Origin: Candidatus Moraniibacteriota bacterium
GTDB taxonomy: Bacteria; Patescibacteriota; Minisyncoccia; Moranbacterales; UBA1568
Reading direction: 5' to 3'
Length of the DNA: 59,529 nucleotides
Assembly (NCBI GenBank): GCA_037133435.1
Contig: JBAXOD010000006.1
Location: 1-59,529, forward strand
The notes beneath the pieces are model-generated. The model did not search any database. It was not told the DNA's origin and saw only the letters and a list, made by a program, of their open reading frames with translations. This document shows, piece by piece, positions 1 to 59,529 of this stretch (position 1 is the stretch's first letter; every line of letters begins with the position of its first letter). Both the position numbers and the translations under genes were made by a program.

Positions 1-193
1 CCGACAGCCTGACGGCAGTCATGGCGGCGGGCGCAACGATGCGGGCAGGCCCGCCCGAAACGCTTCGCCAGCCCGACAGCCTGACGGCAGTCATGGCGGC
101 GGGCGCAACGATGCGGGCAGGCCCGCCTACAATGCTTTGCCAGCCCGACAGCCTGACGGTAGTCATGGCGGCGGGCGAAGCAATGCGGGCAGG
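1..193. repeat. 72-bp tandem repeat (~2.7 copies, cut by window edge) built from nested palindromes
   Basis: CCGACAGCCTGACGG(C/T)AGTCATGGCGGCGGGCG... recurs at 1, 73 and 145. Confidence 0.9.
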
Positions 194-360
194 AAGACAG
201 ACGGGAGGCTGACAACGGGAACCCGCCTGCGCCGAGGCTACGGCGGGGCGAAGCTGTGGAATTGGAAGAAGTACCGCCGATTTCGGCTGGAGAAGGCGTA
301 TCTGCGCGAGCGGTGGGGGCGGGAGATTGCCAGTGACCCGTTTTACCAGCGGGAGGGGGT

Positions 361-388
361 TTGACACGCGAGAGAGGTATGATATTAT
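361..388 (+). promoter_or_regulatory. sigma70-type promoter for AbiE pair 1
   Basis: TTGACA-16nt-TATTAT with extended -10 TG. Confidence 0.6.
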
Positions 389-436
389 ATTTCATATACG
401 TCCTATATTTAGGTCAAATAAGAAACATAATGCGTT

Positions 437-1060
437 ATGAATTATCGGGAATTTCAGCAGCATTTTGAGCCATTTCTCGTGTTTTCAGCGGCAGATATCC
501 GCAAAGAAGAGCCGTCGTTTCACCGACAACGCCTTTCTGAATGGCTGAAGAAGGGATATATCCGCAAGGCTGCGAATACGCAATATATGTTCGCCACAAC
601 CCCGCTTCATGAAGCGACACTGTTTGTCGTTGCGAATGCAGCGTATGCACCATCGTATGTATCTCTTGAGATGGCGCTTTCGTATTATGGATTGATTCCC
701 GAGGGCGTCTACTCTGTCACGTCGGTGACGAGCAAGAAGACCCGAGTATTTCCTCCGGGTGTAGCGAGATTTGAATACCGACACGTGAAGCCCTCGCTCA
801 TGTGGGGGTATCGATTGGTTGACGGAGGCAATGGTCGAGTATTTCAAATGGCTGAGCCAGAGAAAGCGGTGCTTGATTACCTCTACCTTCGGTCGGATCT
901 CGTTCGGCCAAGTGATTTTGAGGCATTGCGGATAAATGGAGAGATATTTCGTGAGAAGATACGGATTGAGACTCTACAGCGATATGCAGAGCATTTCGGT
1001 AAGCAGGCACTGACACGGAGGATGAGTATGCTATTGCAATCATTAGATATCATCACTTAG
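437..1060 (+). CDS. AbiEi-family type IV TA antitoxin/regulator
   Basis: PSYVSLEMALSYYGLIPE..SVTS and AEPEKAVLDYLY motifs; upstream of an AbiEii gene. Confidence 0.85.
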   Translation: MNYREFQQHFEPFLVFSAADIRKEEPSFHRQRLSEWLKKGYIRKAANTQYMFATTPLHEATLFVVANAAYAPSYVSLEMALSYYGLIPEGVYSVTSVTSKKTRVFPPGVARFEYRHVKPSLMWGYRLVDGGNGRVFQMAEPEKAVLDYLYLRSDLVRPSDFEALRINGEIFREKIRIETLQRYAEHFGKQALTRRMSMLLQSLDIIT

Positions 1061-1071
1061 GCTACACGCGT

Positions 1072-1848
1072 ATGCTCAACATGAAAGAAATCGAACGGAA
1101 TTATCCGGAGCAGATCCGCGGGTTCAAACGAGGGATGCTGCGCGAATACCTGCAGTACAAGATTTTGCAGATTATTTTTGATACGCCGGAGGGAGCCAAG
1201 CTTTCTTTTCTCGGCGGGACTGCTTTGCGATTGATACATGGTAATACACGATTTTCTGAAGATCTTGATTTTGATAATTTCGGTCTTTCTGCAGATGAGT
1301 TCGAATCGATTGCCGCAATCGTGAAGGAGCAATTGACACTCGAGGGATATGAAGTGGAGACAAGGACGGTCTTCAAGGGTGCCTATCGGTGCTATGTAAG
1401 GCTGCCAAAGCTTCTTTTCGACAACGCCCTCTCTCCAATCGAAGAAGAAAAGATTCTCATTCAGCTCGACACGCTGTCACATGGGTTTTCCTACACTCCC
1501 GAAAAGGTGATCCTCAATAAGTTTGAGGTATTCACGGAAATCAATGTGACTCCGATCGATGTCCTACTGGCTCAGAAGTTTTATGCTATCTTCAATCGAA
1601 AGACAAAAAAGGGACGAGATTTTTTTGATGTGATATTTCTTCTTTCGAAGACGCGGCCAAACTACCTCTATCTGAAGCAAAAGTTGGATGTTGCCGATGC
1701 CGACCAGTTGCGAGCGCGAGTGCTTGACGTGTGTTCGACGCTAGATTTCGCTGCTCTTGCGAAGGATGTTGAGGCGTTTCTCTTCTCCCAAAAAGATGTC
1801 CGTCGCGTGGAGCTTTTCAAGAATTATATGGAAACAGCAGAACTCTAA
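1072..1848 (+). CDS. AbiEii/AbiGii-family nucleotidyltransferase toxin
   Basis: FLGGTALRL..RFSEDLDF, AQK, KGRDFFD motifs. Confidence 0.9.
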   Translation: MLNMKEIERNYPEQIRGFKRGMLREYLQYKILQIIFDTPEGAKLSFLGGTALRLIHGNTRFSEDLDFDNFGLSADEFESIAAIVKEQLTLEGYEVETRTVFKGAYRCYVRLPKLLFDNALSPIEEEKILIQLDTLSHGFSYTPEKVILNKFEVFTEINVTPIDVLLAQKFYAIFNRKTKKGRDFFDVIFLLSKTRPNYLYLKQKLDVADADQLRARVLDVCSTLDFAALAKDVEAFLFSQKDVRRVELFKNYMETAEL

Positions 1849-1900
1849 TGATGCCCGTTGACTATTCTCCCAGTGGTGCTGATGAACGAGATAGATATAA

Positions 1901-1920
1901 TATAGCATATATAAGCCATA
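1901..1920. promoter_or_regulatory. 20-bp palindromic site (consensus TATGGCTTAT-ATAAGCCATA)
   Basis: TATAGCATATATAAGCCATA, 18/20 to consensus; related sites at 11003, 50603, 51145, 54107. Confidence 0.55.
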
Positions 1921-1931
1921 ATGTTGAAGTA

Positions 1932-1960
1932 TTGACGAGTGACTCTGCTTTTGATACAAT
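1932..1960 (+). promoter_or_regulatory. sigma70-type promoter for AbiE pair 2
   Basis: TTGACG-17nt-TACAAT with extended -10 TG. Confidence 0.65.
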
Positions 1961-1993
1961 TCCTTTATTGATACTTTGTTATCAGTAAAAGAA

Positions 1994-2617
1994 ATGAACA
2001 TTTTTGAATTTAAGGAGAAAATCAAGCTGTTGCCGTATTTCGAGACGAAAGAACTTCGTCTGATTTTGGGCAGGGACTTCACATCAACGACATTGGTCAA
2101 TCTGAAGAATTGGGTGAACAAGGGACACCTGATCATGCTGCGTCGTGGCCTGTATATGATGCGCGAATTGAGTGATAAGGTCGATGTGATGGTGTTTGCG
2201 ACGAAACTGTATGCCCCATCGTATGTGAGTCTGGAGATGGCGTTGCATCATTATGGGATCATTCCCGAGGCCGTTTTCACGGTGACGTCCGTCACGACGA
2301 GGAAGACAAAATCGTTTTCGACGCCGCTCGGCACGTTTTCTTTTCAGAAGATCAAGAAGGAGGCCTTCGGGGGATTCGAGACGGTTCTGCGGGAAGGAGT
2401 TTCCTTCAATCTGGCGGTGCCGGAAAAGGCGGTGGTCGATTTCCTGTATCTCAACAGGAACATCCTGAACGGAAGCCGTGAACAGTTCGAAGGATACCGC
2501 TTCAATGAAGACTTCGCTTTCGACGAGAAAACATTGCGGGAGTTCGCTTACGCGTTCAACAATGCGAAGACGACGATGTTAACCGATACTTTCATCAAAC
2601 GATATGTTGCCGAATAA
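1994..2617 (+). CDS. AbiEi-family antitoxin
   Basis: YAPSYVSLEMALHHYGIIPE..TSVT, PEKAVVDFLY; ATG at 1994 preferred over TTG 1976. Confidence 0.85.
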   Translation: MNIFEFKEKIKLLPYFETKELRLILGRDFTSTTLVNLKNWVNKGHLIMLRRGLYMMRELSDKVDVMVFATKLYAPSYVSLEMALHHYGIIPEAVFTVTSVTTRKTKSFSTPLGTFSFQKIKKEAFGGFETVLREGVSFNLAVPEKAVVDFLYLNRNILNGSREQFEGYRFNEDFAFDEKTLREFAYAFNNAKTTMLTDTFIKRYVAE

Positions 2618-3401
2618 GGATTTTTTCAGGGCGTATGCGAAAGAAAGGAATATTCCGTGGCAGGATAGGAATATCCTGTTGGAATACCTGCAGACGCAGA
2701 TCCTGAAGGTGCTTTCGCTCTCTGACTATAATGATCGTCTTTCGTTCCTCGGGGGTACCTGTCTTCGGTTCGCATACGGTATCGATCGGTTTTCGGAAGA
2801 TTTGGATTTCGATCTCGTGAAGAAGGATGGTTTCGATGTCGATGCCCTGATGTCGGCTCTCGTCGGCAGACTGGAGCTGCAGGGGTTCGAAGTCGATGCG
2901 CGGACGAAGACGACCGAGAATATCCATATCGTGTTTATCCGGTTCAAAAATGTCTTGCGAGAGTTCGGATTGAGCGCTCCGAAGGATGAGAAAATCCTGG
3001 TGAAGTTCGAGATCGATTTTGATCCGTATCGGAACATCCGGACGGAAACGAAGTTCGCGGATAGCTTCAATGAACGGTTTCCGATGTTGGTGAATACGAT
3101 CGATACATTGTTCGCGCAGAAAGTGCTTGCCATCGTATTCCGTCCGTATCAGAAGGGGCGCGATTTCTATGACCTTGTGTGGTTTTTGAGTCAGCGGGAT
3201 ATTGAGCCGAACTATGATATTTTCAAAGAAAAAGGAATTGACATCAAGAACCGGCGGGAACTGATCTCTTTTTTGGAAGAGCGGGCTACGACAAGCGATC
3301 TGGAACGGGCGGCAAAGGATGTCGAGCGTTTTCTCTTTCATCCCGAGCAGGCAAAGTGGATCCTCAAACTGCCGGAGTATCTGATGGGTTTCGAGAAATA
3401 G
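2604..3401 (+). CDS. AbiEii-family nucleotidyltransferase toxin
   Basis: FLGGTCLRF..RFSEDLDFD, KGRDFYD; overlaps the antitoxin. Confidence 0.9.
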   Translation: MLPNKDFFRAYAKERNIPWQDRNILLEYLQTQILKVLSLSDYNDRLSFLGGTCLRFAYGIDRFSEDLDFDLVKKDGFDVDALMSALVGRLELQGFEVDARTKTTENIHIVFIRFKNVLREFGLSAPKDEKILVKFEIDFDPYRNIRTETKFADSFNERFPMLVNTIDTLFAQKVLAIVFRPYQKGRDFYDLVWFLSQRDIEPNYDIFKEKGIDIKNRRELISFLEERATTSDLERAAKDVERFLFHPEQAKWILKLPEYLMGFEK

Positions 3402-3409
3402 GCGATCAA

Positions 3410-3712
3410 AAAGAACAGGAGACGGAGCCAGGAGTGAGAAGTGAGGAGTGAGGAGTGAGGAGTGAGGAGTGAGGGGGCAGGGAACCTGCCTACGCCAAGG
3501 CTACGGCGAGGCAAGCCCGCCTACGCTACAGCTACGGCGAGGCGATGCCCACTCACAGGGTTGAGCGGGAAAATGGGAACAGCGATACAGTTGAAAATAA
3601 GAAGCAGTCGAAAGTCTAGAGAAACTGATAACTGACAACTTACAACTTACAACTGATAACTAACCACTGACAACGGGAACGTGACCAATATTCGCCGAGG
3701 CTACGGCGTGGT
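3410..3712 (+). repeat. composite spacer: (GAGTGAG)n, REP-like hairpins, shared block, (AACTGAC/AACTTAC)n
   Basis: heptamer arrays ~3432-3473 and ~3622-3674; GCCTACGCC..GGCTACGGCG units; block shared with 7266, 9175 and 12381. Confidence 0.9.
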
Positions 3713-3945
3713 AATCCGACTTTCTCCGAGGATGGTTCTCGGAAGAAAATTCCCGTTTTGTGGTGTAATATTCGCTGTTCTTTGGGATGCTCATCATGGC
3801 ATGACAACAAATAATATCTCGTATACGCTTACATAAAGCAAAATTATGCAAGAAATAATCAGTGATAATTAAGCTTGACACTAAATATAATAATGGTGTA
3901 CAGTACGGTTGCCACTATATAATGAAAATAATGAAAGAGTAGAAT

Positions 3946-5382
3946 ATGCAAAATAAGGCAAAAATAAAAGAATATATAAGCGAACAGTTGGCGCAGGCTG
4001 ATTTCAGAGCCAGGGCATATGTTTTTGATGCACAAAACAAAAAACGTCCAACGAGGGATATTTTTCTACAAATACAATCGCATCTGGATATGTTTTTGGC
4101 TGGCAATGAATCCTATCGCTGGATCGCATTAACGGGATTGAGAGGCGCTGGAAAAACGACTATACTGTATCAATTGTATTTTGCCAATAAAAACGTCGAT
4201 GGATATTTTTTGACCGTATCAGTGGATGAAATCACGCAAACTCTTGGAAGCAGCATCAGTGAGGTCATTGATATTTTTGAGGAGGTCATAGGTCGTCCTA
4301 TCGTACATCTGGATAAGCCTCTGTTTTTGTTTTTAGATGAGGTGCAATATGATGAAAAATGGGGTGCGACGCTCAAGACGATATATGATCGTGCTCATAA
4401 CGTTTTTATATTTTCGACCGGCAGCGCTGCCGTTTTGATGAACAGTAATTCTGATATTGCAAGGCGCGCTTTGTTTGAAAAGATTTACCCTCTGTCATTC
4501 TCTGAATTTTTGAAAATTAGACGTGGCAAACATGAAATAAGCGATCTTTCGAAGTTGTTACGAGAGAGTATATTTTTTAGTAACAACGCCAAGGAAGTGT
4601 ATGACACTTTGAAAAAGCAAGAAACGATAATCGACGAATATCATTCCGACGTGAGCCGGTTGGATTTTGAAAATTATCTCTATTATGGATCGTTGCCGTT
4701 CATGATAGCATCGGATAATGAAGCGTTGGTGTATGACCAAATAAGCAAATCCCTCGATAGGGTCATACATAAGGATATTCCTCAAATGGGCGGTCTTTCA
4801 TCGGACATCACGAGCAGGATATCCGCCATTTTGTATGCAGTTGCGGACATGGATGCGTTGAATTTTACGACATTGGCAGTGAAATTCGGTATTTCCCGCC
4901 CGAAGATCGCGGAAATATTTTCAGTATTGGAGCAGGCCGAAGTATTGCATCGAATATATCCGCAAGGATCGCATTTCAAACAGGTGACGCAAAAACCATC
5001 GAAATATCTTTTTTCTTCACCGGCATTTCGAGCCATGTATTATAAGACTATCGGTAGTGTTATAACTGATCAAAATGCGAGAGGGAAGCTGCTGGAGGAT
5101 CTGGTCGGTATGTATCTCTATCGGCTATGTGACAAACAACCCGCTTTTTCCCTTACGTATGACAGCGCCAAGGGAGGGGCTGATTTTATCGTAAAGGCAG
5201 GTGAGCGTAAGATCGTGATAGAGGTCGGTTCAAATAAAAAGGAATATGGACAAGTCACTCAGACAGCCGATAAAGTAAAGGCGAATTATGGAATTGTTAT
5301 TTCCGAACAAGGAAGTGAACTCCAATACAATAAAGAATTAAATGCGCTTAAAATTCCATTGAAATATTTTTTGCTTGTTTAG
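3946..5382 (+). CDS. AAA_14/DUF4143-type ATPase with C-terminal PD-(D/E)XK-like domain (long type)
   Basis: Walker A GLRGAGKT, Walker B LFLDEVQ, TGS, GADFIV..IVIEVG. Confidence 0.8.
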   Translation: MQNKAKIKEYISEQLAQADFRARAYVFDAQNKKRPTRDIFLQIQSHLDMFLAGNESYRWIALTGLRGAGKTTILYQLYFANKNVDGYFLTVSVDEITQTLGSSISEVIDIFEEVIGRPIVHLDKPLFLFLDEVQYDEKWGATLKTIYDRAHNVFIFSTGSAAVLMNSNSDIARRALFEKIYPLSFSEFLKIRRGKHEISDLSKLLRESIFFSNNAKEVYDTLKKQETIIDEYHSDVSRLDFENYLYYGSLPFMIASDNEALVYDQISKSLDRVIHKDIPQMGGLSSDITSRISAILYAVADMDALNFTTLAVKFGISRPKIAEIFSVLEQAEVLHRIYPQGSHFKQVTQKPSKYLFSSPAFRAMYYKTIGSVITDQNARGKLLEDLVGMYLYRLCDKQPAFSLTYDSAKGGADFIVKAGERKIVIEVGSNKKEYGQVTQTADKVKANYGIVISEQGSELQYNKELNALKIPLKYFLLV

Positions 5383-5419
5383 TCCAAGCCCTGATGATTT
5401 GAGAGATACTGAGAGAGGG

Positions 5420-5702
5420 TGATGGGGGAGAGGAGGAAAGAGAACAATTTTTAATTTTTGAATTTTATAATTTTTATAAATAGAACCCAGCCTACGCTGA
5501 GGCTACGGCGTGGCGAAGCCCGCCTAAGCCAAGGCTACGGCGTGGCGAAGCGGGGGAGGGAAGTTAATGAGTTAACGAGTTAACGGTTTAACGAGTTGGG
5601 AACGGAGACAATTTTTAATTTTTGAATTTTGTAATTTTTAAATAGAAGCGCCAGCGATACAATTGCTGTGAGGCTAATGAGGGGAAGGAGACAATTTTTA
5701 AT
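5420..5702 (+). repeat. composite spacer: AATTTTT/G heptamers, two REP-like hairpins, (GTTAACGA)n octamers
   Basis: read directly; same modules recur in other spacers. Confidence 0.9.
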
Positions 5703-5752
5703 GATCAATGTTTCCGCGATATCTTGGTTTTGATGCATAACACGGCTTGATA

Positions 5753-5781
5753 TTGACACCCAAGAGTATCAAATACATACT
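5753..5781 (+). promoter_or_regulatory. sigma70-type promoter
   Basis: TTGACA-17nt-CATACT. Confidence 0.55.
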
Positions 5782-5819
5782 TTCTATTAGTAATAAATGT
5801 ATAATTATTTCAAATAGAT

Positions 5820-7130
5820 ATGAATACAGTTGAAATAATGAGGATTCTTGAAGATTGGAATTTTTGGAAGTCGCCGTGGGAAGAAGGCTTTCCGAGGCCA
5901 TTTTATCTCGAAAAAATGGTGAAACAGGTCGGTTCGGGACAGGTAATGGTCATAACTGGTTCGAGGCGGAGCGGAAAATCATTCCTGATGCGTCAACTTG
6001 CCTCGATATTGGTTCGTGACGGCGCAAAAAAAGAAGATATCCTGTTTGTGAACTTTGAAGACCCGCGCTGGTTGCGGCGTGACGTGGCACTTCTTGACGA
6101 GGTTTTTTCGACGTATCGGGATCTTCAAAAGCCGACTCACCGGCCGTATGTCTTTCTTGACGAGGTTCAGGAAGTCGAAGGATGGGAACGATGGGTCCGG
6201 ACCATGCATGAGCTCGGAAAGGCGACGATCATCATTTCGGGATCCAATGCGAAGTTGTTGAGTCGCGAACTGGGAACCGTCCTGACCGGGCGGCACGTAG
6301 ACACGGTCGTGTATCCGCTTTCGTTTCGGGAGTTCCTGTCGTTTCGTGGCATCTCGGATGTCGCGTCGGAGTCGGCCGTATCGCTTGGCGGATATTTCCG
6401 GGAGTATCTTTCCAAGGGTTCCTTTCCGGCACTGGCCGGTCTGACCGGCGGTTCCCGAGAATGGTTTCTGGCATTTTACGACGACGTGCTCGAGAAGGAC
6501 CTCGTCGGTCGGTTCAGGATACGGAAACCCGAGGCATTGAAGTCGCTCCTGAATTACGCCATGAGCAATATCTCGAAACCGATGACCGCCAACGCGGCGT
6601 CGAAATTCCTGAATATCGCTCCGGACACGGCCGACAAGTTCCTGGGATATTTCGAGCAGGCGTATCTGTTGTTCGCGTTGAAACGGTTTTCTTCCGGGGT
6701 AAAGGAACAACAAAAGAGTCCCAGAAAGATATATGCCATCGATACCGCTCTGGCGGGAGCGATAGGGTTTCGGATGAGCGAGGACTTCGGTCGGATGGCG
6801 GAAAATATCGTGTATATCGAATATCTTCGTCGCCAGGTCGTCGATCCGGAAATCGAGTTGTATTATTGGAAGGATGTTCAGGCAGGGGTGAGCGGGAAAG
6901 AGGTGGATTTCGTCGTGAAACGCGGAACCCGTATAAGCGAGGTGGTCCAGGTTTGTATGGGTGATTTTGCCGGGGAGACGAAAAAAAGAGAGATGCGTGC
7001 ACTCGCGCAGGCAGCGAAGAAACTGCGTCCGGAGCGATTACTCGTCATTACCGAGGAATATGAGGAGGTCGTGAGATATGAGTATGGAGAAGTCTCATTT
7101 GTGCCGTTGCATACGTGGTTGATCTCGTGA
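5820..7130 (+). CDS. AAA_14/DUF4143 ATP-binding protein
   Basis: GSRRSGKS, FLDEVQ, SGSNAKLLS.ELGT.LTGR, KIYAID, ENIV, EVDFVV. Confidence 0.85.
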   Translation: MNTVEIMRILEDWNFWKSPWEEGFPRPFYLEKMVKQVGSGQVMVITGSRRSGKSFLMRQLASILVRDGAKKEDILFVNFEDPRWLRRDVALLDEVFSTYRDLQKPTHRPYVFLDEVQEVEGWERWVRTMHELGKATIIISGSNAKLLSRELGTVLTGRHVDTVVYPLSFREFLSFRGISDVASESAVSLGGYFREYLSKGSFPALAGLTGGSREWFLAFYDDVLEKDLVGRFRIRKPEALKSLLNYAMSNISKPMTANAASKFLNIAPDTADKFLGYFEQAYLLFALKRFSSGVKEQQKSPRKIYAIDTALAGAIGFRMSEDFGRMAENIVYIEYLRRQVVDPEIELYYWKDVQAGVSGKEVDFVVKRGTRISEVVQVCMGDFAGETKKREMRALAQAAKKLRPERLLVITEEYEEVVRYEYGEVSFVPLHTWLIS

Positions 7131-7590
7131 GGAGAGGAGGAGAACAATTTCGTCCGCCAGCTGGCGGATTGAATTTCGAAACTGGAACAGAGAACAAAGA
7201 CAATTTTTAATTTTTGAATTTTGTAATTTTATTCCGCTACATCTCCGCCAAGCGGAGTGAGCGGACCCGCTCACAGGGTTGAGCGGGAAAATGGGAACAG
7301 CGATACAGTTGAAAGTCTAGAGAAACTGATAACTGACAACTAACCACTGACAACCGGAGCTCGCCTGCGCCGAGGCTAAGGCGTGGCAAGGGAAACTAAC
7401 AACTAACAACTTACAACTGATAACGGGAACCCAGCCTACGCCAAGGCTGCGGCGTGGCAAGGGAAACAAACAACTCACAACTAACCACTGACAACTAACA
7501 ACTAACCACTGATAACGGGAACTCACCTACGCTGAGGCTACGGCGTGGCAAGGGAAACAAACAACTGACAACGTACAACTGATAACAGGG
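7131..7590 (+). repeat. composite spacer with alternating REP-like hairpins and AACTRAC-type heptamer arrays
   Basis: REP-like units near 7362, 7433 and 7525 separated by heptamer runs; 16-bp palindrome TCCGCCAGCTGGCGGA at 7153. Confidence 0.9.
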
Positions 7591-7621
7591 ATCGGTTAAT
7601 AGAGGCTTATAAGAGGTATTA

Positions 7622-7650
7622 TTGACACACGTATTCATATATGGTAAACT
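7622..7650 (+). promoter_or_regulatory. sigma70-type promoter for AbiE pair 3
   Basis: TTGACA-17nt-TAAACT with extended -10 TG. Confidence 0.65.
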
Positions 7651-7685
7651 GTAAGTAAGAAATATTCTTATTTGAGGTTCACGTT

Positions 7686-8264
7686 ATGGATACCTTTCTC
7701 ACAATCATATACGGCTCCAGGCAGACGGTGTTTACCGTTCGGGAAATCGCTTTATTGGTCGGTTCGAAAGACGCGGCCAATTTTCGTTCGAAACTTTCCT
7801 ATTATGTACGGACCGGAAAGTTGATCCGTTTGCGGAGGGGTGTTTTCGCGAAGGATGAACGATATGATCCCAAAGAATTGGCCGTCCGAATCTGTACGCC
7901 GGCATACATCGGTTTCGAGACCGTCTTGGCGCAAGAGGGCGTCACCTTCCAATATTATGATACGATATTCGTGGCAAGCTATCTTTCTCGGGAAATTTCC
8001 GTCGGAAAGAACAGGATAGTGTTTCGGAAATTGAGAGATGAACTATTGACCGACCCGAATGGGTTGATCGACCACGGGTTCTATTATGAAGCGACCAGGG
8101 AGCGGGCGTTCCTTGACCGGTTGTATCTGTCTGATTCGTATCATTTCGATAATCTCCGGGGAATCGATTGGGGAGCGTGTCGGAAGCTGTTGCCGATATA
8201 TCGGAGTCGGAAATTGGAAATCGCGTTTGAAACATATGTAAACGAGTATGCTCAACAAAAATAA
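7686..8264 (+). CDS. AbiEi-family antitoxin
   Basis: N-terminal wHTH (LIRLRRGVF), PAYIGFETVL..EGV, ATRERAFLD.LYL. Confidence 0.8.
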   Translation: MDTFLTIIYGSRQTVFTVREIALLVGSKDAANFRSKLSYYVRTGKLIRLRRGVFAKDERYDPKELAVRICTPAYIGFETVLAQEGVTFQYYDTIFVASYLSREISVGKNRIVFRKLRDELLTDPNGLIDHGFYYEATRERAFLDRLYLSDSYHFDNLRGIDWGACRKLLPIYRSRKLEIAFETYVNEYAQQK

Positions 8265-8973
8265 GCATCGGTTAGTGATGACGCAGATCCTCAAGGATGT
8301 GTATTCGGATGCAGCGCTGGCCCCTTTGCTCGGATTCAAGGGCGGGACGGCGGCGTATTTCCTGTACGGTCTGCCCCGTTTTTCGGTCGATCTGGACTTC
8401 GACTTGTTGGATGATTCCGAAACTTCGCGGACACTCGTATTTGAACGGGTTGGAACGATCATCGGGAACTACGGTGAAATGAAGGACGCTCAGGCGAAAC
8501 TGTGGACGATCTTTTTCGCAGTCTCGTACGGAGCCGGCGAGCATCAGATCAAAGTCGAGATAAACACCCGAAAGACCGGAGCGACATACGGATTGCGAAA
8601 CTATCTCGGATTACCACTACTCGTGTCGACCAAAGAGTCGATGTTCGCGGCGAAACTGGTGGCGCTTATGGGCCGGAAACTGTTCGTCGCCCGTGACCTG
8701 TATGATGTGTATTTCTTTCTGAAAGAGCGTTGGGATATCGATCCGGCCGTCCTTCTGTCATATGGATTCCCATCTGTTCCGGAATATCTTTCCGAATGTG
8801 TCACATTCGTGGAAAAGGTTCCGGACAATGAATTGCTCGCAGGGCTGGGTGAGCTGGTCGATGAAGAGGAAAAGTCATTTATCCGGCAAAAATTGAAGGG
8901 TGAGACAGCCTTCTTGCTTCGGGCATATATGAAAGCATACGAAGAAACGGGAACGGAATCAGGGAACAGATAA
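8248..8973 (+). CDS. AbiEii-family nucleotidyltransferase toxin
   Basis: FKGGTAAY..LPRFSVDLDFD, AAKL, RDLYD. Confidence 0.9.
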   Translation: MLNKNKHRLVMTQILKDVYSDAALAPLLGFKGGTAAYFLYGLPRFSVDLDFDLLDDSETSRTLVFERVGTIIGNYGEMKDAQAKLWTIFFAVSYGAGEHQIKVEINTRKTGATYGLRNYLGLPLLVSTKESMFAAKLVALMGRKLFVARDLYDVYFFLKERWDIDPAVLLSYGFPSVPEYLSECVTFVEKVPDNELLAGLGELVDEEEKSFIRQKLKGETAFLLRAYMKAYEETGTESGNR

Positions 8974-9362
8974 TCCGCGACAACTCCGAAACGGAGTGCG
9001 CGGACCCGCTTGCAAGGACGAGCGGGCAGATAACAGGGATAAGAACAATTTTTAATTTTTGAATTTTGTAATTTTATTCCGCTACGTCTCCGCCAAGCGG
9101 AGTGAGCGGACCCGCCTTTGCTACGGCTACGGCGTGGCGATGCCCGCCTGTGCCAAGACTGTGGCGTGGCAAGCCCGCTCACAGGGATGAGCGGGAAAAT
9201 GGGAACAGCGATACAGTTGAAAATAAGAAGCAGTCGAAAGTCTAGAGAAACTGATAACTGACAACTTACAACTGATAACGGGGAGCTAAAAACAATTTTT
9301 AATTTTTAAATTTTGTAATTTTATAAATAGAACTCACCTGCGCCGAGGCTACGGCGGGGCGA
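8974..9362 (+). repeat. composite spacer
   Basis: blocks near-identical to 7200-7270 and 3548-3645; REP-like units; heptamer arrays. Confidence 0.9.
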
Positions 9363-9444
9363 AGGGGGGGCAACAAATGTTGACAACTTTTTGAAAATAT
9401 ATAAAATATGGATTGTAATCCAAGTTTTTACTTTTGTTACATAT

Positions 9445-10560
9445 ATGGCTAATATAAAGCGATATTTGAAGGAAATAATTTCAAGAAACTTGGAAAAACG
9501 AAAAATTGTCCTGGTCTATGGAGCGCGCCAGGTAGGGAAAACGACCTTGGTACGAGAATTTTTGTCGTCAGGAAAAACGCTCTATCTCAATGGTGATTTT
9601 ATCGATGATCGACAACGATTGGATACGGTAACGAGGTCTATGGTTGAACGGTTTTCCGGACTTGATCTCTTGATACTTGATGAGGCGCAAAATATTCCGG
9701 ATATCGGGGTAAAACTAAAGGTTATTCATGATACGCTTCCGGATATGCGGATTATCGCGACCGGCTCCTCCAGTTTTGACTTGTCGAACAAGGTGAGCGA
9801 ACCTCTGACGGGAAGAAACGTCGTTTTTATGATGTTCCCTGTGTCGATCGGTGAACTGTCAGGAAACGGAACGTCGTTGGATGACCTATTGCTGTACGGC
9901 TCGTATCCGGAGGTGGTCCTCCAGGCGGATTCGCAGGCAAAACGTGACACTATAGTGAGGATTTCAGAAAGTTATCTGTTCAAGGATGTCTTGAATATAG
10001 AATATATCAGAAGTCCGAAGTCGCTGGAACGACTCCTGAAAGTGATGGCATCCCAGATCGGGAATGAAGTTTCTTTTTTGGAAATTGCGAATACGATCGA
10101 TCTGGATGTGAAAACGGTAATGGTATATCTGGATATTCTGGAAAAACTGTTCGTCATCTTTCCATTGCATCCGTTGGCATCTACTGTCCGGAAATCAATC
10201 ACGAAAAAACGGAAATATTATTTCTACGACCTCGGTGTTCGGAACGCCGTCTTGGGTGATTTTTCTTCCCTTGCGAACCGGACCGACGTCGGCTTCCTGT
10301 GGGAAAATTTTGTTATCATGGAAAGAATGAAACGGAATGAACGTACTGGCAATCGACCCGAATATTTTTTCTTTCGAAGCTATAAAGGTGAAGAGATAGA
10401 CTTCATTGAAAAATATGACGATACGTTGCTCGGATTCGAATGTAAGTATTCGAAGGGGGTGGTGGTCGAAAGGATACACAAGATATTTTCCGATGACCTC
10501 AAGGGGGATGGTCGTGTGTCGGTCATAAACCGTGGGAATTATCAGGATTTCCTGATGTGA
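9445..10560 (+). CDS. AAA_14/DUF4143 ATP-binding protein
   Basis: GARQVGKTT, LDEAQ, TGSSSFDL..EPLTGR, KYYFYDLGVRN, LWENF, EIDFIE..ECK; ATG 9445 preferred. Confidence 0.88.
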   Translation: MANIKRYLKEIISRNLEKRKIVLVYGARQVGKTTLVREFLSSGKTLYLNGDFIDDRQRLDTVTRSMVERFSGLDLLILDEAQNIPDIGVKLKVIHDTLPDMRIIATGSSSFDLSNKVSEPLTGRNVVFMMFPVSIGELSGNGTSLDDLLLYGSYPEVVLQADSQAKRDTIVRISESYLFKDVLNIEYIRSPKSLERLLKVMASQIGNEVSFLEIANTIDLDVKTVMVYLDILEKLFVIFPLHPLASTVRKSITKKRKYYFYDLGVRNAVLGDFSSLANRTDVGFLWENFVIMERMKRNERTGNRPEYFFFRSYKGEEIDFIEKYDDTLLGFECKYSKGVVVERIHKIFSDDLKGDGRVSVINRGNYQDFLM

Positions 10561-10960
10561 TGCGTTGGAAGGAGATGGGGGAACGAAAAACAGATAACAG
10601 ATAACATTGAACAGTTAGCAGGGAACGGAGAAGAAGTTAACGAGTTAACGTGTTCACGGGTTAACGGGTTGGGAACAGGAGACGGAGCCAGGAGTGAGGA
10701 GCGAGAAGTGAGAAGTGAGGAGCGAGAAGTGAGAAGTGAGGGGGCAGGGAACCCGCCTACGCTGAGGCTACGGCGCGGCGAAGCAGGGAACGAAGAGCAA
10801 TTTTTGAATTTTGTAATTTTTATAAATAGAGAACGGGAACCTGGATTGCCACGGGCGAGTACGCCCTCGCAAAGACAGACGGGGAACGGGAACCCTCCTA
10901 CGCCAAGGCTACGGCGTGGCACAGCCCGCCTATGCTAGGGCTATGGCGTGGCGAAGCTGT
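10561..10960 (+). repeat. composite spacer (ATAACAG, GTTAACG octamers, GAGTGAG, AATTTT, REP-like units, GATTGCCAC..CTCGCAAAGAC palindrome)
   Basis: six module families stacked, all in + orientation. Confidence 0.9.
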
Positions 10961-11033
10961 GGAACAATGAGCAATGATCCATGAATTACGTGGTTCATAG
11001 AATATATCCCATATAAGCCATAAAGCTGATTTA

Positions 11034-11062
11034 TTGACTTTATAACAGCATTAATATATACT
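11034..11062 (+). promoter_or_regulatory. sigma70-type promoter preceded by the 20-bp palindromic site (11003-11022)
   Basis: TTGACT-17nt-TATACT. Confidence 0.65.
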
Positions 11063-11139
11063 AATATTGCTGTTAAGACATCAAAAATAGTATATATAAA
11101 GACGTAGAGAGTAACTTGTAACTGTATCAACTTGATTCA

Positions 11140-12282
11140 ATGGCATCTATGGAAAAAAAGTACATACATCGGGATATCGAAAAAAACATTGAAGCCTGGT
11201 TATTTAAGGAAAAAATAATCATTCTGTATGGTGCGCGTCAGGTCGGAAAAACGACCTTGGCCAAAAAGCTTCTGCAAAAATATGGAAAGCAGGAGGACTA
11301 CTTCAATTGTGAGGTGGGTTCCATACGGCAAGCCTTGGAAAAGGAGGATCCGGTAGTGCTGAAAAAGATACTGGGCGACGGTCGCCTGATCGTCTTGGAT
11401 GAGGCACAGAAGGTCGCCAATATCGGAGTGATCTTGAAATTACTCGCCGACACATACCCCGAAATGCAGATCATCGCTACCGGGTCTTCTTCTTTTGATT
11501 TGGCAAGCAAAGTGAACGAGCCATTGACCGGGCGGGCCCTGGAATTCACCCTGTTCCCGTTTTCGATGCGGGAATTGAAAGGTATGTACAGGGAACATGA
11601 ATTGATCGGCCAGTTGGAACATGCGCTTGTATACGGACTCTACCCGGAGATAGTGCGAAGCAACGTGTCCGATTCCCTTCAACTGTTGGAAAACCTGAGC
11701 AATAAATATCTGTACCAGGATATACTGATATTCGATAGGATCAAAAAGTCGGATTTGGTCGTAAAGCTGCTTCAGTTGCTGGCGCTGCAGATCGGCAACG
11801 AGGTGTCTATCCACGAATTGGCGATCAATCTGCAGTGTAGTCGCGATACGGTCGTGAATTATCTGGATATCTTGGAGAAGACATTCGTCATTTTCACCCT
11901 TCATGCGTTCAGTCGAAATCAGCGGAAGGAAATCACGAAAAAACGAAAGATATATTTCATCGACCTTGGGATCAGGAACAGTCTTATCAGCCGTTACAAT
12001 GAGCTGTCGGTGCGCGACGATGTCGGCGCGCTGTGGGAGAACTTTTGTATCATAGAACGGCTCAAAAAAATCCAATCCGACAGCCTGTATTGTCAGAAGT
12101 ACTTTTGGCGTACGACCGACCAGAAGGAAGTCGATTATGTGGAAGAGTACGATGACCGTCTGGACGGATATGAATTCAAGTGGGGCAAAGGAAAGACGTC
12201 CGTGCCAAAGGAATTCATGGCGTATAAGAACAGCAGTATCAGCGTGATACACCGTGAAAATTATCAGGATTTCCTGATGTGA
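11140..12282 (+). CDS. AAA_14/DUF4143 ATP-binding protein
   Basis: GARQVGKTT, LDEAQ, TGSSSFDL..EPLTGR, LWENF, EVDYVE..YEFK. Confidence 0.88.
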   Translation: MASMEKKYIHRDIEKNIEAWLFKEKIIILYGARQVGKTTLAKKLLQKYGKQEDYFNCEVGSIRQALEKEDPVVLKKILGDGRLIVLDEAQKVANIGVILKLLADTYPEMQIIATGSSSFDLASKVNEPLTGRALEFTLFPFSMRELKGMYREHELIGQLEHALVYGLYPEIVRSNVSDSLQLLENLSNKYLYQDILIFDRIKKSDLVVKLLQLLALQIGNEVSIHELAINLQCSRDTVVNYLDILEKTFVIFTLHAFSRNQRKEITKKRKIYFIDLGIRNSLISRYNELSVRDDVGALWENFCIIERLKKIQSDSLYCQKYFWRTTDQKEVDYVEEYDDRLDGYEFKWGKGKTSVPKEFMAYKNSSISVIHRENYQDFLM

Positions 12283-12533
12283 TGCGTTGGAAGGAGATGG
12301 GGGAGAGGAGGAGAACAATTTTTAATTTTTGAATTTTGTAATTTTATTCCGCTACGTCTCCGCCAAGCGGAGTGAGCGGACCCGCTCACAGGGATGAGCG
12401 GGAAAATGGGAACAGCGAATAAGTTGAAAGTTTAGAGGAACTGACAACTAACCACTGACAACGGGAACCCGCCTATGCTACGGCTACGGCGGGGCGAAGC
12501 CCGCCTACGCTTGAGGCTACGGCGTGGCGAAGC
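12283..12533 (+). repeat. composite spacer
   Basis: 12316-12418 matches blocks at 7200 and 9045; two REP-like units at 12469 and 12501. Confidence 0.9.
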
Positions 12534-12565
12534 AAGACTGATGTAAGAATGGAATTTTTGGTTGG

Positions 12566-12592
12566 AAAACCCGCCCTTCGCGAGGGGCGGGT
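12566..12592 (-). terminator. intrinsic terminator
   Basis: minus strand ACCCGCCC..GGGCGGGT hairpin followed by short T run, downstream of ORF 12615-12941. Confidence 0.55.
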
Positions 12593-12614
12593 CGGTGGCG
12601 ACACGATGTGATTG

Positions 12615-12941
12615 CTATACGGCGGGGGCTTCTTCCAGTCGTTCGACGCGATATTCGAGGGTATTGTATTCGATCTTGTCGACTTTCTTGGTGAGATTCG
12701 CTTCAATATTGCCAACAGTATCCTTGAGTTCAACTACATCGGTTTTCAGTATGGCTACATCGGTTTTGATTTCGGCTACGTCGGTTTTGAGTTCAGCCAC
12801 GTCGGTTTTCAGTATGGCTACATCAGTTTTGAGCTCAGCTACGTCGGCGCCAAGAACGCTGAACTGTTCATCCATCTTTAAAAAGCCGTTCTGGACGATT
12901 CGGGCAAGATCATCGATAGTCATCGCATCTTTCTCTTCCAT
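12615..12941 (-). CDS. small coiled-coil protein with 21-nt (DVAxLKT) heptad repeats
   Basis: about six DVAELKT/DVAILKT units, ends RVERLE. Confidence 0.75.
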   Translation of the reverse strand: MEEKDAMTIDDLARIVQNGFLKMDEQFSVLGADVAELKTDVAILKTDVAELKTDVAEIKTDVAILKTDVVELKDTVGNIEANLTKKVDKIEYNTLEYRVERLEEAPAV

Positions 12942-13053
12942 AGCAGTATTTCGATTCCAAAATCTTTCTGTCGTATAGTATAAGCGCAGCCCGAAGACGC
13001 GTCAAATTCGTTTTTTTCGAAGCATTATATCCATAATTACGCCTTTGCCAGAG

Positions 13054-14040
13054 CTAGTCGGGGAAGCCGTCGGGGTGGGAGCGATGCCAGTTCCAGGAAG
13101 TGGAAATAATTTGTTCGATTTCGGGGAATTTCGGTTCCCAGCCGAGGACGTCCTTGGCTTTTTGTGAACTGGCGAACAGGAGTGCCGGATCGCCTTCGCG
13201 GCGCGGCTCTTCGATGACTGGGAAATCCGTTCCCGTGACGCGCTTCGCGGTCGCTATCACCTCGCGGACCGAGACGCCGGTCCCGTTGCCGAGATTGAAG
13301 ACGTCGGAAACACCGTTTTTCTCAAGGAAGTCGAGGGCGAGGACGTGCGCGGCTGCCAGATCGGAGACGTGGATATAGTCGCGGACACCGGTCCCGTCCG
13401 GAGTCTTGTAGTCGGTCCCGAAGATCTTGATGTCGTCTCGTTTGCCGAGCGCGGCGAGGAGGACGAGCGTGATGAGATGCGTCTTGTGTTTGTGGTCGGC
13501 ACCGATCTCACCGGACGGATCGGCTCCGGCGGCATTGAAGTAGCGAAGCCGTACGGAGCGAAGTCCATACGCGTGGTCGTACGCCTCGAGCACTTGCTCG
13601 AACATGAGTTTGGAAAGCCCATAGACGTTGGTCGGAACCGTCGGATCGTGTTCCTCGATCGGCATCTTGTGCGGTTCGCCGTAGACGGCCGCGGTCGAGG
13701 AGAAAACGATCTTCTTCACGTCGTGAGCCAGCATGGCTTCGAGAAGATTCAATCCACAGACGAAATTGTTGTCGAAGAAACGCTTCGGGTCGGTCATGGA
13801 TTCTCCCGCCTCGATGCTGCCCGCGAAGTGCACGACCGCATCGAACCGGTTTTCGGAAAAGACGCGTTCCAGGTCCTCTTTGTTTTCAAGGTCGCCCAAA
13901 AAGAGCTCGAAATCCGAGACGGCTGACCGATGTCCGGAAGAGAGGTTGTCGAAGATGACGATGCGATGCCCGGCATTTTTAAGTGTGCGGACGGTGTGTG
14001 AGCCGATGTATCCGGCCCCACCGGTGACAAGTATGTTCAT
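13054..14040 (-). CDS. galE: UDP-glucose 4-epimerase
   Basis: ILVTGGAGYIGSH, FSSTAAVYG, YGLSK, LRYFNAAGA, RDYIHV. Confidence 0.95.
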   Translation of the reverse strand: MNILVTGGAGYIGSHTVRTLKNAGHRIVIFDNLSSGHRSAVSDFELFLGDLENKEDLERVFSENRFDAVVHFAGSIEAGESMTDPKRFFDNNFVCGLNLLEAMLAHDVKKIVFSSTAAVYGEPHKMPIEEHDPTVPTNVYGLSKLMFEQVLEAYDHAYGLRSVRLRYFNAAGADPSGEIGADHKHKTHLITLVLLAALGKRDDIKIFGTDYKTPDGTGVRDYIHVSDLAAAHVLALDFLEKNGVSDVFNLGNGTGVSVREVIATAKRVTGTDFPVIEEPRREGDPALLFASSQKAKDVLGWEPKFPEIEQIISTSWNWHRSHPDGFPD

Positions 14041-14043
14041 AGA

Positions 14044-16014
14044 CTAGTAATAGAGGCTGATAACGAGGTCCCAGATACCCTGGAGTGTGACAATGGCCAT
14101 GATACCGAAGATGACGATATGGTACAAATTCCGGTATTTGACCGGTATGCCGAATCGCGAGGCGCCGAAGACGAAGAGGAAAGGAAATACGAGCGGAAGC
14201 AGATACCGGGTTTGGACGCCGTTTATGTATTTGAGTCCGACCGGGGTGAACGAGATATAAAGCGCGGTCGCGATGAGTGCGACGGTGGCAAGGAAGACAG
14301 TGAGGGTTAGGAATCGTGTGAGCGCGGTCGTCCTCTTGTCGTACGCGTTTCGGTCGGTGAGGGTGACGATCGCGATGAGGGCGAGCAGGATCTGAAATCC
14401 TTTCGTGCCGTCGAGATAGGCGAAGGATACTATCGTCCCTCCGGTATTCATCGGGTTGAGATACCCTTTGAGGAAAGAAAGCAGGATACCGGCATAGGCG
14501 ACCGGATCGGAGAGGATGAAGCGTACCTGCCCCATGGCATTCACGCCCGATCCGCCCCGCGTGTCATTGAACCGTTTTTCCTGGCCCAAAAACGGTACGG
14601 CGAAACTGGCGACGACGAAGAGGATCGCGACGAAAAGTGCGATGATGAAATTCCGATAGTGCCGTTTCGATGCGAATACGGATGACGGGAGGAGGAAGAG
14701 TAGGAAGAAAACCGGGAAATAGATGGCCTTCGCCGCGCACCCGATGACGAGGGACCCGATCATGATGATCATTTCCTGTCGGGTCAGCTTTTTTTCCGGC
14801 TCCTGCATGGTACTGAAAAAATACGCGAGTCCGAGCGCGGTGAAACCGGTGACCCACGGGTCGTAGCTGTAGTTCCCCGCGAGGAATATCGACGTGGGGA
14901 AGAGCGCGATCACGGCAAGGATCATCTTGCCGGTCTTCAGTCTCCGTATGGCGAAGAAGATGAGGGCCGTGAAGACGAGGAGATTCACCCACTGACCCAG
15001 GACGAAAACGACATGCGGCGGCACGTGGAGCGCCCTGCCGGCAAACAGCGTCAACCCCGATGGCAGATAGCAGATCTGCAGATAGGCATCGAATATCGCG
15101 GTCGGTTTGACGGGATCGCTTTTGGACGATTTTTTCGTCTTCGCGGCGGTCTTGTAGTCGTGGTCGAAATGGTCGTCGATTACCCGCTGCTCGTCGAGCG
15201 AGAGACTGTACGGAAAGTAGTTCGTATTCGCGTAGATGTCCTTGATTTTCTTGGGAAGGATTTCCTTGAGGGACACGTTGTCCGCCCTCGTGTAATGGAT
15301 ATGCTCGTCCCACGAGGTGTATGCGCGCGGCTCGGAAACGGAGGATAGTGTGCCGCACGAGAGCGCGATGACGAGAAACGCGTATTCGGGATGGGCACCG
15401 ATACGCTTGCGGAACGCGAAGAGGAACGCGACGAGAAAAAGCGCCGTGAAGACGAACAGGAAACGGTACGGGTTGAAACGAAACGTATTGTCGATCCGGA
15501 TTTCGGAGATGACCGTGCCGGGGTCCTTGGCCGTGACGGTGACACTCTCCGGCTCGGTGCGGACGGGGAACGAAATGGAATGGAGGAAATCGTACCCGCC
15601 CTTGGTCATGTATTTCGCCAGGTCTTTCGTGCCGATCACTTGTTTGTCGGACGAATCGGCGGCACGGTATGAGATGCTCACGAAGTAGTTCGGGGTTCCG
15701 CCAAGGCCGACGACGAGGTTCTCCACATGCCGCGCATCTTTCGAGATCGTCAGGGTCGCGTTTTCGGTCTGGGAGACGAGATCGCCATTTTCATCTTTCG
15801 TGAATCCGTCGGTGACGACGTTTTCGATCGGGACGGTCCGGATTCCCTGGTCGGCCAAGGGGAGTGAGCGGAGCGTATGTCCGAAGGCAAAGTATTCGAT
15901 GCCGGCCGCGATGGCACCGATCGCGATAAGACACGACAGGGCTTTGAGAATATCGGCCTTGTGAGAGACGAGTTTCTCGCGGGTCTTGTCGAAGATATTC
16001 CTGATGATATTCAT
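14044..16014 (-). CDS. DUF2142 multi-pass membrane protein (GT-C-type glycosyltransferase)
   Basis: WDE.IH, SYD, KAIY, I.GVQTRYLLP motifs; many TM segments. Confidence 0.75.
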   Translation of the reverse strand: MNIIRNIFDKTREKLVSHKADILKALSCLIAIGAIAAGIEYFAFGHTLRSLPLADQGIRTVPIENVVTDGFTKDENGDLVSQTENATLTISKDARHVENLVVGLGGTPNYFVSISYRAADSSDKQVIGTKDLAKYMTKGGYDFLHSISFPVRTEPESVTVTAKDPGTVISEIRIDNTFRFNPYRFLFVFTALFLVAFLFAFRKRIGAHPEYAFLVIALSCGTLSSVSEPRAYTSWDEHIHYTRADNVSLKEILPKKIKDIYANTNYFPYSLSLDEQRVIDDHFDHDYKTAAKTKKSSKSDPVKPTAIFDAYLQICYLPSGLTLFAGRALHVPPHVVFVLGQWVNLLVFTALIFFAIRRLKTGKMILAVIALFPTSIFLAGNYSYDPWVTGFTALGLAYFFSTMQEPEKKLTRQEMIIMIGSLVIGCAAKAIYFPVFFLLFLLPSSVFASKRHYRNFIIALFVAILFVVASFAVPFLGQEKRFNDTRGGSGVNAMGQVRFILSDPVAYAGILLSFLKGYLNPMNTGGTIVSFAYLDGTKGFQILLALIAIVTLTDRNAYDKRTTALTRFLTLTVFLATVALIATALYISFTPVGLKYINGVQTRYLLPLVFPFLFVFGASRFGIPVKYRNLYHIVIFGIMAIVTLQGIWDLVISLYY

Positions 16015-16026
16015 ACGGTTCCCGAC

Positions 16027-16401
16027 TTATCTGCTGATGAGGAAGATGCCGATCATGATGACGAAGGCGCCGATGCCCTGTGTCAGGCTGATCCGTTCAT
16101 CCAGGAAATAATAGTTGGCGAGCGCCACGAAGATGAGGGAGACCGAGGTGATGAAGGTGGTGACAGTCGTAGAGCTTCCCGCCAGTTCCGGGATCCGGTA
16201 GATCGCGCCGTTGATCATCATGAAAAGGAGCCGGGAGAAGAACGCGAAGAACGCTCCGAGGAGGAATTGCCATCCGAAGAGGATGCGGACGATCGAGGCG
16301 AAGTCCATCGATCCGCCGATGATGGACCGGCTCCCGAGGCAGAGGATCGAGATGACCGTCGTGATCGAGAAGAGGACGGTGAGGATGATGACGTTGAGCA
16401 T
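16027..16401 (-). CDS. small 4-TM DMT/EamA-like membrane protein (candidate lipid-P-sugar flippase)
   Basis: hydrophobic; C-terminal FLDERISLTQGIG..I..GI pattern; operon context. Confidence 0.6.
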   Translation of the reverse strand: MLNVIILTVLFSITTVISILCLGSRSIIGGSMDFASIVRILFGWQFLLGAFFAFFSRLLFMMINGAIYRIPELAGSSTTVTTFITSVSLIFVALANYYFLDERISLTQGIGAFVIMIGIFLISR

Positions 16402-16413
16402 GGCGTTGGTATA

Positions 16414-17556
16414 TTATTTTTCCTCTTTCGGTAGGGTGGACGTTTCCACGAGGTCCGAATAAAGGGCCAAAAGGCGTACGGAGGTATCATCCCACGAGAA
16501 TCGTTTTTCCGGAAGTTCCGGAAAGGGTTTTCGGGCCGACTCGAGGATCGTTGCCACGAGATCGTCGGCATCGCCCTTCCTGAAAAAACGGACCTTGCCG
16601 CCGAGCACTTCGGGAAGGGATCCCGCGTCGCTCGCGATGACGGGCGTGCCGAGCGCAGCGGTTTCGGCGGCGCTGAACCCGAACCCTTCCGTGAGCGAGG
16701 GAACGATGACCGCGAAAGCCGCCTTGCGTATACCGGGAAGCGCGTCGTAGGGGACGGAATCGATAATCCTGATCCGATCGGTGAGTCCGGATGCCCGTAC
16801 CGACTGCTCGAACCGTTCCCGTTCGGTCCGGGGGTTCTTGCTGAGAATGAATCCGAATACGAAAGAGGGATCGAGCGACGCGTCGACTTTTCGTATGGCT
16901 TGCAGGAGAACCGGCAGGCCTTTCGGCTTCCCGGGTCGGCCGGTGTAGAGGAATATCTTGTCGTGCGGATCGGTCTTGAAAAAAGACGCGATGTCGGCAG
17001 GCCGGACGTCTTTGTTCCAGAGCGTCTCGTCGATGCCGAGATGGATCATGCGGATCCGATCGGGGTCGATGCCGTATGCGAGGAGATCGCGCGTGGTCGC
17101 ATCCGAGATCGTATGCCATGCGGAATATCGTTTCGTGACGACGAACCATTCGAACGCCAAAAACGCGAGCGCCTTCAGCGGATTCGGCTCGACGACGAAC
17201 CATTTTTTCCCGATGGCCTCGTGCACGGAAATGACGCAGGGTTTGCGGGACGAACGGGCAAGGGCGATCGCGGTCGGGGCCGCGGTATACGTCGTCGTAT
17301 GGACGATGTCCGCCCACATGACATGCTCTTCCACCGATGCCTTGGGCAGGACGGGATGACCGAAGATGTTCGGACTCCGATAATAGAAGGCGTGCATTCC
17401 GGAATATTCCCGCGTTCCGACGATGCCTCCGGAATCGCTCGTGACGATACGGACCTCGTGTCCCGAAGCGACGAGTCTTTTGCCGAGTTCGAAAAACAGC
17501 ACCTCGACACCGCCGATGTGCGGATAGAAATGTTCGAGTACGAAGCAGATCTTCAT
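16414..17556 (-). CDS. GT4 glycosyltransferase
   Basis: FYPHIGGVE, KG, PSLTEGFGFSAAE, SDAGSLPEV. Confidence 0.9.
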   Translation of the reverse strand: MKICFVLEHFYPHIGGVEVLFFELGKRLVASGHEVRIVTSDSGGIVGTREYSGMHAFYYRSPNIFGHPVLPKASVEEHVMWADIVHTTTYTAAPTAIALARSSRKPCVISVHEAIGKKWFVVEPNPLKALAFLAFEWFVVTKRYSAWHTISDATTRDLLAYGIDPDRIRMIHLGIDETLWNKDVRPADIASFFKTDPHDKIFLYTGRPGKPKGLPVLLQAIRKVDASLDPSFVFGFILSKNPRTERERFEQSVRASGLTDRIRIIDSVPYDALPGIRKAAFAVIVPSLTEGFGFSAAETAALGTPVIASDAGSLPEVLGGKVRFFRKGDADDLVATILESARKPFPELPEKRFSWDDTSVRLLALYSDLVETSTLPKEEK

Positions 17557-17885
17557 AGTCGGTCGTGTTCCCGGAGCTTCTTCGACACCTCGACGGTGAG
17601 GTCGGTGATGTCCCGGTCAAGCTTGTCGATCTTCACGTAGAGACGGAACATCGCGTAAAAAAGGAGAATGATGGAGAGAAAAAACGCGGCATCCGCACCG
17701 CGGCCGATGCCGAAGGAAGTCGCGGCGATGTCCGAGATGTTCGGATTGAAAATAAGGATGGTGACGATCGTCCACAAGAACGTCCAGAAAAGGAATTCGC
17801 GGATGCCGATGGACTTGTCCCTGAAACGCAGGACCGCCCGGGAGAACGCGAAGACGATGAAGGCGATGAGAATGATTTTCAGCAT
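17553..17885 (-). CDS. DUF2304 membrane protein
   Basis: IA..FGIGRGAD motif, 3 TM plus C-terminal helix; ATG at 17885. Confidence 0.8.
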   Translation of the reverse strand: MLKIILIAFIVFAFSRAVLRFRDKSIGIREFLFWTFLWTIVTILIFNPNISDIAATSFGIGRGADAAFFLSIILLFYAMFRLYVKIDKLDRDITDLTVEVSKKLREHDRL

Positions 17886-17886
17886 A

Positions 17887-18588
17887 TCAGTCGATGAGTT
17901 TCTTGACGATGACCTTGGCACCGATCTTGATGAACGCGCTTGAACACTGTCCCTTGCCGAGGGAATAGTCGGAATACTCGATATGGACGGGGACCTCGAC
18001 GTAGCGCAGCTGCTTTCGCGAGAGACAGTCGATTATTTCCGAGGCGTGTTCCATGCCGCGCTGGGTGATGCCGATCTCACGGATGGCCTTTTTTCCGAGT
18101 GCCCGGAAGCCGTTGTGCGTGTCGGTGAGCCGTACGCCGGAGACGATATTCGTGAAGAGGATGCCGGCCTTGAGGACGAGTGTCCGTATGAGGGGGATTT
18201 CGGTACCGTTTTTTTCCAGGAATCGTGAACCGAGTACGACATCCGCCCGGTCCTCGACGATCGGGAGCATGAGGGCCGCGATGTCCTCGGAGCGATGCTG
18301 TCCGTCCGCGTCGAACGTGACGATGATATCGGGGTCCTCGGTTTCGCGGAGGTATTCGATACCGGTCCGGAGTGCCGCTCCTTGGCCCCGGTTGATGACA
18401 AGCGAAAGGACTTCCGCACCGGCTTTGCGGGCTTTGTCGGCGGTAGTGTCGGCACTGCCGTCGTCGACGACAAGGATATTCTTGTAGCCTGCGGCCCGGA
18501 CTTGTGCGATGACGCCCGCGATGACCGCACCCTCGTTGTAGGCGGGGATGACGATCCAGACGTTTCGATTGTGCGAATCGGTGTTCAT
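17887..18588 (-). CDS. GT2 polyprenyl-phosphate glycosyltransferase (DPM1-like)
   Basis: IPAYNE, VDDGS.D, NRGQGAAL, TFDADGQH, GSRF, TDTHNGFRA. Confidence 0.9.
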   Translation of the reverse strand: MNTDSHNRNVWIVIPAYNEGAVIAGVIAQVRAAGYKNILVVDDGSADTTADKARKAGAEVLSLVINRGQGAALRTGIEYLRETEDPDIIVTFDADGQHRSEDIAALMLPIVEDRADVVLGSRFLEKNGTEIPLIRTLVLKAGILFTNIVSGVRLTDTHNGFRALGKKAIREIGITQRGMEHASEIIDCLSRKQLRYVEVPVHIEYSDYSLGKGQCSSAFIKIGAKVIVKKLID

Positions 18589-18649
18589 GGCAGGTACGTG
18601 CGGTTTTATGCCTTCAGGATAGCATTTATCGGGGGAGGAAGTCTATGGG

Positions 18650-18760
18650 ACTGACAACTTACAACTTATAACTAACCACTGACAACTTACAACTGATAAC
18701 AGGGTACTAAGAACAATTTTGTCCGCCAGCTGGCGGATTGAATTTTGTAATTTTATAAAT
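18650..18760 (+). repeat. heptamer arrays with inserted 16-bp palindrome
   Basis: (AACTKAC)n 18650-18700; AATTTT array split by TCCGCCAGCTGGCGGA. Confidence 0.85.
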
Positions 18761-18940
18761 AAGAGAATCAATAATGAGCATTTTCCAATTTTTCACCGAG
18801 TGGGCGATTACCCCTTGGCTGAGAATTCACGATTTTCGTTATTCGCGACTTGGAGTGTTTTTCGCTTGACTTTGTTGGGTTATGGCGGTAGTATCGCGTA
18901 TCGTTCTTTTTTAATAATTCTAAAATCACGGAGGACACGA

Positions 18941-19306
18941 ATGTACAGGAAACAAGGTTTGACGGATGGTGCGGCTGTAACGATAACCCTGGAACACCGA
19001 CCGGGAACCGAACGGGTCGTCGTAATGACCGAAGGCGATGCGAGTGTCGGATTCGCTCATTGGGTGGTCGAAGAGGTGAACGAGTTTTTCAAACGTCACG
19101 GAATGAAGAAATTTTCCATCTACGACATGCGTGTCAATTCGGTGGAAAACGGGGCGGCGATGGTTTTCGAGATTACCGTATTGAACGGTGATCTTCCAAA
19201 AAAGCCGGAAGATCCCGCTCACGATGATCCCTTCTGGAATGAATTTCATGATACGACGGTTGAGATGGAAACCGTCTATCGGAAAAATTGCTATGGTTCC
19301 GAATAG
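18941..19306 (+). CDS. hypothetical protein
   Basis: GGAGG SD before ATG 18941; globular-looking 121 aa. Confidence 0.6.
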   Translation: MYRKQGLTDGAAVTITLEHRPGTERVVVMTEGDASVGFAHWVVEEVNEFFKRHGMKKFSIYDMRVNSVENGAAMVFEITVLNGDLPKKPEDPAHDDPFWNEFHDTTVEMETVYRKNCYGSE

Positions 19307-19574
19307 TGTTTCGGATGTTGAAAATTTTTTTTATCGCTAATGCGTTCTGATTCTTTCTGTGTTTAGATATCGTATGATTCGGACTTGGAATGGTATGACA
19401 GGGAGAGTGGAAAACTCCCTGTTTTTTATGGAAAAAAGAGAAAAGCCATGAAACGGTCATCTCGTGACGAGGGCGTTTCAGAGCACGAATATCTTTGGAT
19501 TGGAAAAAAAATCAACCACGGAGTACGATGCATCGGTTGTTCCGATGACGCACTGCGTGGTTGAGAATAGCTGA

Positions 19575-19979
19575 CTATTTTTTCTTGCTTCTTTTATTGA
19601 GCAAGATGGAATAGTGACTCGGTACGAATTCCCCCGATTCATTCAATAATGGAATGAACAGGGTGAAGTTTCGATACTGGTTCTTTTCGTCATTTCTGAC
19701 GATTTCTCCGGCGAGTCGGTACTTCGGGAATCTCGCCCTCACTTCTTTGCGGAGTTGCCGTACGGCCATGGAATCGGCCGTGGTCGGGCTGACGTCCGTC
19801 GGCACGTCGATCTCGGCCTGTACTGCAGCTGCTTGCGCATCGAGCCTTACCAACTTTCCGAATATGGCCGGATGGGGGAGGGCGTCGATCTGATCCTTGC
19901 CGCGGGCACTTACGGTGAAAATCGCGGAGATGACAATGATCATGATAAGTCCTAGGTAAAACTTCGCTGTGTATTTCAT
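19575..19979 (-). CDS. hypothetical secreted/membrane-anchored protein
   Basis: N-terminal hydrophobic signal, 134 aa. Confidence 0.65.
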   Translation of the reverse strand: MKYTAKFYLGLIMIIVISAIFTVSARGKDQIDALPHPAIFGKLVRLDAQAAAVQAEIDVPTDVSPTTADSMAVRQLRKEVRARFPKYRLAGEIVRNDEKNQYRNFTLFIPLLNESGEFVPSHYSILLNKRSKKK

Positions 19980-20408
19980 TGGATATCCTATTTGTTTAGG
20001 AGGTTTGGGAAGATGATTGTAAAAATGCTGTTGCCCGTCTTATCTGCGAACTGACATCGGGCACTGAATCTGAATTATACTCCTTTATTGACGAAATGTC
20101 AATGGTTCGTAAGGGAAATGGTATTAAAAAAGCCATAAAGCATGTATCACCGGTATGTTGTGGTGATGCTTTATGGCTTTAATCGGTTGTTTGGTTCTTG
20201 TTGTGAGCCCGAGATGGCGAATATCTTTGAGATATATTCTCTACCGCCATCCTTTTCTCATGTGGCGGTTTCCTTTTGTGCTTCGAGTCACTTTTTTCGT
20301 CAATCGGGTTTTCTTCGGCAGTGAAAACCGTATCGTGGCGAAAGACAGCGCTCCAAGCAGTCTGTGTAACAGTGTATCCATGATCGCGTTGCGTTTTGAG
20401 GTTCGGGA

Positions 20409-20594
20409 TTAAATATTTTTTGTGCCTGGGAGTCTCTGACCAACATATTGGTCGTTTCTGGTCAGAAAGGACGATTTTTTGGATGATTTTTCAGCGCATT
20501 TTTTCAACCATGAGAACGTATTTCGAAATTTCGAAACGAGCAGGCGATCGAAAAAAATAGTCACGATAATCCCTAAATATAACTTTTTATTCAT
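20409..20594 (-). CDS. small hypothetical protein
   Basis: GGGAGG SD, hydrophobic N-terminus. Confidence 0.4.
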   Translation of the reverse strand: MNKKLYLGIIVTIFFDRLLVSKFRNTFSWLKKCAEKSSKKSSFLTRNDQYVGQRLPGTKNI

Positions 20595-20659
20595 GATACC
20601 TCCCGTGGTTTTTTTCGTGAATGATGCTGCACCTAAAAAACTGATGACGGTGACGGCCG

Positions 20660-20821
20660 TTATCCGGATCGGGTTAAGGGAAGAGTGTCGATGTCGTGCC
20701 GGTCGCGGTCTTCGAGCTCGGCTTTTTTGATCGTAACGTGATGACCGCGGAAATGTACAAACGAAAGTCCGATCAGGCCGAACAGGATCAGTGATACCAA
20801 GGGTAAGATGGGTTCATACAT
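20660..20821 (-). CDS. 53-aa single-TM protein (below ORF-track cutoff)
   Basis: GGGAGG SD; MYEPILPLVSLILFGLIGLSFVHF... Confidence 0.45.
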   Translation of the reverse strand: MYEPILPLVSLILFGLIGLSFVHFRGHHVTIKKAELEDRDRHDIDTLPLTRSG

Positions 20822-21285
20822 GGGAACCTCCCGCTTCATTTGGTTTGTAAGGCACTACACATTATGAAATGAAAATGCCACAGGTCGGAAAACTTGTCAA
20901 ATCCGATTCGTGTGCACGCCTGGCGGCGAAAAGAAGAAAAGCCTCTGCATGCAGAGGCTTTTGGGGTTATCCGAAAACTTATCCGAAAACATAATCCTGG
21001 AGATCCCCCATCGAGGGATCGTATCCGGTTCTTGGTGCGGGTGTGGATGGTATCCGTGGAACGGGGTCCGATTCCGGACGGAGACGCTTCTTGCTGAAAC
21101 GTATCCAACCGCTTCCAGGTCCTTTTTTCTTTTCGGCTTTCTGATGATGGCCGTTGCCGTCATGACTGTCGGCTGTGCTTCGCGGAGCGTTCGGTCTGTG
21201 CATTCGGTACGTGGTTTTTGTTCTCCGAAAAAATGAATGACGATGCGATTACTTTAAACAGATCTGAATATTCAGCCTGTGGCTC

Positions 21286-21489
21286 TTAGATTTTTACATA
21301 CGCTGCTATCCCAAGAGAAAGGGGGTGTATGCCTTGCTCTAGCAATTCGTTGGCTTTCAACACCCAGCCGAGTTCGTGCGGGGAGACAACTTTTTTGTAG
21401 ACCAGGCCTTTAAGGCTTTGCATTTCGGCCTGTCTCTTTTTCTCATATTCGGCCTGTCTCTCTTTTTCATATTTGGCTGATTCAGACAT
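21286..21489 (-). CDS. small hypothetical protein
   Basis: GGGAG SD; internal 24-nt repeat (YEKERQAE/YEKKRQAE). Confidence 0.5.
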   Translation of the reverse strand: MSESAKYEKERQAEYEKKRQAEMQSLKGLVYKKVVSPHELGWVLKANELLEQGIHPLSLGIAAYVKI

Positions 21490-21595
21490 AATGACTCCCG
21501 GTCTAGACGTTGATGATGTTAAGGACGTATTTCTTCCTTTCTACGGTATCGGGAAGGTCTTGTCAAAAGGACGGGGATATTTCCGGATACTCGAT

Positions 21596-21627
21596 AAACA
21601 AAAAGGCCCCGGGAAAACCCGGGGTCC
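21596..21627 (-). terminator. intrinsic terminator of rpmB
   Basis: minus strand GGACCCCGGG-TTTT-CCCGGGGCC-TTTTT. Confidence 0.75.
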
Positions 21628-21644
21628 ATGTAAATTGCTCCCGT

Positions 21645-21824
21645 TTACTTCGCGGCTTGCTTGGCAAGGGTCTTGATGGCCTTGGCCGAGAGGCGGACAC
21701 GCTTGCCGTCGATCTTCTTGGTCTGAAGGTTCACGGCGAAGGTCCGGCGGGTGGCGATGTTGGAATGGCTGCGCTTGTTGCCGGCGCGTGTACCGCGACC
21801 GGTCAGCTGACATACTCGGCTCAT
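21645..21824 (-). CDS. rpmB: 50S ribosomal protein bL28 (not in ORF track)
   Basis: hand translation [45 protein letters not shown], 59 aa. Confidence 0.95.
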
Positions 21825-21928
21825 ATTCGGAGGTCTTGAGGTATTACAGGGGACAGGCTATCATGGGAAACGGAAAAGGGCAAGGGGCCCGGCGGAGCCG
21901 GGACATAATTTCGAATTTTGAAAGGGGA

Positions 21929-22053
21929 CCCGCCTACGCCAAACTACGGCGTGGCACAGCCCGCCTACGCCAAGCTACGGCGTGGCACAGCCCGCCTACG
22001 CCAAGTTACGGCGTGGCACAGTCCGCCTACACTGGAGTTATGGCGTGGCGAAG
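21929..22053 (+). repeat. tandem array of four 31-bp REP-like units
   Basis: CCCGCCTACGCCAA..TACGGCGTGGCACAG at 21929, 21960, 21991 and 22022; no spacers. Confidence 0.9.
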
Positions 22054-22079
22054 CGGGGAAGAAGGAAAATGGGTATTTG

Positions 22080-22206
22080 ATTCTCTTCTCAGGGTCTAAT
22101 ACCCCGCGGCTTGCCGCGGATAGGTCTCGCGAAGCGGGACTGGATCCCGGATCAAGTCCGGGACAAGTCAGGAGATACCTCGCGGCTTGCCGCGAGGAGT
22201 TTCATT
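22080..22206. mobile_element. non-autonomous two-hairpin element (IS200/IS605-end-like), copy 1
   Basis: near-identical to 50973-51102; hairpins CCGCGGCTTGCCGCGG and CCTCGCGGCTTGCCGCGAGG with a central CCCGGATCAAGTCCGGG palindrome. Confidence 0.55.
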
Positions 22207-22220
22207 GAAAGGGAAATATT

Positions 22221-22586
22221 ATGGGTGAACCGGAGAAACCATACGACCTTGAGGAGCGGACGGCACGATTCGGGGAATCAATCATACGGTTTTGCAGATC
22301 TCTTGGACAGGATGCTATCATGAAACCTCTCATTTCTCAGATCGTACGATCTGCGACGAGCGTCGGGGCGAACTATTGCGAGGCGAACGGAGCCAACTCA
22401 AAAAAAGATTTTCGGAATAAGATACATATCTGTAAAAAAGAGATCCAGGAAACGAAGCACTGGCCGCGAATGATTTCGACGGCGAGTCCCGAGAAAAGTG
22501 AAATCGCACGTGGCATTTGGAAGGAGGCCTAGGAATTGACGTTGATATTCGGGAAGATTCTTTCCAGCATGCGTGAATCCGAGTAA
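22221..22586 (+). pseudogene. four-helix-bundle (23S rRNA IVP/Avd-like) gene with in-frame TAG at 22530-22532
   Basis: YDLEERT..F, QIVRSATSVGANYCEA, SKKDF..KI.I..KE..ET; frame continues ELTLIFGKILSSMRESE-TAA past the TAG. Confidence 0.8.
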
Positions 22587-22641
22587 ACGTTATCCGTTTC
22601 AAAATTCGAAATTCGAAATTCAAAATTCAATATTCCGTATT

Positions 22642-23364
22642 ATGATCAATGAACTCGTGCTGGTGGGATTTTATTTCCTGACGCTGATCTATTCCGTGGT
22701 CATCCACGAGGTGTCGCACGGATGGATGGCGTGGTGGCTCGGGGACCTGACGGCCAAGTACGCCGGCAGGCTCGACCTGAACCCGATGAAGCATATCGAT
22801 CCGTTCGGGTCGATCATCGTGCCTATCGCGATGTTCTTGACGACCGGGTTCGCGTTCGGCTGGGCCAAGCCGGTGCCGTACAATCCGTACAACCTCCGCG
22901 ATCAGAAGTGGGGACCGGCGCTCGTCGCGATCGCGGGGCCGCTTTCTAATCTTACGCTCGCGCTTCTGGCGGTCACGGTGAGCCGGCTCTTGCCGTTGTC
23001 GCTTGCCGCGAAGGGGGAAGTCTTCTCGAAGTTTCTGGGTGTCTTGTCGGGGGCCGGGGGATTCTCGGACCGGTGGGGACTGTTCGCCTCCTCGCTTTCC
23101 GGATCGTTCCCGAAGATCTTCTTCGGGCTCATGCTGTTCGTCATTTTCTGGAACGTGTTGCTCGCGTTCTTCAACCTGATCCCGATCCCGCCACTCGACG
23201 GGTCCAAACTTCTCTATGCCACGTTCTCGCTCAAACAGGAGACTGTCATGTTTCTGGAGCGGTACGGGTTCTTCATCCTGCTCTTCGTGGTGTTCTTCCT
23301 CTCGACACCGGTCTCGATCGTGCTCAATACGGGGCTCAACTTCTTTTTCGGGCTGATGTTTTGA
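22642..23364 (+). CDS. site-2 protease (M50 family)
   Basis: HEVSH, LNP..HIDPFG, GWAKPVP, AGP.SN, FNLIPIPPLDG; ATG 22642. Confidence 0.92.
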   Translation: MINELVLVGFYFLTLIYSVVIHEVSHGWMAWWLGDLTAKYAGRLDLNPMKHIDPFGSIIVPIAMFLTTGFAFGWAKPVPYNPYNLRDQKWGPALVAIAGPLSNLTLALLAVTVSRLLPLSLAAKGEVFSKFLGVLSGAGGFSDRWGLFASSLSGSFPKIFFGLMLFVIFWNVLLAFFNLIPIPPLDGSKLLYATFSLKQETVMFLERYGFFILLFVVFFLSTPVSIVLNTGLNFFFGLMF

Positions 23365-23373
23365 CGAAGATTA

Positions 23374-23474
23374 AAAAGTCAAAAGTCCATCAGGTCTGTA
23401 AGGTCTGTAAGGTCGAAAATCCAGGGAAACAAACAACTGACAACATATCGCTGACAACGAAGAACCCGCCTACG
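23374..23474 (+). repeat. 9-mer (AAGGTCTGT-type) and heptamer arrays plus partial REP after the stop
   Basis: read directly. Confidence 0.8.
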
Positions 23475-23574
23475 CATTTTTGCTCTCATTTGACCGTTGT
23501 TGGCTTTCGGTATATAAGGGTAAGGATATATTTATTTAACAATCATAACCCAACTCAATTTTGAGGAGAAAAAG

Positions 23575-24231
23575 ATGAAAGGAACCGAAACCCCCGTAAA
23601 AGAAATCGTTTTCAGTCTGATGCCAATGAAGTCTAAGACTGAAGGGTCGAATGCTGTCGTTTTGACTGATAAAAAAAAGGATGTTGATACCGCGCGATGG
23701 TGCGACGTAGTCGAGGCGGCTCGCATATTACTTGCCGAAGACCAGACGTTCGTCGGCGTCCGCATTTTCGTTTTGGACGACCTGGGAGTTATCATGAAAG
23801 CCGTCGAGGGATTTCCGAACGGAAGGTTCAGGATCTGTTCGTCTTCGTCGGCACTGTTCCCGTATCACTATTCGACGGATATGGATCGGACCGAAGGCAT
23901 GAATTCCAGGTTTATCGATTTCGTGATGATCGCCCAAAAGAAAGTCCTGAACGAGGGGAAACGCGAATGCGGGTTTGTGGATCAGGACAAAGAAACCATA
24001 TCGATCGTGCCAAACAGTTTTTGGGAAACGGCCCTTCAACGTTTGGGTTCGTTCCAAAAAAGACAGGAAGAGGCGGGAATCAAATTCGATCGAATCGTCC
24101 TACTGACAGCAATCGATTCAGAAGAGATGATAAAAGACCTTCCGGATTTTCCTGTTGATGAGTTTTTCGATTTTTGCGTCTGTCGTCGATATATTTACTC
24201 TTCGCAAAACAGGGAAAAAGAAAAAAAGTGA
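23575..24231 (+). CDS. hypothetical protein
   Basis: 218-aa ORF with GAGGAG SD; no motif recognised. Confidence 0.6.
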   Translation: MKGTETPVKEIVFSLMPMKSKTEGSNAVVLTDKKKDVDTARWCDVVEAARILLAEDQTFVGVRIFVLDDLGVIMKAVEGFPNGRFRICSSSSALFPYHYSTDMDRTEGMNSRFIDFVMIAQKKVLNEGKRECGFVDQDKETISIVPNSFWETALQRLGSFQKRQEEAGIKFDRIVLLTAIDSEEMIKDLPDFPVDEFFDFCVCRRYIYSSQNREKEKK

Positions 24232-24379
24232 TCGGAATCCAGATCGTGTCCAAGGCAGTCATGCTTAATCGCATGGCTGCTGTTTTTTATCCGGTCCGGA
24301 TTGATAAGCAAGCATTCGCAGTGTACAAAAGGAGCACTTTCGTTCGCAGTTTCTTTAACAGTACAAACCCTGATACGCC

Positions 24380-24994
24380 ATGAGCCAGAAAAAAAATCTA
24401 CCGACATTCACCATTACCATAAAACGTGTCAAGGCGATTGAGCCGATTACCGGGAAAATAGTCACGAATGATTGGGACCAGGTTGTCGCTGCTGTGTGCC
24501 GCATGCTTCGGGATGACGCCTATTACAGTAATCCTGTAACGACATTCATAAAAGTCGTCTGCGACCGGGGAGAAACGTATGCCTCGAGCTTCTCCGGTCT
24601 TCGACGCACGTATTTTTCCGCCCTTCACAAAGAAAAAGGTCTGACGCTGAGACGGTTTTTCGGGAACGCTATCCGTATCGTCGTGCAAATGTATGATTGG
24701 GTAAATTGTCACTTCGCCGATATCGGAAGGGCACGGTTCCGTTGGTTTCCTCCGGATCGCGACAAATACTGGCTCGAAGTCAATCAACATGCCGCCGCGT
24801 TTCTTGTGCGGCAGAATACGAAATGGGAGAAAGGGATCAGCTACAGACCGGATAGAATCATCGTCATCTATCCTTTCAGTCGGTATGTTTTCGATTCCGT
24901 TTTCCCTGATATTCCGGCGGCAGGGTTTTCCGGTAAATCAACGGAAGAGAAACTTATCAAAGTGTTATTTTTGAGGCCATTGTATGCTGGATGA
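24380..24994 (+). CDS. hypothetical protein
   Basis: 204-aa ORF; shares a DRI(V/I) segment with the previous ORF, possibly a distant paralog. Confidence 0.55.
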   Translation: MSQKKNLPTFTITIKRVKAIEPITGKIVTNDWDQVVAAVCRMLRDDAYYSNPVTTFIKVVCDRGETYASSFSGLRRTYFSALHKEKGLTLRRFFGNAIRIVVQMYDWVNCHFADIGRARFRWFPPDRDKYWLEVNQHAAAFLVRQNTKWEKGISYRPDRIIVIYPFSRYVFDSVFPDIPAAGFSGKSTEEKLIKVLFLRPLYAG

Positions 24995-25342
24995 GCTTCT
25001 TGTAAGGAATGTATTACAGTCATCGATTCGGGATATCGGTGGCTGTTCTTTTTTTTCGAAAAGGTTTCTGCCACGAGATTTTTCGGAGCGTGTCATTACA
25101 TTTCGGGTCTGTTTGAAAAAGGCGAAAAGTCCGAAATTGAAAACACAGTACTATTTTGGCTTTCTTAAGGGACGAATTTTCGGCGAAATTCGATTATTTG
25201 CACATTTCGAATAATTAAGTGTGACGATTCATACTCTCCCACCCTTCACCTTCGAGGACTCAGAAGCTCCCCTCGAAAGCGGAGCAAGTCTCCCTTTTTG
25301 TTCCATGTTATCTGTTCCATGTCTACTGTTCCCTGACCCCGG

Positions 25343-25371
25343 TTGACAAGATTTCCGCTTTCCCCTACCAT
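25343..25371 (+). promoter_or_regulatory. str operon promoter
   Basis: TTGACA-17nt-TACCAT. Confidence 0.7.
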
Positions 25372-25415
25372 TCGATTACAGCGTTTCGCGCTTTTTCATT
25401 TTGTATCCCGAACGG

Positions 25416-25838
25416 ATGACCACCATCAACCAGCTGATCAAGCACCCGCGCAAGTCGACTTCCCGAAAATCGAAGTCGCCGGCGATGCAGTATCTCTCCA
25501 ATACGATCCACAATACCAAGACCTGGTCCAGTGGTCCGTTTAAGCGTGGCGTGTGCACCAAGGTGACGACCGTCACCCCGAAGAAACCGAACTCGGCACT
25601 CCGCAAGATTGCCCGTGTGCGCCTTTCCAACGGTATGGAAGTCTCGGCCTATATCCCGGGCGAGGGACACAATCTCCAGGAGCACTCGATCGTGATGATC
25701 CGTGGTGGCCGCGTGAAGGACCTTCCGGGCGTGCGCTACCACATCGTCCGCGGCGTGCTCGATACCGGAGGAGTCGCCAACCGGCGCCGGAGCCGCTCCA
25801 AGTACGGAGCCAAGCGCCCGAAGGCCGCGAAGGAATAA
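25416..25838 (+). CDS. rpsL: 30S ribosomal protein uS12
   Basis: [28 protein letters not shown]; ATG 25416. Confidence 0.98.
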
Positions 25839-25858
25839 TCCTCAACTAACGATTCTCA

Positions 25859-25950
25859 TAACTGACAACTGACAACTGACAACTGACAACATGGGGCCAT
25901 AGGGATGGATACTCCGCAGTTGTAAGTTATAAGTTGTAAGTCGTAAGTTG
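25859..25950. repeat. inverted heptamer arrays forming a 32-bp imperfect stem
   Basis: (AACTGAC)4 vs (GTAAGTT)4, 28-nt loop. Confidence 0.9.
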
Positions 25951-25958
25951 CGCAGCAT

Positions 25959-26426
25959 ATGCCCCGAAGAAAACGACAATACGGACGCCCGTGGAAGGCG
26001 GATGCGAAATACGACAGCCCGCTCGTGGGTCATTTTATCGGTCTCATCATGTGGGACGGCAAGAAGAACGCGGCCGAGAAGATCATCTATGACGCGTTCG
26101 ACATCATCCATGAGCGAACCAAGAAGGGCGGACTGAACGTTTTCGAACAGGCGATCAAGAACATTTCTCCGCTTTTGGAGCTCAAGAGCCGTCGCGTGGG
26201 AGGTGCGAACTATCAGGTGCCGATCCCGGTTTCCGGAGATCGCCGTCAGACACTCGCGATGCGCTGGATCCGCGAGGCCTGCCGCAAGCAGGGAGGGAAG
26301 CCGATGGCTGATCGGCTCGCGACCGAACTCATCGACGCTTCGAACCGTGCCGGCATGGCGATGAAGAAGCGCGAGGAAGTGCACCGCATGGCCGAGGCCA
26401 ACAAGGCGTTCGCGCATTTCGCTTAG
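25959..26426 (+). CDS. rpsG: 30S ribosomal protein uS7
   Basis: SRRVGGANYQVP, HRMAEANKAFAH. Confidence 0.98.
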   Translation: MPRRKRQYGRPWKADAKYDSPLVGHFIGLIMWDGKKNAAEKIIYDAFDIIHERTKKGGLNVFEQAIKNISPLLELKSRRVGGANYQVPIPVSGDRRQTLAMRWIREACRKQGGKPMADRLATELIDASNRAGMAMKKREEVHRMAEANKAFAHFA

Positions 26427-26441
26427 AAGAATTCAAAGCAT

Positions 26442-26528
26442 GTTAACGTGTTAACGGGTTAACGGGTTGTTTTCTTCGGGACAACCTGTTTGTTTTTCGG
26501 TAACGCGTGAACGCGTGAACCCGTGAAC
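26442..26528. repeat. inverted octamer arrays with internal cUUCGg hairpin
   Basis: (GTTAACGG)3 vs (GCGTGAAC)3. Confidence 0.85.
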
Positions 26529-26566
26529 CGAATAATTTTTCATAAGATTTCAGTAAGAAAAAAATT

Positions 26567-28681
26567 ATGGCCCGTCTCAAGCCTATCGATCATATCCGCA
26601 ATATCGGCATCATCGCGCACATCGACGCGGGGAAGACCACCACGACCGAACGCGTGCTTTTCTATACCGGCATCACGCACAAGATCGGCGAGGTGCACGA
26701 GGGCGAGGCAACCATGGACTGGATGGAACAGGAACGCGAACGCGGCATCACCATCACTTCGGCCGCGACGACGTGCTTTTGGAAAGATCATCAGATCAAT
26801 ATCATCGATACCCCCGGGCACGTGGACTTCACTGTGGAAGTGGAGCGATCTTTGCGCGTCCTCGATGGCGGTGTCGTCGTGTTCGACGGCAAGGAAGGCG
26901 TGGAACCGCAGTCCGAGACCGTGTGGCGTCAGGCGGAAAAGTACAAGGTGCCGCGCATGTGTTTCATCAACAAGATCGACAAAGAGGGTGCCGACTTCGA
27001 GGTCGCGCTCGCTTCCATTTGGAACCGGTTGACCCCGAACGCGTTCGCGATGCAGATCCCGATGGGGGAGCGCGGTGATTTCTACGGTGTCGTCGACCTC
27101 CTTACCATGAAAGGATACACGTTCGATGGTCCGATGGGAGAGATCGTGATCGAAGGGGAGATCCCGGCGGAGCTCGTCGAGAAGGCCAAGACATGGCGCG
27201 AGAAGCTCGTGGAGAAGGTCGCCGAGACCGACGATACGCTGACCGAAAAATTCCTCGGGGGCGAGGAGATCTCCGTCGCCGAGCTCAAGGCGGCGATCCG
27301 CCGCGGTGTCATCGCGACGAAGCTTATTCCGGTCTTCACCGGGACGGCGCTTCGCAATAAGGGCGTACAACTTGTGCTCGACGCGGTCGTGGACTATCTG
27401 CCGTCGCCTTCGGACGTGCCGCCGATGGTCGGGGAAGACGTGAAGACCGGTGCGCCGATGACGCGCAAGCCGAGCGATGAGGAGCCGTTCTCGGCACTCG
27501 CGTTCAAGATCGCGACCGATCCCTTTATCGGACAGCTCACCTTCTTCCGCGTCTACTCGGGAAGCCTGAAGGCGGGCAGCTACATACTCAACTCGTCCAA
27601 GGACGGCAAGGAACGCGTCGGCCGCATCGTCCGCATGCATGCGAGCCATCGCGAAGAGGTGGAGGACATCTCTGCCGGCGATATCGGCGCGCTTGTCGGC
27701 ATGAAGATGACGACGACCGGCGATACGCTGTGCGATCCGGAACACCCGATACTGCTCGAATCCATCACGTTCCCGGAGCCGGTCATCGACATCGCGATCG
27801 AACCGAAGACCAAGGCCGACCAGGAGAAGATGGGCGTCGCGCTCAAGAAGCTCGCCGAGGAGGATCCGACCTTCCGCGTCCATACCGACGAGGATTCCGG
27901 GCAGACCATCCTTTCGGGCATGGGTGAACTGCACCTCGACATCATCATCGACCGCATGAAGCGCGAGTTCAAGGTGGAAGTGAACGTGGGCCGGCCGCAG
28001 GTGGCGTACCGCGAGACGATCCGTCAGACCGCGCAGGCCGAAGGGAAATACGTCCGCCAGTCCGGCGGTCGCGGACAGTACGGCCATTGCTGGCTGCGCG
28101 TGGAACCGCGTGAACCGGGCGCGGGGTACGAGTTCGACAACGAGATCAAGGGCGGTCTCATCCCGAACGAATTCATCAAGCCGATCGATCGCGGCGTACA
28201 GGGGGCGATGGAGACCGGCGTGGTCGCCGGATACCCGATGGTCGACATCAAGGTCGTCGTGTACGACGGATCCTATCACGATGTGGACTCCTCGGAGGCC
28301 GCGTTCAAGATCGCCGGTTCGCTCGCGTTCAAGGAAGCGACCCGCCGCGCCAAGCCGGTGCTGCTCGAACCGATCATGAACGTCGTCGTCATTTCGCCGG
28401 AACAGTTCATGGGCGACGTGGTGGGCGACATCAACTCCAAGCGCGGTATCATCAAGGAGATGCAGGACCGCGGCGAGGGGAACGCCCGGGTGAAGGAGAT
28501 CCATGCCGATGTGCCGCTCGCGTCCATGTTCGGCTATGCGACCTCGCTTCGCTCCATGTCTCAGGGCCGCGCCAGCTATTCGATGGAATTCGGCCAGTAC
28601 GCGGAGGCCCCGTCGAACGTGCAGGCGGCGATCATCGAGAGCCGGCAGGGGGTGGTGAAGTCGGCCGCGGTGGAGGAATAA
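26567..28681 (+). CDS. fusA: elongation factor G
   Basis: [30 protein letters not shown]. Confidence 0.98.
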
Positions 28682-28702
28682 GGGGAGCAGAGAAGGTTCT
28701 CC

Positions 28703-28731
28703 TTGACAGGGGGAAATTTTATTGGTACGAT
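28703..28731 (+). promoter_or_regulatory. internal promoter for tuf/S10
   Basis: TTGACA-17nt-TACGAT with extended -10 TG. Confidence 0.75.
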
Positions 28732-28887
28732 TCCCATTGATGTTCTCATCCTGGAATGTTTCGGTATTTCGATATCGAAAAGGCCGCGGAAAAGGACTTT
28801 CATCATCGAAGAAAAAAGATAATAATTCATTTCACTCGATTGCGGCAGCGAGGGGGTGTCCCATCGTGGTTGCGGTCCGTACGCGTT

Positions 28888-30081
28888 ATGGCAGTAGAAC
28901 AGTTTCAGCGGAACAAATTGCACGTCAACGTGGGCACCATCGGCCACGTTGACCACGGAAAGACCACCCTCACGGCGGCCATCCTGAACGTGCTTTCGTA
29001 CAAGGGATTCGCGAAGAAGAAGAACATCGACGATATCGACAAGGCGCCGGAAGAGAAGGAGCGCGGTATCACGATCGCGACCGCCCATTGCGAATACGAG
29101 TCCGATACCCGTCACTACGCGCACGTCGACTGCCCGGGGCATGCCGACTATATCAAGAACATGATTACGGGCGCCGCCCAGATGGACGGAGCGATTCTCG
29201 TGGTGTCCGCGACCGACGGCCCGATGCCGCAGACCCGCGAACACATCCTCTTGGCGCGCCAGGTTGGCGTGCCGGAAGTCGTCGTCTTTCTGAACAAGGT
29301 GGACATGGTGGATGATCCGGAACTCGTCGACCTCGTGGAGGCGGAAGTCCGTGAACTGCTCACGAAATACGAATTCGACGGCGACGGCGCCTCGGTCATC
29401 CGCGGTTCGGCCCTGAAGGCGCTTGAGGCGACGTCCCTCGAGGACGAGGCGACGAAACCAGTGCTCGATCTTATCGCGGCGCTTGACGTCAAGATCCCGG
29501 ATCCGGTCCGCGACATCGACAAGCCGTTCCTCATGCCGATCGAAGACATCTTCTCGATCGAAGGACGCGGAACGGTCGTCACGGGACGCATCGAGCGCGG
29601 TATCGTCAATATCAACGAGGAAGTCGAGATCATCGGCCTCAAGGATACGGCGAAGACCGTCGTGACCGGCATCGAGATGTTTAACAAGAACCTCGACAAG
29701 GGCCAGGCCGGAGACAACGCCGGACTCCTCATCCGCGGTATCAAGAAGGAAGACGTCGAGCGCGGTCAGGTGCTCGCGAAGCCGGGTTCGATCACACCGC
29801 ACACTGAGTTCGAGGGACAGATCTACATCCTCACCAAGGAGGAAGGCGGCCGTCATACCCCGTTCTTCAAGGGATATAAGCCACAGTTCTACATCCGCAC
29901 CACGGACGTGACCGGAGAGGTGGAGCTTCCGGAGGGGACCGAAATGGTCATGCCGGGCGACACCGTCACGCTCAAGATCAAGCTTATCGCCCCGGTGGCC
30001 ATGGAAGAGGGTATGCGCTTCGCGATCCGCGAGGGTGGTCGGACGGTCGGCGCCGGAGCCACGACGAAGATCATCAAATAA
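28888..30081 (+). CDS. tuf: elongation factor Tu
   Basis: [21 protein letters not shown]; ATG 28888. Confidence 0.98.
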
Positions 30082-30170
30082 GCTTTTCAGGGAACCGAGC
30101 GGGTGGAACCGATTCCACCCGCGATCGTTCCCGGAAACGGCGACACGTACGTAAGTCTTTTGCAACGGAA

Positions 30171-30500
30171 ATGGCAAAAAAAATCGAAAATCAGACGGAG
30201 TCGCGGATGCGCGTGAAGATCAAGTCGTACGACCACAAGGTCATCGATTCGTCCGCACGCAAGATCGTCGAGACGGCCGAGCGGAGCGGGGCGAATGTCA
30301 CGGGACCGGTGCCGCTGCCGACGGAGATCCACAAGGTGACGGTCAACCGTTCGACCTTCGTCCACAAGAAGTCCCGCGACCAGTTCGAAATGCGGGTCCA
30401 CAAGCGCCTGATCGACATCCTCAACTCGACCCCGAAGACGATCGACCTCATGATGAACCTCGATCTTCCGACGGGAGTGGACGTGGAGATCAAGATGTAG
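30171..30500 (+). CDS. rpsJ: 30S ribosomal protein uS10
   Basis: [23 protein letters not shown]. Confidence 0.97.
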
Positions 30501-30587
30501 TAAGATCGGCAGGTTTTGAACAATACGATACTCGTTAAAGTCCGATTCCCGTGTATTTCGCGGGCGTTGCGAATGGGTCAAGGATGG

Positions 30588-30623
30588 CCCGCCCGCATCG
30601 CTACGCGAAGCGTTGCGGGCGGG
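30588..30623. repeat. palindromic element of the family seen at 1-193
   Basis: CCCGCCCGCATCGCT-ACGCGA-AGCGTTGCGGGCGGG. Confidence 0.75.
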
Positions 30624-30712
30624 GGATACTCAACGGGCCAGGCCTTAAGGAAGCGTTTGGCTGTGCACGGACGGCTTTTTATTTTCCTCGGATTCTGATA
30701 TCCGGTACTGAT

Positions 30713-31336
30713 ATGAAATTCATCATCGGCAAAAAACTCGGGATGACGACGATACACGGCGAACGGGTCGCGGAGAACACGACCCTGATTTCGTGCGACC
30801 AGAATACGGTCTCGCAGGTCCGCACCGTCGAAAAGGACGGCTATGCGGCGGTGCAGGTCGAGACGAAGAAGACTTCCAAGAAGACGGTGAAGCGCGAATT
30901 CCGCGCCCCGTTCTCCGCGAAGGGAAAGGACGAGGCGGCGGCGACCGTGGCCATCGGCGAGACGAAGATCGGTGATACGGTTTCCGTCTCACTCTTCGAG
31001 GTCGGCGATATCGTGGATGTGTCGGGTGTCACCAAGGCGAAAGGATTCCAGGGTGTCGTGAAGCGGCACGGGTTCGGCGGAGCACCTGCGAGCCATGGAC
31101 GCAAACATGATATGCGCAAGCCTGGTTCGATCGGCGCGACCTTCCCGGAACACGTCATTAAGGGAAAGCGGATGGCGGGCCGGATGGGTGGCGAGAACTT
31201 CACGGTGCGCGGTCTGCGGGTGGTGCTGGTGGATGCCGAAAAGAACCTCATCGGGGTACGCGGCGCGGTCCCGGGAAACAACGGGGGTGTCGTCGGAGTC
31301 AGGGGCATGGGCAAGAAAGTCGGCAAGGCTGCATAA
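30713..31336 (+). CDS. rplC: 50S ribosomal protein uL3
   Basis: GKKLGMT, KGFQGVVKR, PGSIG, GKRMAGRMG; ATG 30713. Confidence 0.97.
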   Translation: MKFIIGKKLGMTTIHGERVAENTTLISCDQNTVSQVRTVEKDGYAAVQVETKKTSKKTVKREFRAPFSAKGKDEAAATVAIGETKIGDTVSVSLFEVGDIVDVSGVTKAKGFQGVVKRHGFGGAPASHGRKHDMRKPGSIGATFPEHVIKGKRMAGRMGGENFTVRGLRVVLVDAEKNLIGVRGAVPGNNGGVVGVRGMGKKVGKAA

Positions 31337-31360
31337 TCTCACACGGATACAGGGAAACTT

Positions 31361-32014
31361 ATGATCACCGTCCCGGTCTACAATTCGAAAGGCGAGAAAG
31401 GTAAGGAAACGGAACTTCCCGAGTCGATTTTCGGTGTGCCTTCAAACGATACGCTGCTGCATCAGGTGTACGTCGCGATTTCCGGAAATCTTCGGCAGTC
31501 GATCGCGAATACGAAGGACCGTTCCGAGCGCGCCGGTTCCGGCAAGAAACCGTGGCGTCAGAAGGGGACGGGACGTGCCCGTATCGGTCAGGTCCGCGCG
31601 CCGCATTGGCGCAAGGGCGGTATCGTATTCGGTCCGACGAGCGACCGGAATTTCTCGAAGCGGACGAACCGGAAGATGCGTCGCAAGGCGCTCCGGATCG
31701 CGCTCTCCGAGAAGGTCCGCGCGGAGCGGCTCATCCTCGTCGATACGTTCGAGTTTCCCGAGGCGAAGACCAAAGCGTTCGTTTCCATGGTCGGCGGATT
31801 CGGTATCGCGGGCAAGAAGACCCTCGTCGGTCTCCTGTCCGAGGAACGCGAAACGAGCCGTATTTCCAGGAATATCGACCGGATCACGAACGTGTTCTCG
31901 GAGGATATGAGCGTGTATGATCTCCTGAATCACGAGTACCTCGTCATCTCGAAGTCGACGGTTGACATGCTTGTGAAGCGGTTCGCCGAGGACGAGAAGG
32001 AAAGCGGCAATTAG
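31361..32014 (+). CDS. rplD: 50S ribosomal protein uL4
   Basis: KPWRQKGTGRAR, GGIVFGP. Confidence 0.97.
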   Translation: MITVPVYNSKGEKGKETELPESIFGVPSNDTLLHQVYVAISGNLRQSIANTKDRSERAGSGKKPWRQKGTGRARIGQVRAPHWRKGGIVFGPTSDRNFSKRTNRKMRRKALRIALSEKVRAERLILVDTFEFPEAKTKAFVSMVGGFGIAGKKTLVGLLSEERETSRISRNIDRITNVFSEDMSVYDLLNHEYLVISKSTVDMLVKRFAEDEKESGN

Positions 32015-32023
32015 GAAACGACT

Positions 32024-32383
32024 ATGGCACTCATCAAGAAAAAGAAGGAAGAGTCGACAGTGGCGACCAAGCGCGGGGCCGAATCGCTCCCGATGCAGAC
32101 GCTCGCGAACCGCGTGCTTCTTTCGGGACGCATGACGGAGAAGTCATTCGTACAGAACGCGCTCGGACAGTTCGTCTTTTCGGTCGTCCGGACCGCGACG
32201 AAATCGGAAGTCCGGATGGCGGTGGAGGCGGCGTACGGGGTGCGTGTCGAGAAGGTCCGCATGAGCCGGCTTCCCGGAAAGAAGAAGGGTTTCGGGCGCA
32301 ATGCCGGAACGACCTCGTCCGTGAAGAAGGCGATCGTCTCGGTACCGAAGGGGACGGAACTCCAATTGTTCAAGGGAATCTAG
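32024..32383 (+). CDS. rplW: 50S ribosomal protein uL23
   Basis: TEKS, ATKSEV..AVE, KKAIV; operon order. Confidence 0.93.
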   Translation: MALIKKKKEESTVATKRGAESLPMQTLANRVLLSGRMTEKSFVQNALGQFVFSVVRTATKSEVRMAVEAAYGVRVEKVRMSRLPGKKKGFGRNAGTTSSVKKAIVSVPKGTELQLFKGI

Positions 32384-32394
32384 GTTGAAACGAT

Positions 32395-33234
32395 ATGGCC
32401 ATCAAGATCTACAAAAAGAACGCGGCGGGTCGACGTAACATGTCGATCGTGAAGCCGGACCAGGTGACCGTCGGCGCGACGTCGGAGAAGTCTTTGCTTC
32501 GCCCAATCAAGCAGAACGCGGGCCGCAGCAACGGAAAGATTTCCGTGCGGCATCAGGGTGGCGGACACAAGCGCCGCTATCGCGTCGTGGACTTCCGACA
32601 GGACAAGCATGACATTCCAGGAAAGATCGCTCAGATCGAACGCGATCCGAACCGTTCCGCGCTCATCGCGCTCGTGAATTACAAGGATGGCGAGAAGCGG
32701 TACGTGCTTGCGACGTCCGGCATGAAGGTCGGTCAGGAGATCCTCTCCGGCGAGACGGTGCCGGTCGCGGACGGGAACCGCATGAAGATCGCGAACATAC
32801 CGGCCGGTACGGTCATCTCGTGTGTCGAGATGCGGATCGGACGCGGGGCGCAGATCGTCCGGAGTGCCGGATCGAGCGCGACTCTGATGGCGCTTGAGGC
32901 CGGGAGAGCGCAGGTGAAGCTCGCATCCGGGGAAGTCCGCTTGATTTCCGGCGAATGCTATGCCACGATAGGACAAGTCAGCAACTTCGAACACAGCGCG
33001 GAACGGATCGGTAAGGCCGGCCGGAGCCGGTGGAAGGGTAAACGTCCGGCGGTCCGCGGTTCGGTCATGAATCCGGTGGATCATCCGCACGGCGGAGGTG
33101 AAGGTTGCCAGCCGATCGGACTCAAGGCACCGAAGACCCCGTGGGGCAAGATCGCCCTCGGAAAGAAGACCAGGAAGCGGAAGAAGGCGAGTAACCAGTA
33201 TATTCTGAAAGCCCGCCCGAAGAAGCGGAAATAA
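32395..33234 (+). CDS. rplB: 50S ribosomal protein uL2
   Basis: [26 protein letters not shown]. Confidence 0.98.
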
Positions 33235-33244
33235 CGAAACTGCT

Positions 33245-33589
33245 ATGTCGAGAAGCCTCAAAAAAGGACCGTACGTCGACCCGAGAGTCTTGAAGAAGAT
33301 CGAGGGCAAGCAGGTCGGGGACAAGACCGTCATCAAGACGTGGTCCCGTGCCTGTACGATCGCCCCGGAGATGGTCGGATTCACCTTCGGCGTCCATAAC
33401 GGACGGGATTTCCTGTCGGTATACGTGAACGAGGAGATGGTGGGACACAAGCTCGGTGAATTCTCGCCGACACGGAAGTTCCAACGGCACGGAGGGAAGA
33501 TCCAGAAGGAGATGGAAAGCGCCGCGAAGCAGCGTGAGCAGGATTCGGCCAAGGCTGCCAAGACGGCGACCGCACCGAAGAAGAAATAA
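33245..33589 (+). CDS. rpsS: 30S ribosomal protein uS19
   Basis: [17 protein letters not shown]. Confidence 0.98.
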
Positions 33590-33612
33590 CCGTCATTGAA
33601 AGCGTATCCGTT

Positions 33613-34134
33613 ATGCAGGTAACCGCACGACTCAACAAACTCCAGGTGGCACCCCGAAAGGTCCGACTCGTCGCGAAGACGATTGTCGGTATGTCCGTCG
33701 CGGCCGCGAAAACCGAGCTTTCGAAGCAGGTAAAGCGGTCTTCCGAACCGGTCGGAAAACTTCTCGGGAGCGCGGTCTCGAACGCCGAACATAATTACGG
33801 ACTCGATGCGGAGAACCTCTTTGTACGGTCCGTCGTCGTGGGAGACGGCGTGCGGCTCAAGCGGTTCAAGCCGCGTGCGTTCGGTCGCGCCGCCGAGATC
33901 ATCCGTCGTCAGTCCAATATCGTCCTCGTGCTCGAGGAGGAGATTGAGGGACTGAATCGCCGTGAAGTCGCCGTGAAGGAGGTCATCACGTCGAAGGATG
34001 CGACGTCGGAAGAGGCGGCGGCACCCGCGACGGACGAGAAGAAGGGAAAGAAATCGGCGGTCGCCCTAAAGACGGAGGTGAAGAAACGCACGAATGCCGT
34101 GAAGCGCACTTCCTATCAGCGGAAATCAATCTAA
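33613..34134 (+). CDS. rplV: 50S ribosomal protein uL22 with C-terminal extension
   Basis: PRKVRLVA, SAVSNAEHN, PRAFGRA. Confidence 0.97.
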   Translation: MQVTARLNKLQVAPRKVRLVAKTIVGMSVAAAKTELSKQVKRSSEPVGKLLGSAVSNAEHNYGLDAENLFVRSVVVGDGVRLKRFKPRAFGRAAEIIRRQSNIVLVLEEEIEGLNRREVAVKEVITSKDATSEEAAAPATDEKKGKKSAVALKTEVKKRTNAVKRTSYQRKSI

Positions 34135-34147
34135 ATCGTTCTCGACT

Positions 34148-34828
34148 ATGGGACAGAAAATTCACCCAATCGGATTTCGGCTCGGAGTGACCAAGAGATG
34201 GAAGTCTCGCTGGTTCGATTCGAAGACATTCCAGAAGACGCTCCGTGAGGACGTGAGCATCCGCGCGTTCATCAAGAAACAGTGGAAGGCCGCATCGATC
34301 GCGGAAGTCATCATCGAGCGTTCCGCCAATACGATCAAGATCATCATCGAGACCGCGCGTCCGGGCGTGCTCATCGGTCGGGGAGGATCCGGTATCGAGG
34401 ACCTGACCCGCATGCTGAAGAACCGGTTCTTCCGCGGGATCCGGACCGCCGTCAAGGTGGACGTCCAGGAAGTGAAGACCCCGGACGAGAACGCCTCGCT
34501 CGTGGCCCAGGCAGTCGCCGAACAGCTCGAACGCCGTCTCCCGTTCCGTCGGGTACTGAAGGGGATGGTGGACCAGGTGATGCAGACGAAGAACGTCCAC
34601 GGGGTGAAGCTCGAGATCTCGGGACGCCTCGGGGGTGCGGAGATGTCGCGTCGGGAATGGACCTCGCGCGGGGAAATCCCGCTTCATACGCTCCGGGCCG
34701 ATATCGATTACGCCTGCGTGGAAGCCCATACGACCTACGGCGTGATCGGGGTGAAGGCTTGGATCTACAAGGGAGAGACGTTCGAGGAGAAAATCGCGGA
34801 GGAGGTACGAACGGAGACGGTATCATAA
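34148..34828 (+). CDS. rpsC: 30S ribosomal protein uS3
   Basis: MGQKIHPIGFRLG, PLHTLRADIDY. Confidence 0.98.
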   Translation: MGQKIHPIGFRLGVTKRWKSRWFDSKTFQKTLREDVSIRAFIKKQWKAASIAEVIIERSANTIKIIIETARPGVLIGRGGSGIEDLTRMLKNRFFRGIRTAVKVDVQEVKTPDENASLVAQAVAEQLERRLPFRRVLKGMVDQVMQTKNVHGVKLEISGRLGGAEMSRREWTSRGEIPLHTLRADIDYACVEAHTTYGVIGVKAWIYKGETFEEKIAEEVRTETVS

Positions 34829-34861
34829 GCGATCCGCCAGGCGGATATAGAGAGAAACACT

Positions 34862-35284
34862 ATGTTGCTCATGCCACGAAAAGTGAAACACCGGAAGATC
34901 CACCGGGGAGGATGGCCGAAAGGCGCGACGACCAAGGGCGCCGCGGTCAGTTTCGGAAGCTACGGATTGAAATCGGTCGAGACCGGTATCATTTCCGCCC
35001 GTCAGATCGAGGCCGCACGTCGTGCCATGACGCGTTTTATCATGCGAGGCGGCAAGGTGTGGATCCGCGTGTTCCCGGACAAACCGATGACGAAGAAAGG
35101 TGAACAGACCCCGATGGGAAAGGGAAAGGGAAGCGTCGACCACTACGTGGCGAAGGTGACCGCGGGACGGGTCCTCTTCGAGCTCGACGGCGTCACGCGG
35201 GAGACCGCCAAGGAGGCGATGCGGCTCGCGGCGTACAAGCTTTCGCTCAAGACGAAGTTCGTCGACCGTCACGGAAACGAATAA
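34862..35284 (+). CDS. rplP: 50S ribosomal protein uL16
   Basis: [21 protein letters not shown]. Confidence 0.98.
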
Positions 35285-35293
35285 TGCACCACT

Positions 35294-35488
35294 ATGAAAG
35301 CAAAGGAACTACGTGAAACGGCGGACGGGGAACGGGAGAAACTCCTGCTCGATCTGCGCAAGAAGGAACGGGAACTCCGGTTCTCGATCGCGGGACGCGA
35401 GACACGGAATCACCGCGAGCTGCGGGCCGTGAGAAAGGATGTCGCCCGGGTGCTCACGCTCAACCAAGAAGACGTATTTAACGCATAG
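35294..35488 (+). CDS. rpmC: 50S ribosomal protein uL29
   Basis: MKAKELR, RKDVARVLT. Confidence 0.93.
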   Translation: MKAKELRETADGEREKLLLDLRKKERELRFSIAGRETRNHRELRAVRKDVARVLTLNQEDVFNA

Positions 35489-35493
35489 CGACT

Positions 35494-35799
35494 ATGAACG
35501 CCGTCAAGAAGACAACCAAGAAGACCGTCGTGGCAGAAAAGGAGCCCGTCGCGAACGTCTCGAAAGCGCCGACTTTGCGTGGGACCGTGACCAGCGCGGC
35601 GACCGCGCAGACGATCACCGTCGAGGTGAAGACGCTCAAGACGCATCCGAAGTACGGGAAGAAGTACCGTTCGTCCAAGAAGTATCTCGTGCACGCCCCG
35701 GAAGGGAAGTATGCGGTCGGGGACGCGGTGACCTTCCGCGAGTGCCGTCCGGTCAGCAAACGGAAGCGGCATATGGTGGTCGGCAATGATGGCCGGTAA
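35494..35799 (+). CDS. rpsQ: 30S ribosomal protein uS17
   Basis: [15 protein letters not shown]. Confidence 0.95.
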
Positions 35800-35822
35800 A
35801 TTATCCGAAACGGAGATATCCT

Positions 35823-36191
35823 ATGATCCAGGCAGAAACAAGATTGCGTGTTGCGGACAACAGCGGGGCGAAAGTCATCGAGTGCTTCAAGGTGCTCGGC
35901 GGGACCCGTCGGCGCTATGCCCAGATCGGCGATGTCATCGTGGCGTCGGTGAAGTCGGCAGAGCCGAGAGGCGCCGTGAAGAAGGGTGACAAGGTGAAGG
36001 CAGTGATCGTCCGACAGGCAAAGGAGTTTCGACGTAAGGACAATTCCTATATCCGTTTCGACGAGAACGCCGCCGTGATCATGGATGCGGACGTGAAGGA
36101 ACCCCGCGGGACCAGAATTTTCGGCCCGGTGGCCCGTGAACTCCGCGAGAAGTACGCCAAGATCGTGTCGCTCGCGCAGGAAGTGCTCTAG
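35823..36191 (+). CDS. rplN: 50S ribosomal protein uL14
   Basis: [26 protein letters not shown]. Confidence 0.98.
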
Positions 36192-36201
36192 CTAACCAGT
36201 A

Positions 36202-36280
36202 AACTGACAACTGACAACCGACAACTTTCCGCAAGCGATGACGAATGCTTGTTGCAGGTTGCAGGTTGTAAGTTGTGAGT
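36202..36280. repeat. inverted heptamer arrays between rplN and rplX
   Basis: (AACYGAC)3 vs GTTGCAG/GTTGTAA units; inner CAAGC..GCTTG stem. Confidence 0.85.
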
Positions 36281-36291
36281 CGAAAGAGATT

Positions 36292-36600
36292 ATGAAACTC
36301 AGGAAAGGAGACGAAGTGGAAGTGATCGCCGGAAAGGACCGCGGAAAGCGCGGGAAGGTGCTTCGCATTCTTCCGACGGAAGGCAAGATCGTCGTCGACG
36401 GCGTGAACGTCATGAAGAAGCATCAGAAGGCGCAGGGTGGCAGCGCGAAGGGGCAGCGGATCGAGATGTCGTTCCCGATCGACGCGTCCAACGCGATGCT
36501 CGTGTGTCCCGATACCGGAAAGCCGACACGCATCGGGTACGCGATCGAAGGTGACGAGAAGGTCCGCGTGAGCCGACGGTCCGGAAAGACGATACGCTAA
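36292..36600 (+). CDS. rplX: 50S ribosomal protein uL24
   Basis: KGDEV.VIAGKDRGKRG, GVN..KKH; ATG 36292. Confidence 0.97.
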   Translation: MKLRKGDEVEVIAGKDRGKRGKVLRILPTEGKIVVDGVNVMKKHQKAQGGSAKGQRIEMSFPIDASNAMLVCPDTGKPTRIGYAIEGDEKVRVSRRSGKTIR

Positions 36601-36630
36601 CGAATCATACGCATACAAGCGTTTACGGAT

Positions 36631-37182
36631 ATGAAGAAGAATCAGCCGATCATGAAAGCGAAATATGAGGCCATCCTCCCGGAGCTGAAAAAGGCTCTCG
36701 GCGTGGAGAACGTGCTCGCGTTGCCGCGCATCGAGAAAGTGACGGTGAACGTCGGCATCGGCAAGTTCCTCAAGGAGCAGGCCCGCGTCGACGAGATCGT
36801 CGCGTCGCTCGTTTCGATCACCGGTCAGAAGCCGGTCCTGACGAAGGCCCGCAAGGCTATCGCCGGATTCAAGATCCGCGAAGGGCTCGAGGTCGGGGCG
36901 AAAGTGACGCTTCGTGGCCGCCGCATGTGGCAGTTCCTCGACCGTGTCATCTATGCGACCATTCCCCGAACCCGCGATTTCCAAGGCATCCCGAAGACCG
37001 CGATCGGCCGTGACGGCAACTGCAATATCGGACTCCGCGAGCACCTGATTTTCCCCGAGATCGTCCCCGAGAAAGTGCAGACGCCGTTCGGACTGCAGGT
37101 GGTGATCACGACGAGTGCCGGTGACGAGAAAGCCGGACGCGAACTGTTCCGTCTCCTCGGATTCCCGATCCGCACCGAATAA
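36631..37182 (+). CDS. rplE: 50S ribosomal protein uL5
   Basis: ITGQKP, GAKVTLRG, PRTRDFQG. Confidence 0.97.
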   Translation: MKKNQPIMKAKYEAILPELKKALGVENVLALPRIEKVTVNVGIGKFLKEQARVDEIVASLVSITGQKPVLTKARKAIAGFKIREGLEVGAKVTLRGRRMWQFLDRVIYATIPRTRDFQGIPKTAIGRDGNCNIGLREHLIFPEIVPEKVQTPFGLQVVITTSAGDEKAGRELFRLLGFPIRTE

Positions 37183-37211
37183 GTAAGCACGAAACGTAAA
37201 CGAATCCACTT

Positions 37212-37397
37212 ATGGCGAAGACTTCCGTAATTGCAAGGGCAAAGAAACATCCGAAATTCTCGACCCGCATCGTGCGGAGATGTTGGAAGTGCGGCCGGAA
37301 GCACGGGTATCTGAGGAAATTCGACCTCTGCCGTATCTGTTTCCGGGAACTCGCGATGAAGGGGGAGATCCCGGGAATCAGGAAGTCCTCGTGGTAA
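37212..37397 (+). CDS. rpsN: 30S ribosomal protein uS14, zinc-binding short type
   Basis: [15 protein letters not shown]. Confidence 0.97.
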
Positions 37398-37473
37398 TCG
37401 GAAACGATTTCCAAGTCCGGGCCATGGGTTACGGTTCGGAAACGGGAAGTCGAATATATATAAGATTTAGACT

Positions 37474-37884
37474 ATGTTAGACCCAATTGCAGACATGTTG
37501 ACCAGGATCCGGAACGCGCAGCGCGCGGGACATGCGACCGTCCTCGTTCCGTCCTCGAAACTGAAGTTCGCGATCGCCGAGACCCTTCTCGCGCGCGGGT
37601 TCATCACGGGCGTCGAGAAGAAGCGCGACGAGACCGGGAAGAAGGAATCGATCGAGGTCACGCTCCGATATGTCGAGAAGTCGCTCCTGCGTCACGAACC
37701 GGCCATCCGCGAGATCAAGCGTATCAGCAAGGAGGGTCGCCGCGTCTATCTGAAGAAGGGCGAGGTGCACAAGGTGAAGAACGGATACGGACTCGCGATC
37801 GTCTCCACGTCGAAGGGAGTGATGAGCGGCGAGGAAGCCTACAAGAAGGGGCTCGGTGGCGAATACATCTGCGAGGTCTGGTAA
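37474..37884 (+). CDS. rpsH: 30S ribosomal protein uS8
   Basis: DPIADMLTRIRNA, STSKGVM, GGE. Confidence 0.98.
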   Translation: MLDPIADMLTRIRNAQRAGHATVLVPSSKLKFAIAETLLARGFITGVEKKRDETGKKESIEVTLRYVEKSLLRHEPAIREIKRISKEGRRVYLKKGEVHKVKNGYGLAIVSTSKGVMSGEEAYKKGLGGEYICEVW

Positions 37885-37976
37885 GAGAATAGTCCGTACC
37901 GTCAGCGTCGAAAATCCATACTGTCGAAAGAAACGATCATCGGAGACGCGAAGATAATGAAGCTAATGAAGCCGTT

Positions 37977-38513
37977 ATGAGTCGAATAGGAAAACTGACC
38001 ATCACCGTTCCCGCAGGCGTCGAAGCGTCGATTTCGGCGAACGTCGTCACGGTGAAGGGGCCCAAGGGGACGCTCACGTTCCCGCACCATACGGACGTGA
38101 AGGTCGTGCTCGAGGACAAGACACTGTCCGTCGTGAAGCTCGGCGAGTCCAAGCGCGCGAACGCGATCTGGGGAACCACCTCGAAACTGCTTTCGAACAT
38201 GGTCGAGGGAGTCGTGAAGGGATTCGAGAAGCAGATCGAACTCAATGGCGTCGGTTATCGTATGGCGGTCTCGGGCAAGAAGCTTGACCTGGCGCTCGGG
38301 TTTTCGCATCCGGTTTCCGTACCGCTGCCCGATGGCATCGAGGCGAAGATCGAGAAGAACGTACTCACCATCAACGGGATAGACCGACAGAAGGTCGGGC
38401 AGTTCGCGGCCAATATCCGCGGTCTGAAACCGGTCGAGCCGTACAAGGGCAAGGGATTCCGCTACGTCGGCGAGATCGTCCGCAGGAAGGAAGGAAAGAA
38501 GGCATCCGCCTAG
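37977..38513 (+). CDS. rplF: 50S ribosomal protein uL6
   Basis: MSRIGK, GVGYR, EPYKGKG. Confidence 0.98.
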   Translation: MSRIGKLTITVPAGVEASISANVVTVKGPKGTLTFPHHTDVKVVLEDKTLSVVKLGESKRANAIWGTTSKLLSNMVEGVVKGFEKQIELNGVGYRMAVSGKKLDLALGFSHPVSVPLPDGIEAKIEKNVLTINGIDRQKVGQFAANIRGLKPVEPYKGKGFRYVGEIVRRKEGKKASA

Positions 38514-38534
38514 ATTTGATTTAACGAGAGCACT

Positions 38535-38891
38535 ATGTCACGGATCATCGAACGCAAAATTCAACGGAAAGCCCGCGCACGTCGCGTCCGGGCGAAGGTG
38601 TCCGGCACGGCCGAGCGGCCGCGGCTTTCGGTATTCCGGAGCCTGAGAAATTTTTCCGCGCAGGCGATCGACGATCAGGCGGGAACAACGCTCGTCTCGG
38701 TGGACCTCCGCGAACTCGGCAAGAAGGCCACGAATACCGTCGACGGCATCCGCGCTTTGGGCGTTTCGCTCGGCGAGAAGTGCCTGGCCTCGGGGATCAA
38801 GACGGTCACGTTCGATCGCGCCGGATACCGGTATCACGGGAAAGTGAAGGCGTTCGCGGAAGGCGCGCGCGAGGCCGGACTCGAATTCTAA
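38535..38891 (+). CDS. rplR: 50S ribosomal protein uL18
   Basis: RPRLSVFRS, FDRAGYRYHGKV. Confidence 0.97.
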   Translation: MSRIIERKIQRKARARRVRAKVSGTAERPRLSVFRSLRNFSAQAIDDQAGTTLVSVDLRELGKKATNTVDGIRALGVSLGEKCLASGIKTVTFDRAGYRYHGKVKAFAEGAREAGLEF

Positions 38892-38915
38892 ACGTATCCG
38901 TCACAATATCATCGT

Positions 38916-39512
38916 ATGGAACAGAACGACAAGCAAAAGAAGCGCAAGCGCATGGGCGGACGCCGTGAAAAACCGGAGTACGACCAGAAGATGCTCGACC
39001 TCGCCCGCGTGACCCGCGTCGTGAAGGGCGGTCGGCGTTTCCGGTTCCGCGCGACGTTGGTCATCGGCAATCGCAAGGGACGCGTCGGCGTGGGAGTCGG
39101 CAAGGGCAGCGATGTCTCGGACGCGATCCAGAAGGCGTATAACGATGCGAAGAAAAACCTCGTCGACGTGACACTGCATCATGGAACGATCGCCTACGAC
39201 GTCTCGTCGAAAGAGGGAAGCGCGAAGGTGCTCCTCAAGCCCGCACGCGAGGGACGGGGACTCATCGCCGGTGGTGCTATCCGGGCCGTGGCGGACCTCG
39301 TCGGTATCAAGGACATCGTCTCGAAGTCGCTCGGTTCCTCGAACGCACTCAACCTTTCCCGTGCCACGATCAAGGCGCTCAAGAGTTTCGAGGGAGGCGT
39401 CGTCGAGCCCATCCGGCACGAAAAGAAGGCACCGGCAAAAGAGGTGAAAGAGGTCAAAGAAGTGAAGGAAGTCAAAGTGAAAGCGGCCGTTGCCCCGAAA
39501 GAAGCGAAATAA
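38916..39512 (+). CDS. rpsE: 30S ribosomal protein uS5 with KEV-repeat tail
   Basis: RVTRVVKGGRRF, GLIAGG. Confidence 0.97.
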   Translation: MEQNDKQKKRKRMGGRREKPEYDQKMLDLARVTRVVKGGRRFRFRATLVIGNRKGRVGVGVGKGSDVSDAIQKAYNDAKKNLVDVTLHHGTIAYDVSSKEGSAKVLLKPAREGRGLIAGGAIRAVADLVGIKDIVSKSLGSSNALNLSRATIKALKSFEGGVVEPIRHEKKAPAKEVKEVKEVKEVKVKAAVAPKEAK

Positions 39513-39523
39513 CGCGAATCATT

Positions 39524-39961
39524 ATGCAGATCCACAGCCTTATCGCACCGAAAAGACCCGGCAAGAAGCGCGTCGGTCGCGGCGGTCGCCGCGGCAAGAC
39601 CGCCGGACGCGGAACGAAGGGACAGAAGTCCCGATCCGGCGCGACCATCGACCCGCTCTTTGAAGGAGGACGTTCTTCGCTTATCGATCGTCTGAAAAAG
39701 GTCCGCGGGTTCAAGTCACCGCATACGAAGCGCGCGACCATCTCGCTCTCGTTCCTCGAACGGCATTTCGAGGCCGGTGAGACCGTGAGCCGCGAGGCGC
39801 TGATCGGCAAGAAACTCTATTCGCCGAAGCAGCTCGAGACCGGTATCAAGATCGTCGCTTCCGGTACGATTTCCAAAAAACTCGTTTTCGATTCGAAGGC
39901 CCGTTTTTCCGAGGCCGCGCAGAAAGCCATCGAGCAGGCCGGCGGAACGATCGCGGAATAG
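39524..39961 (+). CDS. rplO: 50S ribosomal protein uL15
   Basis: RVGRG..GKTAGRGTKGQKSRSG, FEGG. Confidence 0.97.
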   Translation: MQIHSLIAPKRPGKKRVGRGGRRGKTAGRGTKGQKSRSGATIDPLFEGGRSSLIDRLKKVRGFKSPHTKRATISLSFLERHFEAGETVSREALIGKKLYSPKQLETGIKIVASGTISKKLVFDSKARFSEAAQKAIEQAGGTIAE

Positions 39962-40043
39962 TTCCCGTTCTCCCGTATCCTCTTCCTTCGTCTTTTTCCC
40001 GATATCCTGGTATGATGGAGCGTGTAATCCGTTTCGCGGTCCC

Positions 40044-41315
40044 ATGCTGAAAGCATTTCGACAGATTTTCTCCGTGCCGGAACTCCGTGGCAAGATACTC
40101 TTCATCCTCGGGGTTTTGGTCGTATACCGTTTCGCCGCCAACATTCCCATGCCGGGAGTGGATGTTTTGGCACTTCAGAACCTTTTCTCACAGAACGATA
40201 TCCTGTCGCTCCTCAACGTGTTCTCCGGCGGCGGGCTCAAGGGCGTCTCTATCGTGCTCCTCGGCGTCGCGCCGTACATCTCCGCCTCGATCATCATCCA
40301 GCTTCTGACGATGGCCGTGCCGGCGCTCGAACGATACCAGAAGGAAGAGGGCGAGGCCGGACGACGGAAATTTTCCATGTGGACCCGGTGGCTCACCATA
40401 CCGCTCGCGGCCGTCCAGGCGTTCGGCATGATCACGCTCCTGCGCTCGCAGGGCGTTATCGCGGACCTCACCCCGATCCTGTTCGCATCCATGATACTGA
40501 CCGCCGTCGCGGGAACCATTTTCCTCATGTGGCTCGGGGAGCTCATCACGGAAAAAGGTCTCGGCAACGGCATCTCGCTTCTCATTTTCGCGGGTATCGT
40601 CGCGGGGATGCCGGCGGGCGCTTCCCGTTTCATTTCGACCTGGGATTCCACGCAAATCTTTTCCTACATCCTGTTCCTCGCCGTGGCGCTCATCATCATC
40701 GTGGGTGTCGTCTTCGTGAACGACGGGCAGCGTATCATCCCGATTTCCTACGCGAAGCGCCTGCACGGCGCGAAGGTCTACGGCGGCGCGTCCACACATT
40801 TGCCGCTTCGCGTGAACCAGGCCGGCGTCATCCCGATCATCTTCGCCGTGTCCATCATCGTCATCCCGAGGATGGCGGCGACGTATTTCGCGCAGGCGAA
40901 CATGGGCAAGGTCTCCGACATAGCGGTCTCGGTGAACGTGTTCCTGCAGAATCCGTGGATCTATTCCGGACTCTATTTCCTGCTGGTCGTCGTCTTCACG
41001 TATTTCTATACCGCCGTCATCTTCGATCCGTTCAAGATCGCGGAGAACCTGCAGAAGCAGGGCGGCTTCATACCGGGCATCCGACCGGGAACCGCCACCG
41101 CCGAATATCTCGGCAAGATCATCAACCGCATCACGCTTTCCGGGGCAGTGTTTCTCGGGCTTATCGCCGTGCTGCCGAATATCCTGCAGACCATGACGAA
41201 CATCCAGTCGCTCACCCTGGGCGGCGTCTCGATCCTGATCACGGTGTCCGTCGTCATCGAGCTCATGAAGCACGTCGAGGGACAGCTTTCCATGCGGAAC
41301 TACGAGGGATTCTAA
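40044..41315 (+). CDS. secY: preprotein translocase SecY
   Basis: PYISASII.QL, GLGNGISL, AGVIPIIFA, GGFIPGIRPG. Confidence 0.98.
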   Translation: MLKAFRQIFSVPELRGKILFILGVLVVYRFAANIPMPGVDVLALQNLFSQNDILSLLNVFSGGGLKGVSIVLLGVAPYISASIIIQLLTMAVPALERYQKEEGEAGRRKFSMWTRWLTIPLAAVQAFGMITLLRSQGVIADLTPILFASMILTAVAGTIFLMWLGELITEKGLGNGISLLIFAGIVAGMPAGASRFISTWDSTQIFSYILFLAVALIIIVGVVFVNDGQRIIPISYAKRLHGAKVYGGASTHLPLRVNQAGVIPIIFAVSIIVIPRMAATYFAQANMGKVSDIAVSVNVFLQNPWIYSGLYFLLVVVFTYFYTAVIFDPFKIAENLQKQGGFIPGIRPGTATAEYLGKIINRITLSGAVFLGLIAVLPNILQTMTNIQSLTLGGVSILITVSVVIELMKHVEGQLSMRNYEGF

Positions 41316-41316
41316 G

Positions 41317-41613
41317 AAGTCCATACAGTTGAAAGTCCGTAAGGTCCATACAGTCGGGAACGGACGCGTGGAAGGAGAGGGAATTTCGAATGTTGAAACG
41401 GGAGAGGGGGTAGGAATCGTATCCGACTCGATAGGCATTCGTCTGCTTCTCGTTTTCTTTTGTACATTGTGAATCGATCATTGGAAATCGTTTCCGATTT
41501 TATTGACTTGTGACCCCGTAAAATCGTGAGGACGTGATCACGGGGCATGCTTTACACACTTTTGACTCGTTAACTTTCGACTTTATAGACTTTATAGACT
41601 TTATGGACTTGAC
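41317..41613. repeat. inverted 9-mer arrays bracketing the secY-adk spacer
   Basis: AAGTCCATA-type units 41317-41355 vs (GACTTTATA)n ~41579-41610. Confidence 0.8.
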
Positions 41614-42277
41614 AGACTCCAAGCCGGACGCTTATATCCTCCTCGGTCCTCCGGGAAGCGGGAAGAGCACGCAGGCCGACCTCTTCGGCCGGAAATTCGG
41701 CACGGTCCACGTGGACATGGGCGCATCACTTCGTGCGGCGGCGGGCGAGGCGACGCCTTTCGGTGAGGCCTTGTCCGAAATCATCAACAAGAAGCGTGAG
41801 TTGGTTCCCGACGGTATCGTCCGTTCGATCCTCGAAAATGACTTGCATACCATCGATCCGACCCGATCGGTCGTCATCGATGGCGCCCCTCGACGGGAAA
41901 GTCAGATACATCCGGTTCTTTCGGCCATTTCCGGTTCAGGCCGGACGTTCCGGAAGGCTATCCTCGTCGATCTGTCCGAGGAGGAATCGATCGCGCGCAT
42001 CTCGAAGCGGTTCTCGTGCGTGTCGTGCGGTCGGAAGCTCATCCTGGGAAACGATCTTTCATCCGAATCCGCCCCGTGTCCGTCCTGCGGAGGGTCGGTC
42101 ACGCGCCGTGCGGACGATACGGAAGAAGGGGTCCGCAAACGGTACCGCATTTTCCTGGAAGAGACGTCACCGGTGATCGCGTATTTCGAGGATCGGGGCG
42201 AGCTGTTGCGTGTGACCGGCGGAAAAACGGCCGAAGAGATATTCACAGAAATCGAAATCGATCTTGGAAATGTATGA
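41603..42277 (+). CDS. adk: adenylate kinase (Zn-lid type)
   Basis: GPPGSGKSTQA, LVPD, DGAPR, CxxC..CxxC lid, RADD; ATG 41603. Confidence 0.92.
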   Translation: MDLTDSKPDAYILLGPPGSGKSTQADLFGRKFGTVHVDMGASLRAAAGEATPFGEALSEIINKKRELVPDGIVRSILENDLHTIDPTRSVVIDGAPRRESQIHPVLSAISGSGRTFRKAILVDLSEEESIARISKRFSCVSCGRKLILGNDLSSESAPCPSCGGSVTRRADDTEEGVRKRYRIFLEETSPVIAYFEDRGELLRVTGGKTAEEIFTEIEIDLGNV

Positions 42278-43047
42278 ATGAATTCATCAAAACCGAAGCG
42301 GAACTCGGTAATCTCAGGGAATCGGGAGCACGGCTCGCGGTCGTCATGGAAGAGCTTCTCTCGATGGCGGCGCCCGGCGTCTCGACGCTTGCCATCGGCG
42401 ATCAGGCCGATCTCCTGATCCGCAAACAGGGCGGCATTCCGATCTTCAAGGGGTACGGTGCCGAATGGGGGAAACCGTTTCCGGCAGCGGTCTGCGTGTC
42501 GCTCAACGACGAGGTGGTGCACGGGATCCCATCCTCGAAGCGCATTCTTCGCGAGGGCGATCTTCTGAAGCTCGATCTGGGACTGCTGTTTCAGGGAATG
42601 GTCTCGGATATGGCCCGTACCAAGGCGATCGGGACGGTGTCCGACGAGGCGGCCCGGCTGCTTTCCGTCACCCGAGAATCGCTTGATCGCGGGATCGCCA
42701 AGGTGCGATCCGGTGCGCGATTGTCGGACTTCGCGGGTGCGGTGGAGCGGACCGCCAAACACGCGGGATTTTCGGTCGTGCGTGATCTGGTGGGCCATGG
42801 TGTCGGTCGCGAACTGCACGAGGAACCGCAGATCCCGAATTATTTCGAAAAAGGCATGCATGATTTCTCATTCCGCAAGGGGATGACGGTCGCGCTCGAA
42901 CCGATGGTGAACGTCGGCGGGCCCGATATCCGTCTCGCGTCGGACGGGTGGACCTATCTCACGAAAGACGGGAAATTGTCTGCACATTTCGAGGACACGG
43001 TCATCGTGACGGAACGGGGGACGGAGATCGTGACGAGACTGAAATAG
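42274..43047 (+). CDS. map: methionine aminopeptidase type I
   Basis: CVSLNDEVVHGIP, GHGVG..LHEEP, EPM, SAHFEDT. Confidence 0.96.
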   Translation: MNEFIKTEAELGNLRESGARLAVVMEELLSMAAPGVSTLAIGDQADLLIRKQGGIPIFKGYGAEWGKPFPAAVCVSLNDEVVHGIPSSKRILREGDLLKLDLGLLFQGMVSDMARTKAIGTVSDEAARLLSVTRESLDRGIAKVRSGARLSDFAGAVERTAKHAGFSVVRDLVGHGVGRELHEEPQIPNYFEKGMHDFSFRKGMTVALEPMVNVGGPDIRLASDGWTYLTKDGKLSAHFEDTVIVTERGTEIVTRLK

Positions 43048-43326
43048 TCACAAGTCCTTAAAGTCAATAAAGTTCATAATGTCAAAAAGAATTTCGAATT
43101 TAGAATTTTGAAACGGGAACAGGGAGCGAATTATAGGGAACTGGATTGTCACGGATGTTTACATCATTGCAAGGACGGACGGGAAACCGGCCTGAGCCAA
43201 GGCTCCGGCATGATGAAGCAGGGAACTACTCCCACCCCTCACCCGCGCGGAGCCACGGGAGCTCCCCTCAGACAGGGGAGCAGGCGGGCTCCCTTGCTCT
43301 CTGTTGACTGTTATCTGATATCTGAT
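43047..43326. repeat. composite spacer: forward 9-mer and AATTT arrays, palindromes, reverse ATAACAG-type array before yqgF
   Basis: read directly. Confidence 0.75.
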
Positions 43327-43752
43327 ATGGATAAAAACTTTCTCGGGCTGGATTGGGGTGCGGCCAAGATCGGCGTCGCGTTCGCCGACGCGGAGACGCG
43401 GATGGCGTTTTCGGTCTGTGTACTGAAGAACGACAGCACCCTCTTTTCGCGCTTGGAAGAGCTGTTTTCAGAGCGGGAAATCGGCACGGTCGTGATCGGT
43501 ATCGCGTCGCACGTGAATCGTCAGGAAGTGGTTTCGGGAGGAAAAAAACTCGGTGAAGCGATACTGAAAAATTACCCCTCGGTACGTGTCGAATATCAAG
43601 ACGAGATGTTCACGACGAAGATGGCCTCGGCGAATCTCCGCGAGCACGGCATCAGGAATCTCGCCCGCTTCGACGACCAGGAATCCGCCCGCATCATCTT
43701 GCAGGAGTGGTTGGACAGGAATCAGATAACAGGGAAAACAGATAACAGATAA
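43327..43752 (+). CDS. yqgF: YqgF/RuvX RNase H-fold nuclease
   Basis: LGLDWG..KIGVA, DEMFTT, DDQESARIILQ; ATG 43327. Confidence 0.9.
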   Translation: MDKNFLGLDWGAAKIGVAFADAETRMAFSVCVLKNDSTLFSRLEELFSEREIGTVVIGIASHVNRQEVVSGGKKLGEAILKNYPSVRVEYQDEMFTTKMASANLREHGIRNLARFDDQESARIILQEWLDRNQITGKTDNR

Positions 43753-43865
43753 CAGAGAGCATGGAACAGGGACGAGCGAGCAGATAACATGAGCTCTCGT
43801 CAACTCACAACTGACGACATACAACTGACAATTGGGAACAGGAAGAGCGGATCGTAGCGGTCGCA

Positions 43866-44409
43866 AACGGTAAGACGAAAAAACGACGGTTCGGTCGAAA
43901 TCGCAAAATGACGAAAAACTCCGCTCAAAAGGCGGGTTTTTTGCTGATGAAATCGAAAGACAACGTAATACATTAATGCGGTCGTCAGATTATGTAACGC
44001 TAGAATTATGGGGAATTGAGGGGAGTAGAATTTGAAAGGTCGAGAAATGCTAGTGAATTTGAAGAAAATCGTTACATAATAATGCAGTCGCCAGATTACG
44101 CTCCGTTGATTTTTGAAAAAAATATGCATAAATTTCTCGAAAAAAAGACGCTATAATCGCAAAACAAAAAATGAGCGACACACATAATCCGACGGCCGTC
44201 GGATTATGTGTGTTTTTGGAAAGAGGCATGGAAGAGGAAGAACGGATCGCGGCGATTACGGGTGATCATATCGCTTGTGAACGGTATGACGAAAAAACAG
44301 CGGTTCGGTCGAAATCGAAAAACGACGTAAAACTCCGCTCAAAAGGCTGGTTTTTTGCTGATGAAATCGAAAGACAACGTAACACAATAATGCGGTCGCC
44401 AGATTATGT
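43866..44409. repeat. 130-bp direct repeat (43866-43995, 44280-44409) enclosing a perfect 36-bp palindrome (44178-44213)
   Basis: aligned by eye. Confidence 0.85.
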
Positions 44410-44460
44410 TACTCGGTGGGGAGGGGAAAGCGGGTTGGGGAGGTGGCATAATGAAGACTG

Positions 44461-44498
44461 AAACCCGCTTTACAAGCGGGTTTTTTGGTGGGAGAATG
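44461..44498 (+). terminator. intrinsic terminator, identical to 45610-45647
   Basis: AAACCCGCT-TTACA-AGCGGGTTTTTT. Confidence 0.75.
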
Positions 44499-44551
44499 AA
44501 GGGAAAGAGGTGAATACGTTACGCAAAATATCGATCTCCATCTTGACATAT

Positions 44552-45598
44552 ATGAAGAATCTGGAATCAAACAATGAAATAATCATCTACGAGGGCGACA
44601 ATGGATTGCCTCGTATTGAAGTAAGTATCTCCGGTGAGTCGGTGTGGCTTACTCAAGACCAAATGGCAGAATTATTTGGCAAAGCGAGATCTACTATCAC
44701 GGAACATCTTCAGAATATTTTCAAAGAGGGTGAATTAGAGGAAAAAGTGGTATGTCGGGAATTCCGACGGACCACTGTGCATGGGGCTATCGCGGGAAAA
44801 ACTCAAGAAAAAGGCGTTAAAATCTATAACTTAGATGTCATCATATCCGTTGGATACCGCGTGAATTCTGTCCAAGGTACCCGTTTCCGACAGTGGGCGA
44901 CCGCGCGACTTCGCGAGTATATCGTCAAGGGCTTTACGATGGATGACGAACGGCTCAAAGGCACCGGCGGAGGAGACTATTGGAAGGAACTGCTCAATCG
45001 CATCCGTGATATCCGCAGCAGCGAAAAGGCACTTTATCGTCAGGTCCTTGATCTCTATGCCACCAGCGTCGATTATGATCCCAAGAGCGATACCTCGGTA
45101 GACTTTTTCAGGGTCGTACAAAACAAACTGCACTACGCTACCAATCAGCATACCGCCGCGGAGACGATCCACGCGCGCGCCGATGCAGACAAGGATTTCA
45201 TGGGGCTCACCACCTTTGCCGGAGCCATGCCGATTCTCTCCGAGATCGGGATCGCGAAGAACTACCTTACCGAAGACGAATTGTTCCGGCTGAACCGGTT
45301 GGTGTCGGCGTTCTTCGATCTCGCTGAAATAAAAGCGAGCGAGCATACGCAGATGCATATGGCGGACTGGGTAGCGGAGCTTGATAAGTTTTCGGATACT
45401 TTCGGCAAAGGCGTGCTCAAAGACGCGGGAAGCGTGAGTCACAAGCAAGCCATAGAAAAAGCGACGGAAGAATATCGCAAGTATCAGGCCAAGACACTCT
45501 CGCCGGTCGAGGTGTCGTACCTAGAGAGCATTAAGGCCATTGAAAAGAAAGTGGAAGGAAAAGCGAAAGTATCCAAAATCAAACCGAAAGGCGATTGA
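44552..45598 (+). CDS. RhuM-family (virulence RhuM-like) DNA-binding protein
   Basis: WLTQDQMAELF, YNLDVIISVGYRV.S..GTRFRQWAT, IRDIRSSEK, VQNKLH. Confidence 0.9.
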   Translation: MKNLESNNEIIIYEGDNGLPRIEVSISGESVWLTQDQMAELFGKARSTITEHLQNIFKEGELEEKVVCREFRRTTVHGAIAGKTQEKGVKIYNLDVIISVGYRVNSVQGTRFRQWATARLREYIVKGFTMDDERLKGTGGGDYWKELLNRIRDIRSSEKALYRQVLDLYATSVDYDPKSDTSVDFFRVVQNKLHYATNQHTAAETIHARADADKDFMGLTTFAGAMPILSEIGIAKNYLTEDELFRLNRLVSAFFDLAEIKASEHTQMHMADWVAELDKFSDTFGKGVLKDAGSVSHKQAIEKATEEYRKYQAKTLSPVEVSYLESIKAIEKKVEGKAKVSKIKPKGD

Positions 45599-45609
45599 TA
45601 AGATCGATT

Positions 45610-45647
45610 AAACCCGCTTTACAAGCGGGTTTTTTGGTGGGAGAATG
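45610..45647 (+). terminator. intrinsic terminator, identical to 44461-44498
   Basis: 38-bp exact duplicate. Confidence 0.75.
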
Positions 45648-45880
45648 GGGGAAAGATCGATAACGACTTGCTACGATAGTGCGTAATACCATTTCTAAGA
45701 AACCAGTTCCCTCTGTCTCCGCGAGGATTTGCGTCTTCGGAAATCCGTGGCGGTCCAGGTCTGCACTATAAATCCTGGATTGCCACGCCCGAGCACGGGC
45801 TCGCAAAGACAGCCGAATAGGGAATGTATTATTTTGAAATATAATATGACAGTGAAATAATCAGCGATTTCTGAAACGAT

Positions 45881-46537
45881 ATGGCACGGATGAAGGATGT
45901 CCCGAAAATCGAACGTCCCCGCGAACGGATGGAAAAGTATGGGCCGGAGAAACTCAAAGATGAGGAACTTTTGGCGATTTTGTTGCGGACCGGACTCAAA
46001 GGGACGAATGTCGTGACGCTTTCGAAAAAGATCCTTTCGACGTTCCGCGAGAAGGGAATCGGAGAAGCGACCGTCGCGGAACTAAAAACAATCAAAGGAC
46101 TCGGTGCGGCCAAAGCCTGCGAGATTGTCGCGTGCTTCGAACTCGGCAAGCGATTGCTCAAGGACAAACGGACGGCCGTGCTTCTGACGCCCAAGGACGT
46201 CTGGGAGCGGATGGAAGATATCCGAGGGAGCAAGAAGGAGCACTTCGTCGTATTCTTCCTCGACAGTCGGAGTCAGGAAATCCGTCGTGAAACCGTCTCA
46301 ATCGGCACGCTCGACGAGAGCCTCGTCCATCCGCGCGAGGTCTTCGAATCCGCCATAAGGCACAATGCCTCCGCCATTATCGTCGCGCACAACCACCCGT
46401 CCGGCGATCCGACCCCGTCGCGAGCCGACCTTGCCGTCACCCGCCGCCTCCGTGACGCCGGCGACCTCCTCGGCATCCCGCTCCTCCGGCATGTGATCGT
46501 AACGAAATCCAGCTGGGAAGAAATCAATGTCGATTAA
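45881..46537 (+). CDS. radC: RadC/UPF0758 JAB-domain protein
   Basis: RPRER, ELLAILLRTG, VHPREVF, HNHPSGDPTPS..D. Confidence 0.95.
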   Translation: MARMKDVPKIERPRERMEKYGPEKLKDEELLAILLRTGLKGTNVVTLSKKILSTFREKGIGEATVAELKTIKGLGAAKACEIVACFELGKRLLKDKRTAVLLTPKDVWERMEDIRGSKKEHFVVFFLDSRSQEIRRETVSIGTLDESLVHPREVFESAIRHNASAIIVAHNHPSGDPTPSRADLAVTRRLRDAGDLLGIPLLRHVIVTKSSWEEINVD

Positions 46538-46635
46538 TAATTATATGAAAGTTACAAAAAACAATCCCTTATTTGAGGGATTATTTTTATATTTCAGATC
46601 TTGATCTGTATGAGAATGCGTGCTTTACTTTGATA

Positions 46636-47094
46636 ATGGCTAAAGAGCATTCTTACGGTGCTACACTCAAGAATAACGTGACCGAAAACGAAGCGGTTAG
46701 TTTTTTGCTAGCACAAGATTATAGGTTCCGAGTTCCGATGAAAGATGAACGAAAAATTATCCTGCAGGCACTGAATTTGCCGTCATCATTTTCCCGTGCG
46801 TTTGACCTTGTGTTATTTCCCGCCTCATATGAAGGGAATATGGATGAAGATTCATTGAAGGACACAATCCTAGTTGAGCTAAAGACGACCAGGAAATATC
46901 TCCCAAACAATCCTGACGGGTTCTTTTTCGGAGCGACGGAAAATGAATTTCAACTTGCGCGTATGCTAGGTGTCAGATATCGATTTTGTTTTGTAAGTCT
47001 CCATGCTGAGAGCTTGAGTCATGCTCTTTTGACACTTGAAGAGGTGGAGGGGAAAATAAAGACGAAACGAATCCAGTATCAGATAAATCTGTGA
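46636..47094 (+). CDS. small PD-(D/E)XK-type nuclease (DUF3883-like)
   Basis: FDLV..ILVELKTT..FFFGATENE; ATG 46636. Confidence 0.6.
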   Translation: MAKEHSYGATLKNNVTENEAVSFLLAQDYRFRVPMKDERKIILQALNLPSSFSRAFDLVLFPASYEGNMDEDSLKDTILVELKTTRKYLPNNPDGFFFGATENEFQLARMLGVRYRFCFVSLHAESLSHALLTLEEVEGKIKTKRIQYQINL

Positions 47095-47334
47095 CATATT
47101 CTAGCTGACCCCTTTTATCTATTATTGGTAACTTATCTTGATCTTGATCTAATTTTCTAAATGGGTTACCTTTAATGGGTCGTCCAGTAAGCGGAAGCTG
47201 CTGGTGACTAATCGGAAGATTAGACGATGCTGGCAAACAAGCAATCTAGAATGTCAGAGTGTAATTGTAGTTTGTTGCTTCTTGCGCACCGTCACATGGT
47301 TTTCATGTGATTTTTTATTTCAAAAAACAAGAGT

Positions 47335-48522
47335 ATGGAAAAGTTAGATATTAAGTTGCCGGTTTTTGACGATTCGGATGTACGAAAACTTAAGACGATG
47401 CATGAGGATAAAGGCATTCGATATTTCGTGGCGACGATTAGTGCAAAGCGACTTGTTACAGGCGATGCGTCAAAACTAGATCAATGGAAAGAGGTTAACC
47501 CTCGTGATGCAAAGGAAAGTTCATATGTCTGGAAATCGATGCAAGAATCGCTTGATTTTGATGCAGAGAATTTTATTTATAAAAACAAAGGAATCCTTCT
47601 GCTTGTGAAGGACTTCGTATACGACAATAAAAACAAATCAATAAATTTCACTCTTACAGAAAAGCTATTGCATGGCATTGTTGATGGTGGTCATACATTC
47701 GCTATCCTGAAACATAATGCGGAAGAGCGAACTTTGGCAGATGATGTCTACATAAAGGTTGAATTTATCGTTGGTATTGATGATAGGAACCGTGTCGCTG
47801 ATCTAGCAGAGGCTCGGAATACAGCGGCGCAAGTGAAAGATGAAAGTATTATGAATTTGAAGGACTCATTTCAAGCTATTAAGCGAGAATTAGATAGTGA
47901 GCCGGACTATTGTGACAAAATTGCATATAAGGAATACGAAGAAGGGAAGGATATTTCGATAAAAGAGATACTTGGATATATGGTCGTTTTTGATAACGAT
48001 GTATTTTCAACAGATCAGGCGCCTATTTTCGCGTATTCTAGTAAAAAGCGAGTATTGGATTATTTTATCAACGAATCAAATACGACGCGGCTGAATAGAA
48101 ATATTGCTCCGCTTCTGCCAAATATTTTGCAGTTAAGGGATAATATATACAAAGCAATTCCAACCTTATATGAAGGACGGATTACCATGCTTAAGAAAAC
48201 CGGTGCGCCGGATTCTATCGTAAAGGACTTTTCAAAGAAAAGTAAGAAAGTCCATTTGAATTTCATTGATCGTGAAGTAGATTATAAGATTCCAGAAGGA
48301 TGGGTATTTCCTCTACTTGCTGCTTTTAGGGAGTTACTTGAAGAGCATAATGGAACTGTTCGGTTTAAAGTAAATCCTTCTGAATTTTTACAGCAACATA
48401 TAAAAGAGATTGGAGTAGTATTTACAAATATTCTCAAGGAAAATCCTGATCCACAGGTCATTGGAAAAACTCCAAGTATATGGATAAACCTTGCGTATAA
48501 AATTCGTACCCTTGCAGAATAG
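47335..48522 (+). CDS. AIPR-family protein
   Basis: NPR, F..KNKGI, GIVDGGHT, ARNT..QVK; AT-rich. Confidence 0.8.
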   Translation: MEKLDIKLPVFDDSDVRKLKTMHEDKGIRYFVATISAKRLVTGDASKLDQWKEVNPRDAKESSYVWKSMQESLDFDAENFIYKNKGILLLVKDFVYDNKNKSINFTLTEKLLHGIVDGGHTFAILKHNAEERTLADDVYIKVEFIVGIDDRNRVADLAEARNTAAQVKDESIMNLKDSFQAIKRELDSEPDYCDKIAYKEYEEGKDISIKEILGYMVVFDNDVFSTDQAPIFAYSSKKRVLDYFINESNTTRLNRNIAPLLPNILQLRDNIYKAIPTLYEGRITMLKKTGAPDSIVKDFSKKSKKVHLNFIDREVDYKIPEGWVFPLLAAFRELLEEHNGTVRFKVNPSEFLQQHIKEIGVVFTNILKENPDPQVIGKTPSIWINLAYKIRTLAE

Positions 48523-48552
48523 ACTGTTGATTGTCGCTAAACCCTATTTCAA

Positions 48553-49774
48553 CTTGGAGTCGGCAAGCGGAAAGGATTGCGGGTATGAGGTGGTATGGAG
48601 TAGCCAGTGGGAGCCGGGTGCCGTGACCCAGCATGCGTCGGAAATCTATGTTCGACAATTCGGCGAAAAGGGACACTCCTGTGACGATATCCAGAAAGTC
48701 GTATCCGATCGTTTTGACGAGATTGCCGACCATGATCTTTTGGTCGGTGGGTTTCCATGTCAGGATTACTCCGTCGCTCGGACACTGAGTCATTCGGAAG
48801 GACTCAAAGGAAAGAAGGGTGTCTTGTGGTGGTCAATTTATAATATATTGGAAAAAAAAGGAAAAAAAGCGCCGAGGTTCATCATGCTGGAAAATGTGGA
48901 TCGTCTGTTGAAATCGCCTGCCTCGCGGAGAGGGAGGGATTTCGCGGTCATGTTGGCTTCCCTTGCTGATTTGGGGTATGTCGTCGAATGGCGCGTTATC
49001 AATGCTGCGGAGTACGGGTTTCCTCAGAGGAGGCGCAGAGTCTTCATTCTCGGGTATAAGAGAAATACGGGAATCAATCGGATGATGAGGAAATCGGTGA
49101 AGACGGAATGGATGACGAAGGATGGCGTTATCGCGAAAGCATTCCCAGTGGAAAAGGATGCGTTTGTCGCCACTGAATTCAAGATAGAGGGAGATCTTGC
49201 CGAGGTCACGAAAACATTTTCCTCGGATCAGCCAGCGAAAAGTCCGTTCGAGAATTCCGGAATCATGATAGATAGGAAAGTCTACACGATGAAGGTGTTC
49301 CCGAAATCGTCGCGTAAGCCGGTCGTACTGGGCGATGTCATCGAGACCGATGAGAAGAAAGTGCCTGATGCGTATTTCATCGGAAATGATGAATTGAAGG
49401 CGTGGGAATATCTGAAGGGAGGGAAGAAAGAGCCGAGGAAGACAAAAACAGGCCATACATACCACTATTCCGAGGGCCCGATGGTTTTTCCCGATTCGCT
49501 GGATAGACCATCCCGCACTATCGTAACCGGTGAGGGCGGTCGTTCCGCTTCACGGTTTAAACATGTTATCAGGACGAAGTCCGGACGGTTACGACGTCTT
49601 ATGCCGATCGAGCTTGAGCGGTTGAACATGTTTCCTGACAATCATACGAAATTCATGACTGAAGACCGGGAGACGCCAGAAATACGGCGTGCCTTCATAA
49701 TGGGAAACGCGCTTGTTGTCGGTGTCATTAGGGAACTTGGGAAATCGTTGCGAAAATTCGCCGAAAAGGAATGA
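48553..49774 (+). pseudogene. C5 DNA methyltransferase (M.Sau3AI-like), 5'-truncated, no motif I
   Basis: GGFPCQDYS (IV), ENV (VI), PQRRRRVF (VIII), R.LMPIE..RL..FP (IX), MGNA (X) present; no FxGxGG and no ATG upstream of the conserved part. Confidence 0.7.
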
Positions 49775-49843
49775 GTGTTGAATGTGTGTAACTGAAATTG
49801 ATTGCAGTTCCATGAAACATGTAACGGGTAATAGCTAAAGACT

Positions 49844-50293
49844 ATGAAAAACAAAAGCGACAAATTAGCAAAAGAGGCTTTTGTTTTGTACTTAGTTAAA
49901 GAAGGCTATTCTGATATTAAAATTGTGAAAGCGCCGGCAGATATAGTCGCGTTCAAAGATTCGGTAAAATATTATTTTGAGATAAAGAAAACTGCTGCGG
50001 AAAATGAATATTTCGGAGCAGCTACTTTGACCGAATGGAGAGCCGCATATTCTAATCCGGACACTTACTTCTTTGTAATATGCGTGGAAAAAGGACAGAC
50101 TTTTGACTTTATATTGTATTCACCGGAAGAGTTCGAAAAATTTTCTACCATACCTCCATTCAAAATATTCTTTAATGTGCCCTTGAAAGGAAGTGACAAA
50201 GCATCATCCATAAGAAAGAATAAATCAGCGATTCGGTTATCAAAAGAAAAGCTAAATAAATTGGATGAAATTTACACAGTAATTAAGGATTAA
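49844..50293 (+). CDS. small PD-(D/E)XK-type nuclease (DUF3883-like)
   Basis: PADIVA..YYFEIKKT..YFGAATLTE. Confidence 0.65.
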   Translation: MKNKSDKLAKEAFVLYLVKEGYSDIKIVKAPADIVAFKDSVKYYFEIKKTAAENEYFGAATLTEWRAAYSNPDTYFFVICVEKGQTFDFILYSPEEFEKFSTIPPFKIFFNVPLKGSDKASSIRKNKSAIRLSKEKLNKLDEIYTVIKD

Positions 50294-50391
50294 GGAAAGT
50301 TAGATTGCCGAATAGCCGGTCAGATGTCTGACCTGAAATCTGAAAAACGATAGGGCTGCAAGGAAGAAGGGGAGTATATAAAGTCAGAAAT

Positions 50392-50533
50392 AATTTTGAA
50401 TTTCGAATTTCGAAAGGGGAGCGGGAACCCGCCTACACCAAGGCTACGGCGTGGCACAGCCCGCCTACACCAAGGCTACGGCGTGGCACAGCCCGCCTAT
50501 GCCAAGGCTGCAGCGTGGCACAGCCCGCCTACG
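50392..50533 (+). repeat. AATTT heptamers plus tandem 32-bp REP-like units
   Basis: units at 50428, 50460, 50492, partial at 50524. Confidence 0.9.
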
Positions 50534-50710
50534 TTAAGAAAAGTGATACGTTGTCTGTGCGGAGATGAAGAACTGGCGGTAAACGAAGACGATAAATAGA
50601 AGAAGAGCTTATTTGAGCCATATTCTATAATTGGAGCGCAGAGTAGATTATAGTTTGCTAGCAGTAAGCATTATAGATTATGCTATAAATTTTGGGTTGC
50701 CTTACATTAG

Positions 50711-50992
50711 ACGCTCGGGGATGCGTACGCGATATTTTCAAAAGTGCGGATCGAGGGTTTCATAGAGGTGAAAGATGGATTTGAATATGGCAAGAAGAAC
50801 GGATTAAGGAATCGAATCAAGTCGAACCATGTTGATTTTCTGATTTGTGACCGAGTGACGACCGAACCGCTCTATGCGATTGAACTGGATGGTTCATCGC
50901 ATAATCGCCTTGACCGACGGGAACGTGATGATTTTGTCAAAGAACTCTATCAGGCAGTTTGGCTTCCGTTTTATTCTCTTCTCAGGGTCTAA
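50711..50992 (+). pseudogene. DUF2726-like nuclease-fold fragment
   Basis: IFSKVRI, HVDFLICD, AIELDGSSH..R.ERD.F; TAG at 50708, no start; 3' end runs into the two-hairpin element. Confidence 0.7.
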
Positions 50993-51102
50993 TACCCCGC
51001 GGCTTGCCGCGGATATGTCTCACGAAGTGGGACTGGATCCCGGATCAAGTCCGGGATGACAAGTCGGGGGATACCTCGCGGCTTGCCACGAGGAGTTTCA
51101 TT
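50973..51102. mobile_element. two-hairpin non-autonomous element, copy 2
   Basis: near-identical to 22080-22206. Confidence 0.55.
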
Positions 51103-51174
51103 CGGGGTGGTATTACTGTTCACCAAACAAGGCGACACTCTCTTAATGACTTATATAAGCCTTAAAAGTGACTC

Positions 51175-51203
51175 TTGACTGTACTACGGGAATGCGATAC
51201 CAT
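51175..51203 (+). promoter_or_regulatory. sigma70-type promoter preceded by the 20-bp palindromic site (51145-51164)
   Basis: TTGACT-17nt-TACCAT. Confidence 0.65.
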
Positions 51204-51245
51204 AGAAACATAGGTTACTGATACATTCGATTCCTCTAGTCACAT

Positions 51246-52697
51246 ATGGTACGAACTGAGATAAAAAGTTACGTCGCACGACAGCTGTCCGAGCAGGCAA
51301 AAATCCTGCGTCTTTCGGCGTATGACGGAAATGGAACTGCGAATCTCAAAAGGTTCTTCTTCTACCGCATCGAAAAATTTGTCCGTGACTTCCTTTCTGC
51401 GCACAGCGAGCCTCGATGGATCATTATTCCCGGACTTCGCGGTGTCGGAAAAACGACCGTGCTCGCACAGATCTATTTTCAGTACGCACACATTTTTGGA
51501 AAGAACATCCTCTATATTTCGCTCGACGAAGTGACGAAGAAGCTGGGGAGCAATCTGTATGAAGTCCTGGACGCATATGAGGAGTTGCTGTCGGTGAGTT
51601 TTTCGCAACTTGAGGAAGACGTCTTGCTGCTTGTGGATGAGGTTCATTTTGATCCGGACTGGCAGTTCGCGCTGAAATCGCTCTTCGATACGTCCCGGCG
51701 AGTGTGTATCCTTTCGACCGGTTCTTCCGCGATTGCGCTCAATACGACCACCGATGTCGCCCGGCGTTCCCATACGGAAAAGATGTATCCGTTGAAGTTT
51801 ACGGAGTATGTGATGCTGTCGGATTCGCTTGACCATGCGAAACAGTCGATATCGTTTCCACCGAAATTGGGGGAGACCATAGCCGCGGCGTTGTTTGGGA
51901 GTGCCTCTGCGGATGAAGCGTATGCACGGCTCCAGGCGGTACAAACGGAAGTTTCGGGATATTGGCAAAAGGCGGACAGGCAGTCCATTAGCCGCTATCT
52001 CAAGTTCTATTCGACGCCTTCGGTATTGCCCTATGCGGACGATACGGTGATATATGCGAATTTGAATTCCGTTATCGATCGGGTGATAGAAAAGGACATA
52101 CCGACGATGAAATCGTTTACGCCGGATATACAGGCGAAGATTCCGGCGTTGCTCTTCGTTCTTGCCGGTTCGGATACGCAAAGCATACCGAGCATAGCGG
52201 GTGAACTGAAAGATATCGATGTGAAGACGCTCGCCGTGATTCTCAAGGTTCTGGAGGATGCGGAAGTCCTTCTGCGGGTGTATCCGTTCTCCGCCTCGGC
52301 GCCGAAGAAGGTGAGGCTTCCTTCCAAATATCTTTTTCTTGCCTCAAGTTTGCGCGCAGCGTTGCTTCATCTGATCGATTCGCGATCGATTGATATTCAG
52401 CATAAGGGGAAACTGCTTGAAGATGTCGTGGCGATGTATATATATCTGTATTTTCGGGAGTTGGCGGGTTGGACGATGAGCTATGATTCCGGAAAGAACG
52501 GCGCCGACTTTATCGTCGATGGGGCAGGACGGAGGATTGTCGTCGAGACGGGTTGGAACAAGCGAACCCATCAACAGGTGGTGAAAACGTTGGAAACCGT
52601 GAAAGGAACGTACGGACTTGTGGTAACCGATTCATGTACACTCGGAGTGAAAGACAATGTCCTCTTTGTCCCGTTTGAATTTTTCTTCTTGCTCTAA
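51246..52697 (+). CDS. AAA_14/DUF4143-type ATPase (long type), paralog of 3946-5382
   Basis: GLRGVGKTT, LVDEVH, STGS, PSKYLF, GKLLED, GADFIV..IVVETG. Confidence 0.8.
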   Translation: MVRTEIKSYVARQLSEQAKILRLSAYDGNGTANLKRFFFYRIEKFVRDFLSAHSEPRWIIIPGLRGVGKTTVLAQIYFQYAHIFGKNILYISLDEVTKKLGSNLYEVLDAYEELLSVSFSQLEEDVLLLVDEVHFDPDWQFALKSLFDTSRRVCILSTGSSAIALNTTTDVARRSHTEKMYPLKFTEYVMLSDSLDHAKQSISFPPKLGETIAAALFGSASADEAYARLQAVQTEVSGYWQKADRQSISRYLKFYSTPSVLPYADDTVIYANLNSVIDRVIEKDIPTMKSFTPDIQAKIPALLFVLAGSDTQSIPSIAGELKDIDVKTLAVILKVLEDAEVLLRVYPFSASAPKKVRLPSKYLFLASSLRAALLHLIDSRSIDIQHKGKLLEDVVAMYIYLYFRELAGWTMSYDSGKNGADFIVDGAGRRIVVETGWNKRTHQQVVKTLETVKGTYGLVVTDSCTLGVKDNVLFVPFEFFFLL

Positions 52698-52708
52698 GAT
52701 GTAATGCT

Positions 52709-53305
52709 ATGGAAATAATTTATATTCTCATAAACGAGGCGATGCCGGGGTACGTGAAGATCGGTCGGACGACGAATCATCTCGAGCAGCGGATACGCGA
52801 CCTGAGTGCGTCGACGAGCGTGCCGTTACCGTTCACATGCTTTTATGCGTGTACGGTGAAGGATTCGGCCTTCGTGGAACATCAGTTACACGATGCGTTC
52901 GATAACAACCGTGTCAATCCGCGACGCGAGTTTTTTGCGATTGATCCAGAGCGTGTTGTGGCAGCTCTGAAGCTGGCTGAAATTGAGAACATTACAACGG
53001 GGAGAGATATCGTCGAAACGAAGGAAGATCAAGAAGCTTTGGACGAGGCTCGGAAGCGTCGGTCAGTATTTAATTTTTCTATGGTCGGCATCCCGATTGG
53101 CTCTGAATTAGTTTTCAGTCGTGATGAAAACAAACGGGCAAAAGTTGTCGATAATCGGATGATTGAATTTGATGGTGTAGTGACCAGTCTTTCACATTCA
53201 GCACAAGAAATACTCGGGTATGAGTGCGGTGTCGCTGGAACTGATTATTGGATGTTTGACGATGAGACTTTAAGTGAACGAAGACGGAGAATGGAAGCGG
53301 AATAA
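52709..53305 (+). CDS. T5orf172/GIY-YIG-domain protein
   Basis: IYILIN.AMPGYVKIGRT, TSVP.PF, E..LH..F..RVNP.REFF. Confidence 0.85.
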   Translation: MEIIYILINEAMPGYVKIGRTTNHLEQRIRDLSASTSVPLPFTCFYACTVKDSAFVEHQLHDAFDNNRVNPRREFFAIDPERVVAALKLAEIENITTGRDIVETKEDQEALDEARKRRSVFNFSMVGIPIGSELVFSRDENKRAKVVDNRMIEFDGVVTSLSHSAQEILGYECGVAGTDYWMFDDETLSERRRRMEAE

Positions 53306-53338
53306 ATCGGTTATAAATATCAAAAATACAAAATACAT

Positions 53339-53422
53339 ATGAGTCAAAAAGAGGATTTTGCGAGGAGTCTGATAAAGGGGAAGATCGCGGAGACAGTGTT
53401 CGCGCAGATGTTGCGCGAGTGA
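53339..53422 (+). pseudogene. 27-aa N-terminal gene remnant
   Basis: TATG start; MSQKEDFARSLIKGKIAETVFAQMLRE resembles the first helix (G..AE) of PD-(D/E)XK nucleases. Confidence 0.4.
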
Positions 53423-53431
53423 TAAAAGAAA

Positions 53432-53830
53432 ATGATAACTATGCCAGAAACGTTTGGGAAAAGAGGAGAAATGAAATTTTTCGCAGGCTTTATAATGACA
53501 ATGCTATTACTAATAATTTTTATTATGGCAATCCAGAGCTCCGTGCAACATTCAGTGAATCCTTCTGTATCAGACGCTTCTTCTCTGTTCGGTATAGGTA
53601 CGGCTTGGGTCATGTTCTTTGCCATATTCATTATCGTTTTCTTGATTAGGGCACTGGCTTTGTGGTATTGGAAGATTGACAAGATAGTACGGCTTTTGGA
53701 GAAAATCGAGGAAAATACGCGCACGGTTGCGTCCGTCGTGCCGGGTTCCATGGTGTCGGCATTACCCGGTCAAGAACATCCGAAAAAGAAGGATGGGTTG
53801 TGGGCTGCGTTGAATAGGAAGATTTTTTAG
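53432..53830 (+). CDS. two-TM hypothetical membrane protein
   Basis: two hydrophobic segments, LWYWKIDKIV.LLEKI; start may be ATG 53471 after GAGGAG. Confidence 0.65.
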   Translation: MITMPETFGKRGEMKFFAGFIMTMLLLIIFIMAIQSSVQHSVNPSVSDASSLFGIGTAWVMFFAIFIIVFLIRALALWYWKIDKIVRLLEKIEENTRTVASVVPGSMVSALPGQEHPKKKDGLWAALNRKIF

Positions 53831-53936
53831 GGAGAGGAGAGAATCGCTGTTCACGAGCTTACGGGTTGGGGGATGGGAATGTTGCCGTGTTCACGTGTTA
53901 ACGAGTTAACGTGTTGGGAACTGGGTGGAAGAGTCT

Positions 53937-54106
53937 ATTCTCTACTTAAAATCAATACCCCGCAGCTCTGCTGCGGATATGTCGCCGTGAAACGGGGACT
54001 GGATCCCAGGTCAAGCCTCGTCGTTCGTGAACGACTGTGGCAAGCCCGGGATGACAGGGTAGATTAGTGACGGATACCCCGTCAGCCCTGTTGCGGGGTA
54101 GTTATT
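53937..54106. mobile_element. diverged third copy of the two-hairpin element with nested insertion
   Basis: ATTCTCT..AATACCCCGCAGC..GCTGCGGATA, GGGACTGGATCCC..CGGGATGAC, GATACCCCG..CGGGG. Confidence 0.5.
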
Positions 54107-54135
54107 TATGGCTTATATAAGGAATCATATATTTC

Positions 54136-54210
54136 ATAACCGTGAAAAAGTAGAGTTATTTGCCTATTTTTCACGGTTATTTTGACAAAACAGTGAAAAA
54201 TTACTATACT
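54136..54210 (+). promoter_or_regulatory. fic promoter with inverted-repeat operator
   Basis: ATAACCGTGAAAAA..TTTTTCACGGTTAT; TTGACA-17nt-TATACT containing third half-site AACAGTGAAAAA. Confidence 0.7.
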
Positions 54211-54218
54211 GGCAATAT

Positions 54219-55121
54219 ATGGCAAAAACACTCAGCGTATACGGGAAAATAGCTTATCTTCGTGAACGATACTTCCGTGCATCCGTCGGCAAGGAGGCGC
54301 TCCTTCGTATTCTCTCTGAATCCGAGGTGGCCGAGCAGGTATACAACTCCAATGCGATCGAAAACAGCGCCCTTTCACTCGAGGAAACCGAGAAAATTCT
54401 CCTTCAGATCGATCTGGATCGGTATATTTCCGAGCGGGAAATATTCGAGGCGAGGAATCTGGGACGGGTGGTTTCGTATATCGACACGCGTGCCAAGGAA
54501 CAGGAACTGACCGTTCCGGTCATCTTGTCGCTACACAAGATACTGATATCGAATATACGGGATGATATCGCCGGACGGCTCCGGAAAGAAAATGAATTCG
54601 TACGTGTCGGAAGCCATATCGCGCCCAATCCTCAGGAAGTTCCGAGTCGGCTTGACGATATGCTGGTCCGATATCATTCCGAGAGTCACGTGAATATCAT
54701 CGAGCGTATAGCTCGACTGCATCTTTCATTCGAATACACGCATCCGTTCTGCGATGGGAACGGGCGTATCGGTCGTGCTATCAACAACTATCTGCTTATC
54801 AGGGAAGGATTCGTTCCGATCAATATCAAGTTCATTGACCGAAAGAGTTATTATGAGGCGTTCCGGGAATTCGACCTGAACGGGACGACCGCCATCATGA
54901 AAGAAATCGTCGGGAAGGCATTGACGAACAGTTATCATCGCCGTTTGGCATATCTGGAGAACAAGGAAATCATCACGCTCGCTGACTTCGCGAAGCGTCA
55001 TTCCCTTTCCCATTCGAACCTGATCAATAAGGCGCGTCGGCAGACGATCGAGGCGTTCTTGGAACAGGGCGTCTGGAAAATCGGTGACACGTTCATTTCG
55101 GATGGGAACAAACGGGGATAG
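54219..55121 (+). CDS. Fic-family protein with N-terminal inhibitory motif and C-terminal HTH-like domain
   Basis: HPFCDGNGRIGR; SNAIEN; ITLADFAKR..GVWKI. Confidence 0.92.
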   Translation: MAKTLSVYGKIAYLRERYFRASVGKEALLRILSESEVAEQVYNSNAIENSALSLEETEKILLQIDLDRYISEREIFEARNLGRVVSYIDTRAKEQELTVPVILSLHKILISNIRDDIAGRLRKENEFVRVGSHIAPNPQEVPSRLDDMLVRYHSESHVNIIERIARLHLSFEYTHPFCDGNGRIGRAINNYLLIREGFVPINIKFIDRKSYYEAFREFDLNGTTAIMKEIVGKALTNSYHRRLAYLENKEIITLADFAKRHSLSHSNLINKARRQTIEAFLEQGVWKIGDTFISDGNKRG

Positions 55122-55137
55122 CGGTCGGGTATAATCA

Positions 55138-56238
55138 ATGAATACGTTCAATCCTATGGAAAAATCGACCATTTCGAAAAATTCGGAAAAAGATGCGTTG
55201 AGGATTCGGAATATCAAAAAGATGGGTCACGGCAAGGGCGGAATTACCGTCGAAATCGATTATTTCAGGACCTCGCAATGGTTCAAAGATGATGCCGGGA
55301 GGCCGTTTCATCCTCTCATCATCCTTTTTGTCCACAGGGAATCATATTTCATACTGGACGCGAACATATCCAAACCGAGCCCGGAGTTTCTTGACGATTT
55401 TTTCGATAGATTTCTTCAGATATTGGAAAAGAGTCCCGCAGGTATCGGAAAGATACTGGTCAAAAAACGGGATTTGTTCGATTCATTCGAAAAATCGGCG
55501 ACTGATCTGAATATTGGAATCGAACTGATAAAGCGATTACCCTCGGTCGAATCCGTGAAAGGAAGCATGACGAAAGTATTCAATACCGAAACGGGACGGG
55601 AAAAACCGAAGCAGAAGAATACCGCGAAGAAGAAGGCTTTTCGGAACGTGTATCAGTTCAAGATTCTCCTGGCGGGATCGAAGCCTCCCATCTGGCGAAG
55701 AATCCTGGTTCCTGAGAAGTATTCCTTTTGGGATCTGCATGTCGCGATTCAGGACGCGATGGGTTGGATGGATTGTCATCTGCATGAATTCCAAACGATC
55801 AGAAAGAATCATGGGGATGAACGGACTATCGGGATTCCGAATCCGGACAACGATGACGACGACATCGAACCGGGTTGGAATGAGATGATTTCTGACGTGT
55901 TTCCCGAAGAAATAAAGATGCGATACGTGTATGATTTCGGCGACTATTGGGTGCATTCGGTTGCCTTGGAAAAGATCCTTCCGAAGGAAGTGGGCGTGGA
56001 ATATCCGATCTGCACCGCCGGGAGAATGGCATGCCCTTTCGAAGACAGCGGCGCGCTCTGGGGATATTACGATATGCTGGAAATATTGAAACATCCGAAA
56101 CATCCGGAGTATAAGGATACCGTCGAATGGATCGGGGATGATCAGTACGACCCCGAGGAGTTTGATCTTAAGGAAGTTTCCTTCAGCGATCCGAAACAAA
56201 GGTTGGAAGAGCTTTTCGGATCGGGATATGGTTCCTGA
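55138..56238 (+). CDS. pRiA4b ORF-3-family protein with extra N-terminal domain
   Basis: PPIWRRI.VP, LHVAIQDAMGW..CHLHEF, YVYDFGDYW.H, ACP.EDSG. Confidence 0.85.
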   Translation: MNTFNPMEKSTISKNSEKDALRIRNIKKMGHGKGGITVEIDYFRTSQWFKDDAGRPFHPLIILFVHRESYFILDANISKPSPEFLDDFFDRFLQILEKSPAGIGKILVKKRDLFDSFEKSATDLNIGIELIKRLPSVESVKGSMTKVFNTETGREKPKQKNTAKKKAFRNVYQFKILLAGSKPPIWRRILVPEKYSFWDLHVAIQDAMGWMDCHLHEFQTIRKNHGDERTIGIPNPDNDDDDIEPGWNEMISDVFPEEIKMRYVYDFGDYWVHSVALEKILPKEVGVEYPICTAGRMACPFEDSGALWGYYDMLEILKHPKHPEYKDTVEWIGDDQYDPEEFDLKEVSFSDPKQRLEELFGSGYGS

Positions 56239-56444
56239 CAATGCCATGATCCGAACACGGGAGGGTGTCGAATGGGATGGGCGTTTTTCGGTGCGTCCGA
56301 AAACCAGACCTCACCGGTCGCGATAATCCGCCATTCTTTTTTTGGGAGAGAAGGTGACGGATGCGGAACAACAAAAAAAACGTTCGAAAACGGACAATCG
56401 TCATCTCGCGTGACTGTTGTCGTTCGATGTCGTTCGTTACCTGC

Positions 56445-57530
56445 CTACAGCAGGTCCTCGCGACCGCGGTCCTTCAGCTCCGCGATGAGAGTCTTGATGT
56501 CGGCGGCACGGTCGCGCCGCGTGACGAGGAGCGCGTCGTCGGTATCCACGATGACGAGGTCGTCCACGCCGAAGACCGCGATGGTGCGCTTGTCGCCGCC
56601 GTAGACGAGATTGCCGGAGCTTTCGAGCTCGACGGTGTTGCCCAGTCCGAAACTGTCTTTCCCGTTGCGATGCTTGAGAAAGTCGAAGAGCGAACCCCAG
56701 GTGCCGATGTCGCTCCACTGAATGGGCGACGGGATGACGATGCGGGACGTTACGGGGAGTTTCTCCACGACGATCGGTTCGATGGCCTCGTTCTCGGCTT
56801 TCGCATACGCTGTTTCGATCGGGGCGCCGCCTCGGATCTCTTTCAGGATATCCGAAAGCGCGGGCGAGTGTTCGGCGATCCAGTTGAGCATGCTGTCCGC
56901 CGAGAAGACGAAGTAGCCGGCATTCCAGAGGTACTGCCAGTCGGCAAGATATTTCTCGGCCATTTTGCGGTCGGGTTTTTCCTTGAAGGAGTCGACGAAG
57001 AAGATGCGCTCCGACCCTTCGCCGCCGAATTCCTCGCCCATGCGGATATAGCCGAGCCCGGTATCGGCGACCGTCGGGTTGATGCCGATGACCGCGAGCT
57101 TATCGGTATTTTCCGCGATCGTCTCCATGGCCAGACGGAGCGACGAGACGAACGCCTCGCCGTTCTCGATGGCGTGGTCGGACGCGATGGTCGCGATGGT
57201 CGCGCCGGGAAGCCGGGTCGACAGGAGCGCCGCGATGAGGCCGATCGCCGGTCCCGTACCCCGTTGTGACGGCTCGAGGAGGAGCCGGTCTTCGGTGATG
57301 TCCGGAAGCAGTCCGAGTATGCGGTCGCGGTATTTCATGCCGCTCGAAACGAAGATCCGATCGGCGGGAACGACTTGTTTGGCACGGTCATAGGTTTCCT
57401 CGAGCAACGTCTTGTCCGAGACGAACGATTGGAACTGCTTGGGAGTATTTTTGCGTGACAGCGGCCACAGACGGGTTCCGGAACCTCCGGCCATGATGAC
57501 AATGGCGAAATTTCCATTCGGCGTTTCCAT
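56445..57530 (-). CDS. manC: mannose-1-phosphate guanylyltransferase
   Basis: IMAGGSGTRLWPLSR..PKQF, SDH, FKEKPD, WNAG, WSDIGTW; ATG 57530. Confidence 0.92.
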   Translation of the reverse strand: METPNGNFAIVIMAGGSGTRLWPLSRKNTPKQFQSFVSDKTLLEETYDRAKQVVPADRIFVSSGMKYRDRILGLLPDITEDRLLLEPSQRGTGPAIGLIAALLSTRLPGATIATIASDHAIENGEAFVSSLRLAMETIAENTDKLAVIGINPTVADTGLGYIRMGEEFGGEGSERIFFVDSFKEKPDRKMAEKYLADWQYLWNAGYFVFSADSMLNWIAEHSPALSDILKEIRGGAPIETAYAKAENEAIEPIVVEKLPVTSRIVIPSPIQWSDIGTWGSLFDFLKHRNGKDSFGLGNTVELESSGNLVYGGDKRTIAVFGVDDLVIVDTDDALLVTRRDRAADIKTLIAELKDRGREDLL

Positions 57531-57778
57531 AATGTTGGTGACGTTACGATCCGACGGATACAGCATACGCCGAAAGGACCGTTTTCTCAAGGCAATACGG
57601 AAGAAGAAATGAAAAGCGATTCAATGAAAATATGAGATGGAAGCGGGAGAGATGCGATACGATGTAAAGCGGGAAGCGAAAAAATATACAGCACGGGAAC
57701 TCCGTTTTCGGACAGACGCGTTTCGTGGTAGAATATCTAGGCTTATGATTGATTTCGGTATCTTCCTCCTGAAGTGAT

Positions 57779-58477
57779 ATGAAACTTCCTTCGTTTCGGG
57801 ATATATTTTCCGGTGATATCGGGAACCGTCCGCGTCGCCGGATCGCTTTTACGGTGATCTTGTGTCTTGCGGTTGTGGCCGCGGGTGGCGTGTTCGCGAT
57901 GTATCGGACTTTTCGGCCCGCCGTGTCCGGACCGACGGAAGCCGCGCCCATCGTCGTGAAAACGGAAACGAATCCGAGTCTCGACGCCACGCCGGTCGTG
58001 GAAACGGTGCCGCAGATACCCGAATCAGTCGCGCCATACAAGAGCGAGAATTTTCGCGTAGGCGATATCGCGATCGGCGGGGATATGGTGTTGTCCGCAT
58101 CCGATACGAATCCGGCACCCCTCGCGATTGCGGCGGTACACGGTGAAGCGTTCACCGCTTCCGGCAAAGGCGGTTCGAAACTGGTCATCACGTGGGAAAC
58201 GAACAAGCCGGCCAGGTCGGACATCTCATACGGTAAGGGTGTCGGTCAGGCGGAGGCAGTCATCAGCGAGACCGAATTCGGAACGAGTCACAGCGTCATT
58301 ATCCCCGACGTGGCACCGGCATCGACGTATGTGTATGTGATAGCCGCGCGTGACAAATGGGGTGATTCGGCGACGTCGGATCCGTACGCGGTGTATACCG
58401 GGGCGAAGGCCGTCTCGTTGTTCGAGCTTTTGGCCGGCGCGGTCGGAGACGTATTCGGATGGGCGGTGAAGAAATAA
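57779..58477 (+). CDS. membrane-anchored fibronectin-III-like protein
   Basis: N-terminal TM; ITWETNKPA.S.ISYG, H.V.I....P.STY.Y. Confidence 0.7.
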   Translation: MKLPSFRDIFSGDIGNRPRRRIAFTVILCLAVVAAGGVFAMYRTFRPAVSGPTEAAPIVVKTETNPSLDATPVVETVPQIPESVAPYKSENFRVGDIAIGGDMVLSASDTNPAPLAIAAVHGEAFTASGKGGSKLVITWETNKPARSDISYGKGVGQAEAVISETEFGTSHSVIIPDVAPASTYVYVIAARDKWGDSATSDPYAVYTGAKAVSLFELLAGAVGDVFGWAVKK

Positions 58478-58682
58478 AAAAAATACGGATTTCGAAAGAA
58501 ATAACCGATTCGCAACTGAAAACGGGAAAGAAAGAAAATCAGGTCCCAGTCTTGGTTTCGGTTTTGTTTTCAAAACAGAAACCATTTGAAAACTATAAAA
58601 CCGACGGTTCTCATTTTCCGTTTTTCATGCTATATTTATACGAGTAATCCATCCCGGTTTTGGGATGGTTATGGCATCCGAC

Positions 58683-59529
58683 ATGACGAAGTATGTAACA
58701 CAAAAGATCGGGAAAAAGTTCATAATCTTCCTCGTCGCGATCATAGGCGCGGGGATGCTTATGGGGTGGCAGGGTATCCTGCGACCAGTTTTTGCGCAGT
58801 CGCTCGACCAGATTGGCGTCTCTTTGTCCGTGTTCGACGCCAAGAATGAGACCGTGAACGGGACCTTCCAGATGCGCTTCGCCATATACGATACCGACCG
58901 GACCGATCCGAACGCCAAAGATACCGCCGGCAAGCTTTGGGAAGAGACCAAACAAATCGATGTCGTAGGCGGTATCATCCGTACCTCGCTCGGTGATACG
59001 GCCGCGCTTCCTCCCGACCTCTTCTCCGACTCCTCCAAGGACTACTACCTCGGTATCAGGATCGGGACCGATTCCGAGATGGTCCCACGAAAGAAGATCA
59101 CGTCGGTCCCTTCGGCGAGCAACGCGCTCGGTGCCTTGAGTGCGATCGATGCCAAGACTCTTGCCGGCAAGGTGGTCGGTACCGGTGCGGGGAACATCCC
59201 GCTTCTTGGCAGTAGCGGAAAGTTCGCCCTCAACCTGCTTCCCACCGGAACCGGTACCAATCAGCTCGTATTGGGCAATGACGGCCGACTCCATAGCCAG
59301 AACACCGATACGGGTACCGATCAGAACACGTTCACCCTCGGTTCCGGTACGTCACTCGGCGCCACGAACTTCGACCTCTCCGTTTCGAACGCTTCCGTCA
59401 AGCCGACCCTGCGATACGATTCCACGACCGGAACATGGCAGCTCTCCAATGACGGATCGACATTTAACCAGATCCTCACCGGTTCGATCGCCAACGCCGC
59501 GGCCGACGGCTCCACCAAGGGAGTCGCCT
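58683..59529 (+). CDS. large secreted/surface protein, 5' part (runs off window; not in ORF track)
   Basis: open frame from ATG 58683: signal/TM, then GTFQMRFAIYD..LWEET..YYLGIRIGTDSEMVPRKKITSVP, Gly/Thr/Ser-rich. Confidence 0.85.
   Translation, partial: MTKYVTQKIGKKFIIFLVAIIGAGMLMGWQGILRPVFAQSLDQIGVSLSVFDAKNETVNGTFQMRFAIYDTDRTDPNAKDTAGKLWEETKQIDVVGGIIRTSLGDTAALPPDLFSDSSKDYYLGIRIGTDSEMVPRKKITSVPSASNALGALSAIDAKTLAGKVVGTGAGNIPLLGSSGKFALNLLPTGTGTNQLVLGNDGRLHSQNTDTGTDQNTFTLGSGTSLGATNFDLSVSNASVKPTLRYDSTTGTWQLSNDGSTFNQILTGSIANAAADGSTKGVA

Follow-up and report, generated by a model that had tools for sequence, protein, structure and literature searches.

Convergent short tandem arrays in a Candidatus Moraniibacteriota genome as possible arms of foldback elements resembling rRNA intervening sequences

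The window analysed here is a whole 59,529-nt stretch of contig JBAXOD010000006.1 from a Candidatus Moraniibacteriota bacterium, and all coordinates are those of the window, read on the plus strand. The short repeats of this genome are real and make up the two arms of hairpin-like elements that occur in spacers, in rRNA and within one protein. At roughly even confidence, the arrays can be read as arms of foldback, hairpin-forming insertion elements similar to intervening sequences (IVSs), the arms being convergent tandem arrays of a degenerate 7–9-nt unit. The complete element would carry a PF05635 four-helix-bundle (4HB) gene in its loop, the unit known from 23S rRNA IVSs. The copy at 21907–22635, which lies in the M50 protease 5' leader, would be this complete form, and the gene-less pairs between ribosomal protein genes, together with solo arrays edging variable segments, would be its ORF-less relatives. 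The solo arrays are presumed to be derived from or dependent on 4HB elements.

A family-based finder locates 324 arrays of six short-repeat families in the genome, compared with 22 in the mononucleotide-shuffled genome. By the calls of a crude in-house ORF caller, 237 of these are intergenic and 87 lie within called ORFs. Tandem Repeats Finder (TRF) returns 902 rows for the whole genome, including 189 of period 7 (135 mostly outside gene calls), 95 of period 8 (55 outside), 58 of period 6 (7 outside) and 91 of period 12 (7 outside). The arrays that the first-pass annotation had placed in the window are recovered by TRF and by direct reading of the sequence, with TRF arrays at 22598–22635, 25299–25332, 25860–25890, 25918–25950, 26442–26468 and 26502–26528 in the first half and at 36202–36226, 36251–36268, 41579–41618, 43059–43112, 43308–43328, 43723–43756 and 43801–43831 in the second.

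Relative to the nearest gene, the arrays are distributed as 124 3'-forward, 30 3'-reverse, 20 5'-forward and 63 5'-reverse (odds ratio 13, p=2e-17). When limited to confident genes within 60 nt, the counts become 81, 7, 3 and 44, respectively (odds ratio 170, p=2e-24), and the proposed polarity, forward after stops and reverse before starts, therefore holds in a genome-wide tabulation against gene direction. This polarity is arithmetically equivalent to each spacer having forward arrays at its left edge and reverse arrays at its right edge, on either strand, so that alone it does not prove a tie to gene direction. The rule is strand-symmetric and close pairs are strictly convergent: of 109 pairs of neighbouring arrays no more than 150 nt apart, 26 are forward-reverse, 18 of them same-family, and none is reverse-forward. 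Reverse arrays in the window had been described as occurring only upstream of seven plus-strand core genes; all seven are present, and two further reverse arrays (n=9) are weak two-unit matches within coding sequence.

The 4HB element is placed between the M50 protease promoter-like site (TTGAGG-17-TATCAT, 21836–21864, 9/12 in a consensus scan), a stretch kept in congeners G001, G002 and G008, and the M50 start codon. Its left, forward arm (AATTTCG AATTTTG, 21907–21921) is followed by a TRF array of 3.3 copies of a GC-rich 31-nt unit (21929–22030) that recurs in other spacers of the genome, with 37 fuzzy matches genome-wide versus 0 after shuffling. The enclosed gene (22221–22532) is identified as PF05635 (Pfam, E=1.5e-13), the 23S rRNA IVS protein family, and as TIGR02436 (NCBIfam, E=1.7e-18). 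The right, reverse arm, (CRAAATT)x5 at 22598–22635, ends 7 nt upstream of the M50 ATG. An inverted pair (21907–21921 and 22598–22628) thus does enclose the gene, as first described, but the gene is truncated by one in-frame TAG inside the PF05635 match, which continues beyond it. In correction of the earlier reading, the ORF upstream of the 4HB gene is minus-strand rpmB, which makes the spacer divergent. Among six genomes with a readable spacer, this element is found only in the genome of the window.

The association between PF05635 genes and inverted arrays extends across phyla. Three of the six PF05635 copies in the source genome are enclosed by same-family arrays, and 17 of the 25 loci that could be analysed in relatives score above all 30 shuffles, with 12 of the 25 scoring at least 28. 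In named genomes from many phyla, 46 of 76 analysable loci lie between inverted arrays that beat all shuffles, the arms having mostly a period of 7. The candidate phyla radiation (CPR) consists of small-genome uncultured bacteria and includes the source genome; bracketed loci number 14/26 within the CPR and 32/50 outside it. Control windows displaced by one gene length gave 0/76 and 0/71 (0/147) against 44/73 at the real position. The heptamer flanking the 4HB gene is also the heptamer dispersed in the same genome: a Fibrobacter record has 341 heptamer matches and one 4HB gene, a Pirellulaceae record has 45 with 4/4 close pairs plus-then-minus, and a Ruminococcus record has 13, all at its 4HB locus. 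Two results weigh against the foldback reading: protein identity of the 4HB and heptamer similarity co-vary only weakly (rho -0.08, permutation p=0.096, n=35), and G008 has no PF05635 match though arrays are present. The 4HB copies in congeners are diverged, old and syntenic.

Modules are also located inside the 16S rRNA, which is 1691 nt long and carries a 110-nt insert where the Rfam model has 6. Its two modules fold with z-scores of -6.6 and -8.1 and exhibit 6-bp blocks between single mismatches. At site 1, genomes G000 and G004 have 138 nt with AACTGAC arms, and G001, G005, G006 and G007 have 20 nt. At site 2 the arms are of the AACTNAC family in G000 and G007 and belong to three other heptad families in G001, G005 and G006; G008 has none there. 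The leuS gene carries modules in frame as LTTDN-type repeats, with copy number varying among G000, G001, G004, G005 and G007 and with no repeats in G002, G003, G008 and G019.

It is very improbable that the arrays are a by-product of replication slippage, that is, ordinary 7–9-nt simple-sequence repeats (SSRs) growing under weak selection with no element identity. Strict convergent pairing (26 vs 0), reuse of units at hundreds of loci, PF05635 bracketing in many phyla (44/73 vs 0/147) and replacement of one family by another at a single rRNA helix tip would all be left unexplained. Slippage could account for copy numbers that vary between congeners and for one public DNA run containing a joint (25887->25861) inside the AACTGAC array, as expected of a copy-number variant. 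It has also been suggested as the origin of heptanucleotide repeats, which make up the most frequent class of long SSRs in prokaryotes (Mrazek 2007, summarised in the available text of PMC4679880).

Several spacers contain arrays and no gene. The rpsL-rpsG module (25860–25950) is composed of (AACTGAC)x4, a 30-nt loop and (GTAAGTT-type)x4, its RNA fold is -32.3 kcal/mol (z -2.4), and the spacer spans 28–134 nt across orthologous loci. The rpsG-fusA module (26442–26528, fold z -2.1) consists of (GTTAACGR)x3, a central terminator-like hairpin with a T-run at 26461–26490 and a reverse octamer array; in the more distant relatives L021, L030, L017 and L015 this spacer holds small ORFs flanked by arrays. 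An AACTGAC array, a conserved central hairpin and a reverse array form the rplN-rplX module (36202–36281, -36.1 kcal/mol, z -5.4). In G001, G006 and G007 a AGCTTCNNN-type module is present instead, either of two families thus being found at this locus. The secY-adk spacer (41316–41618) carries a forward 9-mer array (41316–41350), a short AATTTCG array (41382–41395) and a reverse 9-mer array (41579–41618), and is 15–303 nt long in congeners. The map-yqgF spacer (43052–43328; 13–279 nt in congeners) has forward 9-mer and AATTTYG arrays on the left and a reverse ATAACAG-type array touching the yqgF ATG on the right. A further module, rplB-rpsS, is found in 4/8 genomes.

Among eight congeners, a given spacer can be empty, hold arrays alone or be filled with genes, and array families are exchanged. 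Under the foldback reading, array-bearing spacers would differ in length and gene content between species because the elements are quickly gained, lost, resized and replaced. They would persist where a long imperfect hairpin is harmless, as in intercistronic spacers, leaders and variable rRNA helix tips, and in permissive protein loops if the reading frame stays open. By analogy with IVSs, the transcribed hairpin may be removed or tolerated, and an RNase III gene is present in the genome. The loops of the gene-less modules all differ from one another, which argues against whole modules being copied in the manner of MITEs. AACTNAC arms show a Watson-Crick identity of 0.776 within modules (n=19) versus 0.828 between modules (n=14); within-module arms being no more complementary, stem pairing is not visibly maintained. 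Sense and antisense folds of the modules in this genome do not differ (11 vs 8), and the mismatches in 4HB-flanking arms (42 sense-wobble, 57 antisense-wobble, 148 transversions) are without a sense-strand G-U signature, so that any RNA-level role outside rRNA stays putative.

The arrays could alternatively be cis-acting punctuation of the host, serving as binding sites or RNA signals of the cell itself, although this appears rather unlikely. They might insulate or terminate after genes, act as operators for an oligomeric nucleic-acid-binding protein, or form a structured initiation region lacking a Shine-Dalgarno sequence that is opened by the ribosome terminating upstream. Spacing is consistent with such a role, as the median distance from the end of a reverse array to the start codon is 11 nt (n=61, mode 6–9 nt) and that from a stop codon to the forward array after it is 22 nt (n=116). 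So are the inspected start codons, which are without obvious Shine-Dalgarno motifs though the 16S tail contains CCUCC, the composition of the unit from a conserved core and one free position, and the recurrence of the AACTNAC, GTTAACG and AGCTTC families in other orders of the class (L106, L099, L105). A translational role has been suggested for Beggiatoaceae TAACTGA repeats in the available text of PMC4679880. Against punctuation, modules are dispensable at all orthologous spacers examined and lie also within rRNA and a protein, the sense strand shows no enrichment of stop codons, and no binding protein was identified.

The M50-rpsL spacer contains a variable segment. At its left edge, forward 9-mer (AAGTCYATA-type) and AACTNAC arrays (23375–23460) directly follow the M50 stop, and the same 9-mer family is at the matching position in the closest relative, G002. 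Two orphan ORFs follow (23575–24231 and 24380–24994), neither belonging to a Pfam family, each with its own promoter-like site and a terminator-like hairpin after it. The second has homologues in G004 (66% identity) and G006 (28%), and neither has a homologue in G001, G007 or G008. A reverse ATAACAG-type array (25298–25332) forms the right edge and extends up to the rpsL promoter-like site (25343–25371), which is kept in 7/7 congeners read. The early observation of two orphan genes between forward and reverse arrays of different families is therefore borne out. In G001, G007 and G008 this spacer measures 94–97 nt, and in G003 it measures 417 nt and holds arrays alone; longer versions occur in G002 (1092 nt), G006 (1235 nt) and the window (2051 nt), and the inserted genes are not the same. 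Alignment of congeners agrees with the prediction that a spacer would be empty in some and gene-filled in others. The inverted pairs had also been proposed to be landing pads; the three short alleles contain no arrays, which appear and vanish together with the insert, so that they are not standing landing pads there.

A gene-capture platform, in which inverted array pairs are recombination sites and cassettes enter or leave the loops by integron attC/attI-like or inter-array recombination, is quite unlikely. Such a platform would fit congener spacers that are empty or filled with different genes between arrays at both edges, and arrays of 14–50 nt common to many loci could allow short-homology exchange. 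It would also fit an accessory island at 3430–12533 (outside the given range), where AbiEi/AbiEii pairs and four AAA_14+DUF4143 ATPase genes form a co-oriented, defence-type set with the same composite repeat module after each gene, namely forward-only arrays and GC-rich hairpin units followed by a TTGACA-type promoter-like region. It is opposed by the array-free short alleles, by cargo genes with their own promoter-like and terminator-like sites, by diverged 4HB copies at positions conserved across congeners, and by arrays that capture nothing, in 16S rRNA and within the leuS reading frame. As already noted from the sequence, no recombinase is visible in the window, which has neither integrase nor transposase; genome-wide there are 0 Y1 transposase matches, no RAYT-type transposase and one tyrosine recombinase, on contig C2 rather than the contig of the window. 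Assembled contigs of public runs gave no excised-circle or empty-site junction evidence. Neither a mobilising enzyme for the elements nor target duplications were found. The results do not support an integron-like platform; though they mark variable sites, the elements are probably not machinery dedicated to capturing genes.

The island after yqgF begins with forward ATAACAG and AACTNAC arrays (43723–43831), as had been described. Forward-array runs in the 3430–12533 island lack a reverse partner, and forward arrays are in excess on the leading strand defined by GC skew (169 vs 68); the foldback picture explains neither pattern.

The foldback elements resemble 23S rRNA IVSs with an S23p/PF05635 ORF (Coxiella, Leptospira and others), which are a few hundred nt long, have an inverted-repeat stem with a four-helix-bundle ORF in the loop, and occur sporadically among relatives at rRNA helix tips. 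In the available text of PMC4990558, an IVS has a 28-bp stem of terminal inverted repeats, carries the S23p ORF in its loop and is cleaved by RNase III, and IVSs have long been suspected to be selfish or mobile, with no mechanism known. The elements differ in that the window copy lies in an mRNA leader, the 16S copies are ORF-less, the arms are tandem heptamer arrays and RNase III excision would be by analogy only. Cyanobacterial STRRs, TAACTGA repeats (Beggiatoaceae, Cyanobacteria, Bacteroidetes) and Xanthomonas GGGAATC repeats share 7-nt units in 2 to ~10 copies, intergenic and near gene ends, with hundreds per genome, and TAACTGA is a rotation of AACTGAT, a unit present in the AACTNAC arrays here. 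Unlike those repeats, several families with periods 7, 8 and 9 coexist in this genome. TAACTGA repeats, as far as their published description was available, are mostly forward just upstream of starts, whereas here the upstream form is reverse. The Xanthomonas repeats form 70–75 convergent pairs per genome and are situated in unusually stable regions (PMC4692102, available text). Neither PMC4679880 nor PMC4692102, in the available text, relates its repeats to PF05635 genes, to inserts in rRNA or to in-frame inserts in proteins, and no paper was found that connects heptamer arrays to IVSs, though each is known separately.

Integron cassette arrays are similar in having co-oriented small accessory or toxin-antitoxin genes with an imperfect palindromic repeat region after each. 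Here no integrase lies beside the array, no attC architecture is recognised, the genes have their own promoter-like sites, and core-gene spacers, rRNA and a protein contain the repeats too. Rickettsia palindromic elements (RPEs), REP/BIME and Correia elements are short palindromic elements scattered in spacers with a conserved full-length consensus; RPEs also insert into RNA genes and, with the frame kept, into protein-coding genes, and transcribed Correia elements are cleaved by RNase III. Unlike these, only the arm units are common here, the loops are unique and there is no RAYT-type transposase. Drosophila foldback (FB) transposons are eukaryotic and kilobase-scale, with a known transposase in some members, and in these respects they differ from the present elements. 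Their long inverted arms are built from short tandem subrepeats around a loop that is empty or gene-bearing, an anatomy that the elements described here share.

Short arrays were present at every place named in the first-pass annotation: all appear in the Tandem Repeats Finder list and were also read directly in the sequence. In the module between rpsL and rpsG, four exact AACTGAC units follow the rpsL stop codon, a 30-nt loop comes next, and four units of the GTAAGTT type end 9 nt 5' of the rpsG ATG. The inverted pairs that had been described as enclosing no gene share this plan, which is found in the rpsL-rpsG, rpsG-fusA (GTTAACGR octamers), rplN-rplX and secY-adk (9-mers) spacers. The fifth base of the AACTNAC unit is free, with TG, TT, TC or TA at positions 4-5 of forward units and mirrored combinations in reverse units, and the predicted stems consist of 6-bp blocks with single mismatches between them. 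No two of 18 modules have the same loop. Arm complementarity was 0.776 within modules versus 0.828 between modules, showing no excess over background. The genome to which the window belongs comprises 1.24 Mb in 41 contigs (the window being contig C6), and a family-based finder identified 324 arrays of the six families genome-wide, compared to 22 in shuffled sequence. Periods of 7 and 8 are the commonest in the genome by Tandem Repeats Finder and are mostly intergenic. Outside gene calls lie 237 of the 324 arrays, as judged with a crude caller written by the authors, and 135 of 189 period-7 rows from Tandem Repeats Finder are intergenic. A GC-rich unit of 31-32 nt (CCCGCC...GGCGTGGC) also occurs in tandem beside heptamer arrays, usually 3' of a GGGAAC motif, with window copies at 5483-5551, 7322-7586, 12468-12533, 21929-22030 and 50428-50532. 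The neighboring gene is co-oriented in 31 of 37 fuzzy matches to this unit, and similar CCCGCC...GGCGGG hairpins are seen in the spacers of distant relatives.

The polarity reported previously, with forward arrays after stop codons and reverse arrays before start codons, was borne out. When all arrays were assigned to the nearest gene, 124 forward and 30 reverse arrays followed stops, while 20 forward and 63 reverse arrays preceded starts; with confident genes no more than 60 nt away, the counts were 81 and 7 after stops and 3 and 44 before starts. The median distance is 11 nt from the end of a reverse array to the start codon and 22 nt from the stop codon to the beginning of a forward array. 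Tandem units of this kind could be the product of plain slippage, which is the least probable of the explanations considered; the 109 adjacent pairs separated by up to 150 nt comprise 55 forward-forward, 28 reverse-reverse and 26 forward-reverse pairs (18 of one family), with no reverse-forward pair. Since a forward-loop-reverse unit is identical on both strands, the grammar of the first-pass annotation amounts to a forward arm on the left and a reverse arm on the right in every spacer, and the polarity rule needs no tie to gene direction. This strand-symmetric rule leaves over the excess of forward arrays on the leading strand as defined by GC skew (169 versus 68) and the accessory island at 3.4-12.5 kb, where arrays occur in forward-only runs.

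The enclosed four-helix-bundle ORF (22221-22532), located in the leader of the M50 protease gene, belongs to PF05635/TIGR02436, with its arms at 21907-21921 (only two units) and 22598-22635 on either side. A TAG codon cuts the ORF short. Six PF05635 copies are encoded in this genome, three of which are enclosed by arrays of the same family, and a fourth (C3:51994-52290) has AAAAATG-type arms on both sides when inspected by eye. The family is present in 27 of 31 related genomes, and at 17 of the 25 analyzable loci from relatives (3 further loci were left out) the inverted flank pair scores above all shuffles, with a score of at least 28 at 12 of the 25. A profile built from seven copies provided 80 named loci from bacteria and one archaeon, 76 of which were analyzed. 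Inverted arms, mostly with a period of 7 nt, bracket the ORF at 46 of these 76 loci, and the bracketed cases come from Firmicutes, Bacteroidota, Planctomycetota, Verrucomicrobiota, Proteobacteria, Acidobacteriota, Actinomycetota, Desulfobacterota, Fibrobacter and lineages of the candidate phyla radiation (CPR), which comprises uncultured bacteria with small genomes. Control windows shifted by one gene length were bracketed in 0 of 76 and 0 of 71 cases, compared to 44 of 73 at the real position. The heptamer AGTGGTT, which flanks a four-helix-bundle gene, has 13 matches at one locus and nowhere else in the genome of a Ruminococcus record, 341 matches with a single four-helix-bundle gene in a Fibrobacter record, and four close pairs, all plus-then-minus, in a Pirellulaceae record. 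Co-variation between the four-helix-bundle protein and the heptamer is weak. The two solved relatives, 2GSC (XCC0516 of Xanthomonas campestris) and 2RLD, each contain five chains as deposited. TAG is present in the consensus heptamer of 19 of 35 period-7 left arms flanking PF05635 genes among loci L119-L198, giving an arm of approximately (TAGNNNN)n.

Arrays also occur within genes. The 16S rRNA of this genome is 1691 nt long (C8:34396-36086, positions 1501-3191 of the extracted locus L088) and contains two AACTNAC hairpins at L088 1597-1668 and 2738-2806, with fold z-scores of -6.6 and -8.1, respectively. In the comparison with congeners, the first site has 138 nt with an array hairpin in two genomes and 20 nt in four; at the second, two genomes have AACTNAC arms, another three use three different heptad families, and one has no such arms. 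The 23S rRNA (C31:3574-7141), which is cut off by the contig end, exceeds the Rfam model by approximately 1 kb over positions 15-2044; the six array families are all absent from this incomplete copy. The leuS gene (C3:48915-51926, loci L045/L046) has 1003 codons and contains, in frame, AACTNAC and ATAACAG arrays together with the GC-rich hairpin unit, which are read as LTTDN-type repeats. The repeat number varies among five congeners, and the repeats are absent from three congeners and one order-level relative. Among congeners, open frames of leuS range from 1005 to 1266 codons; whole additional domains occur, namely a NUDIX-like insert (congener G008) and one of about 120 residues (G002, G004 and G008).

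The simplest explanation covering the spacers, leaders, rRNA, protein loop and PF05635 genes is that the arrays are the arms of foldback elements with heptamer-array arms, which we consider about evenly balanced between right and wrong. The ORF-bearing form of such an element would be the intervening sequence (IVS) when located in 23S rRNA, and the elements would persist where a long imperfect hairpin does no harm. Because they turn over, they would coincide with variable spacers. Spacers were compared in 30 relatives from the genus, family and order, with eight congeners mapped. In relatives, lineage-specific short repeats form inverted arms in the rpsL-rpsG and rpsG-fusA spacers; some of these spacers are short and lack such arms, and in others small ORFs lie between the arms. 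The rplB-rpsS AACTNAC module is present in four of eight genomes, and at rplN-rplX five genomes have a module of one family and three a module of another. In other orders of the class, 28 loci were examined and most spacers are tiny; modules were seen by eye in at least seven (L091, L099, L100, L105, L106, L107 and L115), and AACTNAC, GTTAACG or AGCTTC units recur in three of those seven.

The first-pass annotation had interpreted the inverted pairs as landing pads that gain and lose genes, and a true gene-capture platform is improbable, if slightly less so than slippage. The prediction that one spacer would be empty in some genomes and filled in others held: across the eight congeners the M50-rpsL spacer is between 94 and 2051 nt long and its genes differ. 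Arrays are missing from three short alleles, in which the spacer is barely longer than the conserved rpsL promoter. In the long alleles, forward arrays come after the M50 stop and reverse arrays before the rpsL promoter. Of the six genomes in which the M50 leader was readable, only the window's genome has the four-helix-bundle element between the conserved promoter-like site of the M50 gene and its ATG. As previously noted, no recombinase is visible in the window, and the single PF00589 (tyrosine recombinase) match of the genome is on contig C2. Integrons, in contrast, have an IntI-type tyrosine recombinase beside their cassettes; these cassettes are promoterless and end in attC, whereas TTGACA promoter-like regions precede the island genes and the first of the two orphan ORFs in the M50-rpsL spacer. 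Both orphan ORFs are followed by a terminator-like hairpin.

The foldback elements resemble several known systems in part. STRR-type simple-sequence repeats (5-11 nt) share head-to-tail units above chance and a mainly intergenic location. The rRNA IVSs that encode a PF05635 ORF share terminal inverted arms able to pair as a stem and a PF05635/TIGR02436 ORF in the loop, TAG-truncated in the window. An IVS sits at the tip of an rRNA helix, unlike the window copy in the M50 leader, though the 16S rRNA of this genome does contain ORF-less modules of the same arm family. IVSs are excised from their transcript by RNase III, an enzyme that is encoded in this genome. MITE, REP and RPE elements have a conserved full-length consensus including the interior, in contrast to the distinct loops here; the in-frame arrays of leuS resemble the insertion of RPE into protein genes. 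The RAYT/Y1 transposase (PF01797) has no matches in this genome, rated 100% complete, and PF13366 (GxxExxY) likewise has no match in it. The accessory protein Avd of diversity-generating retroelements is encoded by a four-helix-bundle gene beside a reverse transcriptase and a template repeat, unlike the window gene, as the sole reverse transcriptase lies at C3:62142-62747. The window copy did not match NF033474 (DivGenRetAVD), and for two other copies the score was 29-36 bits, below the cut-off of 80. A diversity-generating retroelement is present at C3:58494-62750, with an 892-codon target gene, a small Avd-like ORF (61554-61829, reverse strand) and the reverse transcriptase, in place of which the crude gene caller predicted antisense ORFs.

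To our knowledge, bacterial heptamer arrays and ORF-bearing rRNA IVSs have each gone unexplained for more than 25 years, each regarded as a curiosity in its own right. It is conceivable, although doubtful, that PF05635 proteins work together with heptamer arrays as one two-part system found across bacteria, and that this is a single undescribed kind of element. An oligomeric PF05635 protein would bind the heptad arrays around its own gene and up to hundreds elsewhere, and this binding would either drive array spread or control the fate of the hairpin. The 23S IVSs, cyanobacterial STRR, Beggiatoa TAACTGA, Xanthomonas GGGAATC and the array grammar of this CPR genome and its relatives would then be facets of the system, and the forward-then-reverse order may come from arm synthesis, for example if repeats are added by templating at both 3' ends of a break. 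One type of array-armed hairpin brackets an IVS-type gene, punctuates essential operons, extends 16S helices and lengthens an aminoacyl-tRNA synthetase, and the function of IVS proteins and heptamer repeats becomes testable in culturable bacteria. Annotators of small uncultured genomes should be aware that assemblies break at these arrays, that false ORFs arise from them and that they make rRNAs and proteins longer. Published work describes heptamer arrays in cyanobacteria, Beggiatoaceae and Bacteroidetes (PMC4679880) and in Xanthomonas, with 70-75 convergent pairs per genome (PMC4692102), and 23S rRNA IVSs with an S23p ORF are also known (PMC4990558). A literature search that covered subscription journals thinly and did not extend to supplements found no link between PF05635 genes and inverted heptamer arrays, and, with the same thin coverage, no report of such arrays in CPR genomes. 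Four-helix-bundle genes beside repeats might already be present in the supplementary repeat lists of PMC4692102 and PMC4679880.

A role of the arrays in host regulation is rather unlikely. Strand-specific RNA stems among modules of this genome (11 versus 8) gave no clear signal, and the 51 versus 27 obtained for ribosomal-operon spacers of nine genomes is unclear as these spacers are orthologous and include known leaders. In the arms around four-helix-bundle genes, wobble-type mismatches numbered 42 sense versus 57 antisense, with no sense-strand G-U excess. Arrays as three-frame stop-codon devices were rejected, with stops per nt higher in sense than antisense in 62 arrays and lower in 48 (p=0.16); sense stops are few in reverse arrays of two families. 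Alternative Shine-Dalgarno pairing with reverse arrays was also rejected, the 3' tail of the 16S rRNA being the ordinary CACCUCCUU. No recognizable Shine-Dalgarno sequence is found 5' of ribosomal protein genes at 25380-25416, 25950-25958 and 26529-26566, and the 16S end has the usual CCUCC.

Public runs were available as assembled contigs only, at low depth. Contigs from RNA libraries cover 23793-24143 and 25402-25889, a DNA contig from another sample spans 41276-41716 with no differences, and another DNA contig stops at 25298, the start of an array. The joints 22613 to 41578 and 22000 to 22076 in public contigs look like cross-talk between repeat copies. No transcript end, circle or empty site was seen in these contigs.

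Neither Rfam families nor tRNA genes (ARAGORN) were detected in the window. A defense-type row at 1072-12282 encodes AbiEii, AbiEi/AbiEii, two AAA_14+DUF4143 ATPases, AbiEi/AbiEii and two more such ATPases, with a GC content of 40-50% compared to 55-60% in the ribosomal block. At 43840-44400, a segment of approximately 170 nt is present twice, each copy with a terminal terminator-like hairpin (CCGCTCAAAAGGCGGG and a T-run); next come a gene of the RhuM family (44510-45598) and one resembling RadC (45881-46537). The contig starts with a 72-nt tandem repeat (1-193) of 2.7 copies with 92% matches.
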